A stretch of 64,000 nucleotides of DNA from Promethearchaeia archaeon (GTDB lineage: Archaea > Asgardarchaeota > Lokiarchaeia > Sigyniarchaeales > SOKP01): contig JAHQWL010000083.1 of assembly GCA_029856155.1 (NCBI GenBank), positions 38,514 through 102,513 of the forward strand. The letters are read 5' to 3'. Numbering within the stretch: the first letter of the stretch is position 1; each line of letters opens with the position of its first letter. The notes beneath the pieces are model-generated. The model was not told the DNA's origin. It saw only the letters and a list, made by a program, of their open reading frames with translations, and ran no database searches. The position numbers were made by a program, and so were the translations under genes. Positions 1 to 64,000 of the stretch are shown here, piece after piece.

Positions 1-83
1 ATTCCTGTAAATACACAAGAACCATAGCAATCTTTTGTACATGTGCCAAATCGTATCTTTTTGAGATTTTTGTTTTCTTTCAT
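1..83 (-). CDS. N-terminus of probable molybdopterin-dependent oxidoreductase (truncated by window edge)
   Basis: Manual translation MKENKNLKKIRFGTCTKDCYGSCVFTG; the CxxDCxxxC motif is typical of the Mo/W-bisPGD [4Fe-4S] N-terminal domain. Confidence 0.6.
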   Translation of the reverse strand, partial: MKENKNLKKIRFGTCTKDCYGSCVFTG

Positions 84-136
84 AAAAAATCTAAAATAAA
101 TATTTAAAAAATTAATGTCCGAGTCGATTTAATTTA

Positions 137-712
137 TTAATCAATTGAAATTTTGGTGTTTTCATTTAAAACAATCTTATTTTTTAAAAATTCAATTATA
201 GCTTGATTATCTTGTGCTTCAAGTGGAGCCCCACAGTTAGGACACCTAAAATTAAGTTCAAAAGCTTCCTCAAAATTATATTTAATATTTGAATCTTCAC
301 AATTTAAACAAATAAAGAAATAATTATTTTGCTCGAACTGCAACCTGTCTCGCAATTTTGATTCAATCAATTTCTTTTTTTCAATAATAATTTCTTCAAG
401 CAAATCAAATTCATGCCACCAATAATAAATAAACCACCCTGTTGATTTATCTCTTATACGTCTAAATTGAGCTATCTTTTCAGAATAAAGTTTATAAAGC
501 GTTTTTCGAACAGTATTTAATTTTAAGATTTCAGTGTCATCTGGTTCGAAATCAATGTCCGTGCCTTCAATATGCTCTTTTATATTTTCTGTAATATCTT
601 CATCTGTTATATCTTTAGATTCAGAATTCAGAAGCTCCATTCCAACATAAATTGCGATATCTCCACCAACAATGTATAAAAAAGACTGTAAGTAAGGATT
701 TAATTCTATAAT
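137..712 (-). CDS. tfe: Transcription factor E alpha (TFE); true start probably ATT at 712, not ATG at 640
   Basis: wHTH with LNTVRKTLYKL and RDKSTGWFIYYW; zinc ribbon FICLNC...FRCPNCG. The frame stays open upstream to 715, with GAGG 8 nt before the ATT. Confidence 0.9.
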   Translation of the reverse strand: MIELNPYLQSFLYIVGGDIAIYVGMELLNSESKDITDEDITENIKEHIEGTDIDFEPDDTEILKLNTVRKTLYKLYSEKIAQFRRIRDKSTGWFIYYWWHEFDLLEEIIIEKKKLIESKLRDRLQFEQNNYFFICLNCEDSNIKYNFEEAFELNFRCPNCGAPLEAQDNQAIIEFLKNKIVLNENTKISID

Positions 713-814
713 GACTTAGCCTCGTTTTTAATATAATTTTAACTTGATAAATAATTATCTTTGATAAAAATTAAATTTTTTTAAACATTTCTAAAAAGAA
801 ATTAATTTTAATCC

Positions 815-1597
815 TTAGACGACGATAGAATATTGTTTTTCAATAATTTCACCATCTACATCGATAGTTCGAAATAGCGTACCTTTTCTTATAGCCATTA
901 CTCTTAATAATCTTGAATTTTTGATATTTTTAGGAATTAGAATGTCAACTATTTTGTAATTATTAAAAAGTACAATTGTTTTCCAGTTTTTAGGGAGGTC
1001 TGATTTAAAGTCTGATAATATAGCCTCTAACGTATAGTTAAGGTTTTTTTCAGTATTACTAATATATCCTGTACAAAATTGGATCCTTTTATTTACATCA
1101 TCATCTTCAACCTTCTTTTTAGATGGCTGAGGTATGTTTTTTTTGGTTGTTACCTTACAACTCGGGTTTACGTTAAATGACACCAGAAAATAACTATGTT
1201 CCCGAAATCTTTCAATACTCTCTAATAATGTATCTCTATTTGTTTGGTCTATAATCTCCGTTTTATAATTTTTGGTTTGACCTGTTGATTGTTTAAGATC
1301 CCAATCAAACCCTAAACTATTTATCACTTCAGAAATGTCTGCTCCAGATATTAATTTTCCTTTAATTTCGAATTTCTCAGCTGAATTTGAAATTCCACTC
1401 GTCACTATTTCAAGAATCAAATCTTCATATTCATGACTCCCTTTAAGTGTTAATTTAGCTTTTGTTTTAGAAATTTTTATTGCAGGTCCTATAAAATCTC
1501 CTCTAGAATATCTATAGAAATGCCGATGTATACTTTTATATTTTTCCGCAGGATCATTTAAAACTGGTGTTTCAATAATTTTTTTTAGAAAATGCAT
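815..1597 (-). CDS. Hypothetical protein
   Basis: 260-aa ORF with normal composition; no motif recognised. Confidence 0.7.
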   Translation of the reverse strand: MHFLKKIIETPVLNDPAEKYKSIHRHFYRYSRGDFIGPAIKISKTKAKLTLKGSHEYEDLILEIVTSGISNSAEKFEIKGKLISGADISEVINSLGFDWDLKQSTGQTKNYKTEIIDQTNRDTLLESIERFREHSYFLVSFNVNPSCKVTTKKNIPQPSKKKVEDDDVNKRIQFCTGYISNTEKNLNYTLEAILSDFKSDLPKNWKTIVLFNNYKIVDILIPKNIKNSRLLRVMAIRKGTLFRTIDVDGEIIEKQYSIVV

Positions 1598-1735
1598 AAT
1601 TTTTGATAGCTTAATTTTCTTTGAAGATAATTTTGTTCTATTTATTAAATATCAAAAGATTATAATTATAAATTTTATTCATTAATAAAATTAAAAAAAA
1701 ATAAAATATATCTAAACATACAAACCACAAAAAAT

Positions 1736-1951
1736 TTGTTGTTATTGGATATGGCTGGTATTCCTTCTTTATCTTTATGGATTTTTGCGTGGATTTTTCT
1801 TTTTATAGGGCTAGCATCATTGATAATTTTAGTAATTTATACAAAATATGGAAGAGAAGTATCAGTCCGACTCTCAATAATTAGTATAGTTATTGCTTCA
1901 ATATTCCTTGGATTCGCTTTTCATTTTTTACTTCTCTCATGGGGGATATAA
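1736..1951 (+). CDS. Small membrane protein (2 TM)
   Basis: Two hydrophobic segments. Confidence 0.65.
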   Translation: MLLLDMAGIPSLSLWIFAWIFLFIGLASLIILVIYTKYGREVSVRLSIISIVIASIFLGFAFHFLLLSWGI

Positions 1952-2122
1952 TTTAAACAATTTAACATACTTGGAATTAAATTTAGTTTTTTTCTAAAAG
2001 GGAACTAGCATTTCGATTTTAACAGTTTTATAATTTGTATTGTTAATATTTAAAAAAGAAGAAAAGTTTTCTTCTAATAATTAAAATTTCTTCAATCTAA
2101 TTATAAAAAAAGAGAAGATAAT

Positions 2123-2539
2123 ATGTTATTTCAGATGGACCCTACTCTTGAGTTTGTATTATGGCTTATTTTAGCAACAGTAATTGTAGCGCTAATTCTT
2201 TACATTGCGGTTCTACTTATTGTGTCAAAAACTAAAGCCTCAGATAAAAAGTTTTTAATAATTCTTTTGGCATTTATTTGTGTTCTTGTAATTCCATTAG
2301 TTTTAGGCGCAATTGGTTCAATATTTGGAATTTTTAGTCAAATTCCTTGGAGTGATGGCAATTATTTAACATTATTAATTCCAATAATTGGTTTTCTAAT
2401 AGTATTGGTACTAGTTAAATTTCTTTTAGACGTTGCCTGGGATCATTCTTTATGGATATCCTTACTAACATTATTTGTTTTATTCCTTCTGTATACTTTG
2501 ATACCTGGACTTGCAAGCTTCCTTAAATTTACAGTATAA
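2123..2539 (+). CDS. Membrane protein (about 4 TM)
   Basis: Four hydrophobic segments. Confidence 0.75.
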   Translation: MLFQMDPTLEFVLWLILATVIVALILYIAVLLIVSKTKASDKKFLIILLAFICVLVIPLVLGAIGSIFGIFSQIPWSDGNYLTLLIPIIGFLIVLVLVKFLLDVAWDHSLWISLLTLFVLFLLYTLIPGLASFLKFTV

Positions 2540-2677
2540 TTAATTTCAGAAATAAAGTAAACAACAAAACTATTTTTTTCTTTTAATTAATCGTTAAACA
2601 TGAAATTATTTAATAAATTTTCAATTTGATAAGTAAAAAAGTTAGTAAAGTATTAGATTTAAAAAAATAATATTGTC

Positions 2678-5600
2678 TTATATTTTTTCTTTTAACTTAA
2701 GTCTTGGAGCAAGTCCTAAACTCATCATCTCTTGTAATAGCAACTTGAATGCGTAAGAACATACAACCTTCGAAATGATAGTTCCTTCTCCACACACTGG
2801 ACAATAACGCTTGTCTCTATTTCGATCATATACAGCTAAAAGTCCGCATTTTTCACATACTAAAATTACGGTTCGATCTGATTCATCTAAAAGGCGTTCT
2901 TTTAATAATAAGGCAGAGCCATGACCTACTAAACAATCTCTCTCCATTTCCCCAAATCTTAATCCCCCTTCACGAGCACGACCTTCCGTGGGCTGTCTCG
3001 TTAAAATTTGAACTGGTCCTCTTGCTCGAGCATGCAGTTTATCTGCCACTAAGTGATATAGTTTTTGGTAATAAATTGGAGCGCAATAAATTCCTGCTTC
3101 ATATTTTTCACCTGTGATTCCATTATACATTACTTCTCTTCCATTAAACTCAAATCCCGCTTCTACTAATTGTTCTTGCAGTTTTGTAATATCTGTCCAC
3201 TCAAATGCGGTTGCATCTCCTAATTTTCCTGTTGTACAAGCAATCTTTCCACTAATACCCTCAAAAAGTTGTCCTAAAGTCATTCGAGATGGCATTGCAT
3301 GAGGATTTACAATTATATCTGGAATGACTCCAGAGGTAGTATACGGCATATCTGCTTGATCTACTACTAATCCTAAAACCCCTTTTTGACCATGGCGAGA
3401 GGAGAACTTATCTCCTAATTCTGGGATTCTTAAATCTCTAACTTTTATTTTAACTAATTTATTTCCATCAACTGTTTCTGAAATAATTACTGTATCTACA
3501 ATTCCTTGTTCATTATGTCGCATATTTTTTGATGTTTCACGTCTATTTGGTTGCATAAGTTCAAATTCTTCATAAGATTTTATAAATCTAGGTGGGGATG
3601 TCCTCCCAATTAACACATCTCCTCCATTTACTTGTGTCTCTGGTTCTATTATTCCATCCACTTCAGATAATAACCTATATGATTCAGCCGATTTGAATCC
3701 TCTCACTCCTCTTTCTGGGATTTCAAATTTATCAACCTCACCACCGGGGTATTTTCTTTCTTCAGCATCATAGGTTCTAAAAAAATGGCTTCGTGCAAGA
3801 CCCCTCTCGATTGACGCTTTATTGATGATGATCGCATCTTCTATATTGAATCCTTCGAAACTCATCATTGCAATGATAAAATTTTGTCCGGCGGGTCTCT
3901 TATTTATCCCAATGATTTCCATTGGACTGGTTTTTACTAACGGTTGTTGAGGATAATGTAATGTGTGTCCTCTAGTGTCTAATCTCAAGTGCATATTAGC
4001 TGCAAATAAACCTAATGCTTGCTTTACCATCCCTGCCTCATATGTATTTCTAGGGGATTGATTGTGTTCTGGAAAAGGAATAATTGAAGCACAAATCCCA
4101 AGAATTGCGGCAGGGGATATCTCTAAATGAGTATGTTCTCCAGTAATATCCTCCTCGAACATGGCAATATATGCATTTTCTTCTTCTTCGGCATCTAAAT
4201 ATTCAATAACACCCTTTTGGATCAAATCTGACCAAATAAATTTATTTTGCTTTATCTTTTCAATATCATCTTTTGAAACGAGTAGGTTTTGATTTCTCAA
4301 AACAAATAAAGGTCTGGTTGCTCTTCCCGCATCACAATTAATTTGAATTTCTCTGGATTCATGATAATATCCTATATTTACATGTTGCCCTATCTCGCCT
4401 TTCCTTCGTTTTTCTCTCAATTGACGTATGAATGGATTATGCTGTTGATGTATACCAACTAATTTCCCATTTAAAAAGACTTTTACTTTCTCTCCTTTAA
4501 TATTTTTTACCTCATTTATAGGGATCACACCTAAATCGATTAAAATATTTTCAATAATCCTTTCATTAGTTCCTACTGATATTATTGAAGCTAATCCAAG
4601 ATTTTTAACTAAACCACAATTTGGTCCCTCAGGAGTTTCCGCGGGACATATTTTCCCCCATTGAGTTGGATGCAAATCTCTAGCTTCAAAATGTGGTTGA
4701 CTCCGGCTTAGAGGCGATATAACTCTTCTCAAGTGGCTTAATGTACCAACATGATTTGTTCTGTTTAAAAGTTGACTGACGCCTGCTTTACCACCGACCC
4801 AATTACCTGTAGCTAATGCGTGTCTAATCCTTTCTGTAATCACATCAGCCCTTACCGCCGTTTTTATATTTGGAGCTCTACCTCGAACTGCAGTCCTTTC
4901 TAATTGATATTTAATATCTTTAACAAGATTTAAAAAGGCTACCCTAAATAATGATGTGAATAGTTCACCCGCTAATTTTAACCTTTTATTAGCATAATGA
5001 TCTTTATCATCTGGTTCTCTTAAACTTAAAGCGAGTTCCATTACTTTTTGCGCCATCTGGCCCAAATAATACGCTTTTTTAATTCGATCTCCTTCATCAT
5101 TTCCGATATGGGGCAAAAGATATCTGTCTAAAACCTGTAAAGCTCTTCTAATACGATAATCTTTCGTTTGTCCAATTGCAACTCTTTTTCCTATATAATC
5201 AAGTGCATTATGCTGAGATTTTTCTGGATCTTTTAATACTTGTATCTCAGAAGCAACATCTATTACAGGAATTAATTCTTTCTGGATTTCATCATTTTCT
5301 GAAATAGCTTCAAATATCTCTCTGTCTGAATGTAATCCTAATGAACGCATTAGTATTGCTAAAGGTACTTTTCCTGGAACTGATGGAAATGATACTCTAA
5401 GATTTCCATCTTTTTTTCGCTCAATTGTTACAGGTGCTCTAAAACCACTTCTTGTTGAAAAAACTTTCGCTTGATGAGTTGCACTAGAACTTCTACTAGC
5501 TTCTTCAGCAAGTATCCTATTCGGAGCAAGATCCTCCTGCGTAACGAGAACTCGCTCGGTCCCATTTATTATGAAGTAGCCGCCAGGATCTAACGGATCT

Positions 5601-6049
5601 TCACCCCGATTGATCAATTCTTGTTCAGATAAGCTTTCTAAAGGGCACCGACAGCTTTTAAGCATTATTGGAATCTTTCCAATATATATACCTAAAGTTT
5701 CTTCAGCTTCTTCTCTCTGGGTTCGTTCATCAATAGTTATAGGGGTCATCTCTAAAGTAATATCTGCAGCATAGCTTAATTCTCTAATTCTTGCTTCTAT
5801 TGGAGTAATTTCCATAGTAGCTCCATCTGCTTCTCTTACTTTTGGCACTCCAACGTTAATTTTACCAAATTTAATTTTAAATCCCGGTATATCAGGAATG
5901 ACTTCCCCCGATTCATCAACAATCGTCTGCATTTCATATTCAATAAAACTATTGTACGAATCTAAATGCTGACGGACTAAACCCTTTTCATCGAATAAGC
6001 TTTTTAAGATAATCCATTTATCTTCATTTGATAATTTTTCAGAACTCAA
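2678..6049 (-). CDS. rpo2: RNA polymerase subunit B (Rpo2, unsplit)
   Basis: Motifs DPGGYFIINGTERV, GDKFSSRHGQKG, EGGLRFGEMERD; C-terminal zinc finger. Confidence 0.99.
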   Translation of the reverse strand: MSSEKLSNEDKWIILKSLFDEKGLVRQHLDSYNSFIEYEMQTIVDESGEVIPDIPGFKIKFGKINVGVPKVREADGATMEITPIEARIRELSYAADITLEMTPITIDERTQREEAEETLGIYIGKIPIMLKSCRCPLESLSEQELINRGEDPLDPGGYFIINGTERVLVTQEDLAPNRILAEEASRSSSATHQAKVFSTRSGFRAPVTIERKKDGNLRVSFPSVPGKVPLAILMRSLGLHSDREIFEAISENDEIQKELIPVIDVASEIQVLKDPEKSQHNALDYIGKRVAIGQTKDYRIRRALQVLDRYLLPHIGNDEGDRIKKAYYLGQMAQKVMELALSLREPDDKDHYANKRLKLAGELFTSLFRVAFLNLVKDIKYQLERTAVRGRAPNIKTAVRADVITERIRHALATGNWVGGKAGVSQLLNRTNHVGTLSHLRRVISPLSRSQPHFEARDLHPTQWGKICPAETPEGPNCGLVKNLGLASIISVGTNERIIENILIDLGVIPINEVKNIKGEKVKVFLNGKLVGIHQQHNPFIRQLREKRRKGEIGQHVNIGYYHESREIQINCDAGRATRPLFVLRNQNLLVSKDDIEKIKQNKFIWSDLIQKGVIEYLDAEEEENAYIAMFEEDITGEHTHLEISPAAILGICASIIPFPEHNQSPRNTYEAGMVKQALGLFAANMHLRLDTRGHTLHYPQQPLVKTSPMEIIGINKRPAGQNFIIAMMSFEGFNIEDAIIINKASIERGLARSHFFRTYDAEERKYPGGEVDKFEIPERGVRGFKSAESYRLLSEVDGIIEPETQVNGGDVLIGRTSPPRFIKSYEEFELMQPNRRETSKNMRHNEQGIVDTVIISETVDGNKLVKIKVRDLRIPELGDKFSSRHGQKGVLGLVVDQADMPYTTSGVIPDIIVNPHAMPSRMTLGQLFEGISGKIACTTGKLGDATAFEWTDITKLQEQLVEAGFEFNGREVMYNGITGEKYEAGIYCAPIYYQKLYHLVADKLHARARGPVQILTRQPTEGRAREGGLRFGEMERDCLVGHGSALLLKERLLDESDRTVILVCEKCGLLAVYDRNRDKRYCPVCGEGTIISKVVCSYAFKLLLQEMMSLGLAPRLKLKEKI

Positions 6050-6094
6050 AATTCATTAAACCATATATAAGTTATTTTTCATAAAAAAACAATA

Positions 6095-6352
6095 TTAAGC
6101 TTTTTCCTTTTTCACATAACGATAATAATCTATAGATTTTACTGAAGTATTAGAGTCACGAATTATTTTTACAATATCTCCTTCTTTTGCTCCGATAGCG
6201 ATTGCAACTGGATCTTTTTCAAACATTTGTGGTAAATCAGTTATGCCAATCCGATATTTTTCTAAAAGTTGTTGCGATTCTTCTTTAGTTAAGAGCAAAT
6301 GTTTAGGGACAAATTTATGGAGCAAAACATCTATCTGTTTCTTTTTAGTCAA
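6095..6352 (-). CDS. rpo5: RNA polymerase subunit H (Rpo5)
   Basis: HKFVPKH...LPQM...DPVAIAIGAKEGDIVKIIR...YYRYV; directly upstream of rpo2. Confidence 0.97.
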   Translation of the reverse strand: MTKKKQIDVLLHKFVPKHLLLTKEESQQLLEKYRIGITDLPQMFEKDPVAIAIGAKEGDIVKIIRDSNTSVKSIDYYRYVKKEKA

Positions 6353-6466
6353 GGAAAAATCCTCCCTTTTTACGAATTATAAATAATGTAGTGTTGCTGT
6401 TCTAAAAAATTTTTCCATTTTTTTTTCATTTTTCTCATAATAAACGAGATTTCTATTATTTTACAA

Positions 6467-7096
6467 TTAATCAAAACAATTAAAAACCCAATATCCACTC
6501 CTTTTGCATAAAATCTCAATATTTTCATTTGGAAAAGTATCTGTAAAATATTTTAAAATGTAAGCTGCCCCCATTTTTTTCTTAATTACAAATTGAAAAT
6601 ACCCCTTTGATTTTAAATTGTTGCGAATTTCAGATAACAATACTAAAAATTCTTTCCTTCCTCGACGCAGAGGAGGATTCATATAAATTCCATCAAATCT
6701 TAAATTTTTGGTTTTAATAGGGTCAAAATAATTTCCAGATAACGCAATTATATTTTTCCTTTCCCTCAGTAGATTTATTTTAATATTCTCTTTTGCACAC
6801 CATATAGCCCGTCTATTAATATCTAATAGATAAACAGAACTTTGAGGAGACTCATAAGCTAAAACAATTCCTATTGGTCCATAACCACATCCTAAATCAA
6901 GTAAAATATTAGATTCTTTTGGGATAGACATATGTTCAATAAGAACTTTAGTACCTAAGTCGACCTTTTTAAATGAAAAAACACCTGTAATGGTTTTAAA
7001 AATATAAAGGTGTTTTCTTAAACTTTCTGAAATAGTGTGAATTTTTACATTAACTTCGGGAATTTTGCTATAATAATGGGATTTATTATTATCCAT
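6467..7096 (-). CDS. RsmC/MTS-family SAM-dependent methyltransferase
   Basis: GVFSFKKVDLGT, LDLGCGYGPIG and NPP motifs. Confidence 0.88.
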   Translation of the reverse strand: MDNNKSHYYSKIPEVNVKIHTISESLRKHLYIFKTITGVFSFKKVDLGTKVLIEHMSIPKESNILLDLGCGYGPIGIVLAYESPQSSVYLLDINRRAIWCAKENIKINLLRERKNIIALSGNYFDPIKTKNLRFDGIYMNPPLRRGRKEFLVLLSEIRNNLKSKGYFQFVIKKKMGAAYILKYFTDTFPNENIEILCKRSGYWVFNCFD

Positions 7097-7122
7097 AATA
7101 TAAAAATCAGTATTGTCTAAAT

Positions 7123-8130
7123 CTATTCTTTTTTCTCATTCCAACGAGGATAGGTTCTTCTCTCCATGAAAACTTTATTAGTTTTTACGAGTATTCCTGA
7201 TTTAGCTTTATATATTTGAAGTGCATCTTTTAAAGCTGTACCAAACCCTATTAACTCTTTTTTTAAACTCATAAATGCAACTAACATATTATTCTTTATC
7301 CTAGCATCAATATAACATATACCTGCAGAGGCTAGATCTGCTCCATGACATAAAGCATCCACTGCGGTATCTCTAACATAAATCTTAGGTAGATGAGATA
7401 CCATTTTCTCCATTGGGAATACAAATTTCTTCAAATAATAATTGTTTCCCTCTATTTGATAAATTGTAACCGCATCTTTTAAATTTTGTAGCGTTATTAG
7501 ATTATCACTTTCTTTAAAATTACCCACCCTTGTTCTTCTTAACTCAAGCATATGAGCACCAGAACATAAAGCTTCTCCTAAATCAAAACAAAATTTCCTC
7601 ACATAAGTTCCCGCTTCACATCCAAGACGAAATAAGATATGATTATTGCTAACTTCAATAACTTCGCTATAATAAATCTCTCTTACCCGTAATTTTCTCG
7701 CAACAGATGATTTTAATGGAGGTCTTTGATAGATTTTTCCTGTAAATAATTCAAATATTTTCTCTATCTTTTTTCTTTTTTCTGGGGTGTGTAAATACAT
7801 CACTCCTATATATTCCTTCCCGGCGTTTAATAATGCTGATAATACTCTTGTTGCTTTTCCAAGAGCACATGGTAATATACCGGTAACTTTTGGATCAAGA
7901 GTTCCTCCATGACCCGCATTTGAAATACCCAAAATTTTACGAACCCATGATACTACTTCATGGCTAGTTGGACCACTTGGTTTATCAAGATTTATTACTC
8001 CATATTGTAAAAGTAATTCAATACTTCTTTTTTCAGGCTCAATGCCATAATTTGGGTCAGAATTATCTTGAGATTTTACTAAAAGTTGCTCAGGTTCATC
8101 AGAGGGTAATTTAAATTCTAAATTTTCCAT
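7123..8130 (-). CDS. cbf5: H/ACA RNA-guided pseudouridine synthase Cbf5
   Basis: INLDKPSGPTSHEV, GHGGTLDPKVTG, GTYVRK; C-terminal PUA domain. Confidence 0.97.
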   Translation of the reverse strand: MENLEFKLPSDEPEQLLVKSQDNSDPNYGIEPEKRSIELLLQYGVINLDKPSGPTSHEVVSWVRKILGISNAGHGGTLDPKVTGILPCALGKATRVLSALLNAGKEYIGVMYLHTPEKRKKIEKIFELFTGKIYQRPPLKSSVARKLRVREIYYSEVIEVSNNHILFRLGCEAGTYVRKFCFDLGEALCSGAHMLELRRTRVGNFKESDNLITLQNLKDAVTIYQIEGNNYYLKKFVFPMEKMVSHLPKIYVRDTAVDALCHGADLASAGICYIDARIKNNMLVAFMSLKKELIGFGTALKDALQIYKAKSGILVKTNKVFMERRTYPRWNEKKE

Positions 8131-8246
8131 GCTAAATAATAGTGAAAGAAATAATTAATTAATTATAAACTTAAAGATCTCATAAATTTTTCTTAATAAA
8201 ATTTCTTTAGATGATAATCAACTATTAAGATGTTAGTGGAAAATAA

Positions 8247-8350
8247 CGGGCTATAGGGGAATTGAACCCCCGACCTTTCTTTTTAAGGGAGATATACCCT
8301 TAAATGTCAGGTTAAAAGCCTGCTGCGCTACCTGCCTGCGCCAATAGCCC
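8247..8350 (-). tRNA. tRNA-Lys(UUU) with a ~30-nt intron at about position 44/45 (about 8276-8305)
   Basis: Acceptor GGGCTAT/ATAGCCC; anticodon arm GCAGG CTTTTAA CCTG; T arm GGGGG TTCAATT CCCCT; insert carries hairpin TTTAAGGG/CCCTTAAA. Confidence 0.92.
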
Positions 8351-8475
8351 TTAAAGAATTTTTTTTATGCGTAGACGTAAATTGCATAAGAATAAATCCT
8401 TTATAATATAAAAATTTTATTTAAATGAGTTTCTTTCCTTCAAGTTTTAAATAATATATTAAAAGCTATAAAATC

Positions 8476-9501
8476 TCAAGCCCTTTTGTTGAAATGCTCA
8501 AAACCATGACTCTTTATTTCTTTTTTTTCACCCTCTTTAACAATATATATATGTTCCCCAGATAACACTTTTCCAATTTTAAAAATTTGTCCATATTTAG
8601 ATTGAATTTCCTGTTGAGCTGTGTTAAAATCTGAAGGATCAATAGTAAATAAGTGAATAAATTCTTCACCTCCACTTAATACTAAATCTTCTAAGGAAAC
8701 ATTGAATTCATTGGAATATTTAATCGCTTCTGCATCAATTAAATCATCATTAAAGTAGATTTCAAAACCTAAATTAGGATTTGATAACATTAATTCTTGT
8801 AAAGATTTAGACAATCCGTCAGAGGAATCTATACTTGAAGTTGCTAAATTTCTTTCTGATAATATAAACGCTTCATTTCCGGTGATTTTAGGCTCTAATA
8901 CACTCATAATTGATCTTTCATAATTTGGGAACTCATGAGGACCGCCTCTTTTGTTTAAAAGGATGTCAAAACCTACTCCGGTTAAACCAAATTTATTATT
9001 AGCAACTAGAATATCACCTAGCTTTAACCCTCTCCTATAAATCATTGCTGAAGGACTTTTAAAACCAAATATAGTTGGATTTATGATTAATTCTTTTGTT
9101 TCATTAACGTCTCCCCCAATATAATCCAGATTAAATTTTACACTATAATCAATAATCCCTTTTAATAATTCAATAAACTCATATTTTTTCATTTCCCTTG
9201 GAAGACCAAAAGAGATAATTAAACCACTTGGCTTAACACCTTTAACCAGTAAATCACTCACATTCATTATTACCGATTTCCTACCGATCTGATAGGAATT
9301 CATTTGAGGTGGGGCATCTGTTGTGGAGACTAACATATCAGAATTTAAAACGATATTTCTATTTGAATATTGGTTTTTAAATTCAAAAAAAAAAGAATCA
9401 TCTCTTAATAGCTCTTTTCCAGTTTTTTTCAAAACTAGTTCTTCTATAAGCTTTATTATTTTTGTTTCTCCTAAATTTCCTACCTGAAGATTATTATTCA
9501 T
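8476..9501 (-). CDS. thiL: Thiamine-monophosphate kinase
   Basis: GE..II, NVSDL, IGGDVNE, IDSSDGL, GGEEF motifs. Confidence 0.93.
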   Translation of the reverse strand: MNNNLQVGNLGETKIIKLIEELVLKKTGKELLRDDSFFFEFKNQYSNRNIVLNSDMLVSTTDAPPQMNSYQIGRKSVIMNVSDLLVKGVKPSGLIISFGLPREMKKYEFIELLKGIIDYSVKFNLDYIGGDVNETKELIINPTIFGFKSPSAMIYRRGLKLGDILVANNKFGLTGVGFDILLNKRGGPHEFPNYERSIMSVLEPKITGNEAFILSERNLATSSIDSSDGLSKSLQELMLSNPNLGFEIYFNDDLIDAEAIKYSNEFNVSLEDLVLSGGEEFIHLFTIDPSDFNTAQQEIQSKYGQIFKIGKVLSGEHIYIVKEGEKKEIKSHGFEHFNKRA

Positions 9502-9567
9502 TAAATAAAATTTAAAATTTTATTATAATTATAATTTTTGAAGAAACTCGTATTTTTAAAATTTCTT

Positions 9568-9669
9568 GCCTCTGTGGCTTAGCGGGTATAGCAACATTAA
9601 ATGTCAGTTTGAAGAAAATGCTAAAGATTCGTAATCTGTAGGTCGGGGGTTCAATTCCCCCCAGAGGCT
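9568..9669 (+). tRNA. tRNA-Thr(CGU) with a 29-nt intron at 28/29 (9596-9624)
   Basis: Acceptor GCCTCTG/CAGAGGC; spliced anticodon arm ACAGA TTCGTAA TCTGT; BHB central helix AGCA/TGCT. Confidence 0.92.
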
Positions 9670-9673
9670 TTCA

Positions 9674-10687
9674 TCATACTTCTTCAGTAAAAACAAAACG
9701 TTTAATCATTTGTAAAGCGAGCATTTTAAATGCATCATTTATATTCTCCCCTGTTTTGGCCGAAGTTTCAATATATGAAAGGTTCAATTTTTCTGCGAGT
9801 TCTTCTCCTTGCTCAAGCAATACAACACGTTGATCTTCTAGATCTATTTTATTTCCCACCACGATTAGTGAAATTGTTGAAGAAACCTCCTTAATTTCAT
9901 TGAACCATTTCTCTAATTTATCGAAGGTTTCTTTACGAGTTACATCAAAAACTAAAATACCTGCTTCGGCATTTCCTAGATATGTTTGCCTTACACGTTT
10001 AAATTGCGCTTGACCTGCTAAATCCCAGATAACAAAACGTACTTTTGATTCCAAACCTTGAAAATCGCACTCTTTTTTCATTATGGATGTTCCAATTGTG
10101 GATTTATAATCAGTCTGAAACGCATCCTCAACAAATCGATGGACCATACTGGTTTTTCCGACACCACCTTCGCCACCAAGGATTAATTTGAACGCATATT
10201 CTCCTGATTGTATCTTGATTTGCTGTAATTTATCAATTTTTCTTTCAATCTTTGTTGTTTCTTTTTCTGTGAATAATTTAGGAATTACAGGACTTACAGT
10301 TCTTCCATCAAATATTCTGGCAATTTTTTCTGCTGCTAAATATGCATATGGAAAAATAGGATCTACCATGGCAATAGAATTCAAAACGGTTACAAAAATT
10401 GCTTCGGGACCAGCTTCGCAAAAAATAAATCTTTGTTCTTCTGTATCGAAAGTCCCAGTTCCAAAAGATCCAGAACTAAATTCCTCTGTAATTCTGGTTA
10501 AAACGGGTTCTACTAATGCACTCACCCCACCAATTACATCTTCTTCTACATCTTGATCTAATGATCCTTTTAATGCAGACATTACTAACCCTTCTCGATT
10601 TACAATGAGAGCAGCGATTAAGTTTTCTCCAACTTCTTGCTTATACCATTTTAGAAGTGCTTCAAGCTTATCTCGATCGACTGACAT
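9674..10687 (-). CDS. Roadblock/LC7 domain fused to a Rab-like small GTPase
   Basis: N-terminal AALIVNREGLVM roadblock motif; G1 GEGGVGKT, G3 WDLAGQ, G4 NKID, G5 ETSAK. Confidence 0.9.
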   Translation of the reverse strand: MSVDRDKLEALLKWYKQEVGENLIAALIVNREGLVMSALKGSLDQDVEEDVIGGVSALVEPVLTRITEEFSSGSFGTGTFDTEEQRFIFCEAGPEAIFVTVLNSIAMVDPIFPYAYLAAEKIARIFDGRTVSPVIPKLFTEKETTKIERKIDKLQQIKIQSGEYAFKLILGGEGGVGKTSMVHRFVEDAFQTDYKSTIGTSIMKKECDFQGLESKVRFVIWDLAGQAQFKRVRQTYLGNAEAGILVFDVTRKETFDKLEKWFNEIKEVSSTISLIVVGNKIDLEDQRVVLLEQGEELAEKLNLSYIETSAKTGENINDAFKMLALQMIKRFVFTEEV

Positions 10688-11031
10688 GAATCCGATAACC
10701 TTTGTACTTTGTTTTCTAATGTATAATAAATAAACTAAAATATATTATTTAATATAATAGATTTGTTATTAAAATTTATAGAATCCGATAAAATTCAAAG
10801 AATTTAGAATTTAAGATTATCGTTAATAAAAATAAAACATACTCATGATTCATTCATTTTAAAGAAAGATCAAATATCATTTTCCCTTGAGGGTTAGAAA
10901 TTGCACTCTTATTTTTTATTTTGATTTATTAATTAAAGATAATAAGGAAATAAAATTTTAAAAATTAAAATCATTATCATTAATCAAGTCCTCAACGGGA
11001 AACATACTAGTAAAAAAAGAATTTTATCATC

Positions 11032-11174
11032 GCAGGAGTTGCCAAGCCTGGTCTACGGCGCTAGAATATTGTACTTTTGTGCTTTTATGGCGTTACTGAG
11101 GTTCTAGTGACATAGGTCTTCGAAGGAAATATCTCCTCGACCTAAATTCGTGGGTTCGAATCCCACCTCCTGCA
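11032..11174 (+). tRNA. tRNA-Leu(GAG) with two introns (30/31: 11065-11094; variable arm: 11119-11146)
   Basis: Acceptor GCAGGAG/CTCCTGC; spliced anticodon arm CTAGA CTGAGGT TCTAG; BHB helices CGCT/GGCG and TAGG/CCTA; 85 nt after splicing. Confidence 0.92.
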
Positions 11175-11416
11175 TACTATACTTTTAAATAATAGAATTG
11201 AATCTGTAGAAGTATTGAAAGAAAACATTGAAATCCCTAAATTTTTATATTAATACTTATTGAATTAAAACGTGGATTTGTCAATTTTAATTTTAAAAAC
11301 TTATTTTATTTAACTTAATATTATGATATATTTGATTTCTATAGCAGAACCATTTAAATTGAGATCCATTTTTCTAATTAATAAATAATAATAAAATTAA
11401 ATAAAATATTCTATAA

Positions 11417-12646
11417 GTGATTTTGATTTCAAGTTTACACTTAAAAAATGCCCCAAACACAATGAAGCACATAAATGCTTTGGCTTTTAACCGAACAGCT
11501 TCATCTACTGGAGAGACAGAAGCATTAAATTATATAGCAAACGAATTAGAACAGAATAATATTAAACCAGAAATTGAACATTTTAATTGGACAGGCCCAC
11601 TGAAAATACTTATAAGAGTGAGTTATATTCTTATAATTATCAATTTTTTAGTTTTCCGTATGATCCTAATTGTCATAGCTTATTTCATTCTAAAAAATAT
11701 GTCTGCAAAATTACGTAATATTTCATTTATAAAGACAGAGAAATCAAAAAATATATTTACGTTAATATCCGCTAAAGAAAAAGCACCTAATCGACCATTA
11801 GTTATAATTACTGCTCATTATGACTCCGTTTCTGCAAATCTTCCTTTTAATTTGCAAGTTATTATCTTTTTCATTTATAGACTGATAATTTTTTTTTATG
11901 GAATAATCTTTTTTGTATTTATAGCAATATTTATACTCAATATTTTTGCATTAATCTCTTTCTCTCAGTTTATTATAACTGCAATAGCTTTTACTTCAAG
12001 TAGTGCGATATTTATTTCAATTCCCATCTTATATTTAGTATTTAGAGACCATCCGTCGTCAGGATCAATCGATAATGCAAGTGGAGTTTCTATATTAATT
12101 GAATTGGCAAAGGTTTTCAAAAAAGATCCTCTTGAAAGTACAGATATTCTGATTTTATGGCCTGGAGCCGAAGAATGGGGTTTAAAGGGCACAAAAAAGT
12201 TCTGTAAAACACATTTTAGAAGTCTTAACCAGATATATGATCTTGATAAATCCTTTAATATTAATATTGATATGATTGGCAGTTATATTGGGCTTTTAAA
12301 TAGATCTGGTTTGTTTAGAAAAAAAATAAATCGAAATTTAAATGAAATTTTTGGAGTAATAGCAAAACAATTGAATATTCCCCTAAATATATATAACAAA
12401 ACTTTTAAACCCAACAGTGACTATAAAACCTTCAAGAAATATGCTAGAAAAGTGAGGAGTAAATTTCAAGTAATGTGCTTTCATTCAAGTAAGGATTCAA
12501 AATATATACATTCGTTAAGAGATACACCTGACAAATGTTCTTTAGAAAATCTAAATGGGTGTTTAAATATATGTCATCACGCATTAAGAAGTATTGATTT
12601 AAGTATAGAGGATGTTAAAAAAAGTCAGATAGCTTATGCTGTTTAA
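11417..12646 (+). CDS. Membrane-embedded M28-family metallopeptidase
   Basis: TAHYDS, DNASG, GAEEWG, NIDMIG, SDY and IHS..D motifs, with inserted TM helices. Confidence 0.85.
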   Translation: MILISSLHLKNAPNTMKHINALAFNRTASSTGETEALNYIANELEQNNIKPEIEHFNWTGPLKILIRVSYILIIINFLVFRMILIVIAYFILKNMSAKLRNISFIKTEKSKNIFTLISAKEKAPNRPLVIITAHYDSVSANLPFNLQVIIFFIYRLIIFFYGIIFFVFIAIFILNIFALISFSQFIITAIAFTSSSAIFISIPILYLVFRDHPSSGSIDNASGVSILIELAKVFKKDPLESTDILILWPGAEEWGLKGTKKFCKTHFRSLNQIYDLDKSFNINIDMIGSYIGLLNRSGLFRKKINRNLNEIFGVIAKQLNIPLNIYNKTFKPNSDYKTFKKYARKVRSKFQVMCFHSSKDSKYIHSLRDTPDKCSLENLNGCLNICHHALRSIDLSIEDVKKSQIAYAV

Positions 12647-15600
12647 TTTTTGGATTATTCGTTAGACTTTCTACGTATTCCTCAATTAATTCCATACTTT
12701 GTTTTGTATAGTTATCTAGATTAAATATTTTAACTAAACTTAAGGCTCGAGGAATGTATTTTTCAATACCCCCGCGATTTACTGTTAATATTATTCTATT
12801 TCCGCATTTAGGGCATTTAACGCCGTTTGATAAGGGAGGACGCCTGTATTTTTCATTGCATTTAACACAACGAAAATTTTGGACTGAAAATTTTCTTAAA
12901 TTACCAAGAATATCTGGATTGAAATGAGTAATTAATATTTTTTCAGCTACTTTCTTTGCATTAACAGGTTTGATGATTTTTGCAAGTTGTAGTTGAGCTT
13001 CAATCTTATCATCCATAGTTTCATATAATTTGTAGGCAGTAGTTTTAGGGCCTTCATTAATATCATCAGTTGGAATATTATAACCAATATTTTCATACTG
13101 TTCTGCTGTACCTAAACGATTTTTAACTAGGTTCATTATTGGTTCTATTTCTGATGGCGAACAATACCGTTCAGTTGCTTCATAAAACCCTAAAGGATAT
13201 TTAAATAATGTATCTATATTATGTGCTTCCACATCAATCTCATTAGGGTCAATCTTTGTACCAATTACTAAAGTTGCATCCATCCGACCTCCTATTTTAC
13301 TTGGAAGATAATGTCTGGAAAAATTTAATAAAGGATCTAAAAGTAACATAACCCCGTCTTCATCCCCATCACAATTTCTTCTCTTTGCAGCATGCCAATA
13401 AGGATGGGCATAAATTGATCGAGCTGGAGTAAACCCAATTATTCTCCCTATAATTCCAGCACTCGTATGAGGAGCTAAACCCACAACTAAATGTCCTATT
13501 AAATCTTCTTTAACGGATACATTATAAAAGCACTTCAGTTTATAAAACAACTCTAATTCTTCATCTAAGAACTTTGCTACTTTTATAAAATATTTAGCAC
13601 AATCATCAGATAGAATCACATCTTGAACTTTCAGTTCTAAAACTTGATTTTCATTATTGAGAGGATCTTTATACTGATCGGTCTCATATCCTAATTTTTT
13701 TAATGTATTAATTGATGTACCAATTTCATTTGGCTTGAAATGAGTTAACGGTATATCTGTCGCATCATATCTTATCTCAGCTGTTTTATAAACTAAAACC
13801 TCATTTTTTGCTCTTAGGATTCCTTTTTCAAGTGGTTCTGGAACTTTATATTCATTACTTAATCCAATAATACCTTTTATTTTTTTAGGTAATTGCATAT
13901 TAAATGCTTTTAATATTGAGTTTACATATTTTTTCATGTTAAATTTAGCTTCACTTGAGGTTTTAAGAGTCTCCTGGCACTTTGAGCATTTTTCCTCAAA
14001 TGTTGGATATAATAATTTGCATCGTGAACAGATTTTTTGTAGTTCAGTATGAGCTCCACAAGCCGGACAAATATTAAAGATGCCCGACATCCCACAATTC
14101 ATACATTTTTTTCTGCATACATCGATTCTGACTTTACCAGTTTCTACAACGTTATTTTTATTACTAAAATTGGATGCCGTCCTTTTTTTAGATCCAAATT
14201 CATTTTCATTGTTTTTTTTAATATTAGATACTATAGCTTTTTCAAGTAACCTTGAACTGCCAACAACATCACTTAAAGGAAATAATGTATGAACCCCTTT
14301 CATACTTTTTCTTTCTGATTTTTCTGGTCTTCCCATACGTGAACCCATATAATATGGTGCCTTATTTTTTATTTTGAGTGAACAATTCTTATAAAAATAT
14401 TTGAAAACATCATCATTCTTTTCAATTTTTATAGGGTTTTTATCTTTTAAGTTAAAAATTGTTTTATAAATGAGACTCATTGTTTTACTAAATACTATTT
14501 TATTATCTTTTACTCTATGACATACAAATGCTTTTTCTAAAATTTTTTTTATCGATTTCTCATAATTTAACTTGATATTTCGTTCAGATTCAGAGAAACT
14601 CTTAATTAACGTAGTTCGTAATAAATCCAATTCTTCTAATGTAATATTCCCCCAGAAATCCAAATATGCAGGATGTAAGGGAATATCAAATCTTTTTGAA
14701 ATTTGAATTGCTTCCTCTGCTGTAGGAATATTTTTAAAAGGATTTTTAATAAATAATTGTAGTTGCTTATCACTTTTTTCTAGGTTAATAACAGATTTTT
14801 CCAATTCTAAAGCCCACCACTCTTCTACATATCCAGAGGGTATTAATAGATGGTTATTTTCGGTAAATTCACCATATCCAAACAATATATCGCCAATAAA
14901 TAATATTTTTTTAATTTCAGGAAAAATCTGCTTAGCTTTTTTGATGCTTGAGACTTTTATTACATCTCCATTTTTCAGTTTTACTATTGGCGGTTCAATC
15001 CCATCCACGGGACATATACTTGTACTTTTTCCTGGACGTTCAATTCTCAATTGTGTTCCAATTGCTACAAAATCATCTAAAACAGCCATTGTGGCCGGAT
15101 GCATCCCTCCTGCTGCTAATCCTGTATTTCTAGATCGCCCATATCTTATTCTATGCCCGCCTACTTCTGAAGGATGGCTGAAAACTGGTCGCCCTGCAAT
15201 AATATCAGCAACAAATTTAGAATTTGGGGTGATTTTTGCCTCATTTTTTTTCTCACTTTTTTCTTCTTTCTCTTGTTTATCTTGTTTCTGAGCAATTTTT
15301 TTTAATTCCTCAAGCCAGTCCCAACCCTCTAATTTCATAGCCTTAGCAATCTTAAGTAATTTTGGTGCTTTAAGAAGAATACCATCGTTTAAAACCAAAC
15401 AAGCGCCCCCTCTAACGTTATTTGTTTCAATCCTAGGTAGATCCCTAAATGCAGAAACTTCTTCGTCTTCAGTTGCATCACCATTTATTTCTACTGGTAG
15501 TCGATTCACAGCATATCGAATTTCTTGGTTAGATGAAGGGTATTGTAAATGTACTATTCTGTCATATAATTTAACCTCCTCAACATATCTACCAATTTCA

Positions 15601-16136
15601 GCTTCAGATGCTTCATATTTCGGAATATTTGATTTTTTTCTTACATAATCAGCAATCAGTACACAAAGTGCAGCGGTTGTTCCCCCGGCAGCTCGAATTG
15701 GTCCTGCAAAGTAGAGAGATAGATACTTTCTGCCAAAATTATCTTTTCGAATTAAAATTTTAGAAATTCCTTCAAGTGGAGCACTTACAACACCCATTGT
15801 TTTGATAGCTAATCCTATTCTTATTGCTCTATCTACTCGAGCCCCTAAAGAATCAATTTTACCAATTTTTTTATCTAAAATATCAGCAACTACTTTGAAT
15901 ACAAGCTCATCCTCAGTCAATCCTTTTATTTTTAAATCCCGTATTACATCTGCAACACCCAATGGCCCTACAAGTTTTTCTACTCGTCCAGCTAAATCTT
16001 TTGCTTGGGGAGATTCCACCTCTAATTCAGGATCGAAGCCTTTTTGCCGTGCTTGCTCAGCAATTGAATAGCATTCATTAACTTGCTTTTGAATTTGATT
16101 AAAGTATATTTCCATAGCTCTACTCATGTCTGACAT
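12615..16136 (-). CDS. polC: DNA polymerase D large subunit DP2
   Basis: YFAGPIRAAGGT, RYGRSRNTG, HAAKRRNCDGDED; C-terminal zinc finger. Confidence 0.98.
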   Translation of the reverse strand: MSDMSRAMEIYFNQIQKQVNECYSIAEQARQKGFDPELEVESPQAKDLAGRVEKLVGPLGVADVIRDLKIKGLTEDELVFKVVADILDKKIGKIDSLGARVDRAIRIGLAIKTMGVVSAPLEGISKILIRKDNFGRKYLSLYFAGPIRAAGGTTAALCVLIADYVRKKSNIPKYEASEAEIGRYVEEVKLYDRIVHLQYPSSNQEIRYAVNRLPVEINGDATEDEEVSAFRDLPRIETNNVRGGACLVLNDGILLKAPKLLKIAKAMKLEGWDWLEELKKIAQKQDKQEKEEKSEKKNEAKITPNSKFVADIIAGRPVFSHPSEVGGHRIRYGRSRNTGLAAGGMHPATMAVLDDFVAIGTQLRIERPGKSTSICPVDGIEPPIVKLKNGDVIKVSSIKKAKQIFPEIKKILFIGDILFGYGEFTENNHLLIPSGYVEEWWALELEKSVINLEKSDKQLQLFIKNPFKNIPTAEEAIQISKRFDIPLHPAYLDFWGNITLEELDLLRTTLIKSFSESERNIKLNYEKSIKKILEKAFVCHRVKDNKIVFSKTMSLIYKTIFNLKDKNPIKIEKNDDVFKYFYKNCSLKIKNKAPYYMGSRMGRPEKSERKSMKGVHTLFPLSDVVGSSRLLEKAIVSNIKKNNENEFGSKKRTASNFSNKNNVVETGKVRIDVCRKKCMNCGMSGIFNICPACGAHTELQKICSRCKLLYPTFEEKCSKCQETLKTSSEAKFNMKKYVNSILKAFNMQLPKKIKGIIGLSNEYKVPEPLEKGILRAKNEVLVYKTAEIRYDATDIPLTHFKPNEIGTSINTLKKLGYETDQYKDPLNNENQVLELKVQDVILSDDCAKYFIKVAKFLDEELELFYKLKCFYNVSVKEDLIGHLVVGLAPHTSAGIIGRIIGFTPARSIYAHPYWHAAKRRNCDGDEDGVMLLLDPLLNFSRHYLPSKIGGRMDATLVIGTKIDPNEIDVEAHNIDTLFKYPLGFYEATERYCSPSEIEPIMNLVKNRLGTAEQYENIGYNIPTDDINEGPKTTAYKLYETMDDKIEAQLQLAKIIKPVNAKKVAEKILITHFNPDILGNLRKFSVQNFRCVKCNEKYRRPPLSNGVKCPKCGNRIILTVNRGGIEKYIPRALSLVKIFNLDNYTKQSMELIEEYVESLTNNPKIKQHKLSDFF

Positions 16137-16376
16137 AAACTGACCTATTTTTAAAATTGAAAAAAACTAATTTAATAAAACTTAGAATTAATATTCTTAT
16201 TTTTATGAATTAAATTAAATTCATTTATTAATCAGCTATTTCATTTATAAAATTATAGAGAATGCTAATTTTCTACACTCTTTGCTTATAAAAATAAAGA
16301 TGTTTTTCCTTTAATAATAAATGATTTATTTAATTTCCTCAATAATTATTATAATTCCATTTTAGATTGTAGAATA

Positions 16377-18170
16377 TTGAAAACCGATATTATAAGTGAA
16401 AAAAAAGTCATTATCAAAGAATTGGTCAATTCTGGCATCAATATAACACCATCAATTCTAGATTTTCTTATAAATTTAGAGGAACCCTTAAAGAAAGTAA
16501 AATTAATTATTAAAAATGTTAGTTTTCTCCCTAATTTTGATGGTCATTTAACAAAAGATATTTTAAAGAAAATTTCAAACGAAGAATTAAGCAAGTCATT
16601 AAAAACAGTCTTATTAAAAGAAGTAAGTTCAGAAGCAATTCAAGACAAAGATTTAAGAGAAAATGGTAAAACTGAGTTGCTAAACCCACTAAGTATGATA
16701 GATAATGAAAATTTCAACACAAAAACTCATGAAAAATCTGAAGATGCAGTTCAACTTAAGAATCAATTAGAAATTAATGAGGATCCCCTATTCTTAAATA
16801 ATCTTAATAACGATTCGCTTAAAATCATGAAGAAGAATACCCTAAAAGTTACTCCTTTTGAAAGTTCGAAATCAACGGTAGGATTTAAGCCAATAGCAAA
16901 AAATTTTGACTTTCATTATGAAATTTTAAAAGATCCTACTGGAAAACTCTATACCAACGGAGCCTATGAAGATTTTTACAATTTAACTCTGGATAAATTC
17001 AATAAACTTCGGAATCTAATCAAAAAAAGACCAGAAGTACTTTCAGCTAATAATATTAACAATATTTTAAGATTAACTACTAAAGTAGAAGTTTCTGCGA
17101 TAGGAATGGTTAATCAAATTCGGAAGACTAAAAACGGTAATTTTTTTTTAACATTGGAAGATCAAACTAATTTGGTTAATATCATAATTCGTAAAGATTC
17201 AGAAAACCAAGATGTTGTAAAAATAGCGGAAAGAACTCTTAATGATCAAATGATTTATATCGAAGGTACTTACAATCCAGGAGAAAGAGGTAAAAGTGGG
17301 ATAATTTATTGCAATTATATATCAAAAATTGATATCCCAAGGAATAATATACCAAACAAATCATCAGATCCTTTATCAATTGTTTTGATTTCTGATACTC
17401 ACATCGGTAGTAAAGAATTTGAAGAAAAATTATGGAATAGGTTTATAGATTTCTTAAATGGGAAAATAGGAAATAAGAGTCAAAGAGATCAAGCTGGGAG
17501 AATTAAATATATAATAATAAATGGTGATCTCGTTGATGGTATCGGAGTATATCCTACCCAAAAGGATGATCTTAACATACCGGATATCTATAACCAATTT
17601 AATAAAGCTGCAGAAATGCTTTCAAGCATTCCAGATTATATAAAAATTTTCTATAGCTCAGGAAACCATGAACCAGTAAGGAATGCAATTCCTAGACCCG
17701 CGGTACCAAAGAAATATTCAGCAGAACTTATAAATAGTGGTGTTATTTGTATAGGAAATCCCTCACTTATTCAAACGCACAATGTAAATACATTAATTTT
17801 TCATGGTGATAGTATTCTTGATTTAAATATGCTGATACCAGGTTTAGAAAACAATAAACCAGTAGAAACAATGAAAGAACTCTTGATATGTAGACATTTA
17901 GCTCCAATATACGGAAAGAAAACTCAAATAGCACCCACAAATAAAGATTGGCTTGTAATTGATAATATTCCAGACATCTTTCACACAGGACATATTCATA
18001 TTAATGGAATGGATTATTATAATAATATTGCATTAGTTAATTCTGGTTGTTTTCAAAGTCAAACAGATTTTATGAATTCTTTAGGAATACATCCAACTCC
18101 CGGTATTTTATCTATAATTGATTTGGATACTTTAAAAGGAACTCAATTAGATTTAAAAAATAATGGTTAA
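16377..18170 (+). CDS. polB: DNA polymerase D small subunit DP1
   Basis: OB fold plus phosphoesterase motifs SDTHIGS, GDLVDG, GNHE, HLAP, TGHIH. Confidence 0.96.
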   Translation: MKTDIISEKKVIIKELVNSGINITPSILDFLINLEEPLKKVKLIIKNVSFLPNFDGHLTKDILKKISNEELSKSLKTVLLKEVSSEAIQDKDLRENGKTELLNPLSMIDNENFNTKTHEKSEDAVQLKNQLEINEDPLFLNNLNNDSLKIMKKNTLKVTPFESSKSTVGFKPIAKNFDFHYEILKDPTGKLYTNGAYEDFYNLTLDKFNKLRNLIKKRPEVLSANNINNILRLTTKVEVSAIGMVNQIRKTKNGNFFLTLEDQTNLVNIIIRKDSENQDVVKIAERTLNDQMIYIEGTYNPGERGKSGIIYCNYISKIDIPRNNIPNKSSDPLSIVLISDTHIGSKEFEEKLWNRFIDFLNGKIGNKSQRDQAGRIKYIIINGDLVDGIGVYPTQKDDLNIPDIYNQFNKAAEMLSSIPDYIKIFYSSGNHEPVRNAIPRPAVPKKYSAELINSGVICIGNPSLIQTHNVNTLIFHGDSILDLNMLIPGLENNKPVETMKELLICRHLAPIYGKKTQIAPTNKDWLVIDNIPDIFHTGHIHINGMDYYNNIALVNSGCFQSQTDFMNSLGIHPTPGILSIIDLDTLKGTQLDLKNNG

Positions 18171-18209
18171 TTATTCTTCTTAAAATAAATATGAACTAAA
18201 AAAAATCTT

Positions 18210-18890
18210 ATGAATTTTGCAATTCCTCGTAATGATAATTCAGAAATGTTATTATACATTTGGAAAATAATAGATCTCCCGTTTATACTAATTGAAGATT
18301 TAATTTACAGAATTGCATTTGATTTATTTATATTACCACCTGAAAGGGCAAATTATTTCATTATAAATTGTATTAAAAATAAACTCCTTATCAAGGATAA
18401 TAATTTCGTTAGATTATCAGAGGAGTTAGACCAAAGGTTAAAAAATTGGCAAAAGAAAAGAGAAAATGAAATATTAGGGAAAATTAGTACTGCTAAAAAA
18501 GTTAATCATTTAAAAAATGATATTGATAAAAAACATTCGTCTAAGTTCAGTATTTTAATCAATGCATTTGTAGATAAAGGAACTCTAAATAGATCTGTAA
18601 CCATTTCTGATGCTGCATTTGAATTTTTAGAACATGATCGCTCAAAAGGACTTATCACATCAAAAGTCACAGGTACAAAAGAAGAATCTTATTTTATAGA
18701 AATAGATACGAATAAAAAGATCTTACGGCACAATTGTCATGATTTCGAGGAAAGAAGAGCTCAAAATAAGAAGTTCTGTAAACATATAACAAAACTTTTC
18801 TTACTATTAAAAGAGAAAAACCATGATTCCGCTGAATTTTTTCTTAATCAATTAGCTGAAGAAATAGATAAATGGGAATTTACTAATTAA
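18210..18890 (+). CDS. wHTH plus SWIM-type zinc-finger protein
   Basis: C-terminal HNCHDF...FCKH SWIM-like motif. Confidence 0.65.
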   Translation: MNFAIPRNDNSEMLLYIWKIIDLPFILIEDLIYRIAFDLFILPPERANYFIINCIKNKLLIKDNNFVRLSEELDQRLKNWQKKRENEILGKISTAKKVNHLKNDIDKKHSSKFSILINAFVDKGTLNRSVTISDAAFEFLEHDRSKGLITSKVTGTKEESYFIEIDTNKKILRHNCHDFEERRAQNKKFCKHITKLFLLLKEKNHDSAEFFLNQLAEEIDKWEFTN

Positions 18891-20194
18891 ATAAGCTTTT
18901 TAAATATGTTGTTTTTTAATTTAACTTTATCGGTTTGTAAAAATACTGGTTTATAATTCATAATACCATGAATTTTGTCAATCTTTGATAAAACATTTTC
19001 TATTAGTTCCATACCAATATCAAATTTAATTATTTTGGTTCTTCCATAATGTCCCATAGATTTAACCTCTGCTGATATTATTCCTGCTAATGATAACTCG
19101 TTAATATAATCACTAATTCTCCTTTTTGTTAATTGTCTAACTCCTGGTATCAAACCTCTAATCTCTGAGTGAACATCATAAATATCTCCAGAAATAATAA
19201 CATAATCCGGACTAAATCTTGAAATTAGATAAATTGATGCAATAATCAATTGAGCTTGGAGTGGCATACCTTTTATGTACTCCATAATGTGATCATTTTC
19301 TAAATCTCCTTGAGCTTTTTCTACATGCTTAGCTGTGACAATTTTGTTTTGATCTCTTTCAGCTAATTCACCTGCCTTCCTTAATAATTGTAGTGCTTTT
19401 CTAGCATCTCCATTTTCTTTTGCAGCGAGAGCAGCACATAAAGGAATAACTTCTTCCTTTAAAACACCATCCTGAAAAGTTATTTTAGCTCTTTCAATTA
19501 AGATATCTCTCAACTCACTTGCATCATAAGATGGAAAGACAATATGTTCCTCACCTAAACTCGATATTATTCGAGGATCCAAATTCTCTCTGAATTTCAA
19601 TTTATTCGATATTCCAATGATACTCGTTTTACTATTATCTAAGTTTTCATTTAATCTTGTTAAATCGTATAAAATTTCATTTCCACCTTTTTTATCAACC
19701 AAAATATCAATTTCATCTAGAACCAAAAAGCAAATTGAATTACCAACCCTCGAATCTAATAACCCAAGCAATTTTTTAAAGATTATATCCTTTGGAAGCC
19801 CAGTGGGGGGAATCTTCTCCTTTCTCGAAATAGTGTTGTAAATATGAGCTAAAATACGATAAGGTGTTGAAACTACATTACAATTAATATAAATCCACCA
19901 TGGTTTAATTTTTGAGTTCTGTTGCGCTAACTTTTGACTTACATACCTTATAGTTGCTGTTTTCCCCGTTCCTGTCATTCCATAACATAAGAAACTGGGG
20001 GGGGTATCTCCTAATAAAGCACAAGCAGTCTTTTCTGCAATATTTTTTATCTGAGTATCACGATGAGGTAATTCTCTTGGAATGTATGATGATTCCAAAG
20101 CATCTCTATTTTTAAAAATTCTTGGACCACTAAGATAGTTTTTATAAAATTTATCGATATTGAATTGAGGATTATTATTATGATTTTTCAACAA
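18887..20194 (-). CDS. cdc6: Orc1/Cdc6 replication initiator
   Basis: YIPRELPHRD, GMTGTGKT, VLDEID, GDARKAL; C-terminal wHTH with GHYGRT. Confidence 0.96.
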   Translation of the reverse strand: MLKNHNNNPQFNIDKFYKNYLSGPRIFKNRDALESSYIPRELPHRDTQIKNIAEKTACALLGDTPPSFLCYGMTGTGKTATIRYVSQKLAQQNSKIKPWWIYINCNVVSTPYRILAHIYNTISRKEKIPPTGLPKDIIFKKLLGLLDSRVGNSICFLVLDEIDILVDKKGGNEILYDLTRLNENLDNSKTSIIGISNKLKFRENLDPRIISSLGEEHIVFPSYDASELRDILIERAKITFQDGVLKEEVIPLCAALAAKENGDARKALQLLRKAGELAERDQNKIVTAKHVEKAQGDLENDHIMEYIKGMPLQAQLIIASIYLISRFSPDYVIISGDIYDVHSEIRGLIPGVRQLTKRRISDYINELSLAGIISAEVKSMGHYGRTKIIKFDIGMELIENVLSKIDKIHGIMNYKPVFLQTDKVKLKNNIFKKLI

Positions 20195-20229
20195 TTAAGA
20201 CACCATTGCCCCATTATTTTAATAAAAAT

Positions 20230-20244
20230 GTTTCCACTCGAAAT
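20230..20244 (+). promoter_or_regulatory. Mini-ORB-like Orc1/Cdc6 binding site
   Basis: GTTTCCACTCGAAAT resembles the TCCAnTnGAAA ORB core; 35 bp upstream of cdc6, next to a very AT-rich tract. Confidence 0.5.
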
Positions 20245-20524
20245 TTTAAGATATATTCAATATTTCAATTGCATATTTAAAATTTTTTATTAATCTTTAA
20301 TTTAGTAGAAAAATGTTAAAGCCTTAATAGCTAATTTTGATGAATCTTTTTAATAATTTATAATATTATTGTCGGTATTTTAAAAGAATATTATTTATGA
20401 AGCAATATTTATTAATTTCTCATTAATAGATTTTTCAATTAAAAAAAATTTAATTCAATTAAATATATGTTTAATTAATTATATTGTTTGTAAAAAAATA
20501 AACCAAATATAGTAAAATTGAGCA

Positions 20525-21286
20525 TTGCCAGCCGAAATTGAAATTGAAAAAAATCATAAAAAGATTGCTATAATCCTAGCTATTATTTTTGCATGTTTAA
20601 TCTTAGCAAATTTCCTAATTATAGCTTTAATCTTCAATTGGGCCGATTGGATTGCTTTATTAATTTTTAGTCTTCTATTCATTGTCCCTGCATATATTTC
20701 AAATGCTTCGATGGTTATCACTGGTGGAGGTAAACCCATTGATGGTGGAAGAACATTACGGGATGGTAGGCGACTTTTAGGGGACCACAAAACTTGGAAT
20801 GGATTAAAGGGCCCATTATACATTGGAATTCCGATCTCTTTTTTGATATTTCTTCTTTTCAATTTATTATGGGAACCAATAAAGGATGTTATTATTGACG
20901 CGGGTGCTCAAGGACAATATATACTTTATAGCGATATTAGAATTTTTGAATATTACTTCATAGGTGGAGAATTCCCAATCAACTTCCTCGTTTTAATTAT
21001 AAGAATTATATTAGCTTCATATGGTGCTGTAGCAGGTGATTTAATTGGTTCTTTTCTGAAAAGAAGATTTGATATCAAAAGTGGAGCACCTTTCTGGATC
21101 GTAGATCAGTTAGATTTTGCTTTAGTAGCATTATTCTTTGTTTCAATCCCTGGATTAATATCACCAACTCTCTTCTTGCTTCCCGATATCTATATTATAA
21201 TATTTCTTATAATACTGACTCCCGCAGTTAGTATTATCGCGAATACAGTAGCTTATGTTCTCGGTCTAAAAGATGTTCCTTGGTAA
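20525..21286 (+). CDS. carS: CDP-archaeol synthase
   Basis: PAYISN, GGGKPIDGG, GDHKTWNG, GDLIGSFLKRR, DQLDF, GLKDVPW. Confidence 0.95.
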   Translation: MPAEIEIEKNHKKIAIILAIIFACLILANFLIIALIFNWADWIALLIFSLLFIVPAYISNASMVITGGGKPIDGGRTLRDGRRLLGDHKTWNGLKGPLYIGIPISFLIFLLFNLLWEPIKDVIIDAGAQGQYILYSDIRIFEYYFIGGEFPINFLVLIIRIILASYGAVAGDLIGSFLKRRFDIKSGAPFWIVDQLDFALVALFFVSIPGLISPTLFLLPDIYIIIFLIILTPAVSIIANTVAYVLGLKDVPW

Positions 21287-21304
21287 TATAACTGTAAATT
21301 GATT

Positions 21305-21805
21305 TTAATCCTTAAATTTACATTTGATTTGTAATGGAGTACTACGGTTTTCAAAAACAACATAATTTTTAAAGATTTCATTTACTGCTCTAATATAATC
21401 TCCGTTACGACCGATCGCAATCCCTCTTTCTTTATAGAATAAAAAATATATAGATATTTCTCTCCTCCCAGAATCATTATCAGATTCTATTTTTATATTA
21501 TCAATATTCAAATCGGGGAAGAAACTGAAAAGTAAATTTATCAGAATTCTCTCTGTCCTTATGATTAAAATCTTTCTTTTGGTGATTTCCCTTCTTATAG
21601 AGTCTAAACACATTTTAGCACTAAAATAATTGTCCTTTTTAATAAAAAAGAAGATAAACTGATTGATTACCACTATAAATTCTGGATATATACCTTTTGT
21701 GCGAGAGTAAAAATATTCTCGTAATTTAAGCTCAAAATTTTTATATTTCTTAATAAATGATAACAACTGATAAAATATCAAATCATCCGCAATCGTATAG
21801 AACAT
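21305..21805 (-). CDS. NusA-like KH-domain protein (divergent)
   Basis: RGIAIGRNGDYI is a KH GxxG loop. Confidence 0.6.
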   Translation of the reverse strand: MFYTIADDLIFYQLLSFIKKYKNFELKLREYFYSRTKGIYPEFIVVINQFIFFFIKKDNYFSAKMCLDSIRREITKRKILIIRTERILINLLFSFFPDLNIDNIKIESDNDSGRREISIYFLFYKERGIAIGRNGDYIRAVNEIFKNYVVFENRSTPLQIKCKFKD

Positions 21806-21911
21806 ACTGTATTATTTTCTATAATCAATTTAAACTACTAAGAAATCTATATAATTACAAAAATATTATATATATCATACATTACAATATTACTCAATTA
21901 GGTAATATTAT

Positions 21912-22349
21912 ATGAGGAATACTGGTTATAGGTTTTTGGATCATACTGCTGATGTTTCAGTCGAAGCTCAAGGCAAAAACTTGGAAGAGGCTTTTGAACA
22001 AACGGCTTATAGTTTAATGGAAACAATTACTCCTAGCTTAAGAACAATATCACCGGAAATTGAAAGAACTATAATAATCGAAGCAGAAGATAAAGAAGCA
22101 TTGTTATTTGATTTTTTAACTGAATTTCTTTATCTATTTGATGTAGAGGAACTTATTTTTGGTAAGATTAAAATTCACCCAATAAAACATACTCAGGAAA
22201 AATTTTATTTAGAAGCAAATTTAAAAGGAGAAAAATTTAATACGAATAAACATGAACCAGGTACTGAAGTTAAAGCTATAACTTATTCCTATATGAAAAT
22301 CGAAGAAAAAAAGAATGGAGTTAAAATAAATATTGTATTTGACATTTAG
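21912..22349 (+). CDS. Archease (RtcB activator)
   Basis: DHTADV, EVKAITY, VFDI. Confidence 0.96.
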   Translation: MRNTGYRFLDHTADVSVEAQGKNLEEAFEQTAYSLMETITPSLRTISPEIERTIIIEAEDKEALLFDFLTEFLYLFDVEELIFGKIKIHPIKHTQEKFYLEANLKGEKFNTNKHEPGTEVKAITYSYMKIEEKKNGVKINIVFDI

Positions 22350-22379
22350 AACACACATAAAATTTTAAAGTTAAATAAT

Positions 22380-23852
22380 TTATCCCTTTACTACACCTAT
22401 TGGTACTAATCTAACTATTTTTTCAACGATTCCCAAATCATGACTAACTTGAACAACTTGATCTATGTCTTTATATGCACCAGGAGCCTCTTCAGCAATT
22501 ACTTTCATCGAAGCAGCTCGCACTAAAATACCTTGTTTATTTAGATTATCTTTAACTCGCTCTCCCCAGTATCTCTTAATAGCTTTAGATCTTGACATAA
22601 TTCTCCCAGAACCATGTGCAGTAGAACCAAATGATAGATCCATGGCTTTCTTTTTACCCACACAGAGATAGGATGCAGAACCCATAGTTCCTGGGATTAA
22701 TACGGGTTGTCCAATAGATTTATAATCTGAAGGTAGATCAGGATGTTGTGGGGGAAAAGCTCTTGTTGCTCCTTTTCTATGAATATTCAATTTCATTTTT
22801 TTACCATCAATTTCATGCTCTTCTATTTTCAAAATATTGTGGCAGACTCCATATATTAAATGGAAATCTAAATCGTCTATATCCTTTTTAAAGGTATTTT
22901 GAAAGGATTCTCTTAACCAGTGTGTAATCAATTGACGATTTGTGAACCCAAAATTAGCTGCACAAGCCATCTGTTTTAAATAATTCTGAGCTTCAGGTTT
23001 ATCTGCTGGAACACATGCTAATTCTCTATCAGGAACTTTTATATTATATTTTTTCATTGCTTGTTCGATACTACGCAAAGAATCTGTACATACTTGATGG
23101 CCAAGAGCTCTACTTCCTGTATGGACCATTACAGTGACTTGATTCTTTTCATGTATTCCCAAAGTTTTCGCGATATTCTTATTATAAATCTCATCAACTT
23201 TTTGTATTTCAAGAAAATGATTTCCACTCCCTAAAGAACCAAGCTGTTTAATTGCTCGTTGTTTTGCTTTTTGGGAAACTAAGCTAGCATCTGCATCCTT
23301 TAAACATCCATTCTCTTCCAAATGTTTATAGTCTTCTGCATCAGCATATCCATTCTCTAATGCCCAATTCACACCGTTTTTTAATACATTATCTAAATCT
23401 GAATAGCTTATGTTTAATTTACCTTTTGATCCTAAACCGGAAGGGATATTTTTGAAGATTGAATCTAATAGATTTGGAAGTAAACCCTTAATGTCTTTAA
23501 AAAATAAATTAGTTCTCAGTAATCTCACACCACAATTAATATCATAGCCAACACCACCGGGAGAAATCATCCCATCTTCCGCATCAGTTCCAGCAACGCC
23601 CCCTATACAAAATCCATAACCTTGATGGGCATCCGAGAGAGCAATGGCATGTTTCTGTATCCCAGGTAAGCATGCAACATTGCAAATTTGATCTAAGGTA
23701 CGATCTAACTTAATTTTTTCTAAAATATAATCATTCGCATAAATTTTAACCGGAACTCTCATCTGAAACTTCTCAATATTACCTTTAATCCTTACCATTA
23801 AAGTCTTTGGAGGAATCTCGAAGATGTTGTCATCAATTTTATTAACATTCAT
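22380..23852 (-). CDS. rtcB: RNA ligase RtcB (tRNA-splicing ligase)
   Basis: DAHQGYGF, GVGYDINCG, GSGNHF, HRKGATRA, HGSGR, EEAPGAYK. Confidence 0.98.
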   Translation of the reverse strand: MNVNKIDDNIFEIPPKTLMVRIKGNIEKFQMRVPVKIYANDYILEKIKLDRTLDQICNVACLPGIQKHAIALSDAHQGYGFCIGGVAGTDAEDGMISPGGVGYDINCGVRLLRTNLFFKDIKGLLPNLLDSIFKNIPSGLGSKGKLNISYSDLDNVLKNGVNWALENGYADAEDYKHLEENGCLKDADASLVSQKAKQRAIKQLGSLGSGNHFLEIQKVDEIYNKNIAKTLGIHEKNQVTVMVHTGSRALGHQVCTDSLRSIEQAMKKYNIKVPDRELACVPADKPEAQNYLKQMACAANFGFTNRQLITHWLRESFQNTFKKDIDDLDFHLIYGVCHNILKIEEHEIDGKKMKLNIHRKGATRAFPPQHPDLPSDYKSIGQPVLIPGTMGSASYLCVGKKKAMDLSFGSTAHGSGRIMSRSKAIKRYWGERVKDNLNKQGILVRAASMKVIAEEAPGAYKDIDQVVQVSHDLGIVEKIVRLVPIGVVKG

Positions 23853-23977
23853 CTTAAGTTTATAAGTAAAACAATTTTCAAAAATATTTTCATTTGATGC
23901 TATAAAATATCAAAAAATAAAGAATTCAATTAAGAGACTAATAGAAAAATTAGATTTCTAAAAAATAGATTTATACT

Positions 23978-24703
23978 TCATTTTATTTCAATAAACGAAA
24001 GTAATCCTAAATCATCTAAACTCCCTATAATACGTTGAATCTCTCCCTCTGGGCGTCCACTCTCCTCAGCTATCTCAGAAATTGTATGAAATCCATCCGC
24101 TAAATGAGCTATTTTATATTCCTTCTTATCTAAAAATCCTTGATTAATAATTTGTTTAGGTAGCCTTTTACAAGTCCACTCCGGCTTCACATCCCTAACT
24201 TCGCGTAAATCTTCCTTGGATAATATTAAACCCTTCTTCGCAATCTGCTTCTGGGATTTTTGAAAATCTTTCTTGAAAATCTTCAAAATTGGAAGTCTCA
24301 ACTGAACCTCGGCGAGTCTACCAATCTTTAAAACGTCATCAATAATTTGGTCAAAATCTCGAAAGATACGGACATCACCAGACCAACTTTCAAGGCGATC
24401 TCCAAATTCAGTAACAAATTTATCAATAATATCAGTTAATGCCTTATGCGTTATCTTAGCATCATCATTTTTATCGGCTGCGGCAGTTATTAACACACCC
24501 TCTTTAAAAACTAACAATAAATAAAAAACTTGCATATCAATTACTTTAAGTTCCCCGCTCCCTTTAGAGAATTCAACAGAAAAATCTTTTAGGGCTGTTA
24601 AAAATCCTGATACTAAATCTTGGTTAAATTCTATACTCCCATACTTCCGATGTATTAAACAAATGCCGGTGTGTTGGTGTATAAGATAAACATTATGTAA
24701 CAA
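23978..24703 (-). CDS. Longin-like domain plus C-terminal wHTH
   Basis: N-terminal VYLI..TGICL...DLVSGFLTAL..F longin pattern; C-terminal DGFHTISEIA...L..LGL. Confidence 0.7.
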   Translation of the reverse strand: MLHNVYLIHQHTGICLIHRKYGSIEFNQDLVSGFLTALKDFSVEFSKGSGELKVIDMQVFYLLLVFKEGVLITAAADKNDDAKITHKALTDIIDKFVTEFGDRLESWSGDVRIFRDFDQIIDDVLKIGRLAEVQLRLPILKIFKKDFQKSQKQIAKKGLILSKEDLREVRDVKPEWTCKRLPKQIINQGFLDKKEYKIAHLADGFHTISEIAEESGRPEGEIQRIIGSLDDLGLLSFIEIK

Positions 24704-24895
24704 TTTTCCATACCTTAGTAAAATATCTTAATTGTATATTTAATAGAATTATACTAATTTAAATTTCTTTATATGTCTTTAGAACTAAATTTTTTTAAAA
24801 TGAAATTGACATTAATTTAAGAATCCTAATCTAACTCATCTATGATTTAAAAGGTATAATATAAAAATTCTAAGAATTCAGAGTTTTTATGGATA

Positions 24896-25039
24896 TTAAC
24901 GATCTAAATCAATATTTTTTAGAGGGTTTAAAGATCCCCCACACATTGGACAGAGTCGGCTGTTTATATCAATTTCTACGCAAAATCTACAATATGGGCA
25001 TTTGATATATACAATATTATGAATAAACATAATATTCAA
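24896..25039 (-). CDS. Small CPxC/CPxCG zinc-finger protein (44-47 aa; not in ORF track)
   Basis: MFIHNIVYIKCPYCRFCVEIDINSRLCPMCGGSLNPLKNIDLDR; ATG at 25030, or TTG at 25039 preceded by AAGGT. Confidence 0.6.
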   Translation of the reverse strand: MNIMFIHNIVYIKCPYCRFCVEIDINSRLCPMCGGSLNPLKNIDLDR

Positions 25040-25364
25040 TCTATAATACCTTATTTAAATTACAATATAAAATGAGATTTTAAAAAAATTTGGTTTTAAA
25101 GTTCTTCATATATTTAAAGAGATTTGTCGATTTTTTTAAGGAGAAAAAAAATTATTAAAAGATTTGATAAACAATTACTCTAAATAATCCTAAATTATTT
25201 TAATTCTTATATTATTCCTAACTTTTACTTTTTTGATAGGCATCTTAAATAATTTCCATTTATTTAATTAGACTAAAAGAACCATATAAGATCAATAAAG
25301 CTTAAAAAAGTTGATATTAAGTATTGCATTAATCAGAATTACAATTATCAAAAAAAGACCTATA

Positions 25365-25682
25365 ATGAATTATTTTATTTTTCTTGTAACAGTTCCAAAT
25401 ATTAAAGAAGGTCAGAAGATAGCAAAAATTTTAGTAGAAAATAAGTTTGCTGCTTGTGTGACTATCATTCAGAATGTTTTTTCTATCTATAGGTGGAAAG
25501 GAAAGATCGAGGATGCTAATGAACAATTATTGCTTATCAAAACGACAGAAAATAAAGCAGATTTAATAATTCAAAAAATAAGTGAAATTCATTCATATGA
25601 GGTACCAGAATGCATTGGAATTAAGTTAGAAAAAGGTTCTGAAAAATATCTTAAATGGATTAATGAAGCTGTTAAAGATTAA
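25365..25682 (+). CDS. cutA: Divalent-cation tolerance protein CutA
   Basis: LVENKFAACV, SIYRWKG, IKT, HSYEVPE; ATG at 25365 preferred as start. Confidence 0.93.
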   Translation: MNYFIFLVTVPNIKEGQKIAKILVENKFAACVTIIQNVFSIYRWKGKIEDANEQLLLIKTTENKADLIIQKISEIHSYEVPECIGIKLEKGSEKYLKWINEAVKD

Positions 25683-25703
25683 AAAATCTCTTTAATTAAA
25701 CTT

Positions 25704-26534
25704 ATGTTAAATGATATTTTTCATATTGATTGGATTTTTGTAGATACTATAATAATAGTATTATTATTTCTTCTATTATTTAGTGTAAAAATATTTAAAA
25801 TAACTCACCGATGGCGGTATTCCTTTTCAAATCAAGCTCTAGATCATTACTATTTTCCCAAAGCTCATGAAAGAGTCAAAAATCAGTTAGTTTTAACAAA
25901 GAAATGGAGTCTCACTAGCAATTCAACTCCAAATGTTAGTAATTATCCCCTTATTCTTATAATTAGAATGAATTATAAAAGAAAGTTTCAGAGAATTTTA
26001 ACAGAAGGTTTATGTAGCTACGGATTTAAAGTTATTAATATCAAAGTAAAAATAAAATTATCTTCAAAGAAGGTTGGAACAGAGAAAGAACTAATAAATG
26101 AGTGGAACTCACTTATTTCAACTGTGAGAGAATATTTTAATGAAGCAGATTTAGTTATAAAAACTAATTATATAGTACTAAATCATTCAAAATCTCATAT
26201 TCCTTATAAAGCGATTTTATCAGATAATAATAACGACGGAATAATATTGGTTAATCCAAACCTAGATAAACAAAATTTAAAGAATTATTTTGATATAATT
26301 GAAGACTTCTCTGCCAACCCTCAAATATATACAATTTTTAGTAGGCAATCTCTATTATTGTTAAAAAATAGAAATTTAAAGAAATATCTGAAAGAATTTT
26401 ATCCTCAAAACACAAATATTTTGAAATTTTCAACTATATACAAAGCCAAATACTCCTTTAAATTTTATGAAACTATTGTACTAAGCATGATAATAGATAT
26501 AATTGAAAATAAATTATTGAATTCGAAAAGTTAA
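25704..26534 (+). CDS. Membrane-anchored hypothetical protein
   Basis: N-terminal TM helix followed by a soluble alpha/beta domain. Confidence 0.65.
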   Translation: MLNDIFHIDWIFVDTIIIVLLFLLLFSVKIFKITHRWRYSFSNQALDHYYFPKAHERVKNQLVLTKKWSLTSNSTPNVSNYPLILIIRMNYKRKFQRILTEGLCSYGFKVINIKVKIKLSSKKVGTEKELINEWNSLISTVREYFNEADLVIKTNYIVLNHSKSHIPYKAILSDNNNDGIILVNPNLDKQNLKNYFDIIEDFSANPQIYTIFSRQSLLLLKNRNLKKYLKEFYPQNTNILKFSTIYKAKYSFKFYETIVLSMIIDIIENKLLNSKS

Positions 26535-26543
26535 TTTTTAATT

Positions 26544-27245
26544 ATGAAAAAAGAGAAAATTCTAAGAAATCATAATGAAATAATTAATTATTCTGAAGAT
26601 GATTGGACTCTCTTAAAAAATAAAAGAAATAATGCACTTAAATTATTAGAAATATTCATAAAAGAAGGGTTCAACCCTTATATTCACGGAAGTATCGCTC
26701 GTGGAGATGTACATAAATCAAGTGATATTGATATTATATTTTTTCAGCAAATCCCCTCATTTCAGATTGAATTAATACTAAATAAAAATGGTTATAAAAA
26801 TTATTTTAGAGAAATCATAATGGCAACACCGCATGATTCAATAAAGCTTTATATCTTTCTAAGTGAATTAGAAACTATAGCTCTTCCATTATCAAAATTG
26901 AATAAAAATATGATGGAATTCTATGATTTTGGAGGGAAACTTAACTACGATCAGTTGAATTCAGAATTAAGAGTAGTTGGTATTGATAAGAGATTAGTAT
27001 TAATCAAACCAAATCCTAACGGACACAAGGAAATTTCAGTGATAGGAAACGAAGCTAATGTCGCTAAAGAAGTTGGAATAAGTATTGATACGGTAAATGA
27101 GCGGAAAAAAGTGCTTTTAAGAAGAGAAAAATTTGGAAGGACTGGAGTATTTCTAAAAAGACAACTTCAGATTAATGAAACTACTGAAGAAGTTTTAAAA
27201 CAATTGGCAGATAAGAAATCAATCATTAGAAAAAAATTATTTTAA
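26544..27245 (+). CDS. Archaeal nucleotidyltransferase-domain protein
   Basis: GSIARGDVHKSSDIDI, EFYDFGG, GIDKRL, GRTGVF. Confidence 0.85.
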   Translation: MKKEKILRNHNEIINYSEDDWTLLKNKRNNALKLLEIFIKEGFNPYIHGSIARGDVHKSSDIDIIFFQQIPSFQIELILNKNGYKNYFREIIMATPHDSIKLYIFLSELETIALPLSKLNKNMMEFYDFGGKLNYDQLNSELRVVGIDKRLVLIKPNPNGHKEISVIGNEANVAKEVGISIDTVNERKKVLLRREKFGRTGVFLKRQLQINETTEEVLKQLADKKSIIRKKLF

Positions 27246-27247
27246 AA

Positions 27248-28399
27248 ATGAAAAAATTAAATTTAGTAAAATCAGATGGAGAAACTTATTATATAAAAGG
27301 AAGGGGTATTCCTAAAGGATGTAAATACTGTCTTAAAGGAAGTAAGTTAGTTCTGTTTTTGAACGGTATCTGCCAGAAACCTTATCATTGTTCTTGGTAT
27401 TGTCCAATTTCAGAAGAAAGGAGAGGAAAAAATCTAACTTATGCTGATGAAATAGAAATAAGTACTAAACAAGAATTACTTCAAGAAATTTGTATGATTA
27501 AGGCCGAAGGAATGAGTATTACAGGAGGAGAACCACTTTCAGAACTAAATTTTGAAAAAACTATTGAATATATTAAATTTGTTAAGGTAGAAAAAGGAAA
27601 AAAGTTTCACATTCATTTATATACAAATGGTGTTGATTTTAATGAAGCTAAAGCGGAGGCTCTCTCGCTAGCAGGATTAGATGAAATTAGATTTCATCCA
27701 GCTAGAGAACATTGGGATCGTGTTGAAAAAGCTCTAAATAAACAGATTTCAGTGGGAGTGGAAATGCCAGTGGTTCCAAATAAAGAAAGTGAAGAAGATC
27801 TTGAGGACCTCATCCTTTATTTAGACAAAATCGGTGCAGATTTCATCAATTTAAATGAATTTGAATTCTGCTTTCCAAACAGCAAAGCTTTAAAGGAACG
27901 GGGCTTTCAATTGAAAAAAGGCTCCATTGCTTCTGTAGTTAATAGCCGTGAAACCGCTTTTCGTTTAATTCGTAAGTTAGGCTCAGAAGTTTCCATAAAA
28001 ATGCATTTTTGTTCAATTAGATCTAAAGATTATTATCAGTTAAAAAATAGATATTTAAGAAGAGCTAAAAATATAAGACTACCTTATGAAGTAATTACAG
28101 AAGAAGGTCTTATAGTTTTTGCTCAATTAGAAGGAGAAAAAAAAAAATTGGATAAGTTATATAATATTTTATTGTCAGATCTAAAAATATCTGAAAAATT
28201 AATATCATATAATCTTAAAAATATTAAAATGCCTTTTTATATCTCAATCAAAAACCAAATAACTGTTTTATTAGAAAAATATCAATTAGAAGCTTTTATT
28301 ATTGAAATGACACCTTTTAGACAATTGAAATATCAACAAATAACTGAAAAAACCCCAATTAAAGTTTTTAAAAAAGAACATGGTTATATTAATAACTAG
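27248..28399 (+). CDS. Radical SAM protein (archaeal family)
   Basis: GC.YC..G.K, C...HCSWYCP, ITGGEP, HLYTNG, DEIRFHP. Confidence 0.88.
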   Translation: MKKLNLVKSDGETYYIKGRGIPKGCKYCLKGSKLVLFLNGICQKPYHCSWYCPISEERRGKNLTYADEIEISTKQELLQEICMIKAEGMSITGGEPLSELNFEKTIEYIKFVKVEKGKKFHIHLYTNGVDFNEAKAEALSLAGLDEIRFHPAREHWDRVEKALNKQISVGVEMPVVPNKESEEDLEDLILYLDKIGADFINLNEFEFCFPNSKALKERGFQLKKGSIASVVNSRETAFRLIRKLGSEVSIKMHFCSIRSKDYYQLKNRYLRRAKNIRLPYEVITEEGLIVFAQLEGEKKKLDKLYNILLSDLKISEKLISYNLKNIKMPFYISIKNQITVLLEKYQLEAFIIEMTPFRQLKYQQITEKTPIKVFKKEHGYINN

Positions 28400-28844
28400 T
28401 AATGTAAATTTAAGAGATTTAAGAAAAATTGTAAATCTTGAACAAGAGGTTTTTAAAAAAAATGCATTTCCAAAGCCTCTATTGAAAAAATTAATAGAGA
28501 ACCACACGTTTTTTTTAAAATTAGAAATTGGTAAAATAAAAAGAAAATTAATTGGTTTTATAATAGTTATAAATGAAACAAAAGAAAGAACTAATATTAT
28601 TAATTATCTTATTAAACCCAATTTCCAAAATAGTGGATATGGTTCATATCTTCTACGGCATACCATAAATAAAATAAAAAAATTGAAGACTATCAAAAAA
28701 ATAGTATTAAATGTACAAATCAGTAATTCAATCGCGATTAAAATATATGAGAAATTCAAATTTAAAAGAAATCCATTAATTATAGAAAACTATTATCACT
28801 CTGGGGAAAGTGCGTATTTAATGGAACTCGATATTGATTCTTGA
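28380..28844 (+). CDS. RimI/Ard1-like GNAT N-acetyltransferase
   Basis: FQNSGYG acetyl-CoA motif, N..AI..YEK, NYY..GESAYLM. Confidence 0.85.
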   Translation: MVILITSNVNLRDLRKIVNLEQEVFKKNAFPKPLLKKLIENHTFFLKLEIGKIKRKLIGFIIVINETKERTNIINYLIKPNFQNSGYGSYLLRHTINKIKKLKTIKKIVLNVQISNSIAIKIYEKFKFKRNPLIIENYYHSGESAYLMELDIDS

Positions 28845-28938
28845 TAAACTAAAACTTATAAATAAATTCTATTATAATATCTGTAAATATCAATTTAATT
28901 ATTTTAGATCAATTTAAAATATAAGGTGTTAGTTAAAA

Positions 28939-29091
28939 GTGGCTCCAGTAGATAAAGAACTTCAAGAAGAAATTAAAAAAGGCGTTTCTTTGCAAAAAGT
29001 TGATGAAGAAGAGATGAAAAGAAGAGAAGAAGAGAAAAGAAAACGCATGGAAGAATTAGAAAAAGTCAAAGAAGCCTTGGGAGAGAATTAA
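28939..29091 (+). CDS. 50-aa WH2-like microprotein (not in ORF track)
   Basis: GTG start with AAGGTG upstream; MAPVDKELQEEIKKGVSLQKVDEEEMKRREEEKRKRMEELEKVKEALGEN; T-rich tract downstream. Confidence 0.7.
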   Translation: MAPVDKELQEEIKKGVSLQKVDEEEMKRREEEKRKRMEELEKVKEALGEN

Positions 29092-29245
29092 TTAGTTTTA
29101 GATATTTATTACTGCTAAATTTTATTATTTTTTATTTATTTTATTTTTGTTCAATTTTTTATTCTTTCTAAATTAAATTAAGCTTTTCTGTAAGAATAAA
29201 TTAAATTATTATAATAATAAACGCTTGTGGAGCCAGTTTTAGGAT

Positions 29246-30319
29246 TTGAAAATTCTGGATATTAATCAAAAACAAGGAGAGATCGCTGTTAAAATTGAAA
29301 ATCTCTATGACTTATGGACTCTTTATAACATTATTAATAAAGATGATGAGGTCTCTACTCTTACTCACAGAAGAGTCGTTCTTAAAGAAGGAACTAAAGG
29401 TGAACGTAAATTAATGAGATTAAAATTGAAAGTTGAAGATGTTTCCTTTCATGAATTTTCAAATCGGTTAAGAATAAAAGGCAAAATCTTAGAAGGTCCC
29501 GAAGATTTTGTTAGTTTTGGAACCTATCATACTTTTAATATAAAAGTATCTCAAAAGGTGACAATAATCAAAGAAAACTGGTTAAAACATGAAGTAGCCC
29601 GATTGAAAGAAACGTCCAAGTTCGAAACCAATTTTATTATTTTAATTACTGCAATTGAAACTGGTTTAGCAAATTTAGCATTGATTACAAATTTTAGCTA
29701 TAACAGAATTGCTACTATTAAAAAAAATATTCCTGGTAAAAGATATGAACAAACTTATCGAAATAAAGCTTTAGAGGAATTTTTTAGCGACATACTAAAA
29801 GTATTACTTGAAAATATTAAAAATACAAACATAGACTTACTCATTTTTTGTGGACCTGGGAATACTAAAGAACTTATTCTTAAATTCCTTCAAAAAAATC
29901 CTAATTTTAACTTTAAGGGTAATATTGAAATGTCTCATGCAAGTTCTGGTACTGAAAGTGCAATTAGAGAAACCTTAAAATCAAAAAAGTTAGCAAAACT
30001 TAAACATAAAATTAAAGTACTTCAAGAAGCTGAAATGATCGAAAATATAATGGCTCAATTTGCTAATGATGCTGATCTTATTGTTATTGGTCTTGACGAG
30101 GTGTCTAAAGCTTCTGAAAGGGGCGCGATCAAACAACTGTTAATAGCAGATCTGTTAATTAGAGGCTCTTCTAAAAAACACAAGTTAAAAATAGAAGAAA
30201 TTATTTCCAGTGTTGAAAATTCTGGTGGAGAAATAAATATTATGAGTACAGAGAATATCACAGGAGAACAATTGGTAAATTTAGGTTCAATAATAGGAAT
30301 TTTACGATATAAACTTTAA
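29246..30319 (+). CDS. pelA: Pelota (aDom34) ribosome-rescue factor
   Basis: DLWTLYNII, FHEFSNRLRIKG, G.YHT, IPGK, GILRY. Confidence 0.95.
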   Translation: MKILDINQKQGEIAVKIENLYDLWTLYNIINKDDEVSTLTHRRVVLKEGTKGERKLMRLKLKVEDVSFHEFSNRLRIKGKILEGPEDFVSFGTYHTFNIKVSQKVTIIKENWLKHEVARLKETSKFETNFIILITAIETGLANLALITNFSYNRIATIKKNIPGKRYEQTYRNKALEEFFSDILKVLLENIKNTNIDLLIFCGPGNTKELILKFLQKNPNFNFKGNIEMSHASSGTESAIRETLKSKKLAKLKHKIKVLQEAEMIENIMAQFANDADLIVIGLDEVSKASERGAIKQLLIADLLIRGSSKKHKLKIEEIISSVENSGGEINIMSTENITGEQLVNLGSIIGILRYKL

Positions 30320-30324
30320 GAGAT

Positions 30325-31359
30325 ATGGCTCCTGAAATTATTTATGTGGATGAAAAATCAGAGATTCCCTTATTTGGTGTTGATTTTTTTGGTATAATTG
30401 ATAGAGGTACTAATGTTATTGAGGTAAAACCTCTAACCTTATGTAACTTGAAATGCAAATATTGTTTTGTTAGCGCTGGAGATTATGAAACTAATTTTAT
30501 TGTCGATCCTAACTACTTGCTTGCAAAAATTGAGGAAGTAGTTGAAATTAAAGGACGATATAGGATTGAAATCCATTTTGCACCTTATGGAGAAATCTTA
30601 CTTTATCCAAAATTATTATATTTAATAAATGAACTTTGGAAAATAAAAGGAATTGAAATAATATCAATGCAGACAAATGGGTTGTTACTTAACTCAGAAT
30701 TAATTAACCAATTAGAAAAAGTTAACATATCAAGAATAAATATTAGTTTAAATTCCTTAAACAGAGAAAAAGCTAATTTTTTTTGTGGTTGTAAGAATTA
30801 TAATATTGATGATCTCACAAACAGCATTTTGCATTTATTAGATACAAAAATTGACGTGTTAATTGCCCCTGTATGGTTCCCTGGAGAGAATGATAACGAT
30901 ATTGAAGATATAATAAGATATGTCATAGATTTAAGTAAAATGGGATATTCTAAAAGAAAAATTCAGATTGGTATTCAAAAATATTTGATATATAAAACCG
31001 GTAGAAAATTAAAAAAAATCAGACCAAAAAGTTGGGATTATTTCTATAAACAATTATCTAAACTTGAAAAAAAATATAACATTAAATTAAAATTGGGACC
31101 GCAAGATTTTGGAATTCACAAAAGAATAACTGTAGCATCCTTGAATATAAAAAAAAATGATTTAATCAGATTAGAAATTATATCTAAGGGGCGTTGGAAA
31201 AGGGAATATATTGGTAAAATTGATAATGATTATGGTATAAAAGTACTCTTAAATAGACCAATCATTCATTCTGAAAAATTTATTCGAAAAGAAATAATAG
31301 CTAAAATTATTAAGGCAAATTATAAGGATAATATTTTAACTGCATCCTTTTCAATATAA
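30325..31359 (+). CDS. Radical SAM protein (archaeal family, C-terminal TRAM-like domain)
   Basis: FGIIDRGTNVIEV, CNLKCKYC, SMQTNG, APVWFPGEND. Confidence 0.88.
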   Translation: MAPEIIYVDEKSEIPLFGVDFFGIIDRGTNVIEVKPLTLCNLKCKYCFVSAGDYETNFIVDPNYLLAKIEEVVEIKGRYRIEIHFAPYGEILLYPKLLYLINELWKIKGIEIISMQTNGLLLNSELINQLEKVNISRINISLNSLNREKANFFCGCKNYNIDDLTNSILHLLDTKIDVLIAPVWFPGENDNDIEDIIRYVIDLSKMGYSKRKIQIGIQKYLIYKTGRKLKKIRPKSWDYFYKQLSKLEKKYNIKLKLGPQDFGIHKRITVASLNIKKNDLIRLEIISKGRWKREYIGKIDNDYGIKVLLNRPIIHSEKFIRKEIIAKIIKANYKDNILTASFSI

Positions 31360-31517
31360 ACTTAAATACAAAAAAAATTATATTGATTCCTTCTCCTCAT
31401 ACTTTTCTCTTGAGAAAAATTCGGCGGACACTTCATCAATTTAAATCAATTTGAAATTTTTCTTTATAAAGATCTGAAAGATCATCGCTTCAAACCAATA
31501 ACAATTCTATCCTAAAA

Positions 31518-33083
31518 ATGAGTTTCACTTCTAAAGGTCCAAAAGATCATCCAGAAAAAAACCTTAAACCGAACCTCGACGCCGCAAAATACGTTCCTGA
31601 AAGGGATTCTAACAGACCAAATGATAAACCAGTATTCAACCCCAATGCTAAACCACGAAACAAAATTGAACCATATACAATTCCACCAAATTACAAACCG
31701 AAAAATAAAATTGAAAGACATGCGCTCCCACCAAACTACAAACCAAAAAATGAAATCAAGCCATATGAGCTTCCACTAAATTATACACCTAAAAATAAGA
31801 TCCAAAGAGCAGATAATGCTCCTAAAATTACTTCTCCATCTATACATCAGAGGATATATTCAGAAAAAGATGTTAGATATTGGATACAACAATATAGGAA
31901 TTATAAAAATTTCAAGAAAGTCCAAAATCATTTAAGAGATAAAGACAAAAAAGTACCGTCAATTTCAACACTCAAAACGAGAATAAAGGAATTATTAGGT
32001 CAAGAGAAATACAGAGAACTTATGAAAAAATATACGTTCGATGATGCAAATAAAATTGTATCTCAAGCTGGTATAAGTAAAACTGGAGTACCTGTGAAAA
32101 TTTTATCACAACCAGAAGAATTTAAAGGTGTTAAATCGAAACTATTATGCCAATGCAGTAAATGCAACTATTCATGGAAAACTAGCTTAGATGCGATTAT
32201 AAATAACAAAAACTGGTGTCCGAAATGTGCGGCAAAAGGTCGAGTAGATAAACAAAGAGGTTCAGTAGAAGAGCATCAAAAAATTATTGAGAAAAAAAGT
32301 GGTAAATTAACAGGAGTTATATATGAAGATCCTAAAGAAAAACTTTTCAATCAAAGGACAAGATTCATTATTGAATGCGAAGCAAGTCATAAGTTTAATA
32401 TCAGAGCTAACAATCTGAAAAGAGGAAAATGGTGTAGGAAATGTAGTTATGAAGTAATTGGTGAAAAATTAAGAGGATCGTTCCAAGATATTAAAAATCT
32501 TATTGAAAAAAGGGGTGGTCAATGTCTTTCTAAACCAGAAGATTACAAAAATCAACATCATAAAGTAAGAATTCAATGTAATAAAGAACACATATTTGAA
32601 AGAAGACCCTACAACTTAAAAAGAGGTGATTGGTGCCCTGTCTGTTCTCAAGGAAGATTTGAGACAATATGTCGAAGCTTTTTCAAAGAAATGTTTCAAG
32701 ATAAATTTCCAAAGGAACGACCGAATTGGTTAGTAAACTCTCGGGGTAATCAGATGGAATTAGACGGGGATAATGAAAGTCTAGGCGTAGCATTTGAAGC
32801 TCAAGGAGAACAACATTATTGCGCAGTAACATACTTTAACCAGACCTTAGAGAACCTAGAACAAAGAATTGATGATGACTTAACGAAATTAGAATTCTGC
32901 AAACAAAATGATGTAATTTTAATTCAAATTCCCTATTATGTGCATCTCAGTAAGATTCAAAGTTATATAACTGATAAATATGAACACTTGGGAAATAAAA
33001 AAATGCCAGAAATTCCTAAAATAGATTATAATAAATTTTATGATAATCAAGATGATCAAATGAAGATGGATAATTATTTATAA
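31518..33083 (+). CDS. Repeat-containing, multi-zinc-ribbon PD-(D/E)XK-type endonuclease
   Basis: Three C..H/C...WCxxC zinc ribbons; C-terminal ELDG...AFEAQGEQHY...D..K..FC...LIQIPY nuclease motif. Confidence 0.75.
   Translation: MSFTSKGPKDHPEKNLKPNLDAAKYVPERDSNRPNDKPVFNPNAKPRNKIEPYTIPPNYKPKNKIERHALPPNYKPKNEIKPYELPLNYTPKNKIQRADNAPKITSPSIHQRIYSEKDVRYWIQQYRNYKNFKKVQNHLRDKDKKVPSISTLKTRIKELLGQEKYRELMKKYTFDDANKIVSQAGISKTGVPVKILSQPEEFKGVKSKLLCQCSKCNYSWKTSLDAIINNKNWCPKCAAKGRVDKQRGSVEEHQKIIEKKSGKLTGVIYEDPKEKLFNQRTRFIIECEASHKFNIRANNLKRGKWCRKCSYEVIGEKLRGSFQDIKNLIEKRGGQCLSKPEDYKNQHHKVRIQCNKEHIFERRPYNLKRGDWCPVCSQGRFETICRSFFKEMFQDKFPKERPNWLVNSRGNQMELDGDNESLGVAFEAQGEQHYCAVTYFNQTLENLEQRIDDDLTKLEFCKQNDVILIQIPYYVHLSKIQSYITDKYEHLGNKKMPEIPKIDYNKFYDNQDDQMKMDNYL
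31650..31805 (+). repeat. About 3.5 degenerate 45-bp (15-aa) tandem repeats
   Basis: KPRNKIEPYTIPPNY / KPKNKIERHALPPNY / KPKNEIKPYELPLNY / TPKNKIQ. Confidence 0.85.
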
Positions 33084-33172
33084 CTTGAACCTCCATTAAT
33101 CTTTTATCAGAAGGATTTATATTACTCTATAGAATTTAAAAAAATTTCAATTTATAGGAGATTTAGAAATTT

Positions 33173-33796
33173 ATGAGCCCCATAATTACGCATCAAGATG
33201 AACTCGAACTTGCAAATAGTGAGAGGGAGCTAGTCTCCCAATTTAAAAAACTGGCTAAAGCGCAGAGCGCACTTATTGGCAGTCAAAAAAAATATGCAGA
33301 AAATTTAACTAAAGCAAATAATGTTCGTGAGATGTTAAATCGTTCTTTCCGAGATGTATTGAAACAGATGCAAACTCTTGCTCGAGAACATAGATCGAAT
33401 ATTAAAGATGAAGAAGTAAACCTATATAAAGATATAATCCAAAAAAATGATGATTATATTAAGGCTAATAATAAATATTTAAATGCGATTAAAGATCTTG
33501 CTGTTCAAAAAGAATACTTAGTTCAGAAAAAGGAGGAATTTGTCGATGCATTAGCAGAAGTTGCTAATAGAAGATCCACTGTGATAAAAAAAGCATTAGA
33601 TGTTGAAAAAGCGAAAAATAAACTAATTGATGGTGATAAATTAAACATCCTCGACCAACAATTGAATGATGTTCAAAGAGACTTTGATAGAGCTCGAGAT
33701 ATATTACTTAAAAAAATAACTCAATTTACTGAAGTAAGAGATGAAATTAATGCGCTATGGATTAAATTAAAAGATGCTATTGTTGAATTAAGCTAG
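33173..33796 (+). CDS. All-helical coiled-coil protein, BAR-domain-like
   Basis: 207 aa of long amphipathic helices with a basic tip KKALDVEKAKNK..DKL..LDQQL. Confidence 0.55.
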   Translation: MSPIITHQDELELANSERELVSQFKKLAKAQSALIGSQKKYAENLTKANNVREMLNRSFRDVLKQMQTLAREHRSNIKDEEVNLYKDIIQKNDDYIKANNKYLNAIKDLAVQKEYLVQKKEEFVDALAEVANRRSTVIKKALDVEKAKNKLIDGDKLNILDQQLNDVQRDFDRARDILLKKITQFTEVRDEINALWIKLKDAIVELS

Positions 33797-33925
33797 ATTC
33801 AACTTTTCTTTCCTTTTTTATATTTTAGTCAGAAAAAAATAATAATGCTTAGACTTAAATTTATTAAATAAAAATCTATTAACTTATTAGAAAAAATAAA
33901 AAATTACTAGACTTAAAGAGTTAAA

Positions 33926-34369
33926 ATGTGTGCTGAAGAATTTGCGAGCTTCTTAGACAGTACTCGAAAAGCGCCATTGGAGGAAAAGTTAAATGCATTT
34001 GGGGATATTATTGAAAAAATAATGTCAATTGTTCTACGCATCCCTGATTTGGTTGATCAATCGCTTGGTTCTGTTAATGATAAAGTATTGAATTTACAAA
34101 ACCAGATTAATTCTTTAAATAGTCAAATTACATCACTTCAGCCAGGATCTGGGGCAATTTCTGGAGCAATAGCTCCTACAATATCCGCTCCAGCCGCATC
34201 ACGACCACTTGGAGGTCCCCCTCCCCCTCCCCCTCCATCCGGAGGCCCCCCCGGAGGCCCTGGGTCTGCTCCTGGACCAAGTCGTCCTGCCAGTCCGGTC
34301 TCTCTGAGAGGGGCGATTATGGGCGAGCTTAAACAATTATTTGCTAAACGTAAAGGCCAATCGGGTTAA
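33926..34369 (+). CDS. Coiled-coil, polyproline, C-terminal amphipathic/basic helix protein (actin-regulator-like)
   Basis: GGPPPPPPPSGGPPGGP followed by SLRGAIMGELKQLFAKRK. Confidence 0.7.
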   Translation: MCAEEFASFLDSTRKAPLEEKLNAFGDIIEKIMSIVLRIPDLVDQSLGSVNDKVLNLQNQINSLNSQITSLQPGSGAISGAIAPTISAPAASRPLGGPPPPPPPSGGPPGGPGSAPGPSRPASPVSLRGAIMGELKQLFAKRKGQSG

Positions 34370-34584
34370 ACAGATTTATCAACTTTTAACTTTTATCAAT
34401 TTGTTTCTATTAATTAAAGAGGAACTTAAATTAGAAAATCAAATTGTCGAAGAATAAATACTTTCAATAAATTATATCTGAAAATTTAAATTCCTCTAGT
34501 ATTGAACAAAATTTCAATTAAAATTAAAAATTTTAAATACATAACTTACTAAATACCAATTTCATTTATTATTGGTTAAGTCAA

Positions 34585-36327
34585 TTGGATCCCTTAAAAG
34601 AAATATCCGCAACAATTATTATGGTTAGGGTAGCTCATGATCTGCAAAGACAAATCCTTGAAATGACTTCCTTATTGAGAGTCATAAATAATTATTATAA
34701 AAAGAAAGAAGTTCTCCAAATTCAAATAGAACCACTAATCTTAGAAAAAATCGAAGAAGAATTAAAATCACTTAAAAATACTAAAGATAACGTCCAAAGT
34801 ATTCCAACTGTTTTTAACACTCAAAATAACAAATTTTTGAATGAAAACAATTTATTTAAATTTCCAGGTAGCATTTTACTATTCGAAGCGTGGATGCATT
34901 TAGGTACTCATGCACTTTTTCCTCGTATTGTACTTCATCTTCAGTTTCCTGGATTTTTAGAAAAGGAAAAGACCAGGAATATCTTTCAATTTATTTTTTC
35001 AACCTCACGAGGTTTTGGGTTTCCTATTTACTTTGGTCCAGAATTCTATCATTATAGGTTTAAACTTGCAAAATTATTTGATCCGTTGTTAAAATGGACA
35101 TATACAGTGTCCCACAGAGCAAATCAAGCTATTGTTTTGGGAAATAAACGCTTAAAATCTAAAAGGCATCATCCAGGAGAATTTGAATCTGTCATTATAT
35201 CAGAATATAATGATAATGTGTATAAAGGAATCGATACCATTTTACATGGATATTTTAAAAATGAAGCAAAAACTTTAGGTAATTTTTTTTCATTAGAAGA
35301 AGTTCTTCAAAATTGTACTTTTTATTATTCAATTGGTGATCATGCCATGAGAATTGAAAAAAATAGTATGAATATGATCTTGACCCTCCCCTTAATAACC
35401 TCTCATGATATCGTTAAAAATTATGATATTGATTTCTATTCTTACGTTAAAGAGCTACTGAATGTAAATAAACTATTAATCCGAAAAATTAATTTCTACA
35501 GAGAAAAAAGAAATAATCTCATAAGCAAATTAAATAAAATCGACAAATTAAAATTTAGATTTGAAAGATCTAAGCACTCTGCGAAAGAATTTGCGAGGAT
35601 GTCCCAAAAACTCTCAAAGAAATATCCAATAATCGATAAATATGATCATTACAGGACATTATTGGGAAAACTTAGAGAACTATTATTTACAACCCCAATT
35701 TATATGCATTCAACCTATAATCCTAAGGAAGGAGGAAGATTTTTACAAATATTAAATATAGAAAGAGAAAGTATCGATAATTATGAACAAGAGTCGGTGA
35801 ATTCATTTTTATTATCATTTATTAATTATTATGAACAGAAACATAATTTTAATTTTGAAGAAGAAGAAGTTGTGCATAAATTAGAGAAATTAAGAGATAA
35901 AATGGCAAAAATGTGGTTATTCTTTAAAGAAAGACAGTATAAATTTGCATTGGAAAAATTAAAAGAAATAGCAATACTATCCTTAGATGACAAGAATTAT
36001 GAGAAAACAATCAATTTATTTTTAGATACCCTTCTTCCAATTATAGCTTTATATGAATTTTTTAATAAACCACTATTTGAATCAGTCTATCCTGAGTCTG
36101 TTCCTCAGACTAAAAGACCTGGAGCCTATATTGCCCGATTTTTAGCTTCAAAATATAATCCTATAGGCACAAAATTAATGAAACTATTTAACAGATTAGC
36201 TTTTCAAAATTGGAGTTATCTCATATTAAAAAAAGGAATGAATCATAATGAATTTTTCAATTATATATTAAAATTACCAATATGGAATCATATACCTGAA
36301 AAATTGAAAAAAAGAATATTGGAATGA
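34585..36327 (+). CDS. Hypothetical protein
   Basis: 580-aa ORF; no motif recognised. Confidence 0.7.
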   Translation: MDPLKEISATIIMVRVAHDLQRQILEMTSLLRVINNYYKKKEVLQIQIEPLILEKIEEELKSLKNTKDNVQSIPTVFNTQNNKFLNENNLFKFPGSILLFEAWMHLGTHALFPRIVLHLQFPGFLEKEKTRNIFQFIFSTSRGFGFPIYFGPEFYHYRFKLAKLFDPLLKWTYTVSHRANQAIVLGNKRLKSKRHHPGEFESVIISEYNDNVYKGIDTILHGYFKNEAKTLGNFFSLEEVLQNCTFYYSIGDHAMRIEKNSMNMILTLPLITSHDIVKNYDIDFYSYVKELLNVNKLLIRKINFYREKRNNLISKLNKIDKLKFRFERSKHSAKEFARMSQKLSKKYPIIDKYDHYRTLLGKLRELLFTTPIYMHSTYNPKEGGRFLQILNIERESIDNYEQESVNSFLLSFINYYEQKHNFNFEEEEVVHKLEKLRDKMAKMWLFFKERQYKFALEKLKEIAILSLDDKNYEKTINLFLDTLLPIIALYEFFNKPLFESVYPESVPQTKRPGAYIARFLASKYNPIGTKLMKLFNRLAFQNWSYLILKKGMNHNEFFNYILKLPIWNHIPEKLKKRILE

Positions 36328-36352
36328 AATCGTTATAATTATTATTAGAATT

Positions 36353-36962
36353 TTAAAACTCTAAAAACCCCGGATCATCAAAAATATCTTCAATTTTTCT
36401 TTCTTTCTTTATCTTGGAATCTCTTTCCGCGAATAATGACTCCTCCTCAGTCCGAACCCCTCGATCTAATTCTTCAGTATCAAGTTTCAATAATGCATCT
36501 TTTTCAAGTCGTTTAAATTCTTCAGCTTTCGTTTTCCAGTCATTTATTTCATCCAAATTAACATCTTCTTCATCTAGTAATATCGCGGCTTTTACTTTGC
36601 AAAGATCTGACAAAATAGAGTAGGCTAATGCTAATTCTCCCCATTCTTGGTCTACTTTCAATCGCTGTATTCTTCTTTCTAATCTTTGTAGTTCTTGATC
36701 GGCATAATAGATATCAATAAAATCTCCAAAAGCATCAACGGGTTCAGAAATCGAATTAACTAATACTTCTTTTGTTAACTCACAATTTCCACATTTCACA
36801 GTTGCAAAAGCACCCTTCTTTTTAATATCAGTTACTTTGACGCTTTTTTCACCGCATTCGAGGAAAGATCGGAATCCGATCTACTCATTCTGGGCAGGTG
36901 AAAATTTTCGGTACTCTTTTAACCCTTTTTGGTGATACTTGTTTACGTTTTCTTCTTCCCAT
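36353..36962 (-). CDS. elf1: Transcription elongation factor Elf1 with C-terminal extension; two exons (36888-36962, 36353-36856), 192 aa spliced
   Basis: Exon 1 MGRRKRKQVSPKRVKRVPKIFTCPE; exon 2 CGEKSV...VKCGNC...SEPVDAFGDFID; together they give the Elf1 signature. Confidence 0.9.
36857..36887 (-). other. Putative 31-nt BHB intron in elf1
   Basis: Insert TGAGTAGATCGGATTCCGATCTTTCCTCGAA; removal restores CPECG; folds as a BHB. Confidence 0.85.
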
Positions 36963-37155
36963 AAATATCACTACGTAAATATGTTATAATTCTATCTAAC
37001 ATCAATTAGATTAAAGAAAAGGAAAGCTAAAATATTTTTGCTTTTATGTGAAAATGTCTAAAGGAATTTAGTAAAATTTTTTAGGAATGTTTAATTATTC
37101 CAATTACTCTTTTTGACTGAAAAGTTTTAGTAATTTTAATAATATTGAGTGGATT

Positions 37156-38262
37156 TTGGGTATGGAGCATACTAATTTAACATTGGAAGATGATAAAAAC
37201 CTTATTGACAACATTCTTGATAATGTAGATATGAGATACATAATTCTTTTCCTATATATTATTAGGAATGATTTATTTAAAGATTTAACCGACAATAATC
37301 TCATAGAATCCTTTGAGAGAGTATTAGTTTTAGATGATATTTATAAGAGCAACGTCGTGAATTTTTGGGATGAGGAATTTATTGAAATTTATATAGATTT
37401 AGGCCTAATTAAAAATATTCGAAGTTTGAGAGAGTTTAAACAAAAAGATGATGATTTTATTATTAAGTTAGGTGAGGAAACAATAACTATTGAAAATGAC
37501 ACAATCTCGGTTCCTGAGGACACTCTTTTTTTAATAGTAAATAAAAAATTCAAATTTTTAACCAGAAGGAATTTTAACTTGGCTCTTACGAGGTTAAAAG
37601 GAGTTCGGTGTGAGAAAAGTAATCTTATTCATTCATTAATTAAAGGGATTGATGAACATGATTATACATTATCAGATGATTTTTATTATATTTTGGATCA
37701 ATATGGGAACATATATCAAGCAATTAAAATTGAACTTACCATTGAAGGATTTTATCAAAGGTTTAAAGAAATTAAAGAAAAAATTACTGGATATATTAAA
37801 ATTGTTGAACCTGTATTAAATTTGAAGCTAGTTATAAAAAAAATTAATAACGCTATAGAAGAAAATAAAGATGTTATACAATATCTTAAAGATGAAAAAG
37901 TAGAACTCTCAGAAAAATTCAATTTTGAAAAAATTGATAAAAGTAATGACATATTTACACAATGGAATTCACAACTGTCGTCAATGTTAAAGTGCAGATT
38001 CCAAATTGAACAAATTAATAATAAACTAATAGATTTAAAAAAATATTATTCTGGTAAAAACAAAAACTATAGTTATTTAGAATTTATCGAAAAAGTCTCT
38101 TTTAATGAAGATGGATTAGTAAACCGTATTCAAAATTCCTTGATTGACTTGCGAAAAGAGTTAGTAAAAATTAATGAGCAAATTTCTAAAATAACAGAAA
38201 AAGAACTAAAATTATTAAATTTAGATTATGAAAGATTAGTATTAATGAGTAGTGATGAGTAA
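37156..38262 (+). CDS. Hypothetical wHTH plus helical-bundle protein (operon gene 1)
   Basis: wHTH-like segment LTRRNFNLALTRL...YTLSDDF, then a coiled coil. Confidence 0.65.
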   Translation: MGMEHTNLTLEDDKNLIDNILDNVDMRYIILFLYIIRNDLFKDLTDNNLIESFERVLVLDDIYKSNVVNFWDEEFIEIYIDLGLIKNIRSLREFKQKDDDFIIKLGEETITIENDTISVPEDTLFLIVNKKFKFLTRRNFNLALTRLKGVRCEKSNLIHSLIKGIDEHDYTLSDDFYYILDQYGNIYQAIKIELTIEGFYQRFKEIKEKITGYIKIVEPVLNLKLVIKKINNAIEENKDVIQYLKDEKVELSEKFNFEKIDKSNDIFTQWNSQLSSMLKCRFQIEQINNKLIDLKKYYSGKNKNYSYLEFIEKVSFNEDGLVNRIQNSLIDLRKELVKINEQISKITEKELKLLNLDYERLVLMSSDE

Positions 38263-38264
38263 AT

Positions 38265-39233
38265 TTGAACTGTCCTGCATGTGATATCAAGATGGAACCC
38301 TTAGTGGAGGGAATTTTTCAATGTCCTCGATGCAAAAAAATTGTTAAGCAAAGTGACAATAAAACAGAAGCAAAGGAAAAAATTAAAATTGAAGAAGGAA
38401 TGTTTCAAGAGGGTATGTATTTTCATAAAAACGCAAGTTTGAACAAACAATACGAAATCTGTGAAAAAGGTATCACGATCAATAAAACCGAAAATCGGTT
38501 ATTCGCAGCATTAATTTGTCATAGCGCTTATCTAAAAGATGAAAAATATGTGAGATTATCTTGGTGGAAAAATTATCAACATGCAGGTATGTTCAAAATT
38601 TATGATAAATATGTTTTAAATAACACTATTAGTGCTTTGGAAAAAGTTGATGACTCTTTTAATGATATATGGAATTGGAGTGGAAAATATGGCAAACAAA
38701 AATCTAAAACAAAAGAAGACTTAGAAAGAGAGAAGAATTTAGAGATTATTAAATATAGGATTATTGAAAATCGAACTTGTCCCAGATGTCATAAAAAGAT
38801 GGATAAAATGAAATCCCATTATGAGTGTCAACACTGTGGAGAAATTGTTATATTGGAAGGATATAACCAACCAATTTTTAATATTTCATCAGAAGACCTC
38901 GATTTAAGGTTTCATGCTAATTTTCCAATAAATTATTATTTACCGGTTAGTGGAATAACTCTTAAATGGTTGATGGGGGAGTGGAAAGCATTAGCAGTAA
39001 TATATTCTAAGGATAATCCCAATAAAAAATGGTTAAGGTTCTATTGGTGGGTGCGTGATTTGAGTAATATTTTAAAATATGGACAGAGGGAAATGGGAAA
39101 TGGCACTCAGATGGGCTGGAAAGCTCAGAGAGGCATGTCTTCTCCGAATCTCTATGATAAAAAGCTTGTTAGACCACTAATTAATGCCTTAAAAAATATC
39201 TCAAATGAATTACATTGGAATATAGATGAATAG
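38265..39233 (+). CDS. Protein with a duplicated zinc-ribbon plus Trp-rich beta module
   Basis: CPAC/CPRC and CPRC/CQHC ribbons; repeated GIT...RxxWW...YDK...AL. Confidence 0.7.
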   Translation: MNCPACDIKMEPLVEGIFQCPRCKKIVKQSDNKTEAKEKIKIEEGMFQEGMYFHKNASLNKQYEICEKGITINKTENRLFAALICHSAYLKDEKYVRLSWWKNYQHAGMFKIYDKYVLNNTISALEKVDDSFNDIWNWSGKYGKQKSKTKEDLEREKNLEIIKYRIIENRTCPRCHKKMDKMKSHYECQHCGEIVILEGYNQPIFNISSEDLDLRFHANFPINYYLPVSGITLKWLMGEWKALAVIYSKDNPNKKWLRFYWWVRDLSNILKYGQREMGNGTQMGWKAQRGMSSPNLYDKKLVRPLINALKNISNELHWNIDE

Positions 39234-39259
39234 AATTTCCTAAAAAATAAGAGAAAATT

Positions 39260-40399
39260 ATGACAGAAGCTCAAGATACGACATGGAAAGGATTATTAAA
39301 TGAGTTTCAAAATGGAATCGAAAAAGCATTAGAAGAATTGCAAAAAAGAGACATAGAAAATATTCCAGGTGCTAAGGAGGCTCTTATTCAAAGATTAAAC
39401 AATATGAAGCTTCATTTTCCAAAAAATAATGGAGATCTTTTTTTAAAATCGATTAATGATAAAATTCAAAACGCTTTTTTTCCTAACACCAATAATTTTT
39501 CCGAAGCTTTTGAAAAGATTTTAAAATCGAGAACTCATGAACAAGATTTTATCATTAATGAATTATTAAATGGATTTATAACATCTAAAGCAAAAGCTAT
39601 AGCATCTGAAACTCAAGGACCGATAATAGATAGAATGGTTGAGGCGTTTAGCAAGAGAAATGACTTTTATATCGTTGATCATCAATTTTTTGCTATGTTT
39701 GGGGATCCAAATAAACCACGTCATTATGTGAAAAAACAACTGGAAGAACTTGTAAATATGTTTGGACTTGTATCCAAAGAACTAGTAATTGAAAAGGATG
39801 TAAGAAGGAGTGAAGAAAAAGTTTACGTGTTCTATACATTTCCAAGTGAAATTATTGAAATTCTTGAAGAGAAATATTTGATCATTGATGAAGAATTAGG
39901 ATATGCTTATGTCTCAAATAATTTTGATAGAAATGTTTTCATTTGTATGTTTTTAGCAAATGTAGCAATTAATAGAGATGATATTGATAAAATTGGCGGA
40001 TCATATACAATTAATGGAATCTCTGCAATATTTGCTCTAATATTACTGCTTAGTTTTATGCCTAAATTAAGTGTTGACGAAACGAATCCAGTATTAAATG
40101 ATCCAAATTTTGACGAAAAAAATATGAGTGTTATTCCAAAATCTTGGATGATGAAACATGTGTTAGAATCTTTATTCGAACCACTCATTAAAATCATAGC
40201 ATATAGGATAGGAGGAGGATTGTGGTTGTCTAAAATAATAGATTCAGAAATTAATAAAAAGATCCATAATCAAATAAGATTTCTGCTTAAAGATGTAAAT
40301 AAGTGGATACTGGGAAATTTATGCCGAGTTGAAATACCCATTTTCATTGAGATCTCTAATATATTTACCGAAATTATGGTAGGTTACAAGGAGGAATAG
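39260..40399 (+). CDS. Hypothetical protein
   Basis: 379-aa ORF within the operon. Confidence 0.7.
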   Translation: MTEAQDTTWKGLLNEFQNGIEKALEELQKRDIENIPGAKEALIQRLNNMKLHFPKNNGDLFLKSINDKIQNAFFPNTNNFSEAFEKILKSRTHEQDFIINELLNGFITSKAKAIASETQGPIIDRMVEAFSKRNDFYIVDHQFFAMFGDPNKPRHYVKKQLEELVNMFGLVSKELVIEKDVRRSEEKVYVFYTFPSEIIEILEEKYLIIDEELGYAYVSNNFDRNVFICMFLANVAINRDDIDKIGGSYTINGISAIFALILLLSFMPKLSVDETNPVLNDPNFDEKNMSVIPKSWMMKHVLESLFEPLIKIIAYRIGGGLWLSKIIDSEINKKIHNQIRFLLKDVNKWILGNLCRVEIPIFIEISNIFTEIMVGYKEE

Positions 40400-40425
40400 T
40401 ATAACTAAAAGCTGGAGATATTATT

Positions 40426-41733
40426 ATGAGTTATAAAAAAAAATCTACAAGAAATGTAAAACCCGGGAGAAAAAGAGAGAAATGGACAGACATCTTACCA
40501 AGATATTTAACATTTATCAGTCATATGCGTCCAATTCTTAGAGAAACAAGAAGACTTATTATCGATTTAGATGCAGATTTATTGTTAGATACAGAAATCT
40601 TAGATAAGATACGTCAAGAAGAAGAAAAGCGGAATATTCGTAAAGTGAGGGCACTTTCAGAATTTTCCGCTATGTATCGATCAAATGTCTATGATATTAT
40701 TAAAGATTTTATTATTAAATATCGAGAAAAAATCCCTATAATTGATATTAAGGATTATATTTTAGATTTTCTACATGAATCCGTTAATGCTTTAAATATA
40801 TTACGTCATATTACGAATCCTGATGAACTTAATTTAGAGAATACTTACTTATATCAATTAGTGAAATTTATCGAAAGTAAATTATTTCCAAGAGGAGCAA
40901 CTCTTAAGATCATATATAATAAATTACTCCAACAATCTGTTGACATTTATGAATGTCAACGTCATTTATTACAATCTCATACCTATTATAGAGAAAAATT
41001 GGAGAGTCTAGAATATTTTGAAGTGCCTAGTATATCTCCAAAGGTTTATCAAATTATAAACAATATAACATCACTTTATAACTTAGATCCTAACTTTGGA
41101 GAATATCCTGAGAAAGAGAACCATGAAATTCCAATGATCTTAAAAAATGATATCTTTCTGCCATATGTCGATTCGATTGCGAATCCTGAAGAAGAAGCTA
41201 TAGAAAAAATTGCTGAACGCCTAGGTTTACGCTTAGTTGATGGAATATTTTTAGCTCCACAAGAAGATTTTGTAGATCTATTGTTAGAAAATAATTTTTT
41301 ACGAGAGAATAAACAATCTGATGGAACAATAAGATATTATCCACAATTTAGTAATGAAACACTAGTATTATATTATTTGGCTTTTGCATCTCAAAGAAGA
41401 GGATTTTTATCAAAGGAATTAATTAATTGGATTTCAATGAATTTTTCTTTCTTGATATATATGGGTATTTTAAAATGGAAACTATCTGATGAAAATATAT
41501 TCTATGCAATCTTTAAGGATTTACAAACAAATGAAAAAGTTCTTCCATATTTAATGAAACTTATATGTTTTCCGAATTATCTAGGATTAGATAAGATGAA
41601 AATTAGAGATTCAGTTCAATATCGAAAAGAAATCTTTAATTTCATTGGATCGCAGATCGATAATCTTAAAGATTTTATCTATGAAATATCATTGTATTGT
41701 GAAAAACTTGAAAATAATAATATAAAAAAATAA
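40426..41733 (+). CDS. Hypothetical helical protein
   Basis: 435-aa ORF with GGAG upstream, within the operon. Confidence 0.7.
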   Translation: MSYKKKSTRNVKPGRKREKWTDILPRYLTFISHMRPILRETRRLIIDLDADLLLDTEILDKIRQEEEKRNIRKVRALSEFSAMYRSNVYDIIKDFIIKYREKIPIIDIKDYILDFLHESVNALNILRHITNPDELNLENTYLYQLVKFIESKLFPRGATLKIIYNKLLQQSVDIYECQRHLLQSHTYYREKLESLEYFEVPSISPKVYQIINNITSLYNLDPNFGEYPEKENHEIPMILKNDIFLPYVDSIANPEEEAIEKIAERLGLRLVDGIFLAPQEDFVDLLLENNFLRENKQSDGTIRYYPQFSNETLVLYYLAFASQRRGFLSKELINWISMNFSFLIYMGILKWKLSDENIFYAIFKDLQTNEKVLPYLMKLICFPNYLGLDKMKIRDSVQYRKEIFNFIGSQIDNLKDFIYEISLYCEKLENNNIKK

Positions 41734-41759
41734 AATTAATATTAAAGAATTGAGGAAAA

Positions 41760-42869
41760 ATGAGTAAACCAAGTTCTAAAAATGAAGAAAATATTGTATT
41801 TGTTGATGATGTTATAAAAGAACGACTTGGAAAGTATGGAGCAGTCTATTTTCCTTCAGATATTAAGGAAACTGTAGAAGATATCTTAGGAAATAAAATT
41901 AAAAAAGAAATTTTGGATGATTTTTTTAATGCTTTAAAAAAGTATGATGAATTTACTAAAAATTTGAAAAATACTAACTTGAGCCCAAATTTAACAGTAC
42001 TTCTATATGGGCCTCCCGGTACAGGAAAAACTTCCTTAACAAGAGGTTTTGCAAAGAAACATGATATTCCAATTTGTGTTGTAGAATCTGATAGACTGGT
42101 ATCACCTTTATTAGGGGATACTATTAAAAATATTCGAGGTGTTGTTGAATTAGCAGCTGAAATCGCCAAAGAAAGAGGTGCGTTTATTTTATTTTTTGAC
42201 GAGATAGACGCAATAGGCTCAGAACGATCCAATATACATGAAGTAGGAGAAATAAAACGAGCGGTTATTTCTTTTCTACAAGTCATAGATAGAATAAACT
42301 ACGAGGGTGTACCTCTAGCGATTTTTGGCGCAACAAATCATCAACATCAGCTAGATTCGGCAATATGGCGTCGTTTTACATTCCATTTTAAATTTGATTT
42401 CCCAGATTTTCGTTTAAGAAAAAAAATTATTGAATCTTTCATGGAAAAACTAAAAAATGCGAAAATTGGTGTTGATGACTTGATTTTTTCGAACTTGAAT
42501 AATGAATATAAAGAATTTTTAGCAATATCAAAAGAACTAGAAACGAAATTAGGACATACTATTTCTGAATTTAATGATAATATTTTTTTGGAAGAATTGA
42601 GAAAAAAAAATAAATTACCGGGGCTTCTAGGATTAACATATGGTTATTCTGGTTCTGATATTGAAAGGGGGACGAAAGTTGCTTTATTAAAGGCAATCAA
42701 TACAGGGCTTTTAACATACGATATTTTTTATGATTCCATAAAATTAGTTGGTGGTACCGCTATTCATGTTGAGAGACAAGATGTTTTAAGTGAAGCAAGA
42801 CAAAATAAAACTTATATAAGTAGAAATGAGGGAAAAAAAAATAAATTATTAGGTCCTCCTGATATATAA
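41760..42869 (+). CDS. Single-ring classical AAA+ ATPase
   Basis: GPPGTGKT, FFDEID, ATNH..LDSAIWRRF, GYSGSDI. Confidence 0.92.
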   Translation: MSKPSSKNEENIVFVDDVIKERLGKYGAVYFPSDIKETVEDILGNKIKKEILDDFFNALKKYDEFTKNLKNTNLSPNLTVLLYGPPGTGKTSLTRGFAKKHDIPICVVESDRLVSPLLGDTIKNIRGVVELAAEIAKERGAFILFFDEIDAIGSERSNIHEVGEIKRAVISFLQVIDRINYEGVPLAIFGATNHQHQLDSAIWRRFTFHFKFDFPDFRLRKKIIESFMEKLKNAKIGVDDLIFSNLNNEYKEFLAISKELETKLGHTISEFNDNIFLEELRKKNKLPGLLGLTYGYSGSDIERGTKVALLKAINTGLLTYDIFYDSIKLVGGTAIHVERQDVLSEARQNKTYISRNEGKKNKLLGPPDI

Positions 42870-42912
42870 ATAAAATATAATTAATTATATTACAATTAAG
42901 TTCTTTAAAATT

Positions 42913-43953
42913 ATGATCAACAGCCAATTATTCGATCTAGAAAAAATCAAGAAATTTACTCTTCCTATCGAAGAACTCCAAATAAAATTGAATGAATTAA
43001 CTCAAACCTCTAACTATGTTATGGAAAATATCCAAACTATTGAAAGACAGTTTAAAGATCAAAATTTTCTTTTCCAAATAGAAACCGTCGAAAAATTATT
43101 CAAAAATATCAATATCCAATTGAACAAAATATCAAGAACTAATCTTAAAAAATTTCTAGATTTACAGGATCGATTAATTAGAAAATATAAAGAAAACTTT
43201 AAAGATAAATTGAAAACTTTAAACCTAAATGAAGAATTGACAAAATTGATAGGATTATCTTTAATTGAAGATAAAAAAATTAGTAAAATCATCGATTTTG
43301 TTTCTTTTATTCCTTCAATTGAAATTCCAGAATGGTTAGATCTCTTGGATTCCTTAAAAAATAATACAATTTTTCTGAAATCGGTAAAAAAAATAAGAAA
43401 TTATTATCAAGAATTATTAAAAGCAAGACTTGAATTAGAATTGAGAAAAGTTCCTGAGGATACAGATCCAATATTAATAAAAGACTATAAAAATTATTTC
43501 GAAAAGACTCCCACTTTAACATTTAACACTTTCATGGAAAAAATAGAGAGTCAGTTAACTCAGCAAGAAATATCAGTCAAAAAAGGAGTTATTAAAAAGG
43601 TTAGAGAGAAAGAAGAATTAGAAAAACTAAAAAAGAAACAAGAAGAACAAAAGGAAACATATGAAAATTATTTAAAGCATTCTGATAGCTAATTTAAACG
43701 AATGAGGCGGAAGAAACGCAGAGAAAAATTAACAGAAATCTCCCCAGAATCTAAAGGAAAAAAAGATATTGAATTAACTGATGAAGTTTCTGAAAAAATT
43801 AAGAAATTTAAATCTCAGCTTGAGAAAAGTTTTGATGAAAAATATATGATTCAAAAAGATGAAGATAAAGATCCTCTTGATTTAATAAGAGAAAGAAAGA
43901 AAAGAAAAGAAAAAGAGTACAAGAACTATAAAGACCATTTTGAAAAACCATAA
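42913..43953 (+). pseudogene. Coiled-coil protein interrupted by one in-frame TAA (43690-43692); nonsense mutation or sequence error
   Basis: The 259-aa and 83-aa ORFs share a frame: ...YLKHSDS*FKRMRRKKRREK... Confidence 0.65.
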
Positions 43954-43958
43954 TTAAA

Positions 43959-45590
43959 ATGAACAAGGTATTAATTATTCAAAAAGATAATTTTATTATA
44001 TCCATTGGCTCAAATGATGTTCCAATTAAAAATAAATTTACATTAATTAATGGAAAAATAAAAAAGAATCTATTAAATAAATATAAAAATAATTTGTTTC
44101 TTGAAATTTCTAAAAATTTAAATAAAATTCCTATAGAAAAATATATTGGGTTTTTACAAGAAGAATCTGAAGAATTTCATGAATTACTGAAATCCAGAAG
44201 ATTACTAAATTTTATACACGAATATCGTAAAATAGTTTCTAGTAATATAATCCTCTTTTCTCAATATAATGAAGTTGTAGATAATTTAATTCTAATCCTA
44301 AGATACAATCTACTTTTAAAAAAAAAGGAATCTCTATTAAAAGAATTAGAATTATCAAAACAGTATAAAAAATCAAGTGACATTACCGCTAGTACAGATT
44401 TAATAAAAAAATTGAATGAATCCTTGGCTATTAATAAAAAAAACCTAAAGTTTTTAGAGGAAGATTATTTTCAACGGAAAAACCAAGTTGATCAGATTAA
44501 AAAAACAATAAGTGAATATACTTCAAAAATTCAAGAATTAACTAAACAAAAAAAACAGTATTTTAGTCAAATTAATAAAATCACACGAGAAATGACTGGA
44601 GACCCCCCAGAACCAAAAAAGGAATTACGTAATAATATCACAGAGTCTGGCAACAAGATAACAAATGCAGATAAAATAAAAAATTTTCAAAAGAAAGCAA
44701 AAGAGATTCAGTTTGAAATTACTAAAATAAAGTCTAAAAAAAGTCAAACACAATTTAAACTAGAGGAAATAACCCTTGTTTTTGAAATATATGAAAAAGA
44801 TTATCAAGAATTGGTAGAGTTGATCAATAATGAGGAAAAAAGAATAATTGATCTTCAATCTGAACTTAAAAATAAAATTAAAGATGAAGAAAATACACTC
44901 ATTCAGGATCTTGATTTAATTGATTTGAAATCATTTAAACCCTCACAAGAAATTAAAGATGATTTAAAAAAAACAGAATCTGAATTAAATAACATAATCC
45001 TTACAAAATATTTCAATATTCCCCGGAATCCTAATGATTTATCTCCTATCACTAAAAAACTAAAGGATTTAGATGAAAAAATAAAAAATCCAGAATCAAA
45101 AATTATAATCACAATAAATGAAAAAGATATTTTGGAATCTTTTGAAGAATTTAGAAGATTGGAGAAGCATCTTAACGAGATCGAATCCTTGGTAAATAAA
45201 TTTTTAACAGAAATAAACATAAAGTCTCAGCTTAGAATTATTGTAAATGATGATAATAAGTACTTCTTTATTGAAATTACATTCATAAGAAATGATAAAG
45301 AAAAAGTTGATTTTGATGGGTTAACTACTCCTGAAAAAATATTTTTCATTATAGCATTTTATATCTCAATTAAACTTAATATCAAAATAGAAAATATTAT
45401 TTTTTCAAATATATCAATCTTAAGCAAATATGACAAAGCAGGTTCCATTTATAGAACAATCAGAAAAATTTTACCAATTTTCGAAAGGGAGTATAATTTA
45501 TCAAGATTTAATTTAATCTTTATCATTTCAAATTTAGAATTAAAAAGAGAAATTAAAAATTTAAAAATTAATACTATACAAGAGAGCTGA
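43959..45590 (+). CDS. Short SMC-like coiled-coil protein with degenerate ABC-head motifs
   Basis: N-terminal KFTLINGK (Walker A remnant), long coiled coil, C-terminal GLTTPEKIFFIIAF (signature remnant), IIFSN in place of Walker B DE. Confidence 0.6.
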   Translation: MNKVLIIQKDNFIISIGSNDVPIKNKFTLINGKIKKNLLNKYKNNLFLEISKNLNKIPIEKYIGFLQEESEEFHELLKSRRLLNFIHEYRKIVSSNIILFSQYNEVVDNLILILRYNLLLKKKESLLKELELSKQYKKSSDITASTDLIKKLNESLAINKKNLKFLEEDYFQRKNQVDQIKKTISEYTSKIQELTKQKKQYFSQINKITREMTGDPPEPKKELRNNITESGNKITNADKIKNFQKKAKEIQFEITKIKSKKSQTQFKLEEITLVFEIYEKDYQELVELINNEEKRIIDLQSELKNKIKDEENTLIQDLDLIDLKSFKPSQEIKDDLKKTESELNNIILTKYFNIPRNPNDLSPITKKLKDLDEKIKNPESKIIITINEKDILESFEEFRRLEKHLNEIESLVNKFLTEINIKSQLRIIVNDDNKYFFIEITFIRNDKEKVDFDGLTTPEKIFFIIAFYISIKLNIKIENIIFSNISILSKYDKAGSIYRTIRKILPIFEREYNLSRFNLIFIISNLELKREIKNLKINTIQES

Positions 45591-45595
45591 TTTTA

Positions 45596-46099
45596 TTGTC
45601 AACAGTAAAAAACAATTTTAATGAAATAATAAAAAATATTACAAAACTTATTTTAACGAATCCTCAAAAAATTGTGAGGGAAGAAGATCTTAAAAATTTA
45701 AGCAAAAATTTTGATTTTGAAGAAATTATGAGTGATGTATATTTGAATTTAAGAAATGTAGGTTTTGAGCTTATAAGAACAAAATTCATTGAACAACAAT
45801 TTTATATTTTAACTTCTGATGGTAAAGATGATAATATTACACCATCCCAATATGGCATTTTAGCCCTAATAATAGCTTTAAGTAAGGAAGTTGATGAAAA
45901 TATAAAAATTGATGATTTGAAAGAAATTTTTGCCGAACTATGGGATACAGATGTTCAATTTCTAATCAATAATGATTATTTAAGAAAGTTTGACGATTTA
46001 GGACTAATTAAAGTGACACCATTGGGGAAAGCAACTATGAAAAATATCATCAAGGATCTACAATTAAAAAATATACTTAATGTATTTGAAAATGAATGA
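45596..46099 (+). CDS. Tandem winged-helix protein (KITE/ScpB/JetB/Nse-like)
   Basis: LRNVGFELI...FYIL, TPSQYGILALIIAL, L...DYL...IKVTPLG. Confidence 0.55.
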   Translation: MSTVKNNFNEIIKNITKLILTNPQKIVREEDLKNLSKNFDFEEIMSDVYLNLRNVGFELIRTKFIEQQFYILTSDGKDDNITPSQYGILALIIALSKEVDENIKIDDLKEIFAELWDTDVQFLINNDYLRKFDDLGLIKVTPLGKATMKNIIKDLQLKNILNVFENE

Positions 46100-46130
46100 A
46101 ATCAAAAAATTTAAAAAAATAAAAAAAAAG

Positions 46131-46559
46131 TTATTCTTCAGGTGGACTTTCTAAATCCATTTTAAATTGTTCAAAAATCTTTTTTACACGTTCTGCTGAA
46201 GGACCCGTTCCTCTTACTTCATTTTCATCTACTATAATTTTACCATTTAATATTGAAATGATATTTTGATCTTCAATATAATTAACATGCCCTTTTGAAA
46301 ATATGGTTGCGATCCGTTCCGCTAGTGCAACCATTGGAAAAGGTTCTTCTTCTAAACTCACATAATTATAAAATCCGCTTCTAATAAACAATTTTGGAAA
46401 TGGTTTGTTTTTTTCATTTTTTGCATTAACGAGAATCAGATTTGAATCCTCAGAAACTCCTTTTAATTGTCCAACAAAGAATTTATCTTTATCAAGATAA
46501 ACTTTAACAATCTTATCAATTAACGTGCCTAACTCTGTATTATATTGCCTTATTGACAT
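46131..46559 (-). CDS. Sm/Lsm protein with C-terminal domain (SmAP3-like)
   Basis: Sm motifs DKIVKV...F.G.L.G....NLIL.NA and FIRSG; C-terminal V.GTGP.AERV. Confidence 0.85.
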   Translation of the reverse strand: MSIRQYNTELGTLIDKIVKVYLDKDKFFVGQLKGVSEDSNLILVNAKNEKNKPFPKLFIRSGFYNYVSLEEEPFPMVALAERIATIFSKGHVNYIEDQNIISILNGKIIVDENEVRGTGPSAERVKKIFEQFKMDLESPPEE

Positions 46560-46623
46560 AATACTTCAGAACTTTCGTAGTTAATATTATAATTATATTC
46601 TTTTGTTTTTATTCTTAATTCAA

Positions 46624-47280
46624 CTAATTTAAAATACAATTTATAAGTTTGGAGATATTTTCTCCAGTTGTAGCACTTGTAGTGAAAACTTTAAGCTTTG
46701 GATTAATCTCCATTGCATCTTTTATCATATCTTCAATATTCACATCTATAACATCTTTTAAATCAATCTTATTGATAACCGCAATATCTGAATATTTAAA
46801 TAGCATTGGATGTTTTCGAATAACCCATGGACCTTCAGTTATAGAGACTATTACAATCCGTTTCTCAGTACCTAATATAAAATCAGAAGGACAAATTAGA
46901 TTTCCAACATTTTCTATAAAAATAATGTCAACTTCATTTAAATCATAGTTTTTTAAAACCTGAGAGATGTGATATGAATTAAGAGCACATTCTTTCCCAG
47001 TATTAATTTGGATAGTTTGCACCCCAAATTTTTCAATTCTATCTGCATCTATTCTAGTGGCGACATCACCATTTATAACAAAAAGCTTATAATCTTTTCC
47101 AATTCTCTCTGCAATATTTTCAATAATCGCTGTTTTACCTGCACCTATAGCACCTACTAAATCGAAAGATCTTATCTTTTTCTTTTTTAATAATTGTTTA
47201 TTTTGTTCTGCTAATCTATCATTATTTTCAATTAAATCTTCATTTAATTCTATGATTCGTGAGGTTTTTTTTTCAGACAT
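46624..47280 (-). CDS. hypB: Hydrogenase nickel incorporation GTPase HypB
   Basis: GAIGAGKT, INTGKEC, ENVGNLICP, SITEG, NKID. Confidence 0.93.
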   Translation of the reverse strand: MSEKKTSRIIELNEDLIENNDRLAEQNKQLLKKKKIRSFDLVGAIGAGKTAIIENIAERIGKDYKLFVINGDVATRIDADRIEKFGVQTIQINTGKECALNSYHISQVLKNYDLNEVDIIFIENVGNLICPSDFILGTEKRIVIVSITEGPWVIRKHPMLFKYSDIAVINKIDLKDVIDVNIEDMIKDAMEINPKLKVFTTSATTGENISKLINCILN

Positions 47281-47381
47281 CTTAAATATTCGATTGCTAT
47301 TTTGAATTTAATAGAATATAAAAATAAAGACTTATTCCTTGATAATTTTTATGAATACGAATGGAATATATAGATTAGTTT

Positions 47382-48323
47382 CTATCTAGTGGGAAATTGA
47401 TACTTATAGATAATATAAGCTCCTAAAATTCCTCCTAATTCTGGTAAGTAAAATACGATATAAGCAAGGTCATACCAAGCGAATAGCAAGACAGGAAATA
47501 GCCTAAGTATTATTATAATCAACAAAAAAGATCTTCCATTCATTCTAACTGGAAGGAAATACATAAAGGCAGTAATTTTTTTATTCATAATTGGAAATAG
47601 TGAATATGATAATAACCCTAATATTCCCCCCCAAGCTAATCCCGTATAGAGAATATAAGAATTTATGGGATATATAGATATTAATGAAAATCTCAATAAA
47701 ACGTAGAATAATGCTGTAAATAGACTGCAAACTATATACAATTTTATTAAAAATTTTGTCCCTAGGCTTAATTCAATATTTCTAGCCATAAAATATAAAA
47801 TAAAAAGCATAATAAATAAGAAGAATAAACTTATCACATCACCAGAACTAACAAAAAGACTAGTAAAAATAGTATAGTATGTGAATTTATAAACTAATCC
47901 ATGTAAACTTAAATAGAAGTATTCTGGTATATAATTATACGTAAAAACTAAACCAACTATCGAGAATATTATAATCATAATAAACAAGCTTTTAGTGCCT
48001 TGATATTGCGAATGCTTTTCATAAGATTTCTGATAACTCCTTAATGTTCTCTCTCTTTGCTTTTCTTGTCTTTTTAAATACTTCTTTAAAGGTCTCGGCT
48101 CTTTATCTAAATAAGCACGAGATTGGGACTTTCTTATTTCAGTATCTTCGTATCGTCTTTTAGGTTCTTTTAGAGTAGTAGGAACAACTGGTACATGTTT
48201 TAACTCAAATGTACACTCGTGATTTTCGGGTAAACGATGCTTTTTACAAAAAGTTCCACCACAATATTTACATGTGAATGGTAAATAACTAATTTGATTT
48301 CCACAAAATTCGCAATATGTCAG
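47382..48323 (-). CDS. AN1 zinc finger fused to a rhomboid-like membrane domain (probable CTG start; 313 aa)
   Basis: Frame stays open 112 codons upstream of the listed start: TYCEFCG...[24 protein letters not shown]; GGTGA precedes the CTG at 48323. Confidence 0.8.
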
Positions 48324-48501
48324 CCTAGTTCACCAAGAAAGCACTAAATTAATTCAAATACTTCTATTAAGAATTAAAAAGTTAATTATTTAAAATTATC
48401 ATCCTTCATAATTTTTACTTTTCATTTTTTTCATTAAATCATGAAAGATCTAAAATTTATTAAAAAAGTTGTTCTATTAAAAATTAACTTCTATTTTATA
48501 A

Positions 48502-49488
48502 TCATGTTATATATGGACTAGTAGGTAAATAAATGAACAAATAAGTTGCTATTAATAGCACTAATAATGAACCACAGAGTATAATATATACTTTTTTATT
48601 CCATTTCCAAATATTTTGCCCATCAAGGATGCCAATAGGAATCATATTAAACGATCCTAGCATGAAGTTTAAATTCGCCGCATAACATAAAAACAAATTG
48701 AGTGGATAAGTTTGGATTATAAAAGAGATTATGAAAAGGATAGTACCATATACGAGATTAACTGTAGGGCCAGCGGCTTTACATAAACCGGTAGTTCTAT
48801 CAATTTTACTTAAACCTAAAACTACTACAGCACCTGGTAGAGCTAATGAGGGGAAAGTTGAACCACTAGATATTAATGAATATAGCCCAAATATTACCCC
48901 GGTAACTGTTAATATCATTCCAAAAGTTAACAATCTAAATTTGGTTTGAAGTCCAAAATGAACTGCTACTTGTCTATGCCCTAATTCATGAAAGAGAAAA
49001 GCTGTAGCATAAAAACCTGCTAACATAAAAATTGCCCATCCGTATCCCATAGTAATTAATTGTTGGTTGAAGAAAGTTAATATTCCAATAAAAAAAATCA
49101 GAGAAACACCAACTATAAAATGAAATAATTCTGATTTATGAGCTAATAAGATTCCTTTGAATTTAATACCTGAATCAGGATCAAATGCATCTACAGGAAT
49201 TTGACTTTCTTGGCGATACCAAGTATATGTTCCATCTGTAGTACCTCTTATGACTCCGGGGGTGTCTGTTTGTTGATATGTTTGTTCATGAGATACATGT
49301 ATTACTTGAGGAGGCGAAACATAAGTTTGAGGCTCTGATGATAATTGTTCTAACCTTAAACTTTCGATTATAATATTACAATCATGATTTATGGGCTCTT
49401 TATGTCTTGCACAATAATAATATCCACAATTATTGCATTTAAAGAGTTCTCCAATTATTTCTTCACCACAATGAGCACAATTTGCCAT
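48502..49488 (-). CDS. AN1 zinc finger fused to an M50/site-2 metalloprotease
   Basis: CAHCG...CNNCGYYYCARH..P..HDC; HELGH; AAGP..N; FNMIP...LDG. Confidence 0.9.
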   Translation of the reverse strand: MANCAHCGEEIIGELFKCNNCGYYYCARHKEPINHDCNIIIESLRLEQLSSEPQTYVSPPQVIHVSHEQTYQQTDTPGVIRGTTDGTYTWYRQESQIPVDAFDPDSGIKFKGILLAHKSELFHFIVGVSLIFFIGILTFFNQQLITMGYGWAIFMLAGFYATAFLFHELGHRQVAVHFGLQTKFRLLTFGMILTVTGVIFGLYSLISSGSTFPSLALPGAVVVLGLSKIDRTTGLCKAAGPTVNLVYGTILFIISFIIQTYPLNLFLCYAANLNFMLGSFNMIPIGILDGQNIWKWNKKVYIILCGSLLVLLIATYLFIYLPTSPYIT

Positions 49489-49708
49489 AATTACGACCTA
49501 AAATGAGTTATTTTATTTATCAAAAGAATTATATTTTAATAAATTATAAAATTAAAGATTTAAAATTTTATTTAGAATTCTAGTTCTTTATAATTTAATA
49601 GAGATCTTAAATTTTCTCTCCTAAGGCTTATTAATGTTAAATTAAGAAAATTATATTAAACTGTAATATACTAATTAATTAATATTAAGGATTTCATAAG
49701 TGTGTATT

Positions 49709-49870
49709 ATGAGTGAAGATGAAAATGAAAATGAAATGTCATTAGATGAGGAGCGTAAGAAATTAAAAGACTTGGGGGTCACAAGTACATGGGATATTTT
49801 AACTACTGGAGAAAAGAAAAAGAAAAGGCCTGAAGACGAGGATAAACCAGCCTTTAGGGAATTCAAATGA
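49709..49870 (+). CDS. 53-aa charged microprotein (not in ORF track)
   Basis: MSEDENENEMSLDEERKKLKDLGVTSTWDILTTGEKKKKRPEDEDKPAFREFK; purine-rich coding-like island in AT-rich intergenic DNA. Confidence 0.6.
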   Translation: MSEDENENEMSLDEERKKLKDLGVTSTWDILTTGEKKKKRPEDEDKPAFREFK

Positions 49871-50426
49871 TGTCTTTGATAATTCCTAATCTTTTCTAAA
49901 TAAGATACTATTCTTTTTTTTAAATTAAGACATTTAATTACTATAGAATATTATTTCAATTTGAGGTTATTTTGTCTACGCCTGTTTCAATTCACGATGG
50001 ATCATTTACTACAAATACAATTATTCTCAACAAATTTACTTGTTCTTTATATTTCACTCGTTTGGGGCTCGACATTACCATTATTATTAGAATTTTATTT
50101 ATTTTTAAAACTGCTACAATATGATTTTTTTCTATTCATTTTGCTATTAATATATCAATTTTATGTTAGATATATAATTTTAGTGTCTAGTTCTATTATA
50201 ATAGCAAAAATCTTTTTACTAATAATCAATTTCATTCATATACCTAAGGAAAAAGGTCTTTGGAAGAAAGTAAACAGATAGAAACGAATTGAAAAGAATT
50301 GCATATATTTTAGTCAACCCGCGAAAAAATGGAAAAAAAATAATAATATTTTAAATTAAACAAAAAATAATTATAGTTCAAAAAATTCTATTTAAATATT
50401 ATCACAAGATTTAGGGAGCTTGAAAA

Positions 50427-50693
50427 ATGGGTATTAAGGTATATTGTCCTACATGTGAGAAAATCGTCGTATTACGCCGGAAAAACTTCGATCACGTCTA
50501 TCATGAGATCCTCTGTTTTATGGTAATCCTCACTCTCGGTTTGGGCTTTATTATCTATTATATATTAAAATATGCAAAAAAGCCTAATACTTGTCCCAAT
50601 TGTGAATCTATTTTTGATTTAAACAATCTTTCTACAAAAATGATTAATATTAATCAACCATTTAGGTCTAGTAGTACATTTACACTTTCTTAG
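50427..50693 (+). CDS. Small LITAF-like zinc-ribbon membrane protein
   Basis: CPTC, hydrophobic segment, CPNC; GGGAG upstream. Confidence 0.7.
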   Translation: MGIKVYCPTCEKIVVLRRKNFDHVYHEILCFMVILTLGLGFIIYYILKYAKKPNTCPNCESIFDLNNLSTKMININQPFRSSSTFTLS

Positions 50694-50946
50694 TTTTCAA
50701 TTTTTTGTTGCATCTAGGACAAATTATATCATCATCAGTAAGTTCTTTTTTCATAATTATTTTTTGATATTTACATTTTGCATTTGGGCAAATAAGTATA
50801 CATTTTATTAACTGATTTGATGGTTTCTCATGAAGTTTCTTTATTGCTTTTTCACTTTTGTCTTTTTTGGTTTGATTGGGGGATTCCTTGTCATTCCTTA
50901 TTTTTTTTGCGTTATCTTCTGGCTTGAGCCATTTATCTAAACCCAT
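50680..50946 (-). CDS. Small zinc-ribbon protein
   Basis: CPNAKC...CPRC. Confidence 0.7.
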   Translation of the reverse strand: MGLDKWLKPEDNAKKIRNDKESPNQTKKDKSEKAIKKLHEKPSNQLIKCILICPNAKCKYQKIIMKKELTDDDIICPRCNKKLKTKKV

Positions 50947-51078
50947 TCGAACTCACTTTAGAAATTTCTTATATTATGAAGACTTAAGACATGCAATTAA
51001 ATAATTGCTTCCTATAAATAAAAACTAATAAATAAAAAAAGAGAAAAAAATAAAAGTTTGTTTAACATGAATAGAATC

Positions 51079-52323
51079 CTAATATACTTGAACCTTGCCT
51101 GCAATTAATCTCTTTCTTAAATCAAAAAAGCTTTCTTTACTAAGTTTTTCAGCGCTTACTTCTTCTGCAATTCTCTTCACTGAACTAAAGTCTACATTAT
51201 CAGCAGGAATTAGTTCAATTGAATTTACCCATGGATCAGTTATTGGTCTTCCGATCTGAGATAATAACTTAACATGAGCTTCTAAAATATCTCCTTGTCC
51301 TCGTTTTACAATTTCTCTTGCAATCTCTGTCCCTAGAACGTTATAAAGCTTCCCCACATGGTTAATTGGATTCTTTCCACAAACAGCTTCTAAGCTCATT
51401 GGTCTACATGGAGTAATAAGACCATTAGATCGGTTACCACGTCCTACTTCTCCATCATCTCCAGCTTCAGCAGATGTGCCAGTAATGGTCAAATACATAA
51501 TACCCTTTTCGATATTGTCCGCCACATTTACTTGGCATGATACATCGCGTTCTGGGATTATATCTGCAGCTAAATCTAAAACTGCTTCTTTGATTTGATT
51601 AGTATAGCTTACATATTCACTAGCATCATTGATATATTTACTTACCATTGCTGCTGCGACAGTAATTCCAACTTCATTATCAATTCTCTCAACCATTACC
51701 TTAATATCTTCGCCTGATGCTTTACATTTATCCTTGAATTTATCAGAATTGATCAGCCTTTCAGCTTCTAAAGTTATTTTTTCTACGTCCGAATAAGGAG
51801 CATATCCCACTCCAAAACTGGTATCATTAGCAAGTGGAATTTCTTCAGAATGATGAGATTGATCAAAAACTCCTGTTAAATCTATTGATCCTGGCCGAAC
51901 AGCATAATCAAATTGAATATCTCTATTTAGATCTAGATTTCTAAAAATTTCAGAAAGCACTTTACGCTGGGTTTCTATACAAATAGTTGGAATAGGAATA
52001 TATTCAAGTTTATTTGTACCGTCCCCACATTCTGTAAGGATCTGATTAATAGCCCGCCCAACAATCAAAAAGTATTGTGGCTGGATAATTTGTCCACCAC
52101 CATATTCCGGTCTTGCGGTTCCTCCAACTAAAGCAGCTTTATCGACATTATGGTGGTATACCCGATCGAAATTTTCAAGATAATATACACACAAGGCTCT
52201 GGAGCAAGCATCGGCAACAGCATCGCACACCGTATCAGGATGTCCAATCCCCTTTCTTTCACAGAGTTCTGGGAATTCACTTTTTTCAATTGGTAAAAAA
52301 TTAGCGCGAGTAATTTTCAACAT
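51079..52323 (-). CDS. mat: Archaeal S-adenosylmethionine synthetase
   Basis: ERKGIGHPD, ANDTSFG, GEDIKVM, GRGNR.NG, GKNP.NHVGK. Confidence 0.96.
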   Translation of the reverse strand: MLKITRANFLPIEKSEFPELCERKGIGHPDTVCDAVADACSRALCVYYLENFDRVYHHNVDKAALVGGTARPEYGGGQIIQPQYFLIVGRAINQILTECGDGTNKLEYIPIPTICIETQRKVLSEIFRNLDLNRDIQFDYAVRPGSIDLTGVFDQSHHSEEIPLANDTSFGVGYAPYSDVEKITLEAERLINSDKFKDKCKASGEDIKVMVERIDNEVGITVAAAMVSKYINDASEYVSYTNQIKEAVLDLAADIIPERDVSCQVNVADNIEKGIMYLTITGTSAEAGDDGEVGRGNRSNGLITPCRPMSLEAVCGKNPINHVGKLYNVLGTEIAREIVKRGQGDILEAHVKLLSQIGRPITDPWVNSIELIPADNVDFSSVKRIAEEVSAEKLSKESFFDLRKRLIAGKVQVY

Positions 52324-52512
52324 TTCATTTAACCAACTTCTTAATTATATAAATAGTTCCTTTAAATATGTTTTTAAATTAATTATAAGTTAAATTTCTT
52401 ATTAAATGAAAAATGCACTTAATATTTTTTATACTTAGTAATAATTAATAACCTTTATAAATATTTTTTACTTATAATATGCTTAAGAAGCATAAATATT
52501 TTTTTTTAAATT

Positions 52513-53082
52513 ATGGAAATTTTACCATCATTTAATGACATAAAGCGTTTACGTAAGAAATTAAATATTAGTCAAAAGGATCTAGGAGATGAACTAAAAA
52601 TTCCGCAGTCTACAATTTCTAGGATTGAAAATGGAACAATAGATCCTCCATACTCTAAATTAAAAAGAATTTATGAATATCTTGAGAATGAACGTAAGAT
52701 AAGAGAAAAATCTAAGAAGCATGCTATAGATATCATGACTTCCGATATTATATTTATCAATTCTAGCTCAACTATAAGAGAAGCCGTAGATCAGATGAAT
52801 AACCATGAAATCTCACAATTACCAATAATAGAAAATAATCAAAATATAGGAAGTATAACTTCAAAAAAAATACAGAAATCTATAACAGATAATCCAGAAA
52901 TTATCAATATGGATGTATCACTTATAAAAGAATTACCATTTCCAGAAATTGATAAAAATTGGAATGTGAAGGATATATCTAATTTACTCTTGAATTATTC
53001 TGCTGTTTTGGTGAAAGCAAATAATGATTATATTGGAATAATTACGGACTCTGATCTTCTTAGAATATCAAATAAAAAGTAA
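52513..53082 (+). CDS. XRE-HTH plus CBS-pair transcriptional regulator
   Basis: SQ..L....IPQSTISRIE.G..DP; two CBS motifs. Confidence 0.9.
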   Translation: MEILPSFNDIKRLRKKLNISQKDLGDELKIPQSTISRIENGTIDPPYSKLKRIYEYLENERKIREKSKKHAIDIMTSDIIFINSSSTIREAVDQMNNHEISQLPIIENNQNIGSITSKKIQKSITDNPEIINMDVSLIKELPFPEIDKNWNVKDISNLLLNYSAVLVKANNDYIGIITDSDLLRISNKK

Positions 53083-53199
53083 AAAAAATTCAAAACTAAT
53101 ACTATTTTATAAGATAAAAGCATTAAATTTGTGAAGTGATAATACTTAATAGAAAAAAGAATAATTTTTTTATACAATATCGTTTTTTAAAGATTAGAT

Positions 53200-54201
53200 T
53201 TGACGATTGAAAAGATCCTTCAAAGGATTGATGGTTTATTAAAGAATGCTAATTATGAAACATTAGCATTGGGAAATTTCACGGAAAAAAAAACTAAATT
53301 CTGTTTTGATCTTTTAGTTAAAAAAGATGATATGGTATTTAGCGTAAAAATTTTTCCAAATATTGACAATTTAAACCCAGAAATTATTCAAGATCTTAAA
53401 TCTTTATCCCTAATCCTCAAATCAAAACCTTTATTAATTGGAATCAGAAATCGGTATCAAAAATTAGAAGATAACACCATCTATGTAAGAGAAGGTTTAC
53501 CCTTTATTACGCTTAATACGCTTGAGAATATCCTTAATGAACAATACCCACACGTCTTGGCAAGAAGAGGCGGAGGAGTTGTATTCTTAGATGGGATATT
53601 AATGAAAACACTGAGAGAAAAGCATTCAATAACTCGAAAAGAACTATCAGGAATCTTAGGAGTGACTAAACGAACAATTTGTTCTTATGAGAATGAATCT
53701 ATGAGACCTTCCGAGAAAGTCGCTGAAAGGATATCGGAGATCTTGGAAAATAATGATCTATTTAAAAAAATCAATATTTTTGGATGGAATATTAAAGATA
53801 ATATCGATGAAAAAGAAATCTTGGAAAAAAACGAGTTAAGTGAATTTGAATCTCGTGTTCAAGGTATAGTAAAAGATATTGGACTTTCTTCATATTGGTA
53901 TAAAAAAGGGTCTGTTCCTTTCAAATTGTCTTTATACTCCCATCCTGAAAAAATTAATTTAGACGGTTTTTATCCTCTATTTTCTGGTATAACGGAAGAG
54001 CAAGATAAAATCAATGAAATGAGTTTAAAATGTTTAAGGATGTTTACAGAGTTATTCCATAAAACTTCACTTTTTATAATAGATAACGATATTAAAATTC
54101 CTGATCCGTTTAAAAAAGCAAAAATTCCTATTGTCAAAATTAAAAATTTAGAAAAAGTTGATGATGAAGAAGAATTCATTGAACTCGTCCAAGATTCATG
54201 A
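53200..54201 (+). CDS. Archaeal HTH transcriptional regulator (COG1395-like)
   Basis: CFDLL..K, NIDNL, YVREG, RRGGG; HTH LGVTKRTICSYE. Confidence 0.85.
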   Translation: MTIEKILQRIDGLLKNANYETLALGNFTEKKTKFCFDLLVKKDDMVFSVKIFPNIDNLNPEIIQDLKSLSLILKSKPLLIGIRNRYQKLEDNTIYVREGLPFITLNTLENILNEQYPHVLARRGGGVVFLDGILMKTLREKHSITRKELSGILGVTKRTICSYENESMRPSEKVAERISEILENNDLFKKINIFGWNIKDNIDEKEILEKNELSEFESRVQGIVKDIGLSSYWYKKGSVPFKLSLYSHPEKINLDGFYPLFSGITEEQDKINEMSLKCLRMFTELFHKTSLFIIDNDIKIPDPFKKAKIPIVKIKNLEKVDDEEEFIELVQDS

Positions 54202-54907
54202 TAATAAAAGAGAACTAATATGTGGAATAGATGAGGCTGGTAGAAATTAATTCAATTCGAATTAAGTGTTAATAGGCTCTGTCTTAGGTCCCATGGTTTT
54301 ATGTGGAATTTGTTTCGATGTTTCAAAAATTAATTATATATCTGAAATTGGAGTAAAGGACTCAAAGAAATTATCTTCTAAAAAGAGGAGTGAATTAACT
54401 GAACTCTTGAAAAAAAGCTGTTATTCTCATAAAATCGTTGTAGTTGGACCTCAGGAGATTGATGAGAGAGAAATTAAAAAAGTTACATTGAATCGACTTG
54501 AAGAATTAAAAATGGCAGAAATTATAAACGAATTAAAACCTGATATTATATACATAGATGCTGCTGATGTTAATGAAGAAAGATTTGGAAAGTCTATTAA
54601 AAATTTATTAGATTACAAACCTAAAGAAATTATCTCTAAACATAAAGCAGATGATCTATTTCCCATAGTATCAGCGGGATCTATTGTAGCAAAAAATAAA
54701 AGAGATACCTTAATTCTTGAAACCCATAAAGAATATGGGGATTTTGGTTCTGGTTATCCTTCTGATATCAAAACAATAAATTTTCTAAGAGAATATGTTA
54801 AGAAATATAAAAAACCACCAAAAATTGCTAGGAAATCTTGGGATACTACCAAAAAAATTATAGAAGAAGAGGTATCAACTAAGAAAATAACTGAATTCCT
54901 CAATTAA
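54161..54907 (+). CDS. rnhB: Ribonuclease HII; two exons (about 54161-54243, 54274-54907)
   Basis: Exon 1 ...ICGIDEAGR joined to exon 2 GSVLGPMV gives the DEAGRG motif; DSKKL, HKAD, GSGYPSD. Start may be 54161, 54164 or 54179. Confidence 0.9.
54244..54273 (+). other. Putative 30-nt BHB intron in rnhB
   Basis: Insert AAATTAATTCAATTCGAATTAAGTGTTAAT contains an in-frame TAA and hairpin TTAATTC/GAATTAA; BHB geometry. Confidence 0.85.
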
Positions 54908-55599
54908 GTGCTTTTTTTAACTACTAAGACAATATGGTTAGCAGCATATTTGTGTATATTTATACTTTCTATGATACTATATCCTGCTTTTTCAAGAATT
55001 TTTTTCTCTTGTTTATAAATTTGTTCAGATTTTTGAATGCTATCAATTGATTGAGATTTAATTGCTATAATGAGCACACCATTATTCTTTAGGTAATAAT
55101 TACAATTCGATAAGGCAATTTCAGCTTGATGTGGTTGTGCTACATCTTGATAAATTAAATCTATATCTGTAAAAATATACTTAGCATAATCTTCTGGGAA
55201 GCGAGCATCTCCTAATATTGGAATTATGTTTGTTCTATTTGATGTATTTTGAATTAATTGCCTTATACTTCTTTCTGCGAATTCTACCCCATAAATAATT
55301 CCAGAATCTATGATATCTGAAAGGTGAGAAATAGACGTACCTGAAGATGCTCCTAAATATAAGCATTTTATTTTTTCAGTTAAAAAATTGGTAATAGGAT
55401 TTCCTAAAATTAATGCGGCTATTTTACTTCTATATGGATCCCATTCTCTATACTCTGTACCCCTATGATTTATAAGCTTTTCTCCATAAATTTTTTTTCC
55501 TATAACTGCATTCTTCGTATAAAGTTTTAATTTTTCTAGGGGTCCAGAAATAAATACATTATAAAACTTTGGATGGGACCTAATTTCTATCTGAGACAT
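54904..55599 (-). CDS. flpA: Fibrillarin (C/D box methyltransferase)
   Basis: YREWDPYRSK, LYLGASSGT, DARFP, DVAQP. Confidence 0.96.
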   Translation of the reverse strand: MSQIEIRSHPKFYNVFISGPLEKLKLYTKNAVIGKKIYGEKLINHRGTEYREWDPYRSKIAALILGNPITNFLTEKIKCLYLGASSGTSISHLSDIIDSGIIYGVEFAERSIRQLIQNTSNRTNIIPILGDARFPEDYAKYIFTDIDLIYQDVAQPHQAEIALSNCNYYLKNNGVLIIAIKSQSIDSIQKSEQIYKQEKKILEKAGYSIIESINIHKYAANHIVLVVKKST

Positions 55600-55617
55600 T
55601 TTTTAATATTTTTTACA

Positions 55618-56823
55618 TTACTTTCTTTTTTTTCCTGATTTTTTTTTACTCTTTACTGGTTGCTCCTTTTTCGGTGGATTAGGATATTTTTCTTCAATTT
55701 CTTTTATCTTTTCTTCAACTTCTTTTGATAACGTATCCCCTATAAATTCTCCAGAGAAAAAATCTACTTTAGCAGCAACTCCAATTTTTCCTGCAACAAC
55801 GCGAGCAATTTTACCTCGGTGATATGGTTTTGCGGACCTTATTTGATTCCATTGAAAGATTAAGCCATGTTTGGGTCGTTTTTCACCAGTTTTAAGAAAC
55901 CGATATAATGCCTTTTCAGCTCCTAATAATTGAATTCTAGATGCTGGCATATAAGCTAATTTCTGTAAAGTTCCCGCTTTCGCTATTAATTTTGCCCCTA
56001 CTAAAGGACCGATCAAAGTATTAATATTTGGAGCAGTTTTTTCCATTAAAATTTCTAAATATTTCTCTAATTCTTGTCGATACGTATCCAAGGAAATTAT
56101 TTCACCCGCATATTTTTGGATTATAGATAAATCGATGTTCGCTCCCATCGACTCTAGGGCATACTGTTCCAAAATTTTAATTTTATTTTCATTTATAGCA
56201 AAATTCCTTTTTAGATTTTCAATTGTAAAATTCTCTCTTGAACCTAATATTGAAACTAATCTTGCTAATATAATATTGTCTTCAATAATTTTGTCAGTCA
56301 ATTCCGGAAAATGCAAACCGTACCATTCTCTAAGGTGACTCGAAAATAAACTAATTGATTTCTTTATCACATCTAGAATTGTAATAGTTTGAGTGATTAT
56401 ATTATCGGAATGGCCACTAGCTTGACTTACTTTTCTTCTTGTTAATTCACCACTTACTTTCTTATATAGTGAAAGTACTTCTTCACTTGTTTTATTTATA
56501 CCGACTTTTTTTAAATTAACTTCTAAATTTAAACGAAAATTTTTAAGTTCCATTGAGTTTTTTTTAAAAACGGTATCATATCCTAATTTTTCTGAAGTTA
56601 ATGATTCTAATTTTTTATTATCAAATAAAAATTCATTAAAACTGGAATTTTTTAATTCTAATAAAAAATCCTCAAACACTTTTTGAATAAGATTATTATT
56701 TAGAGAATCATAAAATTCAATAATTTTCTCACAATCATCATCGAAATCAATGAAGTTTAAGATGTTTCCAGTCTCATCAAATGCAAAAATTCCAATTAAA
56801 GTATCTGCTATGAAAGACTTCAT
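55618..56823 (-). CDS. nop5: Nop5 (Nop56/58)
   Basis: REWYGLHFPEL, PASRIQLLGAEKAL, PKHGLIF; basic tail. Confidence 0.96.
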   Translation of the reverse strand: MKSFIADTLIGIFAFDETGNILNFIDFDDDCEKIIEFYDSLNNNLIQKVFEDFLLELKNSSFNEFLFDNKKLESLTSEKLGYDTVFKKNSMELKNFRLNLEVNLKKVGINKTSEEVLSLYKKVSGELTRRKVSQASGHSDNIITQTITILDVIKKSISLFSSHLREWYGLHFPELTDKIIEDNIILARLVSILGSRENFTIENLKRNFAINENKIKILEQYALESMGANIDLSIIQKYAGEIISLDTYRQELEKYLEILMEKTAPNINTLIGPLVGAKLIAKAGTLQKLAYMPASRIQLLGAEKALYRFLKTGEKRPKHGLIFQWNQIRSAKPYHRGKIARVVAGKIGVAAKVDFFSGEFIGDTLSKEVEEKIKEIEEKYPNPPKKEQPVKSKKKSGKKRK

Positions 56824-56901
56824 TTTGATTGGTTGATTTATACTTATTTTTCCTTCATTAATAATTATTATAAAACTATAATCATTATTTTCTTTTAAAA
56901 A

Positions 56902-57828
56902 ATGCTAGAAGTTAATCTTTCTGGTTTAAAATTAAAATCTCCTATAATTTTAGCTTCAGGAATTTTAGGGGTTTCTTATTCTTCAATGAAAAGAATTATT
57001 GATGCTGGAGCTGGTGCTGTCACTACAAAATCTATAGGACCAAAACCAAGAAAAGGATATAAGAATCCATCAATAATTGAGATATACCCTGGAACCTTTA
57101 TGAATAGTGTTGGTTTAGGTAATCCTGGAATCAATGAGTTTATCTCAGAAATTAAGGAAATAAAAAAACATAAAATTCCCTTAATAGTGAGTGTTTTTGG
57201 TGACTCTAATGAGGATTACCTATATGTGGCAACTAAAGCTGAAAATGCTGGAGCTGATGTAATAGAGATTAATATCTCTTGCCCCCACGCTGAAGTATCT
57301 TCAATAGGTATCGATAAAGAGTTAACTTATGAGATTGTCAAATTTCTAAAAAAAACACTAACAATCCCTCTTTTTATAAAATTGAATCCAAACGTAACAA
57401 ATTTAGTAGAAATTGCCCTAGCCGCTGAGAAAGGTGGTGCTGATGGAGTAGTTGCTATAAACACTTTATCAGCAATGAAAATAGATGTAAATACTAAAAG
57501 ATCTATCTTATCTCATGGAAGTGGTGGGCTTTCTGGGAAGGCAATTCATCCTATAGCTATAAAGAAAGTATATGATTTATATAAAACCTTAAAAGTCCCT
57601 ATAATTGGATGTGGAGGAATAGGTTCTTGGCAAGATATCGTAGAATTCTTTTTAGCTGGAGCCTCAGCAGTACAAATTGGCACCGCTTTATATAAAGGAA
57701 CTGAAATAATTTCTGAAATTAATCATGGAATAACACAATATCTAAAGGATAATAAATATTCATCTATTAATGATTTAAAAGGACTATCTCATCAGTTTAA
57801 AACTCAAGAGGTACCAGATTTTGACTGA
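56902..57828 (+). CDS. pyrD: Dihydroorotate dehydrogenase B catalytic subunit
   Basis: LASG, TKS, NSVGLGNPG, NISCPH, GGLSG. Confidence 0.95.
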   Translation: MLEVNLSGLKLKSPIILASGILGVSYSSMKRIIDAGAGAVTTKSIGPKPRKGYKNPSIIEIYPGTFMNSVGLGNPGINEFISEIKEIKKHKIPLIVSVFGDSNEDYLYVATKAENAGADVIEINISCPHAEVSSIGIDKELTYEIVKFLKKTLTIPLFIKLNPNVTNLVEIALAAEKGGADGVVAINTLSAMKIDVNTKRSILSHGSGGLSGKAIHPIAIKKVYDLYKTLKVPIIGCGGIGSWQDIVEFFLAGASAVQIGTALYKGTEIISEINHGITQYLKDNKYSSINDLKGLSHQFKTQEVPDFD

Positions 57829-58675
57829 AAATACAATAAAAACCGTGAAAGTACAGAAAATTATTAATGAATGTAAGGATGCTAAAACACTTATTTTTAA
57901 CATGAAATTTAATAAGAGTGATAATTACATTATTCCTAAACCCGGACAATTTGTTATGGTATGGGTCCCTGGTATAGATGAAGTTCCAATGTCCCTCTCA
58001 GGATGTGAAAATGATGGTCATTGGGCAATTACAGTAAAAAATGTTGGAGAATGTACAAATGCTATGTATAATTTAAACATTGGAGATTATATTGGAGTAA
58101 GAGGGCCCTTAGGGAATTATTTTAAACTTCCAAATGAAAGTTCAAAGAAAATCTTCTTAATTGGTGGCGGAATAGGTATGGCTCCCCTAAAATTCCTCTC
58201 AGTCCAGCTTTCTAAAAGACTTATGAAACATACGATCATAGAGGGAGCAAAAAATGATAATAGTCTTATGTTTACAGACTATTTTAGAGAATCTGCAAAA
58301 AATTCTCCTGAAGTTCATTATTGTACTGATGATGGAAGTTCTGGAATTAAAGGATTTACATCTGATGTTTTTGCAGAATTTCTAAATGAATATACCGAAA
58401 AAGATCATTCAAATCTAATTGTCTATTCCTGTGGTCCAGAAATTATGTTATATAAATTATTTCAAATATGTCAAAAATATAAAATTGAGTTTTATGCAAG
58501 TCTTGAGAGATATATGAGATGTGGATGCGGTTTATGCGGTTTATGTGTGTTAGATTCATTAGGATTACTGGTTTGTAAAGACGGACCAATATTTAGTTCA
58601 GAAACTTTAAAAAATGTCCAAGATTTTGGAAAATATCAGAGAGATTTTACTGGTAAAAAAGTTAATATTGAATAA
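57821..58675 (+). CDS. pyrK: Dihydroorotate dehydrogenase electron-transfer subunit
   Basis: PGQFVM, RGPLG, GGGIG, CGPE, MRCGCGLCGLC...CKDGP. Confidence 0.93.
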   Translation: MTENTIKTVKVQKIINECKDAKTLIFNMKFNKSDNYIIPKPGQFVMVWVPGIDEVPMSLSGCENDGHWAITVKNVGECTNAMYNLNIGDYIGVRGPLGNYFKLPNESSKKIFLIGGGIGMAPLKFLSVQLSKRLMKHTIIEGAKNDNSLMFTDYFRESAKNSPEVHYCTDDGSSGIKGFTSDVFAEFLNEYTEKDHSNLIVYSCGPEIMLYKLFQICQKYKIEFYASLERYMRCGCGLCGLCVLDSLGLLVCKDGPIFSSETLKNVQDFGKYQRDFTGKKVNIE

Positions 58676-58793
58676 ATAAGTATCTGGATTAAAGGGTTTA
58701 AAACACAAATTATTAACACTATAACTAAATATATTATTTGTGAGATATTTAACGACAAAAGAGCAAATTACCTAATTTTTAATGTAAAAAATA

Positions 58794-60422
58794 ATGGCTT
58801 CCTTAGAATTTGATGAACATGAAAAAGTTAAAAAAATTTCAAGAGAAATTATAACTTATTTAATAAGAAACCCTAAAACTCCTCGTGGTAAAGTTACTAA
58901 TATTAAAGGAAGAATAGGTAAAAAGTATAAATATCCTAAAGTAATCAAGAATGCTACAATTCTGGGTTATGCTACATCAGAAGAGAAGGAGACGATAACC
59001 CAGATACTTAAAAGGAGAAAAACTAGAACTCTATCTGGAGTTTCCGTTATTGCAATTATGACTAAACCTCTTCCTTGTCCTGGAACTTGTATATATTGTC
59101 CCGGACAAGATTCTCAACCAGAAGAAAAAGTAGCTCAATCCTATACTGGACGAGAACCGGCAGCTATGAGATCTATTCATAACAATTATGATCCTTACTT
59201 ACAAGTACAAAGCAGAATAAACGATTTAGAAGCTATAGGGCATAAAGTTGATAAAATCGAATTAATCATTATGGGAGGTACATTTTTATCAACTGATCTG
59301 AAGTATCAAGAAGAATTCATAAAGGGAGCATTGGAAGGTATTATCGAACAACGAGTAAAAAGTTTAGAGGAAGCTAAAGAACTCGCCGAAACTTCCAAAA
59401 GACGTGTAATTGGGATAACAATCGAGACAAGACCAGACTACTGTAAAGAAAAACATGTAGATCTTATGTTAAATTTCGGGACAACTCGAGTTGAATTAGG
59501 AATTCAAACAGTCTATAATGATATATTTAAACTCATAAAGCGGGGGCACACTACGATAGATAGCATTGAGGCCATAAGAATTGCTAAGGATGCGGGTTTA
59601 AAAGTAAATGCGCATATTATGCCCAACCTCCCAGGTTCTGATTATTTAAAAGATATGGAACTTTTTGATGAGTTGTTTTCCAACTCGGATTACCGCCCCG
59701 ACATGTTAAAGATATATCCGACACTTGTAATTGCTGGTACTGAATTATATGATTGGTGGAAAAAAGGAAAGTATTTCCCTTATTCAGATGAGAAATTAAT
59801 TGAATTGGTTGCAACCGTTAAAAATAATTTACCCTCTTATGTACGAATTCAAAGGATAATGAGAGACATACCTGCTACCCTAATCGAAGCAGGATGTAGG
59901 CATAGTAATTTAAGACAATTGGTTCAAGAAAGATTAAAAGAAAACAATCAAACATGTAAATGCATTAGATGTAGAGAGTATGGGATCACTAAAAAAAAAG
60001 AAATTATCGATGAAAAATCTTTTGAGGATATTAAACTTTACAGACTGGATTATGAAGCATCTTTAGGTAATGAGGTCTTTTTATCTTTTGAGAATAAATT
60101 AGAAGAATATTTAGTAGGATATATTCGTTTAAGAAAACCATCTGAATATGCGCATAGACCAGAATTAAACGACGGAAAAACTATGATCGTGCGAGAAATC
60201 AAGGTGGTTGGTGAATTAGTTCCAAGAAATATAAAGCCAAATCGATATTCTCAAATTCAACACCGAGGATATGGAAAATTATTAATGGAAAATGCTGAAA
60301 GGATATCATTTGAAGAGTTTGATGTAAAAAAATTAGCGGTAATTAGTGGGATTGGTGCGAGAGACTGGTTTTATGAAATGGGATATAAACCAGATGGTGT
60401 ATATGTTTCCAAATTCCTTTAG
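58794..60422 (+). CDS. elp3: Elp3 tRNA U34 acetyltransferase (radical SAM plus GNAT)
   Basis: CP.TCIYCPG, QSYTG.EP, ETRPD, CIRCRE, QHRGYG. Confidence 0.96.
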   Translation: MASLEFDEHEKVKKISREIITYLIRNPKTPRGKVTNIKGRIGKKYKYPKVIKNATILGYATSEEKETITQILKRRKTRTLSGVSVIAIMTKPLPCPGTCIYCPGQDSQPEEKVAQSYTGREPAAMRSIHNNYDPYLQVQSRINDLEAIGHKVDKIELIIMGGTFLSTDLKYQEEFIKGALEGIIEQRVKSLEEAKELAETSKRRVIGITIETRPDYCKEKHVDLMLNFGTTRVELGIQTVYNDIFKLIKRGHTTIDSIEAIRIAKDAGLKVNAHIMPNLPGSDYLKDMELFDELFSNSDYRPDMLKIYPTLVIAGTELYDWWKKGKYFPYSDEKLIELVATVKNNLPSYVRIQRIMRDIPATLIEAGCRHSNLRQLVQERLKENNQTCKCIRCREYGITKKKEIIDEKSFEDIKLYRLDYEASLGNEVFLSFENKLEEYLVGYIRLRKPSEYAHRPELNDGKTMIVREIKVVGELVPRNIKPNRYSQIQHRGYGKLLMENAERISFEEFDVKKLAVISGIGARDWFYEMGYKPDGVYVSKFL

Positions 60423-60671
60423 TTTTCAAACTTTTATTTGGTCTTATTTAATCTATTTATTTATAAACTTTTTATGCTTAAGTTTTTTAAATACTGGTTA
60501 AAATCATGAAAAATCATTTATTATTTGTCCCTTCTGTGTAATCTTGTAGCTTCTGACAAATAATATCTTTAAAAAACTTTCCTTAAATTTAAAAAAATTT
60601 ATCTTTTTAGACCTTTTTATATAAAATATAGGAATGTATAAATGACAAAAATCTATAAGATATGAATAAGA

Positions 60672-61757
60672 ATGCCTTCACAAAAACCTTTATCAAAAAA
60701 AAAAATTACCCAACAAACAATCTCAATTTCACCAGCACTTAAGGATAAAATTGAGAGGTATATAATTGATAATAATAAAAAAAATCCGAAAGATGAGAAG
60801 TTCAAAAGCGTTTCGAGATTTTATAATTTTGTTATGAAACGGGTCATGGAATGTTTTGAGAAAGGTAAAACACTTGATGATTTTGAAGCATTCGTGGATA
60901 GTAAAATTCAAAGTTTCTATAATAAAATCTCGTTTAACGCTTTAATACCATACTATGAAACTGCTCTACAAACAAATCGTTATAATCAACCTTTTTTTGA
61001 AAAAAACACCTTTTTCTATTTGACTTTAAGAAGATTTTATATAAACCAAATGGATCCTTATGATATTAAAAGTATTAATGGTCTGTTCGATAGAGTTAAG
61101 AATTATCTTTTCTCCAATAATCTTACTAAGGGTGTAAATTTGGATCTTTTTGCAGGAAAGGCTCGAGATGAATTATTTGGAGTATTCGAATATGCGGGCT
61201 TATACAATAATTTAACTTTTGAAAATTGCAAATATACTGCGGCATTTTTAGGATTATTAGGGATGAAGATATCTAACTTTTTGTATTCAGATAAAGATAA
61301 TTATATCAGATATGATTTAAAAACCACTGAATTATTCTATCAAAAAGATTTGAGAAGAAATGAAAGAGTAAAACTAATCAACCACAATCTTTCTTTTTTC
61401 TTAAATTACCTTAGAATTATTAGTGATAAAGACTATTACTTCTGGATGAAATTAGCTAATAATAAACAGGTTTTTATCACATTCAAAAATGAAGAGACCA
61501 AAAAATATTGGGTGAATTTAATAGAAAATGAGATTGAAAAATTAGAAGATAAAGATCAATATTCCCTCAATATGTTAAAATTCTTTGAAAAATTACATTG
61601 GATTGAGATTATAAGTGAGAAAGATCTAAGCTTTCAAATTACTTTGCCTAAATTGAATTATTCCATTGAAAGAGAATTCTTATTTGAGACTCTTTCAAAA
61701 AAATCAAAAATCTTACGTGAAAAAGAGAATTTTTACTTGAAAGATCTTGATACATAA
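60672..61757 (+). CDS. Hypothetical protein with RHH-like N-terminus (paralog 1)
   Basis: QQTISISPALKD..ERY; similar along its length to 62134-63207. Confidence 0.75.
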   Translation: MPSQKPLSKKKITQQTISISPALKDKIERYIIDNNKKNPKDEKFKSVSRFYNFVMKRVMECFEKGKTLDDFEAFVDSKIQSFYNKISFNALIPYYETALQTNRYNQPFFEKNTFFYLTLRRFYINQMDPYDIKSINGLFDRVKNYLFSNNLTKGVNLDLFAGKARDELFGVFEYAGLYNNLTFENCKYTAAFLGLLGMKISNFLYSDKDNYIRYDLKTTELFYQKDLRRNERVKLINHNLSFFLNYLRIISDKDYYFWMKLANNKQVFITFKNEETKKYWVNLIENEIEKLEDKDQYSLNMLKFFEKLHWIEIISEKDLSFQITLPKLNYSIEREFLFETLSKKSKILREKENFYLKDLDT

Positions 61758-62133
61758 AAAAATAAACATTATATTATTGAAAAAAAAAGAGGGATCTCGT
61801 CCTCCTTAACCTTCCCATTTTCCCTCTCTTTCTACCTCTATGGCAAGGGTCTCCTGTCATACCCATGATTTTTATCGTTAAAAAATTGCCCAAATATAAT
61901 TTTTTAAGAGGATATTTAAAGCTTAATATTAACTATCATTACTGATGATATACATAATAGGTAATCCCAAAGAGAAAATATATAGACTTTTATTAAAAAC
62001 TTGATGATTAGAAAAAAATGTACCTTGTAAAAGTCTATTAAGTTTCAGAATTCCATTAATATTGAATATAAGTCTACTAATTCAACATTTTCAACTAATA
62101 AAAATTTAAAATCAATATCAAATTTAAAGTATT

Positions 62134-63207
62134 ATGACTAAAAAAAAATATCTCTCAAATAAGAAAACTGCCCAACAAACGATTTCAATATCTCCAGCTC
62201 TTAAAGATTGGATAAAAAGATATGTAAATGTTAATCATAGAGAAAATCCTAATGATGAGAGATTTAGTAGTATTTCAGCATTTTATAATTATGTTATGGA
62301 TAACATTCTAGAATTGTATGAAAAAGGTAAAACTCTTGATGATATTAAAAGAGTAGAAGATACAGAGGTAAGTGACTTCTTTGAACCCTTCACCTTTAAG
62401 GCTACCATTCCTCTTTATGAAATGGTTTCAGAAACTAATCGATATACTCCTTTTTCTTTTGAATTTACTACTAGATTTTTAATACATTACATAAATTGGA
62501 TGAGAAGGCAGTTTAGGCCAGGAAATTTTGAAGATTTAAGTTTATTATTCGAAAGGATAACAACTCGGTATGGAACTAGCAATATCTCTGTAGATATGAG
62601 GTTGGAGATCATTCCTGGTGAAAATAAACAACCTATTCGAGGAGTTTTAGAATTTATTGGAAAACAAAGAAATCTTCATTTTGAGAATTGTAAATACTTC
62701 GCAGCTATACTTGGAATGTTAGGATCAAGAGTAACTGACTTTATATATTCACCCGTAGATTATTATTGCAGAATGGACTTAATCGAAACAGATCTTTTAC
62801 ATAAAAAAGAATTAGTTAAGAAAGAAAGGATAAAACTTCTAAAAGAAAACGTGAATTACATAATAAATTATAATAGAATGCTCGAGGAGAAAGATAAATA
62901 TTTATGGATGAATTTAGCAGAAGATAATGAATTATTTATAAACTTTAAGAATAAAAAAGCATTTATAAAATGGATTAAGGCAATAGAGGAAGATTTGCGA
63001 AAATTTGGAACACAAAACGATTTTCTTAATAAAATACTACAATTCTTCAACAGAATACATTGGATTAAAATTGAAGCGTTAAAAGACCTGTCATTCCGGA
63101 TTGAAGACGCAATTGAAAAAAACGCAGAGCAAAAGCAATTATTAATAGATTATTTGTCACAGTATAAAAAAATCTCTCAAAAAGATGAAATTTATTATTT
63201 AAACTAG
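62134..63207 (+). CDS. Hypothetical protein with RHH-like N-terminus (paralog 2)
   Basis: Shares QQTISISPALKD, KGKTLDD, FENCKY.AA.LG and HWI with paralog 1. Confidence 0.75.
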   Translation: MTKKKYLSNKKTAQQTISISPALKDWIKRYVNVNHRENPNDERFSSISAFYNYVMDNILELYEKGKTLDDIKRVEDTEVSDFFEPFTFKATIPLYEMVSETNRYTPFSFEFTTRFLIHYINWMRRQFRPGNFEDLSLLFERITTRYGTSNISVDMRLEIIPGENKQPIRGVLEFIGKQRNLHFENCKYFAAILGMLGSRVTDFIYSPVDYYCRMDLIETDLLHKKELVKKERIKLLKENVNYIINYNRMLEEKDKYLWMNLAEDNELFINFKNKKAFIKWIKAIEEDLRKFGTQNDFLNKILQFFNRIHWIKIEALKDLSFRIEDAIEKNAEQKQLLIDYLSQYKKISQKDEIYYLN

Positions 63208-63336
63208 TACTTGCTATTAACTATTTAAAATAGTCTATATTAAAATATCCCAAACCTTTTTTGAAAATAATTATAAGATTTATTACTTCACTAATTATTG
63301 TATTTGACTATTATTAAAAAGAAATTTCGATTGAAT

Positions 63337-64000
63337 ATGGAAGAATTTGATTATGAAAAATTAGGTCTTAAGTGCGGATTAGAGATTCATCAACAACTTG
63401 ATACGGAAAAGAAGTTATTCTGTAGATGTCCAACTAAACTACAAGGAACTCGGAAGCCAGATTTTACTATAAATCGAAAAATGAGACCAGTTTTAGGCGA
63501 AATGGGAACATATGACAAAGCAATGCTTACAGAATACGAAAAGGGAATGGAAATTACATATGAAGGGTATAATGATGTGGTGTGTACCTATGAACTCGAT
63601 GATACACCTCCATTTTCTTGTAATAAAGAGGCAAGAGAGGTAGCACTACAAATTGCTATGCTTTTAAATGCCAATATAATCGAAGAAATGCATGTGTGTC
63701 GTAAAAATTATTTAGATGGAAGTGTCCCCTGTGGATTTCAACGTACAATGATACTAGGCACTGATGGCTACATAACTTTAGAAAGTGGTAAAAAAATCCG
63801 GATAGATATCTTGAGTTTGGAGGAAGAAGCTGCGAGAAAAATTAAAACTGAAAATAAAAGGAATTTTTTTCGTTTAGATCGATTAGGAATTCCATTAGTA
63901 GAGGTCACAACCAAACCTGATATAAATACACCATATGAGTGTCGAGAATGTGCTGAGAGAATTGGATTGCTATTATGGTCAACAAATGTAAAAAAAGTTC
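63337..64000 (+). CDS. gatE: Glu-tRNA(Gln) amidotransferase subunit E (partial)
   Basis: DYEKLGLKCGLEIHQQLDT, DGS...GFQRT, LEEEAAR, DRLGIPLVEV.T.PD. Confidence 0.93.
   Translation, partial: MEEFDYEKLGLKCGLEIHQQLDTEKKLFCRCPTKLQGTRKPDFTINRKMRPVLGEMGTYDKAMLTEYEKGMEITYEGYNDVVCTYELDDTPPFSCNKEAREVALQIAMLLNANIIEEMHVCRKNYLDGSVPCGFQRTMILGTDGYITLESGKKIRIDILSLEEEAARKIKTENKRNFFRLDRLGIPLVEVTTKPDINTPYECRECAERIGLLLWSTNVKKV

Follow-up and report, generated by a model that had tools for sequence, protein, structure and literature searches.

The gene at positions 28939 to 29091 (+ strand) of the window, that is, the whole stretch of 64,000 nucleotides that was analysed, encodes a 50-residue microprotein which is a free-standing copy of a Lokiarchaeial protein module that also occurs in tandem arrays and in fusions with other domains. 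The module appears, from profile comparisons of its family, to be related in pattern to WH2 and beta-thymosin peptides, and its tandem form associates with Lokiactin in vivo in L. ossiferum, possibly indirectly. Binding of Lokiactin by the microprotein in the WH2/beta-thymosin manner is regarded as plausible but unproven and is put forward here with slightly less than even confidence.

The coding sequence consists of 50 codons with a GTG start and a TAA stop, its translation begins MAPVDKELQEEIKKGVSLQKVDEEE... and the N-terminus of the product is M-A-P. The frame, strand, length and sequence given by an earlier sequence-only reading of this DNA were confirmed, together with the two flanking features that it had pointed out. 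The Shine-Dalgarno-like AAGGTG was located at 28923 to 28928 (+), 10 nt 5' of the start codon, and is conserved in the orthologues as AAGGTG, AAGGAG or AAAGTG. The T-rich tract, which is made up of oligo-T runs, was located at about 29117 to 29169 (+), 3' of the stop codon and between the microprotein gene and Pelota, and its T-runs are kept in 11 orthologous loci; it is likely an archaeal transcription terminator. An A/T-rich, promoter-like block of 34 nt (28852 to 28885, +) with the TATA-box-like ACTTATAAATAAA...TATTATAAT lies directly 3' of the stop codon of the upstream gene, is nearly invariant in 11 to 12 orthologous loci while the intergenic DNA around it varies, and is taken as a putative archaeal BRE/TATA element.

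The upstream gene encodes a GNAT N-acetyltransferase (28380 to 28844, +; Pfam PF00583, E 3e-12), which is conserved as a neighbour throughout the order, L. ossiferum included, and the downstream gene encodes Pelota with eRF1 domains 1-3 according to Pfam (29246 to 30319, +); two radical-SAM genes on the same strand are also among the neighbours. Pelota carries a separate conserved promoter-like block upstream. Since the microprotein gene possesses its own promoter-like block, Shine-Dalgarno-like sequence and oligo-T tract, and Pelota its own block, the microprotein gene looks monocistronic, and an operon with Pelota was not supported. Adjacency to Pelota was found in 30 of 30 family f1 loci and in two f2 loci, Pelota being only 41-46% identical in the latter; it is lost in L. 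ossiferum, where adjacency to GNAT is retained (L064:882-1662). The Pelota start at 29246 to 29248 is apparently TTG, likewise in most loci of the same genus, and an ATG is aligned with it in more distant loci. It is speculation that the neighbouring GNAT might N-acetylate the microprotein at its M-A-P start, as in the case of acetylated thymosin beta-4.

About 157 homologues of 49 to 51 residues with 78-98% identity were retrieved by a word-indexed search of 5.8 billion proteins, and all 157 of these short homologues come from Loki-type MAGs. For 17 orthologues of identical length, pN/pS was 0.14 (pN 0.089, pS 0.62), with synonymous changes near saturation. When 30 syntenic loci were compared with the window, the microprotein was 75-92% identical, versus 57-89% for Pelota and 40-80% for GNAT. 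The ORF is a real and strongly conserved gene. The homologue of L. ossiferum, UYP46132.1 (NEF87_002417, annotated with 69 residues), corresponds to GNAMCCOK_02436, of which the mass in the published table equals the calculated one of 8.24 kDa, with the neighbours agreeing by mass and order. In proteome and IP samples GNAMCCOK_02436 is represented by 5 peptides that cover 43.5% of it (bioRxiv 10.1101/2025.11.30.690169, Supplemental Table 2). The homologue is translated in L. ossiferum, and the proposal of the sequence-only reading, which had been made dependent on conservation and translation of the frame, found support on both points. The same reading had described the gene as unannotated and too short for gene callers; several orthologues are already annotated as 'hypothetical protein' in NCBI and JGI records, and that description is therefore wrong in general.

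The WH2-like half of the window protein comprises residues 5 to 22 (28951 to 29004, +), with a short amphipathic helix (L8, I12), G15 and an extended segment L18-Q-K20-V21-D22. The motif L8-x3-I12-x2-G15-x2-L18-Q-K20-V21, which had been put forward as an L..I..G pattern followed by an LKKV-like segment, is present in the window, and the family shows little or no variation at its key residues, with I12, G15, L18, K20 and D22 invariant among the close homologues. It is followed by a charged E/K/R helix of residues 23 to 47 (29005 to 29079, +) with conserved R29, E32, K35, R36, E39 and L40, which ends with a hydrophobic face formed by M37, L40, V43 and L47 and is also predicted to be helical in the fused and tandem forms; the order of helix, extended motif and charged helix supports the anatomy proposed earlier. 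In 153 module instances, L18, the first residue of the LKKV-type segment, is kept in 88-100% and R36 in 94-100% across all module classes. These two residues are universal. G15, K20, D22, I or F at position 12, R29, E39 and L40 are retained in most cases; V, P or I occupies position 21, and many instances lack the basic residues. At the place of LKKV, the fused copies read LEKP, many tandem copies read LxxI with neither basic residues nor the glycine, and the L. ossiferum microprotein reads MKHV; the window protein carries one basic residue only in this motif, and other members carry LKKV itself. The core residues L18, G15, D22, R29, R36, E39 and L40 are all present in the window protein. The best-conserved half of the module is the charged helix with its invariant R36, which has no WH2 counterpart.

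To determine the distribution, 301 genomes drawn from the whole phylum were searched with the family profile. Within the window's family it matched in 63 of 68 genomes, and within the sister family in all 7; among the 301 genomes only two weak matches, both inside long ORFs, were found outside these two families. When 1.84 billion representatives were searched exhaustively with a profile, only 51 proteins were obtained at E<=1e-3. The window protein matches its own family profile at E 8e-29 to 8e-30. As the matches are confined to two families, the module belongs to one order of Lokiarchaeia and is no general Asgard feature; the conservation across Asgard genomes for which the sequence-only reading had suggested a search thus holds in that order and does not extend over the phylum. 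This restriction favours a lineage-specific invention or convergence over an ancestor of eukaryotic WH2, and the evolutionary claim is limited accordingly.

Longer forms of the module were not found when fused forms were sought by the word-based search, and were revealed by the genome and exhaustive profile searches. In the sister family, proteins of 479 to 497 residues are made of 8 to 10 tandem module copies (about 10 in 488 residues). For the tandem protein of L. ossiferum, AF2 gave helices of about 36 residues separated by low-confidence loops of 9 to 10 residues at GxxLxK[IV]D, with a pTM of 0.18; as modelled, this protein is a string of units with no packed fold, and a compact alpha-solenoid was unsupported at this pTM. 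In the window's family, about 50 proteins carry single or multiple module copies after a domain of about 125 residues. In structure this domain comes closest to the Odin and Loki profilins of actin complexes (E 3e-10 to 4e-8, TM 0.80-0.89, 25-29% identity), and its sole sequence match is Pfam Profilin. A Roadblock/LC7 identity of this N-terminal domain was rejected, profilins filling the top ranks and Roadblock appearing first at rank 39. The profilin-module fusions carry one to four C-terminal modules and then a further small domain. Elsewhere the module comes after Ras/Arf-like GTPases, LRR arrays and RHH domains. In L039:889-1857 (-), L040:1227-2285 (-), L038:455-1510 (+), P0166 and P0169 it either has a Ras/Arf-like GTPase on one side and an RHH domain on the other or follows an LRR array, and some LRR-module relatives continue with a zinc-ribbon/FYVE-like region or an RHH domain.

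In the genome from which the window comes, the narrower family profile A1 found one free module copy only and no other, and a weak profilin match at contig C82 proved to be no profilin fusion. A profilin-like subfamily of this genome is fused to a winged-helix domain and to a methyltransferase and also occurs in a 220-residue form. An ORF of 419 residues, with a profilin-like N-terminal domain and a TrmB-like winged helix (L078:1-1234, G000:C26:81916-83172, -), lies directly downstream of one of the two Lokiactin genes (L078:1501-2613) on the same strand and, from its domain order, could be an actin-sensing transcription regulator. The frame at G000:C2:4522-5850 (+), of 443 residues, joins the domain of this subfamily to a SAM-dependent methyltransferase-like region, and at G000:C34:33450-34109 (+) the domain is found in a 220-residue protein whose tail is unrelated. 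With such varied partners the profilin-like domain is promiscuous, and the fusions therefore weigh less as an argument for a link to actin than at first.

The likeness to WH2 was evaluated with Pfam WH2 (PF02205, gathering cut-off 23.1 bits) and with family profiles. The window protein had no Pfam WH2 or Thymosin match at E<=10, a PF02205 search of the whole genome gave nothing at the microprotein ORF, and the WH2 HMM check that the sequence-only reading had recommended thus turned out negative for this protein. Its sub-threshold Pfam matches (DUF7067, DUF3006 and the H-NS N-terminal domain) were discarded as compositional noise of a charged helix. Of 41 diverse members, only 3 had WH2 matches at E<=1; P0143, a member that shares the architecture and carries LKKV, scored 23.7 bits (E 3.6e-5), above the cut-off. 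P0143 and P0168 sit on metagenome contigs under 800 nt. When profile A3, built from the 41 diverse members, was searched against 177,635 distinct PDB sequences, rank 1 was 3m3n_W, a tandem WH2 construct of N-WASP (E 5.3e-4, with three stretches aligned in register), rank 2 was the Spire DDD (domain-D) construct 3mn7_S (E 0.015) and rank 10 was another N-WASP WH2, 2vcp_D. Profile A1 also matched the MIM WH2 peptide, and the window motif aligns in register with the WH2 motifs of N-WASP, Spire and MIM. Among named ESM-Atlas clusters, the nearest ones carry Thymosin (0.86), which is a lead only. P0168 (169 residues, on a 774-nt ENA metagenome contig) contains three tandem units, ...EVKKGITLKRTES, ...EIKKGPVLKKTMS and ...DIKKGVILTRTAS, which resemble thymosin/WH2 repeats, and matches the family profile at E 2e-4.

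A strict regular expression of the motif occurred 2 times in the six-frame ORFs of the genome versus 2.4 times in shuffles, and being at chance level it is therefore no evidence alone; it is the conservation of the residues that exceeds chance. The earlier description of the protein as WH2/beta-thymosin-like can accordingly be kept for the family, in which the resemblance is, by profile comparison, real (the top PDB matches of A3 being N-WASP and Spire, and P0143 passing Pfam), while the window protein itself stays below Pfam WH2 and Thymosin.

Evidence from the living organism is available for L. ossiferum. The tandem gene of L. ossiferum B-35 adjoins YggS (UYP47767.1), and its product, with a calculated mass of 56.45 kDa, corresponds to GNAMCCOK_04085 (56.41 kDa) by accession offset and mass. 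In the data set 'CoIP Lokiactin', GNAMCCOK_04085 has a log2(Lokiactin IP/IgG) of 4.53 with an adjusted p of 0.0021, with 44 peptides, 70.5% coverage and 366 spectra, and stands directly above Lokiactin itself (4.44), 2DGel1 being at 3.97 (bioRxiv 10.1101/2025.11.30.690169). The tandem form thus associates with Lokiactin in vivo, and since formaldehyde cross-linking was used in the co-IP, this association may be indirect. In the same experiment, the free homologue GNAMCCOK_02436 was not significantly enriched (log2 0.57, p 0.042, adjusted p 0.105) (bioRxiv 10.1101/2025.11.30.690169); washing could remove a monomer binder that holds weakly and exchanges fast. The authors of the co-IP discuss profilin, gelsolins, an ARF GTPase and BAR proteins, and the tandem protein is undiscussed (bioRxiv 10.1101/2025.11.30.690169). 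Three further proteins above Lokiactin in this data set are likewise undiscussed, namely GNAMCCOK_00333 (37.5 kDa, log2 9.2), GNAMCCOK_02751 (67 kDa, log2 7.7) and GNAMCCOK_04250 (20.6 kDa, log2 5.1) (bioRxiv 10.1101/2025.11.30.690169). In the genome of the window there are genes for two close Lokiactins, at G000:C4:51367-52479 and C26:83439-84551, and for three other actin-related proteins.

For the reading preferred here, in which the microprotein grips Lokiactin as WH2 and beta-thymosin peptides grip actin, we infer direct binding by the peptide, a binding site and an effect on polymerisation. The N-terminal helix (residues 5 to 14) would occupy the barbed-face cleft of an actin subunit, L18 and K20 would follow the front of actin subdomain 1, and the long charged helix would reach further over the subunit, with M37, L40, V43 and L47 adding contacts. 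The free peptide may then buffer or modulate the pool of actin monomers, or decorate filaments, and the tandem and fused forms may bring several actins together or bring other proteins to actin. Sequestration of monomers by the microprotein is a guess.

The module might instead be a general helix for docking or oligomerisation, serving another conserved partner or itself, by which diverse proteins are tethered to a scaffold while the free 50-mer works as a competitor or adaptor; its WH2 likeness would then be coincidental or convergent at best. The heterogeneity of the fusion partners (profilin-like domains, GTPase, LRR and RHH) and the promiscuity of the profilin-like domain fit such a helix, as do the universal L18 and R36 and the RExExxKRxEEL helix when these are counted as non-WH2 features, the chance-level regular expression and the free L. 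ossiferum form with no significant Lokiactin enrichment. This is the main rival of the preferred reading and is held somewhat less likely than it. Against the docking helix, the top PDB matches of A3 are WH2 constructs and P0143 passes Pfam WH2, the Lokiactin IP enriches the tandem form as much as actin, the AF2 models show neither repeat-repeat packing nor packing onto the profilin domain, and the heptad pattern is weak, being limited to M37, L40, V43 and L47.

A small protein associated with translation or the ribosome and working with Pelota in ribosome rescue or hibernation is improbable. Lso2/CCDC124 are charged helical ribosome binders with which it may be compared, and the extreme conservation and the highly charged helix agree with this comparison, but the link to Pelota is drawn from synteny alone (the 30 of 30 f1 loci and two f2 loci). 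Against it, the microprotein gene and Pelota each have a separate promoter-like block, with an oligo-T tract after the former, the adjacency is lost in L. ossiferum, none of the module fusions points to ribosomes, and the microprotein family occurs in one order whereas Pelota is universal in archaea. That the protein is a single-alpha-helix spacer, a charged filler or a chance ORF with no specific partner is scarcely credible, the conservation pattern having largely refuted it. Single alpha-helices do typically have such an E/K/R composition, and the weak Pfam matches to DUF3006 and the H-NS N-terminal domain are compositional, but the invariance of R36, E39, L40, L18 and G15 is position-specific and goes beyond composition, selection is strong as judged by pN/pS, peptides of the homologue were detected, and a free 50-mer has nothing to space apart.

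The nearest known counterparts of the module are WH2 (PF02205; N-WASP, WAVE, WIP, MIM, Spire, Cordon-bleu and VopL/VopF) and the beta-thymosins (PF01290; thymosin beta-4 and the ciboulot repeats). With WH2 it has in common an amphipathic helix, a glycine and an extended L-x-K-V at canonical spacing, as well as the occurrence in single form, in tandem or attached to signalling or actin-binding domains. Unlike WH2, it is often devoid of the basic residues (LQKV, LEKP, LxxI), its motif is followed by an invariant D and a conserved charged helix of 25 residues, its family is restricted to one archaeal order, and its actin binding is putative. The microprotein resembles the beta-thymosins in being a free peptide in the range of 43 to 50 residues, with an N-terminal helix, an LKKT-type segment and a C-terminal helix. 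In contrast to them, its second helix comes directly after the motif and is much longer and more charged, a Pfam Thymosin match is absent, and the free L. ossiferum form was not significantly enriched with Lokiactin. Arcadin-2 of Pyrobaculum is another short archaeal helical peptide, which binds the hydrophobic groove of crenactin and sequesters monomers, and its gene lies beside crenactin in the arcade operon; the microprotein, for which no sequence similarity to it is expected, is from a different phylum, would act on a different actin and is encoded by a gene that is not beside actin.

In the two-domain gelsolins of Asgard archaea, a WH2-like, LKKT-type linker (LVDV, LRRV or LKHV) runs along the actin surface in crystal structures (PMC9433394, PMC13716822). 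These structures display a barbed-face actin site common to rabbit actin and the Loki proteins, and Lokiactin conserves Asp25, the residue that the LKKT-like linker contacts. Both the linker and the module are Asgard LxxV segments, the L. ossiferum microprotein reading MKHV, but the linker consists of four residues between gelsolin domains, whereas the module is a self-contained unit of 46 to 50 residues with its own helices and no gelsolin domain. In trypanosomatid profilin, a WH2-like insertion adds to actin binding (PMC10907219). The profilin-module fusions likewise join a profilin fold to a WH2-like element; the trypanosomatid element is an internal loop of about 20 residues, whereas C-terminal modules of independent origin are found here.

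WH2 and thymosin peptides are seen as belonging to eukaryotes, or to pathogens that copied them, and to our knowledge the established Asgard actin regulators are profilins and gelsolin/cofilin-type proteins only; in the searchable literature, the sole Asgard element called WH2-like is the four-residue gelsolin linker. One form of the module co-purifies with Lokiactin as strongly as actin does, in data whose authors are silent on it, and the small size of the module suits the direct study of actin binding with synthetic peptides. It is possible, although we hold this broader view with more doubt than confidence, that Loki-type Asgard archaea evolved or inherited a WH2/thymosin-type module and use it as a free 50-mer, as an array of ten units and attached to profilin-fold and signalling proteins. 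If this is true, the module would join profilin and gelsolin as a third class of actin regulators in archaea, and the WH2-type grip on actin would have arisen outside eukaryotes.

Follow-up and report, generated by a model that had tools for sequence, protein, structure and literature searches.

Candidate bulge-helix-bulge introns within the elf1 and rnhB coding sequences of an Asgard archaeon

Two protein-coding genes of a Promethearchaeota genome that look essential, elf1 and rnhB, are each interrupted inside a conserved motif by a short insert that carries in-frame stop codons. Judged from sequence comparisons, these inserts are very probably archaeal bulge-helix-bulge (BHB) introns residing within coding sequences, and the comparative evidence for their predicted splicing is strong. 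Both genes are located in a 64-kb stretch of DNA (the window, which here means the whole stretch analysed), together with intron-containing tRNA genes and the genes for RtcB and archease.

The interrupted elf1 and rnhB genes

The elf1 gene is on the minus strand. Its exon 1 (36888..36962; 25 codons, MGRRKRKQVSPKRVKRVPKIFTCPE) ends in ...FTCPE, within the first CxxC of the zinc ribbon, and is followed by a putative 31-nt BHB intron (36857..36887), having an in-frame TGA immediately 3′ of exon 1, and by exon 2 (36353..36856; 168 codons and the stop). Exon 1 covers positions 1–26 of the 79 positions of the Pfam profile Zn_ribbon_Elf1, and exon 2 covers positions 28–78 (39 bits). We observed that the outer helix h (UUUUCACC.GC / GC.GGUGAAAA) and the inner hairpin h′ (GAG.AGAUCGG/CCGAUCUUUC) consist of 10 pairs each, that three of the four pairs of the central helix H (CCAG/CUCG) are formed, the remaining one being a C.C mismatch that is present in six of the eight intron-bearing species, and that the two 3-nt bulges, AAU and AAU, are on opposite strands. 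This motif is a relaxed BHB, not a strict one. Cutting after the second nucleotide of each bulge gives ...FTCPE|CGEKS..., which is the sequence of the intron-less orthologues; the predicted spliced RNA has the junction CCAGAA|UGCGGUG and the junction peptide FTCPECGEK.

The rnhB gene is on the plus strand. Its exon 1 (54161..54243) ends in ...GIDEAG-R with the first two bases of the R codon, and its start is provisional (the candidate is ATG-ATG at 54161/54164; at the position equivalent to 54215 the relatives have ATG or TTG and the rnhB of this genome has CTA). The putative BHB intron (54244..54273, 30 nt) contains two in-frame TAA codons and is followed by exon 2 (54274..54907). Exon 1 supplies positions 1–8 of the Pfam profile RNase_HII and exon 2 covers positions 9–199, so that the read-through product covers positions 1–199. 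All four pairs of the central helix H (UGGU/GUUA) are formed, as one A-U pair and three G.U wobbles, and the bulges, AGA and AUA, are again 3 nt each on opposite strands. The inner hairpin h′ (7–9 bp, counted as 9 pairs) and the outer helix h (8 pairs) have one interruption each, and in both of them a mismatch adjoins the closing pair. Here also the motif is relaxed rather than strict, and MFE folding alone did not return the BHB for rnhB. The same cut, after the second nucleotide of each bulge, yields ...GIDEAG R|GSVLGPMV..., matching the RNase HII family consensus, with the predicted RNA junction ...GCUGGUAG|AGGCUCU and the junction peptide DEAGRGSVLGPMV.

An earlier note on this DNA had claimed that the two genes carry inserts of 31 and 30 nt with in-frame stops in their conserved motifs, and that these fold as BHB, the standard cut restoring the exact conserved protein. 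We confirmed the positions; the restoration is borne out by the orthologues and by the continuity of the Pfam profiles, with the fold being relaxed in both cases.

From these features we infer that the elf1 and rnhB transcripts are cleaved and ligated. In the pre-mRNA, the exon flanks would pair together (helix h), four intron bases would pair with four exon bases (helix H), and the intron would fold into a hairpin of 7–10 bp (h′), thereby exposing to the splicing endonuclease a pair of 3-nt bulges, one per strand. This enzyme would cut each bulge 3′ of its second nucleotide, RtcB and archease would join the exons, and the 30-nt intron would probably be circularised. An RNase HII that is active, with its catalytic DEAGRG motif, and an unbroken Elf1 zinc ribbon would be encoded by the spliced mRNA alone; on the unspliced mRNA, translation would end at the stops near the intron start. 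If this is true, translation must await splicing or discard the truncated products.

Introns of the tRNA genes and the splicing machinery

Three tRNA genes of the window are interrupted as well. The gene for tRNA-Leu(GAG) (11032..11174, plus strand) is interrupted at two non-canonical positions by strict BHB introns, 11065–11094 (30 nt, CGCU/GGCG) and 11119–11146 (28 nt, UAGG/CCUA), and cutting at the canonical sites leaves an 85-nt tRNA-Leu. In tRNA-Thr(CGU) (9568..9669, plus strand), a strict BHB intron (9596–9624, 29 nt, AGCA/UGCU) sits between the D arm and the anticodon arm, and the same cut rule gives the correct tRNA. The gene for tRNA-Lys(UUU) (8247..8350, minus strand) carries an intron of roughly 30 nt (about 8277–8306) located 3′ of the anticodon stem; its 8-bp hairpin and two of four central-helix pairs make it a relaxed motif, as judged partly by manual reading of the sequence. 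The earlier note had described four tRNA introns of 28–30 nt in the window, three strict and one relaxed, as well as rtcB and archease, and our analysis agrees with it on all of these. The interrupted tRNAs were missed or mislabelled by ARAGORN, with or without its intron option, and by Rfam at the gathering threshold; ARAGORN labelled tRNA-Thr(CGU) wrongly as Phe.

The RNA 3′-phosphate ligase gene, rtcB (22383..23690, minus strand; PF01139, 569.7 bits), is the sole copy in the genome, and it is convergent with the gene of its cofactor, archease (21927..22346, plus strand; PF01951, 153.9 bits). The genome also encodes two EndA paralogues, at C13:3758–4351 and C52:106867–107472: an alpha-like one with the Tyr/His/Lys residues and a beta-like one lacking the His. 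The nearest match of the alpha-like paralogue is chain B of the Aeropyrum pernix EndA (3p1z/3ajv), which we take to be the catalytic subunit. The splicing enzyme would be a broad-specificity (alpha-beta)2 EndA built from both paralogues.

As the elf1 and rnhB motifs are relaxed, the inserts could also be thought to leave the RNA through machinery other than EndA and RtcB, for example through another structure-specific nuclease and ligase. However, both the geometry of the inserts and the places of the cuts match EndA substrates exactly, the same rule produces correct mature tRNAs in this window, genes for both EndA paralogues, RtcB and archease are all present, and 30 nt is far below the size of self-splicing introns. 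We therefore regard this alternative as very unlikely and favour processing of the BHB introns by the tRNA splicing enzymes.

Conservation of the inserts among relatives

We compared the two loci among about 40 relatives, comprising 30 congeneric species and out-of-genus relatives. Mapping of presence and absence, which the earlier note had proposed, gave different patterns for the two genes. The elf1 insert is found in 8 of the 30 congeners, in independent assemblies, and is absent in the other 22, whose sequence at this site, CC(N)GA(R)|TG(Y)GG, is the predicted splice product with exact boundaries. Of the 30 congeneric rnhB loci, one was left out because its assembly has a gap where the insert would be, and the other 29 all carry the insert at an identical position; eight out-of-genus relatives belonging to other families lack it, their motif GxDEAGRGPVxGP being uninterrupted. 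Recurrence in independent assemblies, 8 for elf1 and 29 for rnhB, shows that the inserts are no artefact of assembly.

The pairing of the motifs is maintained among these species. For rnhB, 93.1% of the pair cells are kept across 29 species, as against 24–46% with slid partners, and for elf1 92.7% are kept across 8 species, as against at most 54%. Double changes were observed in four pairs of rnhB (29 species) and compensatory changes in seven pairs of elf1 (8 species), both counts being inflated by kinship among the species. In helix H of rnhB, the intron strand varies from GUUA to a fully Watson-Crick ACCA, the exon strand UGGU being fixed. The exon-exon helix of elf1 is paired at 10/10 positions, with its synonymous sites frozen, in 8/8 intron-bearing alleles, which fall in at least five separate lineages; among the intron-less alleles (n = 22) the pairing has a mean of 8.7/10 and the synonymous codons are variable. 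It is these comparative data, and not the motif statistics, that exclude a chance origin of the inserts.

The same data bear on the possibility that the inserts are never removed, being short palindromes that, once inserted, disabled the genes or broke them in two; the genes would then be pseudogenes or encode two-piece proteins. Truncated ORFs are what gene callers would be expected to report on this reading. Nevertheless, 29 species retain the rnhB insert together with an invariant exon 1, which bears the catalytic DEAGR motif, and an exon 2 that is 62–93% identical, and the structure and the exon pairing stay although the insert sequences drift. A search of the genome, which is 97% complete, revealed no second copy of elf1 or of rnhB, and the product of exon 2 alone would be devoid of the first catalytic Asp (rnhB) or of half the CxxC (elf1). 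Retention of the inserts in the mature messages is therefore highly improbable, and removal as BHB introns remains the preferred reading.

One species has an rnhB intron of 29 nt instead of 30 and one has an elf1 intron of 32 nt instead of 31. This tolerance of length changes rules out any reading with in-frame decoding of the insert. It also fits translational bypassing (ribosome hopping of the phage T4 gene 60 type), in which there is no RNA splicing and the peptidyl-tRNA leaves a take-off codon before a stop and a hairpin and lands on a matching downstream codon. Formally, elf1 fits such a scheme, as GAA-UGA is followed by the hairpin and, 31 nt later, by GAA-UGC. By manual reading, however, rnhB is devoid of a matching landing codon that restores the frame, and AGA...AUA GGC cannot yield R-G by hopping. 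Bypassing also leaves unexplained the conserved exon-intron pairing (H), the exon-exon helix, the two 3-nt bulges and the identical structures in the tRNA genes of the same window, and we consider it extremely improbable. Self-splicing introns of group I or group II were rejected: their ribozyme cores are hundreds of nucleotides long, the inserts are 29–32 nt, and the sole Rfam matches in the window are two tRNAs.

Further interrupted genes and known splicing systems

The earlier note had suggested that many mRNA introns exist genome-wide. Qualitatively this is supported, as the same type of ~30-nt intron was found in at least seven further genes of the genome (three more are candidates); the statistical scan, however, gave no total. 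The seven are mevalonate kinase (mvk), Rpo10, TFS, acyl-CoA dehydrogenase (ACAD), dodecin, AMP phosphorylase and a C2H2 zinc-finger gene. In the first five, 1–7 removals restore the conserved peptide, one of them with canonical BHB geometry, and for mvk the canonical-BHB removal is the only one that does so. The AMP phosphorylase and C2H2 genes have strict BHB introns that are absent in a congener; for Rpo10, 8 of 44 genomes have the interruption. These introns are uniform, ~30 nt, typically with a 9-bp stem and a 5-nt loop. Comparison with one congener (1.6 Mb, of which 1.24 Mb aligned) revealed five candidate inserts specific to this genome, two of them clean BHB.

We scanned both strands of the genome for BHB geometry (L 16–80), followed by ORF restoration, coding potential and hairpin energy, using as decoys the mirror-image geometry and cut sites shifted by ±1–2 nt. 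No clear excess over the decoys was seen at any threshold, owing to the low information content of the motif at 30% GC, a large background of operon junctions and ungapped filters that overlook relaxed motifs, among them those of elf1 and rnhB. Hence, the BHB motif by itself is not evidence. When the window was scanned under relaxed criteria for more mRNA introns, credible junction peptides emerged only for elf1 and rnhB. In a blastn-short search of the genome with 10 introns as queries, none had a related copy, and thus there was no sign of mobility by copying. An excess of in-frame interrupted ORFs turned out to be a search artefact (other frames) and involved no single stop codon, giving no evidence of stop-codon reassignment.

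Taken together, it is likely that this genus (Promethearchaeota, Lokiarchaeia-type) has a genome-wide, endonuclease/ligase-dependent mRNA splicing. Dozens of uniform ~30-nt micro-introns, of the same class as the introns abundant in its tRNA genes and with a fast turnover, would reside in protein genes, many of them for information processing (Elf1, RNase HII, TFS, Rpo10 and probably also uL11), and essential proteins would need EndA, RtcB and archease for their expression. As for turnover, the rnhB intron appears fixed in the genus, and the elf1 intron would have been precisely lost at least five times (or regained).

The precedent is the BHB intron in the cbf5 pre-mRNA of Crenarchaeota (Watanabe 2002; Yokobori 2009, PMC2738675). 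It likewise lies within a coding sequence, and its presence varies among related species through gain and loss, as does that of the elf1 intron. It is cut by a hetero-oligomeric EndA; in the present genome there are two EndA paralogues, and the cleavage is predicted. Unlike cbf5, the hosts here are elf1, rnhB and others, that is, many unrelated genes in one Asgard (Promethearchaeota) genome, with introns strikingly uniform at ~30 nt. According to PMC7714728, cbf5 was the sole mRNA example before the 5′UTR case described there. That case, the BHB intron of HVO_1309 in Haloferax volcanii, is processed by the tRNA splicing endonuclease (PMC7714728), but it leaves the reading frame uninterrupted, whereas the elf1 and rnhB introns interrupt it. 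Our literature search found these two cases described and no report of BHB mRNA introns in Asgard archaea. The elf1 and rnhB introns would represent a known intron type in new hosts and a new lineage, in a field where archaeal mRNA splicing has so far been documented for essentially one gene.

With the tRNA introns, the mRNA inserts have in common the motif, the size class, the presumed enzymes and the polymorphism among congeners. In an mRNA host, however, codons have to encode the outer helix as well as half of the central one, and the unspliced RNA can be translated into a truncated protein. The parallel with HAC1/XBP1 drawn in the earlier note is an analogy for the ligation step and not beyond it. 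Both are non-spliceosomal mRNA splicing by protein enzymes, and metazoan ligation is performed by RtcB with archease; the HAC1/XBP1 nuclease (Ire1) and its substrate (two 7-nt-loop hairpins), however, are unrelated, and that splicing is stress-regulated, whereas the elf1 and rnhB inserts give no sign of regulation.

Splicing of archaeal mRNA by the tRNA endonuclease has hitherto been regarded as a curiosity. For annotation, interrupted genes of this type would be truncated or missed by gene callers, and completeness estimates from marker genes would be biased. If one genome contains many such introns in its coding sequences, then interrupted protein genes and dependence on splicing would exist without a spliceosome on the archaeal side, in a host that is among the closest prokaryotic relatives of eukaryotes. 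This raises the question of how coupled transcription and translation deals with unspliced mRNA, and the genus may offer a system for the study of intron gain and precise loss.

Structure of the elf1 and rnhB inserts

Two genes of the window, elf1 and rnhB (RNase HII), were confirmed to carry one insert each of the bulge-helix-bulge (BHB) type. The elf1 gene, on the minus strand, starts with the ATG at 36962 and opens MGRRKRKQVSPKRVKRVPKIFTCPE, followed by TGA; reading resumes 31 bases past the break at TGC GGT GAA (CGEKSVKV...CGNCEL). As its first 25 residues match positions 1–26 of the 79-position Pfam profile Zn_ribbon_Elf1 and the downstream ORF matches positions 28–78, a single Elf1 zinc ribbon is broken inside its first CxxC. 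Within exon 2, 36353–36700 also encodes a ~110-residue C-terminal extension past the profile, which is charged, coiled-coil-like and conserved in the genus. On the plus strand, rnhB reads ...LICGIDEAGR, then 30 bases with two TAA codons, then GSVLGPMV...; exon 2 alone matches positions 9–199 of the RNase_HII profile, and the gene read through the insert matches 1–199. The start of rnhB (54161–54224) is ambiguous: the gene has CTA at 54215–54217, against an ATG or TTG in several congeners, and the frame is open upstream to an ATG-ATG at 54161/54164, where it overlaps, in a different frame, the end of the gene before it (53200–54201).

The canonical 37/38 tRNA case supplied the layout of a BHB (5'-h, H, bulge, h'...h', H, bulge, h-3', with central helix H, exon-exon outer helix h and intron hairpin h'), which we verified on the window's own tRNA-Leu. 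Both inserts match this archaeal layout. When cut after the second bulge nucleotide, the elf1 intron (36887..36857, minus strand) leaves the junction CCAGAA|UGCGG; its H is CCAG/CUCG with one C.C mismatch, its bulges are AAU/AAU, the exon-exon helix is UUUUCACC.GC/GC.GGUGAAAA and the intron hairpin has 10 pairs, a structure that MFE folding found approximately. The same cut places the rnhB intron at 54244..54273 (plus strand; junction GGUAG|AGGCU), with H = UGGU/GUUA containing three G.U pairs, bulges AGA/AUA, which MFE folding missed, and a hairpin of 9 positions. The earlier note had described inserts of 30–31 nt with in-frame stops, a BHB fold and restoration of the protein by this cut; all of this held, though both motifs are relaxed BHBs.

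Conservation and alternative explanations

The elf1 and rnhB loci were each collected from 30 species of the genus. The elf1 insert was present at the identical site in 8/30 and absent, with exactly the predicted junction, in 22/30. When seven congeners were compared with the whole window by blastn, four showed a clean 31-nt deletion at elf1, and no other polymorphic insert of ~30 nt was found within the protein genes of the window. Two AT-rich intergenic segments, 52416–52445 (30 nt) and 53134–53167 (34 nt), were absent in one congener each (G001 and G036, respectively). Since all 29 readable species carry the rnhB insert (the remaining locus has an assembly gap) and eight relatives from six other families of the class are uninterrupted (M.IAG(L/I)DEAGRGPV.GP), the rnhB intron is fixed in the genus and, so far, confined to it. 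Mapped onto a tree of two genes, the elf1 intron must have changed five times or more, as well-supported branches demand; given that its sequences are homologous, the simplest reading is that it was lost precisely and repeatedly.

The predicted pair cells were paired in 93.1% of cases for rnhB, compared with 24–46% for slid partners, and in 92.7% for elf1, compared with at most 54%; four pairs in rnhB and seven in elf1 were altered on both sides. In H of rnhB the codons GCU GGU hold the exon strand constant, and the drift of the intron strand, from GUUA to ACCA, is always toward pairing. The exon-exon helix of elf1 has 10 pairs with synonymous sites frozen in 8/8 intron-bearing alleles; the same sites vary in the 22 intron-less alleles (mean 8.7/10 pairs). 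The second in-frame codon of the rnhB intron (alignment columns 36–38) is a stop in 29/29 species (TAA, TGA or TAG), and these changes are equally compatible with a stem paired via G.U, so that selection for early termination and for structure are inseparable.

Translational bypass over the inserts is formally compatible with elf1 but not with rnhB, and leaves the exon-intron pairing unexplained. Intron length varies, at 29 nt for rnhB in one species and 32 nt for elf1 in one; this is harmless to structure-defined excision but incompatible with any in-frame decoding. A pseudogene or artefact is contradicted by the conservation of the inserts across 8 (elf1) and 29 (rnhB) independent assemblies and by the presence of a single Elf1 and a single RNase_HII gene, with no intact second copy, in the genome under study (G000; 4.1 Mb, 30% GC, 97% complete). 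Putative BHB mRNA introns in elf1 and rnhB are thus supported at the DNA level.

Splicing machinery and tRNA introns

The genome encodes one RtcB and one archease, both within the window as had been noted, and two EndA-domain genes. One EndA has the Tyr/His/Lys triad, and its nearest chains, from Aeropyrum pernix, Sulfolobus tokodaii and Pyrobaculum (3p1z_B/3ajv_B, 2cv8_A, 2zyz_B), are what we take to be catalytic subunits; the second, without the His, looks like a structural subunit. The EndA types able to cut relaxed motifs are (alpha-beta)2 and epsilon2 (PMC6379350).

The four tRNA introns of 28–30 nt reported earlier, three BHB and one relaxed, were recovered, all at non-canonical positions: two strict ones (30 and 28 nt) in tRNA-Leu(GAG), a strict 29-nt one (9596–9624) in tRNA-Thr(CGU) (9568–9669) and a relaxed one of ~30 nt in tRNA-Lys(UUU). 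ARAGORN with its intron option labels 9568–9669 as Phe(GAA); minus the 29-nt intron, it is a normal tRNA-Thr(CGU). Further tRNA introns differ among congeners. ARAGORN detects just 27 tRNAs across the whole genome, so it probably misses many tRNA genes because of their non-canonical introns.

Abundant tRNA introns are known in Asgard archaea (PMC11291895; bioRxiv 10.64898/2026.10.13.758758). The well-characterised archaeal mRNA intron is indeed, as the earlier note stated, that of crenarchaeal cbf5 (PMC2738675), explicitly the sole earlier case when a BHB intron was described in one Haloferax 5'UTR (PMC7714728). No account of BHB introns in protein-coding genes of Asgard archaea turned up in the literature searched, which is not proof of absence.

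Introns elsewhere in the genome and the genus

From a one-contig congener, 1.6 Mb was compared with the G000 genome (1.24 Mb aligned), and the lengths of G000-specific inserts peaked at 30–31 nt (10 cases). Five lie in genes that the congener has without a break: AMP phosphorylase, a C2H2 gene, the gene at C102:39636 and, with two, one long gene of contig C86. Among these five, only two combined a clean BHB with ORF restoration, namely those of the C2H2 gene and of AMP phosphorylase (the latter strict, UAGC/GUUA). In mvk (mevalonate kinase), Rpo10, TFS, acyl-CoA dehydrogenase and dodecin, 1–7 removals restore each conserved peptide, one of them with BHB geometry; for mvk this is the single restoring removal. 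The N-terminus of uL11 is in three pieces. The Rpo10 intron lies at 57504–57533 of contig C14, and the RNA_pol_N match ends at profile position 49–50 in 8/44 genomes of the genus (G000, G008, G016, G018, G024, G025, G026 and G096), with no match cut short there outside the genus in a Pfam search of 151 genomes of the class. The other genera sampled have the full match, apart from G082 and G110, both of one other genus, in which it ends at position 34. The suggestion of many mRNA introns genome-wide therefore stands in so far as the same type occurs in other genes, but statistical BHB scans of the genome gave no usable intron count.

The one-contig comparison also yielded one congener-specific intron. 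In the congener G006 (CP070831.1, ~1505071), a homologue of the gene at C29:16262 is interrupted by an insert of 30 nt that resembles a BHB (AUGG/ACAU, with a hairpin of 9 bp and an exon helix of 8 pairs); the G000 copy is uninterrupted, and therefore relatives have CDS introns of their own.

The verified introns have no mutual sequence similarity and form no common sequence family. Those of CDSs and tRNAs are uniform, mostly 28–31 nt with a 9–10 bp hairpin and a 3–5 nt loop, and their bulges usually start with A; the typical build is 1 + (9-bp stem, 5-nt loop) + 4 + 2 = 30 nt. Such uniform lengths suggest that intron size is constrained or that the introns arose in a common way.

What the first reader, a model, noticed from the sequence alone, without database searches (positions are those of the whole stretch)
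36857..36887. 31-nt BHB intron splitting the first CxxC of Elf1
Minus-strand RNA: ...CACCUGC-CCAG-AA|U-GAG(U)AGAUCGG AUU CCGAUCU UUC-CUCG-AA|U-GCGGUG.... The central helix CCAG/CUCG has 3 of 4 pairs, both bulges are AAU, the intron stem is long, and the exon helix is CUGC/GCGG. The unspliced mRNA stops at UGA after CPE and would also be frameshifted. Splicing gives FTCPECGEKSV, the Elf1 zinc ribbon.
Basis: partly seen in the sequence, partly recalled or inferred. Interest (0 to 1): 0.9.

Follow-up and report, generated by a model that had tools for sequence, protein, structure and literature searches.

The report
tRNA-type mini-intron in Asgard elf1
The only gene for transcription elongation factor Elf1 in this Loki-type Asgard archaeon is interrupted by a 31-base insert shaped like a tRNA intron. 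Comparative evidence, and transcripts from a very close relative, indicate that the tRNA-splicing enzymes cut it out of the mRNA, which has been published for only one other archaeal coding sequence (cbf5).

Summary
On the minus strand, exon 1 is 36962-36888, a 31-nt insert is 36887-36857, and exon 2 is 36856-36353. The two exons match contiguous parts of the Elf1 Pfam model.

The insert folds as a canonical helix-bulge-helix-bulge-helix motif. Cutting after the second base of each AAU bulge restores CPE|CGEK, exactly as in intronless orthologues.

- **Distribution:** 32 of 92 distinct orthologous genes carry a 28-32 nt insert at this site.
- **Structure:** it covaries, with 85% of cells paired against 33-44% in slid controls and 11 of 18 pairs changed on both sides.
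- **Selection:** interrupted genes are under the same purifying selection as intact ones (dN/dS 0.07 vs 0.06).
- **Copy number:** elf1 is single-copy here.
- **Enzymes:** two EndA paralogues and RtcB are present.
- **RNA:** two metatranscriptome assemblies hold the joined form. The longer contig nests inside the all-intron clade that contains this genome. This is suggestive, not proof, because intronless alleles also exist as DNA.

A ribosomal hop is rejected, because take-off and landing codons differ in most variants. This scan has flagged the same elf1 intron in other genomes before. I also confirmed similar inserts in rnhB, a dodecin gene and a Roadblock gene of this genome. Verdict: a new member of a known kind.

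The parts
36888..36962 (-). elf1 exon 1: 25 codons, a basic N-terminal tail and the first half of the first zinc knuckle (..FTCPE)
   Evidence: Pfam PF05129 profile positions 1-26.
36857..36887 (-). 31-nt BHB intron. It begins with an in-frame UGA and its length is not a multiple of 3.
   Evidence: It is skipped in RNA contigs X18 and X19.
36353..36856 (-). elf1 exon 2: 167 codons plus stop. It holds the second half of the first knuckle (CGEK), the second CxxC (CGNC), and a long coiled/acidic C-terminal extension.
   Evidence: Pfam PF05129 profile positions 28-78, E 1.2e-9.
36894..36902 (-). 5' strand of the outer exon-exon helix. CUGC is next to the central helix, and the helix extends as UUCACC(U)GC.
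   Evidence: MFE. RNAalifold predicts this helix on its own. 96% of cells paired across 31 sequences.
36890..36893 (-). 5' strand of the 4-bp central helix (CCAG, exon codons Pro-Glu)
   Evidence: It covaries with the 3' end of the intron.
36887..36889 (-). 5' bulge AAU. The predicted cut lies between 36888 and 36887.
   Evidence: Geometry. The junction is confirmed by intronless orthologues.
36863..36886 (-). Intron hairpin (inner helix h'): GAG, a bulged U, a 7-bp stem and loop AUU
   Evidence: 9 of 10 pairs show changes on both sides.
36859..36862 (-). 3' strand of the central helix (CUCG, intron)
36856..36858 (-). 3' bulge AAU. The predicted cut lies between 36857 and 36856.
36847..36855 (-). 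3' strand of the outer exon-exon helix (GCGG, extended as GCGGUGAA)
22383..23690 (-). RtcB RNA ligase gene, the enzyme expected to join the exons. It lies in the same window.
   Evidence: PF01139, E 4.9e-171, at G000:C83:60896-62203. Window coordinates were derived from the offset.

Best explanation
The 31 nt at 36887-36857 are an archaeal bulge-helix-bulge (BHB) intron inside the coding sequence of elf1.

**Proposed mechanism.**
1. In the pre-mRNA the two exons pair with each other in an outer helix.
2. The last four exon-1 bases pair with the last four paired intron bases to form the central 4-bp helix.
3. The intron forms its own hairpin.
4. This presents two 3-nt bulges on opposite strands to the tRNA-splicing endonuclease EndA. 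This genome has two paralogues, which fits the (alpha-beta)2 form.
5. EndA cuts after the second base of each bulge.
6. RtcB joins the exons, giving an mRNA for a 192-aa Elf1 with an intact C-x2-C...C-x2-C zinc ribbon. The intron is released, probably as a small circle.

**Evolution.** The intron is old within this Loki-type family and has been lost precisely many times.

**What is shown and what is inferred.**
- Shown: the geometry, covariation, purifying selection, single gene copy, presence of the enzymes, and a joined form in RNA-derived contigs of very close relatives.
- Inferred: that EndA and RtcB are the acting enzymes, the circular fate of the intron, and splicing in this very organism.
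For: 1. The Pfam Elf1 model matches exon 1 at positions 1-26 and exon 2 at 28-78, so only the insert separates them.
2. The geometry is a canonical hBHBh', with cuts that restore CPE|CGEK. That junction is identical to the one in 60 intronless orthologous genes.
3. 32 of 92 distinct orthologous genes carry a 28-32 nt insert at the same site, giving 31 distinct junction sequences.
4. On their alignment (A1) the BHB shows 85.2% paired cells against 33-44% for slid partners. 11 of 18 pairs change on both sides, and 0 of 500 shuffles reach the observed covariation score.
5. The exon strand of the central helix (CCAG, CCTG, CCGG, CCAA, CCAC) changes together with the intron strand.
6. The exon-exon helix is fully paired in 26 of 30 intron alleles but in only 30 of 61 intronless alleles. 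Synonymous codon choice is skewed to ACC-TGC|TGC-GGT.
7. Median dN/dS is 0.07 for intron-intron pairs and 0.06 for intronless pairs.
8. elf1 is the only PF05129 match in a genome that is 97% complete.
9. Two EndA paralogues are present, as is RtcB. Asgard EndA is reported as the broad-specificity (alpha-beta)2 type with the L1 loop (PMC5829648). A tRNA in this window has an intron at a non-canonical site.
10. Metatranscriptome contigs from two studies carry the joined form: X18 (739 nt) and X19 (302 nt). The skip is 31 nt with 5 nt of slack, which is compatible with 36887-36857. No unspliced RNA contig was seen.
11. The X18 contig ends about 27 nt upstream of the ATG and about 130 nt past the stop, like a transcript. 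It is nearest to genes that hold the intron: 95.4%, 94.8% and 92.2% identity, against 89.9% for the nearest intronless gene. It nests inside the all-intron clade of L003, L033 and L034 with 100/99 support.
Against: - No DNA and RNA from one and the same organism could be compared. Intronless alleles exist as DNA in the same kind of sample (X1 record 2, 91% identical, joined form).
- Elsewhere on the tree, intron presence differs between sister genes only 5-7% apart. The RNA contigs could therefore come from an unsampled intronless strain.
- The central helix has a C.C mismatch in this genome (3 of 4 pairs).
- RNAalifold recovers only the outer helix and the core of the hairpin, not the central helix.
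Confidence: 0.88

Rival explanations
1. Translational bypass. The ribosome takes off at GAA (36890-36888) before the UGA, slides over the hairpin, lands on the second GAA (36859-36857) and resumes at UGC, as in phage T4 gene 60. The protein would be the same without any RNA splicing.
For: In this genome the take-off and landing codons match (GAA/GAA). A stop codon follows the take-off site and a hairpin lies in the gap.
Against: The matched codons are not conserved. In L050, L055, L064, L078-L099 and L112 the codon before the insert and the last three insert bases differ (for example GAA/AAA, GAA/GAT, AAT/GAT, CAA/GAA). BHB pairing is kept in all of them. What covaries is the helix between the exon and the 3' end of the intron, which a hop does not need. 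RNA-derived contigs lack the 31 nt.
Confidence: 0.03
2. The insert is never removed. The gene is a pseudogene, or it makes only a truncated product from the internal GTG at 36799.
For: The unspliced frame stops after 25 codons. An internal GTG ORF of 148 aa exists.
Against: This is the only elf1 in the genome. Interrupted genes show dN/dS of 0.07, including exon 1. There are no other lesions in 31 distinct interrupted alleles. The GTG product would lack the first zinc knuckle. The insert structure is conserved with compensatory changes.
Confidence: 0.03
3. EndA cuts the BHB, but mainly as a switch or decay signal. Splicing is inefficient or conditional, so the intron throttles Elf1 output rather than being a neutral passenger.
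For: Yeast TSEN cleaves mRNAs for decay, and the HVO_1309 intron affects expression (PMC10485636, PMC7714728). The intron lies early in the gene. The central helix is imperfect in this genome.
Against: Only joined forms, and no unspliced form, appear in the two RNA assemblies. Frequent precise loss without visible consequence argues against an essential regulatory role. Nothing here measures efficiency.
Confidence: 0.05
4. Assembly or binning artefact: the 31 nt are not in the real genome.
For: The genome is a MAG with 5.7% contamination.
Against: The same or related inserts sit at the same site in 31 distinct sequences from many independent studies and assemblers. The insert is also in an independent Logan contig of the probable source run.
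Confidence: 0.01

Closest known systems
BHB intron in the cbf5 pre-mRNA of Crenarchaeota (Desulfurococcales and Sulfolobales; Watanabe 2002; Yoshinari 2006; Yokobori 2009, PMC2738675)
   Same: - A short intron inside a protein-coding sequence that folds as a somewhat relaxed BHB.
- The host has a hetero-oligomeric (alpha-beta)2-type EndA.
- The distribution is patchy, implying gain and loss among close relatives.
   Different: - A different gene (elf1, not cbf5; the cbf5 of this genome is uninterrupted).
- A different phylum (Promethearchaeota/Asgard).
- The intron splits a zinc knuckle 25 codons into the gene.
- Splicing has been shown by experiment for cbf5, but not here.
BHB intron in the 5' UTR of Haloferax volcanii HVO_1309 (PMC7714728; PMC10485636)
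   Same: An mRNA substrate of the tRNA-splicing endonuclease, with the spliced form seen in RNA-seq.
   Different: It lies in the untranslated leader, so the reading frame does not depend on it. The host enzyme is an alpha2-type homodimer (PMC10485636).
tRNA introns at canonical and non-canonical positions in Asgard archaea (PMC11291895; bioRxiv 10.64898/2026.10.13.758758)
   Same: The same motif, the same size range (about 30 nt) and presumably the same enzymes. This window holds a tRNA with such an intron in the variable region.
   Different: The host RNA is a messenger. The exon arms of the helices are also codons, so structure and coding constrain the same bases.
Translational bypass of the 50-nt gap in phage T4 gene 60 (from my own knowledge)
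   Same: A stop codon after the take-off codon, a matching landing codon, and a hairpin in the gap, as seen in this genome.
   Different: Matching codons are absent in most orthologous variants. The RNA contigs lack the gap.

Membership tests
Archaeal BHB intron (EndA substrate) | Two 3-nt bulges on opposite strands, separated by a 4-bp helix | tested here: met
   The bulges are AAU and AAU. The central helix CCAG/CUCG has 3 of 4 pairs here and 4 of 4 in L079, L080, L087, L092 and L094.
Archaeal BHB intron (EndA substrate) | Flanking helices on both sides (outer exon-exon helix h, inner intron helix h') | tested here: met
   The outer helix is 4 of 4 and extendable to about 8 bp. The inner helix is 3 bp, a bulged U, then 7 bp.
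Archaeal BHB intron (EndA substrate) | Cuts at the symmetric bulge positions give a functional product | tested here: met
   The junction CPE|CGEK equals that of the intronless orthologues and restores the Pfam model without a gap.
Archaeal BHB intron (EndA substrate) | Structure maintained by compensatory change | tested here: met
   85% of cells are paired, against 33-44% in slid controls. 11 of 18 pairs change on both sides, and 0 of 500 shuffles reach the score.
Archaeal BHB intron (EndA substrate) | Host encodes the splicing endonuclease and the RtcB ligase | tested here: met
   PF01974 matches twice. PF01139 matches once.
Archaeal BHB intron (EndA substrate) | Spliced RNA exists while the DNA holds the intron | tested here: inconclusive
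   The joined form is in two metatranscriptome assemblies, from relatives 93-96% identical that nest in an all-intron clade. DNA of the same organisms is not available, and intronless alleles exist.
Archaeal BHB intron (EndA substrate) | Cleavage by EndA in vitro and ligation by RtcB | not testable with these tools
   This needs recombinant enzymes and a transcript.
Elf1 (Pfam PF05129, Zn_ribbon_Elf1) | Basic N-terminus followed by a C-x2-C ... C-x2-C zinc ribbon that matches the family model | tested here: met
   Exon 2 scores 38.5 bits (cut-off 29.8). Exon 1 adds profile positions 1-26. The cysteines are CPEC and CGNC after joining.
Programmed translational bypass (gene 60 type) | Matching take-off and landing codons, conserved among homologues | tested here: not met
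   The codons match in this genome but differ in most of the 31 variants.

The most novel reading that the evidence does not exclude
The elf1 intron is one visible member of a whole layer of about 30-nt BHB mini-introns in protein-coding genes of Loki-type Asgard archaea.

- In this genome alone I confirmed similar inserts in rnhB, a dodecin gene and a Roadblock/LC7 gene.
- uL11 looks interrupted too.
- Other first-stage notes name cdhA, AMP phosphorylase and more.

The closest prokaryotic relatives of eukaryotes would then routinely express interrupted protein genes through enzymatic, spliceosome-free mRNA splicing, with frequent precise intron loss.
Probability: 0.55. Interest if true: 0.85.

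Novelty: new member of a known kind. Interest (0 to 1): 0.7.

Why it matters
In the literature I could search, protein-coding BHB introns rest on one coding-sequence case (cbf5 in Crenarchaeota) and one 5'-UTR case (Haloferax HVO_1309).

- **An unusually rich comparative record.** There are 31 distinct intron sequences, many precise losses, and exon codons that co-evolve with the intron. It becomes a natural system for studying how coding and RNA-structure constraints share the same bases, and how introns are lost precisely in archaea.
- **A practical annotation problem.** Gene callers will report a truncated or missing Elf1, and likewise RNase HII and others, in these genomes. That distorts inventories of eukaryote-like proteins.

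Tried and rejected
- **Homology-free screens for further mRNA introns.** BHB geometry plus open-frame logic gave 219 candidates in the window alone. Two genome-wide versions added a hairpin-energy filter and an internal control comparing frame-compatible with frame-incompatible junctions. They gave about 1:2, meaning no detectable excess, and recovered only 1-2 of the known cases. The screens have no power, so no genome-wide count is claimed.
- **Search for other copies of the intron.** BLAST of the elf1 and rnhB introns against the whole genome found none. They are not a repeated mobile element here.
- **tRNA finding.** ARAGORN found no tRNA in the window. Rfam found two intron-bearing ones.
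- **RNAalifold.** It predicts only the outer helix and the hairpin core, not the central helix.
- **RNA run X20.** Its contig stops at 36831, before the intron, and says nothing.
- **Promoter region.** RNA contigs do not cover 36998-37099. I take this only as a weak hint of a transcript start near 36989.
- **Rejected readings.** A split protein translated as two pieces is rejected, because exon 2 has no start codon before the second half of the knuckle. A group I or group II intron is rejected on size.
- **Literature.** Searches for Elf1 with bulge-helix-bulge, Elf1 with archaea, intron and zinc ribbon, and Asgard with BHB and mRNA found no report. The held library lacks many subscription journals.

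Full report
**Observation**

The window is part of contig C83 of a 4.1-Mb, 97%-complete MAG with about 29% G+C. Record titles of its closest relatives call them Promethearchaeota, that is, Loki-type Asgard archaea.

On the minus strand an ATG at 36962 opens a 25-codon frame, MGRRKRKQVSPKRVKRVPKIFTCPE. It runs into TGA at 36887-36885. A 167-codon frame beginning CGEKSVKV starts 31 nt later, at 36856.

Pfam's Elf1 model (PF05129) matches the first piece at profile positions 1-26 and the second at 28-78. The two pieces are therefore one gene, split inside the first C-x2-C knuckle.

**Structure**

- outer helix CUGC/GCGG, extendable to UUCACC(U)GC/GCGGUGAA
- central helix CCAG/CUCG with one C.C mismatch
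- two AAU bulges on opposite strands
- an inner hairpin of 3 bp, a bulged U, 7 bp and loop AUU

The 58-nt stretch folds at -19.7 kcal/mol with z = -3.4. Cutting after the second base of each bulge removes exactly 36887-36857 and joins ...CCA GAA to UGC GGU.

A motif of this quality occurs at 3.1e-4 of arbitrary site-length pairs in this genome. The boundaries are set independently by homology, so chance is about 2e-3 for this sequence alone.

**Comparative evidence**

I collected 110 orthologous loci, with some duplicates between the two sources, from 40 related genomes and from the species-level genome collection.
- They give 92 distinct coding sequences. Of these, 60 read CPx|CG without interruption and 32 carry a 28-32 nt insert at precisely this site.
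- The inserts give 31 distinct junction sequences. These align into 62 columns (A1).
- On my BHB structure, 85.2% of cells form standard pairs, against 33-44% when partners are slid by 1-3 columns.
- 11 of 18 pairs show changes on both sides.
- None of 500 shuffles reaches the observed covariation score, percentage paired, or counts of double changes.

Most telling is the central helix. Its 5' strand consists of exon codons (CCAG, CCTG, CCGG, CCGA, CCAA, CCAC). It changes together with its intron partner (CTCG, CAGA, CCTG, ACGG, TTGG, GAGG). Two of its pairs each show three standard pair types.

RNAalifold, run without my structure, recovers the exon-exon helix and the hairpin core.

The exon-exon helix is fully paired in 26 of 30 intron alleles but in only 30 of 61 intronless ones. 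Synonymous codons are skewed towards ACC-TGC|TGC-GGT. These counts are not phylogenetically independent.

**The gene is functional**
- Median dN/dS is 0.07 among interrupted genes and 0.06 among uninterrupted ones.
- The interrupted gene is the only PF05129 match in the genome.

The insert must therefore be dealt with at the RNA or translation level.

**Enzymes**
- The genome has two EndA paralogues of 198 and 202 aa. Each has the N-terminal and catalytic domains.
- The first is most like the chains of PDB entries 3p1z, 3ajv and 2cv8. From memory I take these to be crenarchaeal enzymes.
- The second is most like 1a79.
- Two paralogues fit the report that Asgard archaea have the broad-specificity (alpha-beta)2 type with the L1 loop (PMC5829648).
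- RtcB lies in this very window at 22383-23690.
- A tRNA at 8247-8350 has an intron of about 31 nt in the variable region, a non-canonical site.

**RNA evidence**

Three metatranscriptome runs and the probable source DNA run were laid on 36250-37250 at 90% likeness.
- The DNA contig of X1 (2214 nt, 2 differences) contains the insert.
- RNA contigs of two different studies skip 31 nt at 36854/36886 with 5 nt of slack, which includes the predicted 36856/36888. These are X18 (739 nt, 92.7% identical) and X19 (302 nt, 95.7% identical).
- No RNA contig retains the insert.
- The X18 contig ends about 27 nt upstream of the ATG and about 130 nt past the stop, as a transcript would.

There is a caveat. 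X1 also holds a short, low-depth DNA contig, 91% identical, with the joined form. Intronless alleles therefore exist as DNA.

I rebuilt the fully listed part of the X18 contig (36356-36661) to place it.
- It is 95.4%, 94.8% and 92.2% identical to L034, L033 and this genome, which all hold the intron.
- It is 89.9% identical to the nearest intronless gene.
- In a careful tree it nests inside the clade of those three with 100/99 support.

Bracketing therefore says that its gene holds the intron while its RNA lacks it. This is the first RNA-level hint for this intron. It is not proof, because elsewhere on the tree sister genes 5-7% apart differ in intron state.

**History**
- On a tree of the 92 distinct coding sequences the intron needs 16 changes, and at least 8 are forced by well-supported branches.
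- It is absent from the 9 outgroup genes of the neighbouring family.
- Several intron-internal columns are at least 90% conserved across both main intron groups.

One old gain followed by many precise losses is the most economical reading. The mechanism of loss is inference only: recombination with intronless alleles, or with reverse-transcribed spliced mRNA.

**Rivals**
- **Ribosomal hop (T4 gene 60 type).** This is tempting here, because GAA precedes the insert and GAA ends it. Those codons differ in most variants, while the BHB is kept.
- **Pseudogene.** Excluded by the selection and single-copy results.
- **Artefact.** Excluded by the many independent assemblies.
- **Regulatory role.** A role for inefficient splicing cannot be judged here.

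**What is known**

The held literature gives cbf5 in Crenarchaeota as the one coding-sequence case and HVO_1309 as a 5'-UTR case. A 2023 review states that splicing is known for at least two archaeal genes (PMC2738675, PMC7714728, PMC10485636).

Recent Asgard papers treat tRNA introns only. No paper in the library combines Elf1 with bulge-helix-bulge. The cbf5 gene of this genome is uninterrupted.

Earlier notes of this scan describe the same elf1 intron in other genomes, none with RNA data.

**Context in this genome**

Following leads from those notes, I checked other genes.
- **rnhB (window 54221-54907, + strand).** It carries a 30-nt insert at 54244-54273 with two TAA codons between GIDEAGR and GSVLGPMV. 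The insert is present in all 23 readable same-genus genomes sampled and absent from six genomes of other families. The central helix is mostly 4 of 4 and varies among the genomes.
- **Dodecin gene (G000:C71:27608-27638).** It carries a 31-nt insert with a 4 of 4 central helix. Removal restores a sensible junction.
- **Roadblock/LC7 gene (G000:C72:106002-106031).** It carries a 30-nt insert with a 4 of 4 central helix. Removal restores a sensible junction.
- **uL11.** It lacks its first 16 profile positions in the main frame, and pieces are visible in other frames. I did not resolve it.

My own genome-wide screens had no power, so I give no total.

**Verdict**

This is a real BHB intron in elf1 with confidence of about 0.88. 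It is a new member of a known kind. It is notable for its host lineage, its comparative record, and the likelihood that it is one of several such introns in the genome.

Noticed in passing
window 54244-54273 (+), inside rnhB at 54221-54907: A 30-nt insert with two in-frame TAA codons splits the RNase HII motif GIDEAGR|GSVLGPMV. It fits a BHB one base to the left of the codon boundary (cut after GGUAG). The central helix is 4 of 4 in most genomes and varies among them (GUUA, ACCA and others). It is present in all 23 readable same-genus genomes sampled and absent from 6 genomes of other families.
   Followed up: yes
G000:C71:27608-27638 (+): A dodecin gene is split after MTVYKSIQLVG by a 31-nt insert. 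The central helix is UUGG/CCAA and the bulges are AAA and AAC. Removal gives ..LVGTSDKNW...
   Followed up: partly
G000:C72:106002-106031 (+): A Roadblock/LC7 gene holds an in-frame 30-nt insert with TAA TAA. The central helix is ACGU/GCGU (4 of 4) and the inner helix is 6 of 6. Removal gives ..DETRIAAMTAALL...
   Followed up: partly
G000:C44:135950-136050 (+): The main frame of the ribosomal protein uL11 gene starts only at Pfam position 17. Upstream pieces (..LVTGGSA, ASGGPPI, GPSVGPTG..) lie in shifting frames separated by AT-rich stretches of about 36 nt. This suggests two mini-introns. The boundaries are not resolved.
   Followed up: partly
window 8247-8350 (-) and 9568-9669 (+): Two tRNA genes of about 103 nt were found by Rfam but missed by ARAGORN. 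The first has an intron of about 31 nt in the variable region (a non-canonical site). The second has about 40 nt in the anticodon arm.
   Followed up: partly
window 36353-36700 (-): This Elf1 has a C-terminal extension of about 115 aa beyond the zinc ribbon. It is coiled-coil-like and acidic, ending ..DDPGFLEF. It is conserved across the family's orthologues. Eukaryotic Elf1 also has an acidic tail (from my own knowledge). I did not examine this further.
   Followed up: no
window about 7600-7941 (-): The cbf5 (TruB_N) gene is one uninterrupted 343-aa frame. It is the gene that carries the classic crenarchaeal mRNA intron.
   Followed up: yes
L052 and L055 (both from MAG 'bin60', JAGXNO01): One MAG holds two elf1 copies on different contigs, one intronless and one with the intron. 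This is probably two strains binned together.
   Followed up: no
window 34585-36327 (+): A 580-aa ORF converges on elf1. Its stop lies 26 nt from the elf1 stop, and the X18 RNA contig runs about 130 nt into it.
   Followed up: no

What the first reader, a model, noticed from the sequence alone, without database searches (positions are those of the whole stretch)
54244..54273. 30-nt BHB intron within the DEAGRG catalytic motif of RNase HII
RNA: GAGGC-UGGU-AG|A-AAUUAAUUC AAUUC GAAUUAAGU-GUUA-AU|A-GGCUC. The central helix UGGU/GUUA is weak (one U-A plus three wobble pairs), and the bulges are AGA and AUA. The insert has an in-frame UAA. The listed ORF (54266) lacks the catalytic Asp-Glu. Splicing yields ICGIDEAGRGSVLGPMV, so active RNase HII would depend on splicing.
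Basis: partly seen in the sequence, partly recalled or inferred. Interest (0 to 1): 0.88.

Follow-up and report, generated by a model that had tools for sequence, protein, structure and literature searches.

The report
tRNA-type intron splits Asgard RNase HII
The only RNase H gene of this Lokiarchaeia-type (Asgard) archaeon is cut in its catalytic motif by a 30-base insert shaped like a tRNA intron; 51 related species keep it, so the mRNA is very probably spliced, which papers I could search report for one archaeal coding sequence only (cbf5).

Summary
Window 54244-54273 is a 30-nt insert with two in-frame TAA codons between the Arg and Gly codons of the RNase HII motif DEAGRG. Removing it gives a 238-aa protein that aligns without a gap to intron-less homologues.

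It is not an artefact or a pseudogene.
- rnhB was found in 52 of the 54 species of the genus (Promethearchaeota MAGs). 51 carry the insert at the same site (30 nt; 29 nt in one) and one lacks exactly these bases.
- 15 genomes of sister families lack it.
- Exon 2 is under purifying selection (median dN/dS 0.135).
- No other RNase H gene was found in this 97%-complete genome.

The bulge-helix-bulge drawing is supported by covariation. The 4-bp central helix is 94% paired across 48 sequences, and a synonymous Gly third base co-varies with an intron base (U-G, U-A, C-G, G-C, never unpaired). Two EndA subunits and RtcB are encoded.

Weak points:
- The BHB is not the minimum-energy fold of this sequence.
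- The register of the outer helix is ambiguous.

This is a new member of a known kind (the cbf5-type pre-mRNA intron). The scan has noted similar mRNA introns on other Asgard DNA (71 notes in at least 44 genomes).

The parts
54161..54243 (+). rnhB exon 1 (start ATG 54161; TTG 54158 is an alternative). It encodes MMKKNSLNSSKIHDNKRELICGIDEAG plus the first two bases of the Arg codon, and overlaps the upstream HTH gene (53200-54201) by 41 nt.
   Evidence: The N-terminus is collinear with the intron-less homologue P0107 (MMKRNSLSSSK...). CGIDEAGR is kept in all relatives despite synonymous variation.
54244..54273 (+). 30-nt BHB-type intron (equivalently 54245-54274, because 54244 and 54274 are both A). 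It holds two in-frame TAA codons and is single-copy in the genome.
54274..54907 (+). rnhB exon 2 (last base of the Arg codon, then GSVLGPMV... to the stop TAA 54905-54907).
   Evidence: PF01351, 133 bits, profile 9-199; dN/dS 0.135.
54238..54241 (+). Central helix H, 5' strand (UGGU; third base of the Ala codon plus the Gly codon).
   Evidence: columns 15-18. The Ala codon is GCT in 47 of 49 intron-bearing sequences against 1 of 12 intron-less relatives.
54242..54244 (+). 5' bulge AGA; predicted cut between 54243 and 54244.
   Evidence: AGA in 47 of 48 aligned sequences, AGG in one.
54245..54267 (+). Inner hairpin h' (9-position stem 54245-53 / 54259-67, loop 54254-58).
   Evidence: 89% paired, 3 pairs with changes on both sides (for example U-A to C-G at columns 29-37).
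54268..54271 (+). Central helix H, 3' strand (GUUA, inside the intron).
   Evidence: columns 45-48: 94.3% paired. Pair 18-45 is UG 29, UA 10, CG 8, GC 1, with none unpaired.
54272..54274 (+). 3' bulge AUA; predicted cut between 54273 and 54274.
   Evidence: The third bulge base is A in 47 of 48 sequences and G in one, so the rebuilt codon is always AGR (Arg).
54229..54238 (+). Exon-exon outer helix, 5' strand in the better-supported register (it pairs with 54275-54284).
   Evidence: (95.4% paired over 9 pairs) against (90.1% over 4 pairs plus an invariant G.G).
54275..54284 (+). Exon-exon outer helix, 3' strand.
22383..23690 (-). RtcB RNA ligase gene, the presumed exon-joining enzyme.
   Evidence: PF01139, 569.7 bits, G000:C83:60896-62203, converted to window coordinates.

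Best explanation
The insert is a bulge-helix-bulge (tRNA-type) intron inside the rnhB coding sequence.

Inferred steps:
- In the pre-mRNA, the last exon-1 bases UGGU pair with the intron's GUUA to form the 4-bp central helix.
- This helix is flanked by the 3-nt bulges AGA and AUA, by a 9-position intron hairpin, and by an exon-exon helix.
- The two-subunit splicing endonuclease (EndA alpha plus a beta-like subunit) cuts after the second base of each bulge, at 54243|54244 and 54273|54274.
- RtcB joins the exons, rebuilding the Arg codon AG+A and the motif DEAGRG.
- The spliced mRNA encodes a complete 238-aa RNase HII. The unspliced mRNA can give only a 29-aa peptide, or an N-terminally truncated protein without the catalytic Asp-Glu.

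Shown: the insert, its conservation, the covariation, the precise loss in one congener, selection on the exons, and the presence of the enzymes. Not shown: cleavage, ligation and the spliced RNA.
For: - Exactness: the spliced CDS aligns in one gapless block with intron-less homologues (P0107 237/237 aa, 68% identity). The whole PF01351 profile (1-199) is matched across the insert.
- Conservation: 51 of 52 genus genomes with rnhB carry the insert at the same site, always with stops (TAA, TAG or TGA). 15 genomes of three sister families have none.
- Natural controls: G063 (L071/L106) reads GAAGCAGGACGTGGCCCT, that is DEAGRGP, with the insert exactly absent. G024 (L065) has a 29-nt insert, which is tolerated only if the insert is removed from the RNA.
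- Structure: the central helix is 94.3% paired, with four standard pair types and no unpaired cell at 18-45. The inner stem has 3 compensatory pairs. No shuffle in 500 reaches the observed covariation score, and slid controls fall to 23-46% paired.
- Synonymous constraint: the Ala codon's third base (the first H pair) is U in 47 of 49 intron-bearing sequences against 1 of 12 intron-less relatives.
- Function kept: median dN/dS is 0.135 over 552 pairs with dS up to about 1.7.
- It is the only RNase H gene found.
- Machinery: two EndA paralogues, 32% identical. In the pairwise alignment one carries a His where the other does not, which I take to be the catalytic His. RtcB is also present. Asgard EndA is reported as (alpha-beta)2 with the broad-specificity L1 loop (PMC5829648).
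- A second mRNA insert in the same window (elf1, 31 nt, frameshifting) is present in some congeners and exactly absent in at least 8.
Against: - No RNA evidence of any kind was obtained.
- The BHB is not the predicted minimum-energy fold of this species' sequence. In only 14 of 48 relatives does the MFE hold at least 3 of the 4 central pairs.
- RNAalifold's consensus returns the outer helix and the hairpin tip, not the central helix.
- The central helix here is one U-A plus three G.U pairs, and 9 of 48 sequences have a mismatch at pair 16-47.
- The better-supported outer helix register competes with the first central pair (U54238 with G54275 instead of A54271). That would leave a 3-bp helix and a 4-nt bulge, a non-canonical substrate.
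- My crude genome-wide scan for BHB-bounded segments that mend ORFs showed no excess over decoy bulge geometries. It gives no independent support for many such introns.
Confidence: 0.85

Rival explanations
1. Translational bypassing ('hopping', as in phage T4 gene 60): the ribosome takes off at the Arg codon, skips 30 nt containing a hairpin and stops, and lands before GGC.
For: A stable hairpin and a stop lie just after the putative take-off site. A 29-nt variant would also be tolerated.
Against: Gene-60-type bypassing needs matching take-off and landing codons. Here the take-off would be AGA, while the three bases before GGC are AUA, AAA, GUA, AGG or ACA in the relatives. The covarying pairs join exon bases to the 3' end of the insert (columns 15-18 with 45-48). 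A BHB predicts this pairing and a take-off hairpin does not. The exact two-bulge geometry restores the frame. The frameshifting elf1 insert in the same genus has the same architecture. No bypassing has been described in archaea (my own knowledge).
Confidence: 0.04
2. Decaying or inactivated gene: the insert is a fixed disruptive insertion, and rnhB is a pseudogene or yields only a non-catalytic C-terminal fragment with another role.
For: Public annotations call only the 204-213-aa fragment. Many relatives have an in-frame ATG inside the insert.
Against: dN/dS is 0.135 over long divergence. Exon 1 keeps CGIDEAGR in frame in all 51 species with synonymous changes, which has no explanation if it is untranslated. 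The internal start is missing in the ACCA and CCUA variants (ATA, ACA, GTA). The insert evolves by paired changes. No other RNase H was found in the genome.
Confidence: 0.05
3. The insert is removed at the RNA level by some other route (a different nuclease and ligase pair, or a relaxed non-BHB recognition such as a bulge-helix-loop with a 4-nt 3' bulge), not by canonical BHB recognition.
For: The outer helix register favours a 3-bp helix plus a 4-nt bulge. The BHB is energetically poor in this species.
Against: A54271 is invariant and U54238 is kept in 46 of 48 sequences, as needed for the fourth central pair. Only with that pair do cuts two bases beyond each helix end restore the frame. EndA of the (alpha-beta)2 L1 type accepts relaxed motifs anyway (PMC5829648), so this is a variant of the same mechanism.
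Confidence: 0.05
4. Stop-codon readthrough or recoding that translates the insert as a 10-residue loop.
For: The insert is a multiple of three in 50 species.
Against: There are one or two stops per insert, of all three kinds (TAA, TAG, TGA) across species. The 29-nt variant breaks the frame. The insert would sit inside the metal-binding DEAGRG loop. Intron-less homologues have no such loop.
Confidence: 0.01

Closest known systems
cbf5 pre-mRNA intron of Crenarchaeota (Aeropyrum, Sulfolobales, Desulfurococcales; Watanabe 2002; Yoshinari 2006; Yokobori 2009, PMC2738675)
   Same: A BHB-type intron inside a protein-coding sequence. The host has a hetero-oligomeric EndA. It is present across a clade, with lineage-specific precise loss, and gene callers mis-annotate the gene.
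   Different: Different gene (rnhB, not cbf5) and different phylum (Asgard/Promethearchaeota). The two are not homologous. Splicing of cbf5 was shown by RT-PCR and in vitro, whereas here it is inferred. This intron sits in the catalytic motif of the only RNase H gene.
Archaeal tRNA and rRNA BHB introns (hBHBh' motif; Marck and Grosjean 2003), including the abundant non-canonical tRNA introns of Asgard archaea (PMC11291895; bioRxiv 10.64898/2026.10.13.758758)
   Same: 3-nt bulge, 4-bp helix, 3-nt bulge geometry, with cuts after the second bulge base. The size matches the roughly 30 extra nt in two tRNA genes of this same window.
   Different: The host RNA is an mRNA. The exon-side helices are built from codons, so structure and coding constrain the same bases.
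BHB intron in the 5' UTR of Haloferax volcanii HVO_1309 mRNA (PMC7714728)
   Same: EndA processes an mRNA.
   Different: That intron lies in the untranslated leader and does not interrupt the reading frame.
HAC1/XBP1 unconventional mRNA splicing in eukaryotes (Ire1 plus tRNA ligase/RtcB)
   Same: A small intron bounded by stem-loops is cut by a protein endonuclease and joined by a tRNA-type ligase (RtcB in metazoa), which changes the reading frame or product.
   Different: The nuclease is different (Ire1, not EndA/TSEN) and the eukaryotic event is stress-regulated. No regulation is shown here.

Membership tests
Archaeal BHB intron (EndA/RtcB-spliced) | Two 3-nt bulges on opposite strands separated by a 4-bp helix | tested here: met
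   Drawn at 54238-54244 / 54268-54274. The central helix is 94.3% paired in 48 sequences with covariation. Caveats: it is not the MFE fold of this sequence, and a competing outer register exists.
Archaeal BHB intron (EndA/RtcB-spliced) | Flanking helices (h exon-exon, h' intron hairpin) | tested here: met
   h' is 89% paired with 3 compensatory pairs. The outer helix is 90-95% paired depending on register.
Archaeal BHB intron (EndA/RtcB-spliced) | Cuts at the canonical bulge positions give a functional mature RNA | tested here: met
   In silico only. The spliced CDS is open, 238 aa, and gapless against intron-less homologues. A natural intron-less allele has the same junction (L071).
Archaeal BHB intron (EndA/RtcB-spliced) | Splicing endonuclease and RNA ligase encoded by the host | tested here: met
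   Two EndA paralogues pass the curated cut-off of TIGR00324 and RtcB scores 569.7 bits.
Archaeal BHB intron (EndA/RtcB-spliced) | Spliced RNA (and excised, often circular, intron) exists in cells | not testable with these tools
Searches of metagenome contigs and the protein collection found no spliced copy from an intron-bearing species.
Archaeal BHB intron (EndA/RtcB-spliced) | Cleavage by purified EndA at the predicted phosphodiesters | not testable with these tools
   This is a bench experiment.
RNase HII (PF01351) | Full-length domain with the catalytic acidic residues (Asp-Glu of the DEAGRG motif plus the downstream Asp residues) | tested here: met
   Profile 1-199 of 199 is matched across the insert, 138.7 bits. 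DE lies in exon 1. The DAAD and GSGYPSD motifs lie in exon 2 (seen in 28 and 34 of 35 relatives by exact string).
Programmed translational bypass (T4 gene 60 type) | Matching take-off and landing codons flanking the skipped segment | tested here: not met
   Take-off is AGA or AGG. The codon before the resume site is AUA, AAA, GUA, AGG or ACA.

The most novel reading that the evidence does not exclude
The rnhB intron is one visible piece of routine tRNA-type splicing of protein-coding mRNAs in Lokiarchaeia and other Asgard archaea. Under this reading, tens of housekeeping genes per genome depend on EndA/RtcB, introns are gained and precisely lost within a genus, and splicing can gate the activity of enzymes such as the sole RNase H. 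That would place interrupted protein genes and enzyme-mediated mRNA splicing in the closest archaeal relatives of eukaryotes.
Probability: 0.55. Interest if true: 0.88.

Novelty: new member of a known kind. Interest (0 to 1): 0.72.

Why it matters
- In the papers I could search, protein-coding BHB introns are documented inside a coding sequence for cbf5 of Crenarchaeota only (PMC7714728 says so explicitly). A second, unrelated gene in Asgard archaea, kept for a long time in about 50 species, widens that to the lineage closest to eukaryotes.
- The only RNase H found in the genome, needed for ribonucleotide excision and RNA-primer removal, would depend on the tRNA-splicing machinery.
- Every public annotation I saw for this genus calls a 204-213-aa protein that lacks the catalytic Asp-Glu. 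Annotation pipelines therefore systematically mis-call such genes.
- The natural intron-less and 29-nt alleles and the covarying codon base give ready-made controls for experiments.

Tried and rejected
- Spliced-junction pattern in metagenome contigs: 75 hits. Only four were full-length relatives, at about 70% nt identity, and all are intron-less DNA from other lineages. None is a spliced copy of an intron-bearing species.
- Protein collection: hits of 224-237 aa are intron-less relatives at 72% identity or less. The 228-aa P0063 is an artefact ORF that reads the 29-nt allele in another frame. No transcript-derived full-length protein appeared among the best 120 hits.
- Single-sequence folding and RNAalifold do not return the BHB. 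The symmetric MFE fold was tested on the alignment and rejected (pair 16-50 unpaired in 38 of 48 sequences, pair 19-47 in 23).
- Genome-wide census: BHB geometry plus ORF repair gave no excess over decoy bulge sizes (6 in-frame 30-nt hits against a decoy mean of 4.7; the rnhB intron is one of the six). In a 29%-GC genome the background is too high, so the result is inconclusive. It is not evidence against other introns.
- Mobile-element idea: no other copy of the intron with 25 or more of 30 matching bases exists in the genome.
- Intein and group I or II intron: excluded by size (30 nt) and by the stops.

Full report
**Observation.** In the window, rnhB reads ...ATA TGT GGA ATA GAT GAG GCT GGT AGA, then 30 nt (AAT TAA TTC AAT TCG AAT TAA GTG TTA ATA), then GGC TCT GTC TTA GGT CCC ATG GTT.
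- The insert has two in-frame TAA codons.
- The ORF list gives only 54266-54907, starting at a GTG inside the insert. Its Pfam RNase_HII match starts at profile position 9, so it lacks the catalytic Asp-Glu.
- Removing 54244-54273 gives an open 720-nt CDS (54158/54161-54243 plus 54274-54907). Its product reads ...ELICGIDEAGRGSVLGPMV... and aligns in one gapless block with intron-less homologues, for example P0107 over 237 of 237 residues at 68% identity, N-terminus MMKRNSLSSSK included.
- Because 54244 and 54274 are both A, the excised segment could equally be 54245-54274.

**Not an artefact, not a dead gene.**
- The window lies in a 4.1-Mb, 97%-complete assembly (G000) with a single RNase HII match. 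That match covers the whole profile across the insert. No type-1 RNase H was found.
- Record titles of near relatives name Promethearchaeota/Promethearchaeia MAGs, that is Lokiarchaeia-type Asgard archaea.
- The genus holds 54 species genomes. rnhB was located in 52.
- 51 of the 52 carry an insert at exactly this site, always with TAA, TAG or TGA in frame. It is 30 nt in 50 genomes and 29 nt in G024 (L065).
- G063 (L071, also L106) lacks it precisely: GAT GAA GCA GGA CGT GGC CCT GTT, that is DEAGRGPV.
- 15 genomes from three other families of the order have uninterrupted genes.
- Among 35 complete intron-bearing exon-2 sequences the median pairwise dN/dS is 0.135 (interquartile range 0.115-0.156, 552 pairs, dS up to about 1.7).
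- Exon 1 keeps CGIDEAGR in all of them, with synonymous variation at the Cys, Gly, Ile and Asp codons.
- The 29-nt allele would break the frame in any model in which the insert is translated. It is neutral if the insert is cut out at fixed structural positions. It rests on one MAG, so an assembly error cannot be excluded.

**Structure.** I aligned 48 distinct sequences (A1; column = window position minus 54223) and counted pairs for three drawings.
  - The central helix (columns 15-18 with 45-48) is 94.3% paired.
  - Pair 18-45 joins the third base of the Gly codon to an intron base. It occurs as U-G (29), U-A (10), C-G (8) and G-C (1), and is never unpaired.
  - Pair 17-46 is G-U or G-C in all sequences.
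  - The inner stem is 89% paired, and three of its pairs change on both sides.
  - No shuffle in 500 reaches the observed covariation score. Sliding the partners by 1-3 columns drops pairing to 23-46%.
- *The symmetric minimum-energy fold of the window's own sequence*. It fails in the relatives: pair 16-50 is unpaired in 38 of 48 sequences and pair 19-47 in 23.
- *An outer exon-exon helix shifted by one base* (columns 6-15 with 52-61; found by RNAalifold).
  - It is 95.4% paired over nine pairs.
  - It competes for U54238, which would then pair with G54275 instead of A54271.
  - Only with the U54238-A54271 pair do cuts two bases beyond each end of the central helix restore the frame. A54271 is invariant and U54238 is kept in 46 of 48 sequences.
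  - The Ala codon is GCT in 47 of 49 intron-bearing sequences but in 1 of 12 close intron-less relatives.

I therefore take the canonical 4-bp helix as the state that is cut and regard the outer register as unresolved.

Weaknesses of the structural case:
- By the nearest-neighbour energy model, the BHB lies on average 8 kcal/mol above each sequence's MFE, and 11 kcal/mol for the window.
- Only 14 of 48 MFE folds hold three or more central pairs.
- In this species the central helix is U-A plus three G.U pairs. Several relatives have UGGU/ACCA.

**Machinery.**
- The genome encodes two EndA-family proteins of about 200 aa, 32% identical.
- Both pass the curated cut-off of TIGR00324.
- In the pairwise alignment one has a His (...PGLEHS...) where the other reads ...ADFEKDS.... 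I take this to be the catalytic His. That fits the (alpha-beta)2 enzyme with the L1 loop reported for Asgard archaea (PMC5829648). It also fits the link between hetero-oligomeric EndA and pre-mRNA splicing (Yoshinari 2006, cited in PMC12397907).
- RtcB lies in the window itself (22383-23690, minus strand).

**History.** A quick maximum-likelihood tree of exon-2 proteins was read with care: the careful search was unfinished, the root is at the midpoint, and the backbone is weak.
- Intron-bearing and close intron-less sequences fall in one clade with SH-aLRT support 96.
- The intron-less G063 and P0094 group with the intron-bearing L005 and L061 at support 98.
- Well-supported branches force at least two changes of state, and parsimony needs four.
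- This looks like gain followed by at least one precise loss, as described for cbf5 (PMC2738675).
- The intron is single-copy in the genome, so there is no sign of a spreading repeat.

**Context in the window.**
  - Among 30 congeneric loci, 19 carry a 31-32-nt insert with compensatory changes in its hairpin.
  - 8 read TGC CCA GAA TGC GGT without it; 3 loci did not match my search pattern.
  - Its length is not a multiple of three, so it must be removed from the RNA.
- Rfam finds two tRNA genes of 104 and 102 nt against a 71-position model. ARAGORN finds no tRNA at all in the window. This fits the reports of many, partly hidden, tRNA introns in Asgard archaea (PMC11291895; bioRxiv 10.64898/2026.10.13.758758).

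**Rivals.**
- Gene-60-type bypassing fails its defining test, because take-off and landing codons do not match. It also does not predict pairing between exon bases and the 3' end of the insert.
- A pseudogene or a stand-alone C-terminal fragment is contradicted by the selection on both exons, by the lack of a conserved internal start, and by the absence of any other RNase H.
- Readthrough is excluded by the kinds and number of stops and by the 29-nt allele.

**What is missing.**
- A scan of metagenome contigs for the spliced junction found only intron-less relatives at about 70% identity.
- The protein collection held truncated 204-213-aa products for this genus and full-length proteins only from intron-less lineages.
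- My structure-plus-ORF census of the genome showed no excess over decoy geometries, which I regard as uninformative in a 29%-GC genome.

**Known or new.**
- Full-text searches found BHB introns inside coding sequences only for crenarchaeal cbf5, plus a 5'-UTR case in Haloferax (PMC7714728).
- I found nothing on rnhB or on Asgard protein genes.
- The library misses most subscription-journal papers, so this is 'not found', not 'absent'.
- Earlier notes of this scan report similar mRNA introns in at least 44 other Asgard genomes. One has an RNA-derived contig lacking the intron. I treat these as leads and did not test them.

**Verdict.** This is a genuine, long-conserved BHB-type intron in rnhB. 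Splicing is inferred with about 85% confidence. It is a new member of the cbf5-type kind.

Noticed in passing
window 36857-36887 (minus strand): A 31-nt BHB-like insert splits the first CxxC of the Elf1 zinc ribbon (FTCPE|...|CGEKSV). The unspliced frame stops at TGA and is shifted. Of 30 congeneric loci, 19 carry a 31-32-nt insert with compensatory hairpin changes, 8 lack it exactly and 3 did not match my pattern.
   Followed up: partly
window 8247-8350 (-) and 9568-9669 (+): Rfam finds two tRNA genes of 104 and 102 nt against a 71-position model, so each holds about 30 extra nt. ARAGORN reports no tRNA in the whole window.
   Followed up: no
Neither ARAGORN nor Rfam at gathering threshold reports it.
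   Followed up: no
window 54161-54201 and 54904-54907: The rnhB start (ATG 54161) overlaps the end of the upstream 333-aa HTH_3 gene by 41 nt. The convergent fibrillarin gene (54904-55599, minus strand) overlaps the rnhB stop by 4 nt.
   Followed up: no
public protein records for this genus (P0001-P0062; P0063): Public gene calls for this rnhB are N-terminally truncated (204-213 aa, 'ribonuclease HII') and lack the catalytic Asp-Glu. For the 29-nt allele, a 228-aa artefact ORF reads exon 1 and the insert in a wrong frame.
   Followed up: yes
G003:C18:144667-145191 and G018:C9:18861-19388 (congeners, not in the window): Two congeners hold a second, weaker RNase_HII match (profile 1-165) inside long open frames of 587 and 564 aa, possibly a fused RNase HII-like domain. 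G000 has none.
   Followed up: no
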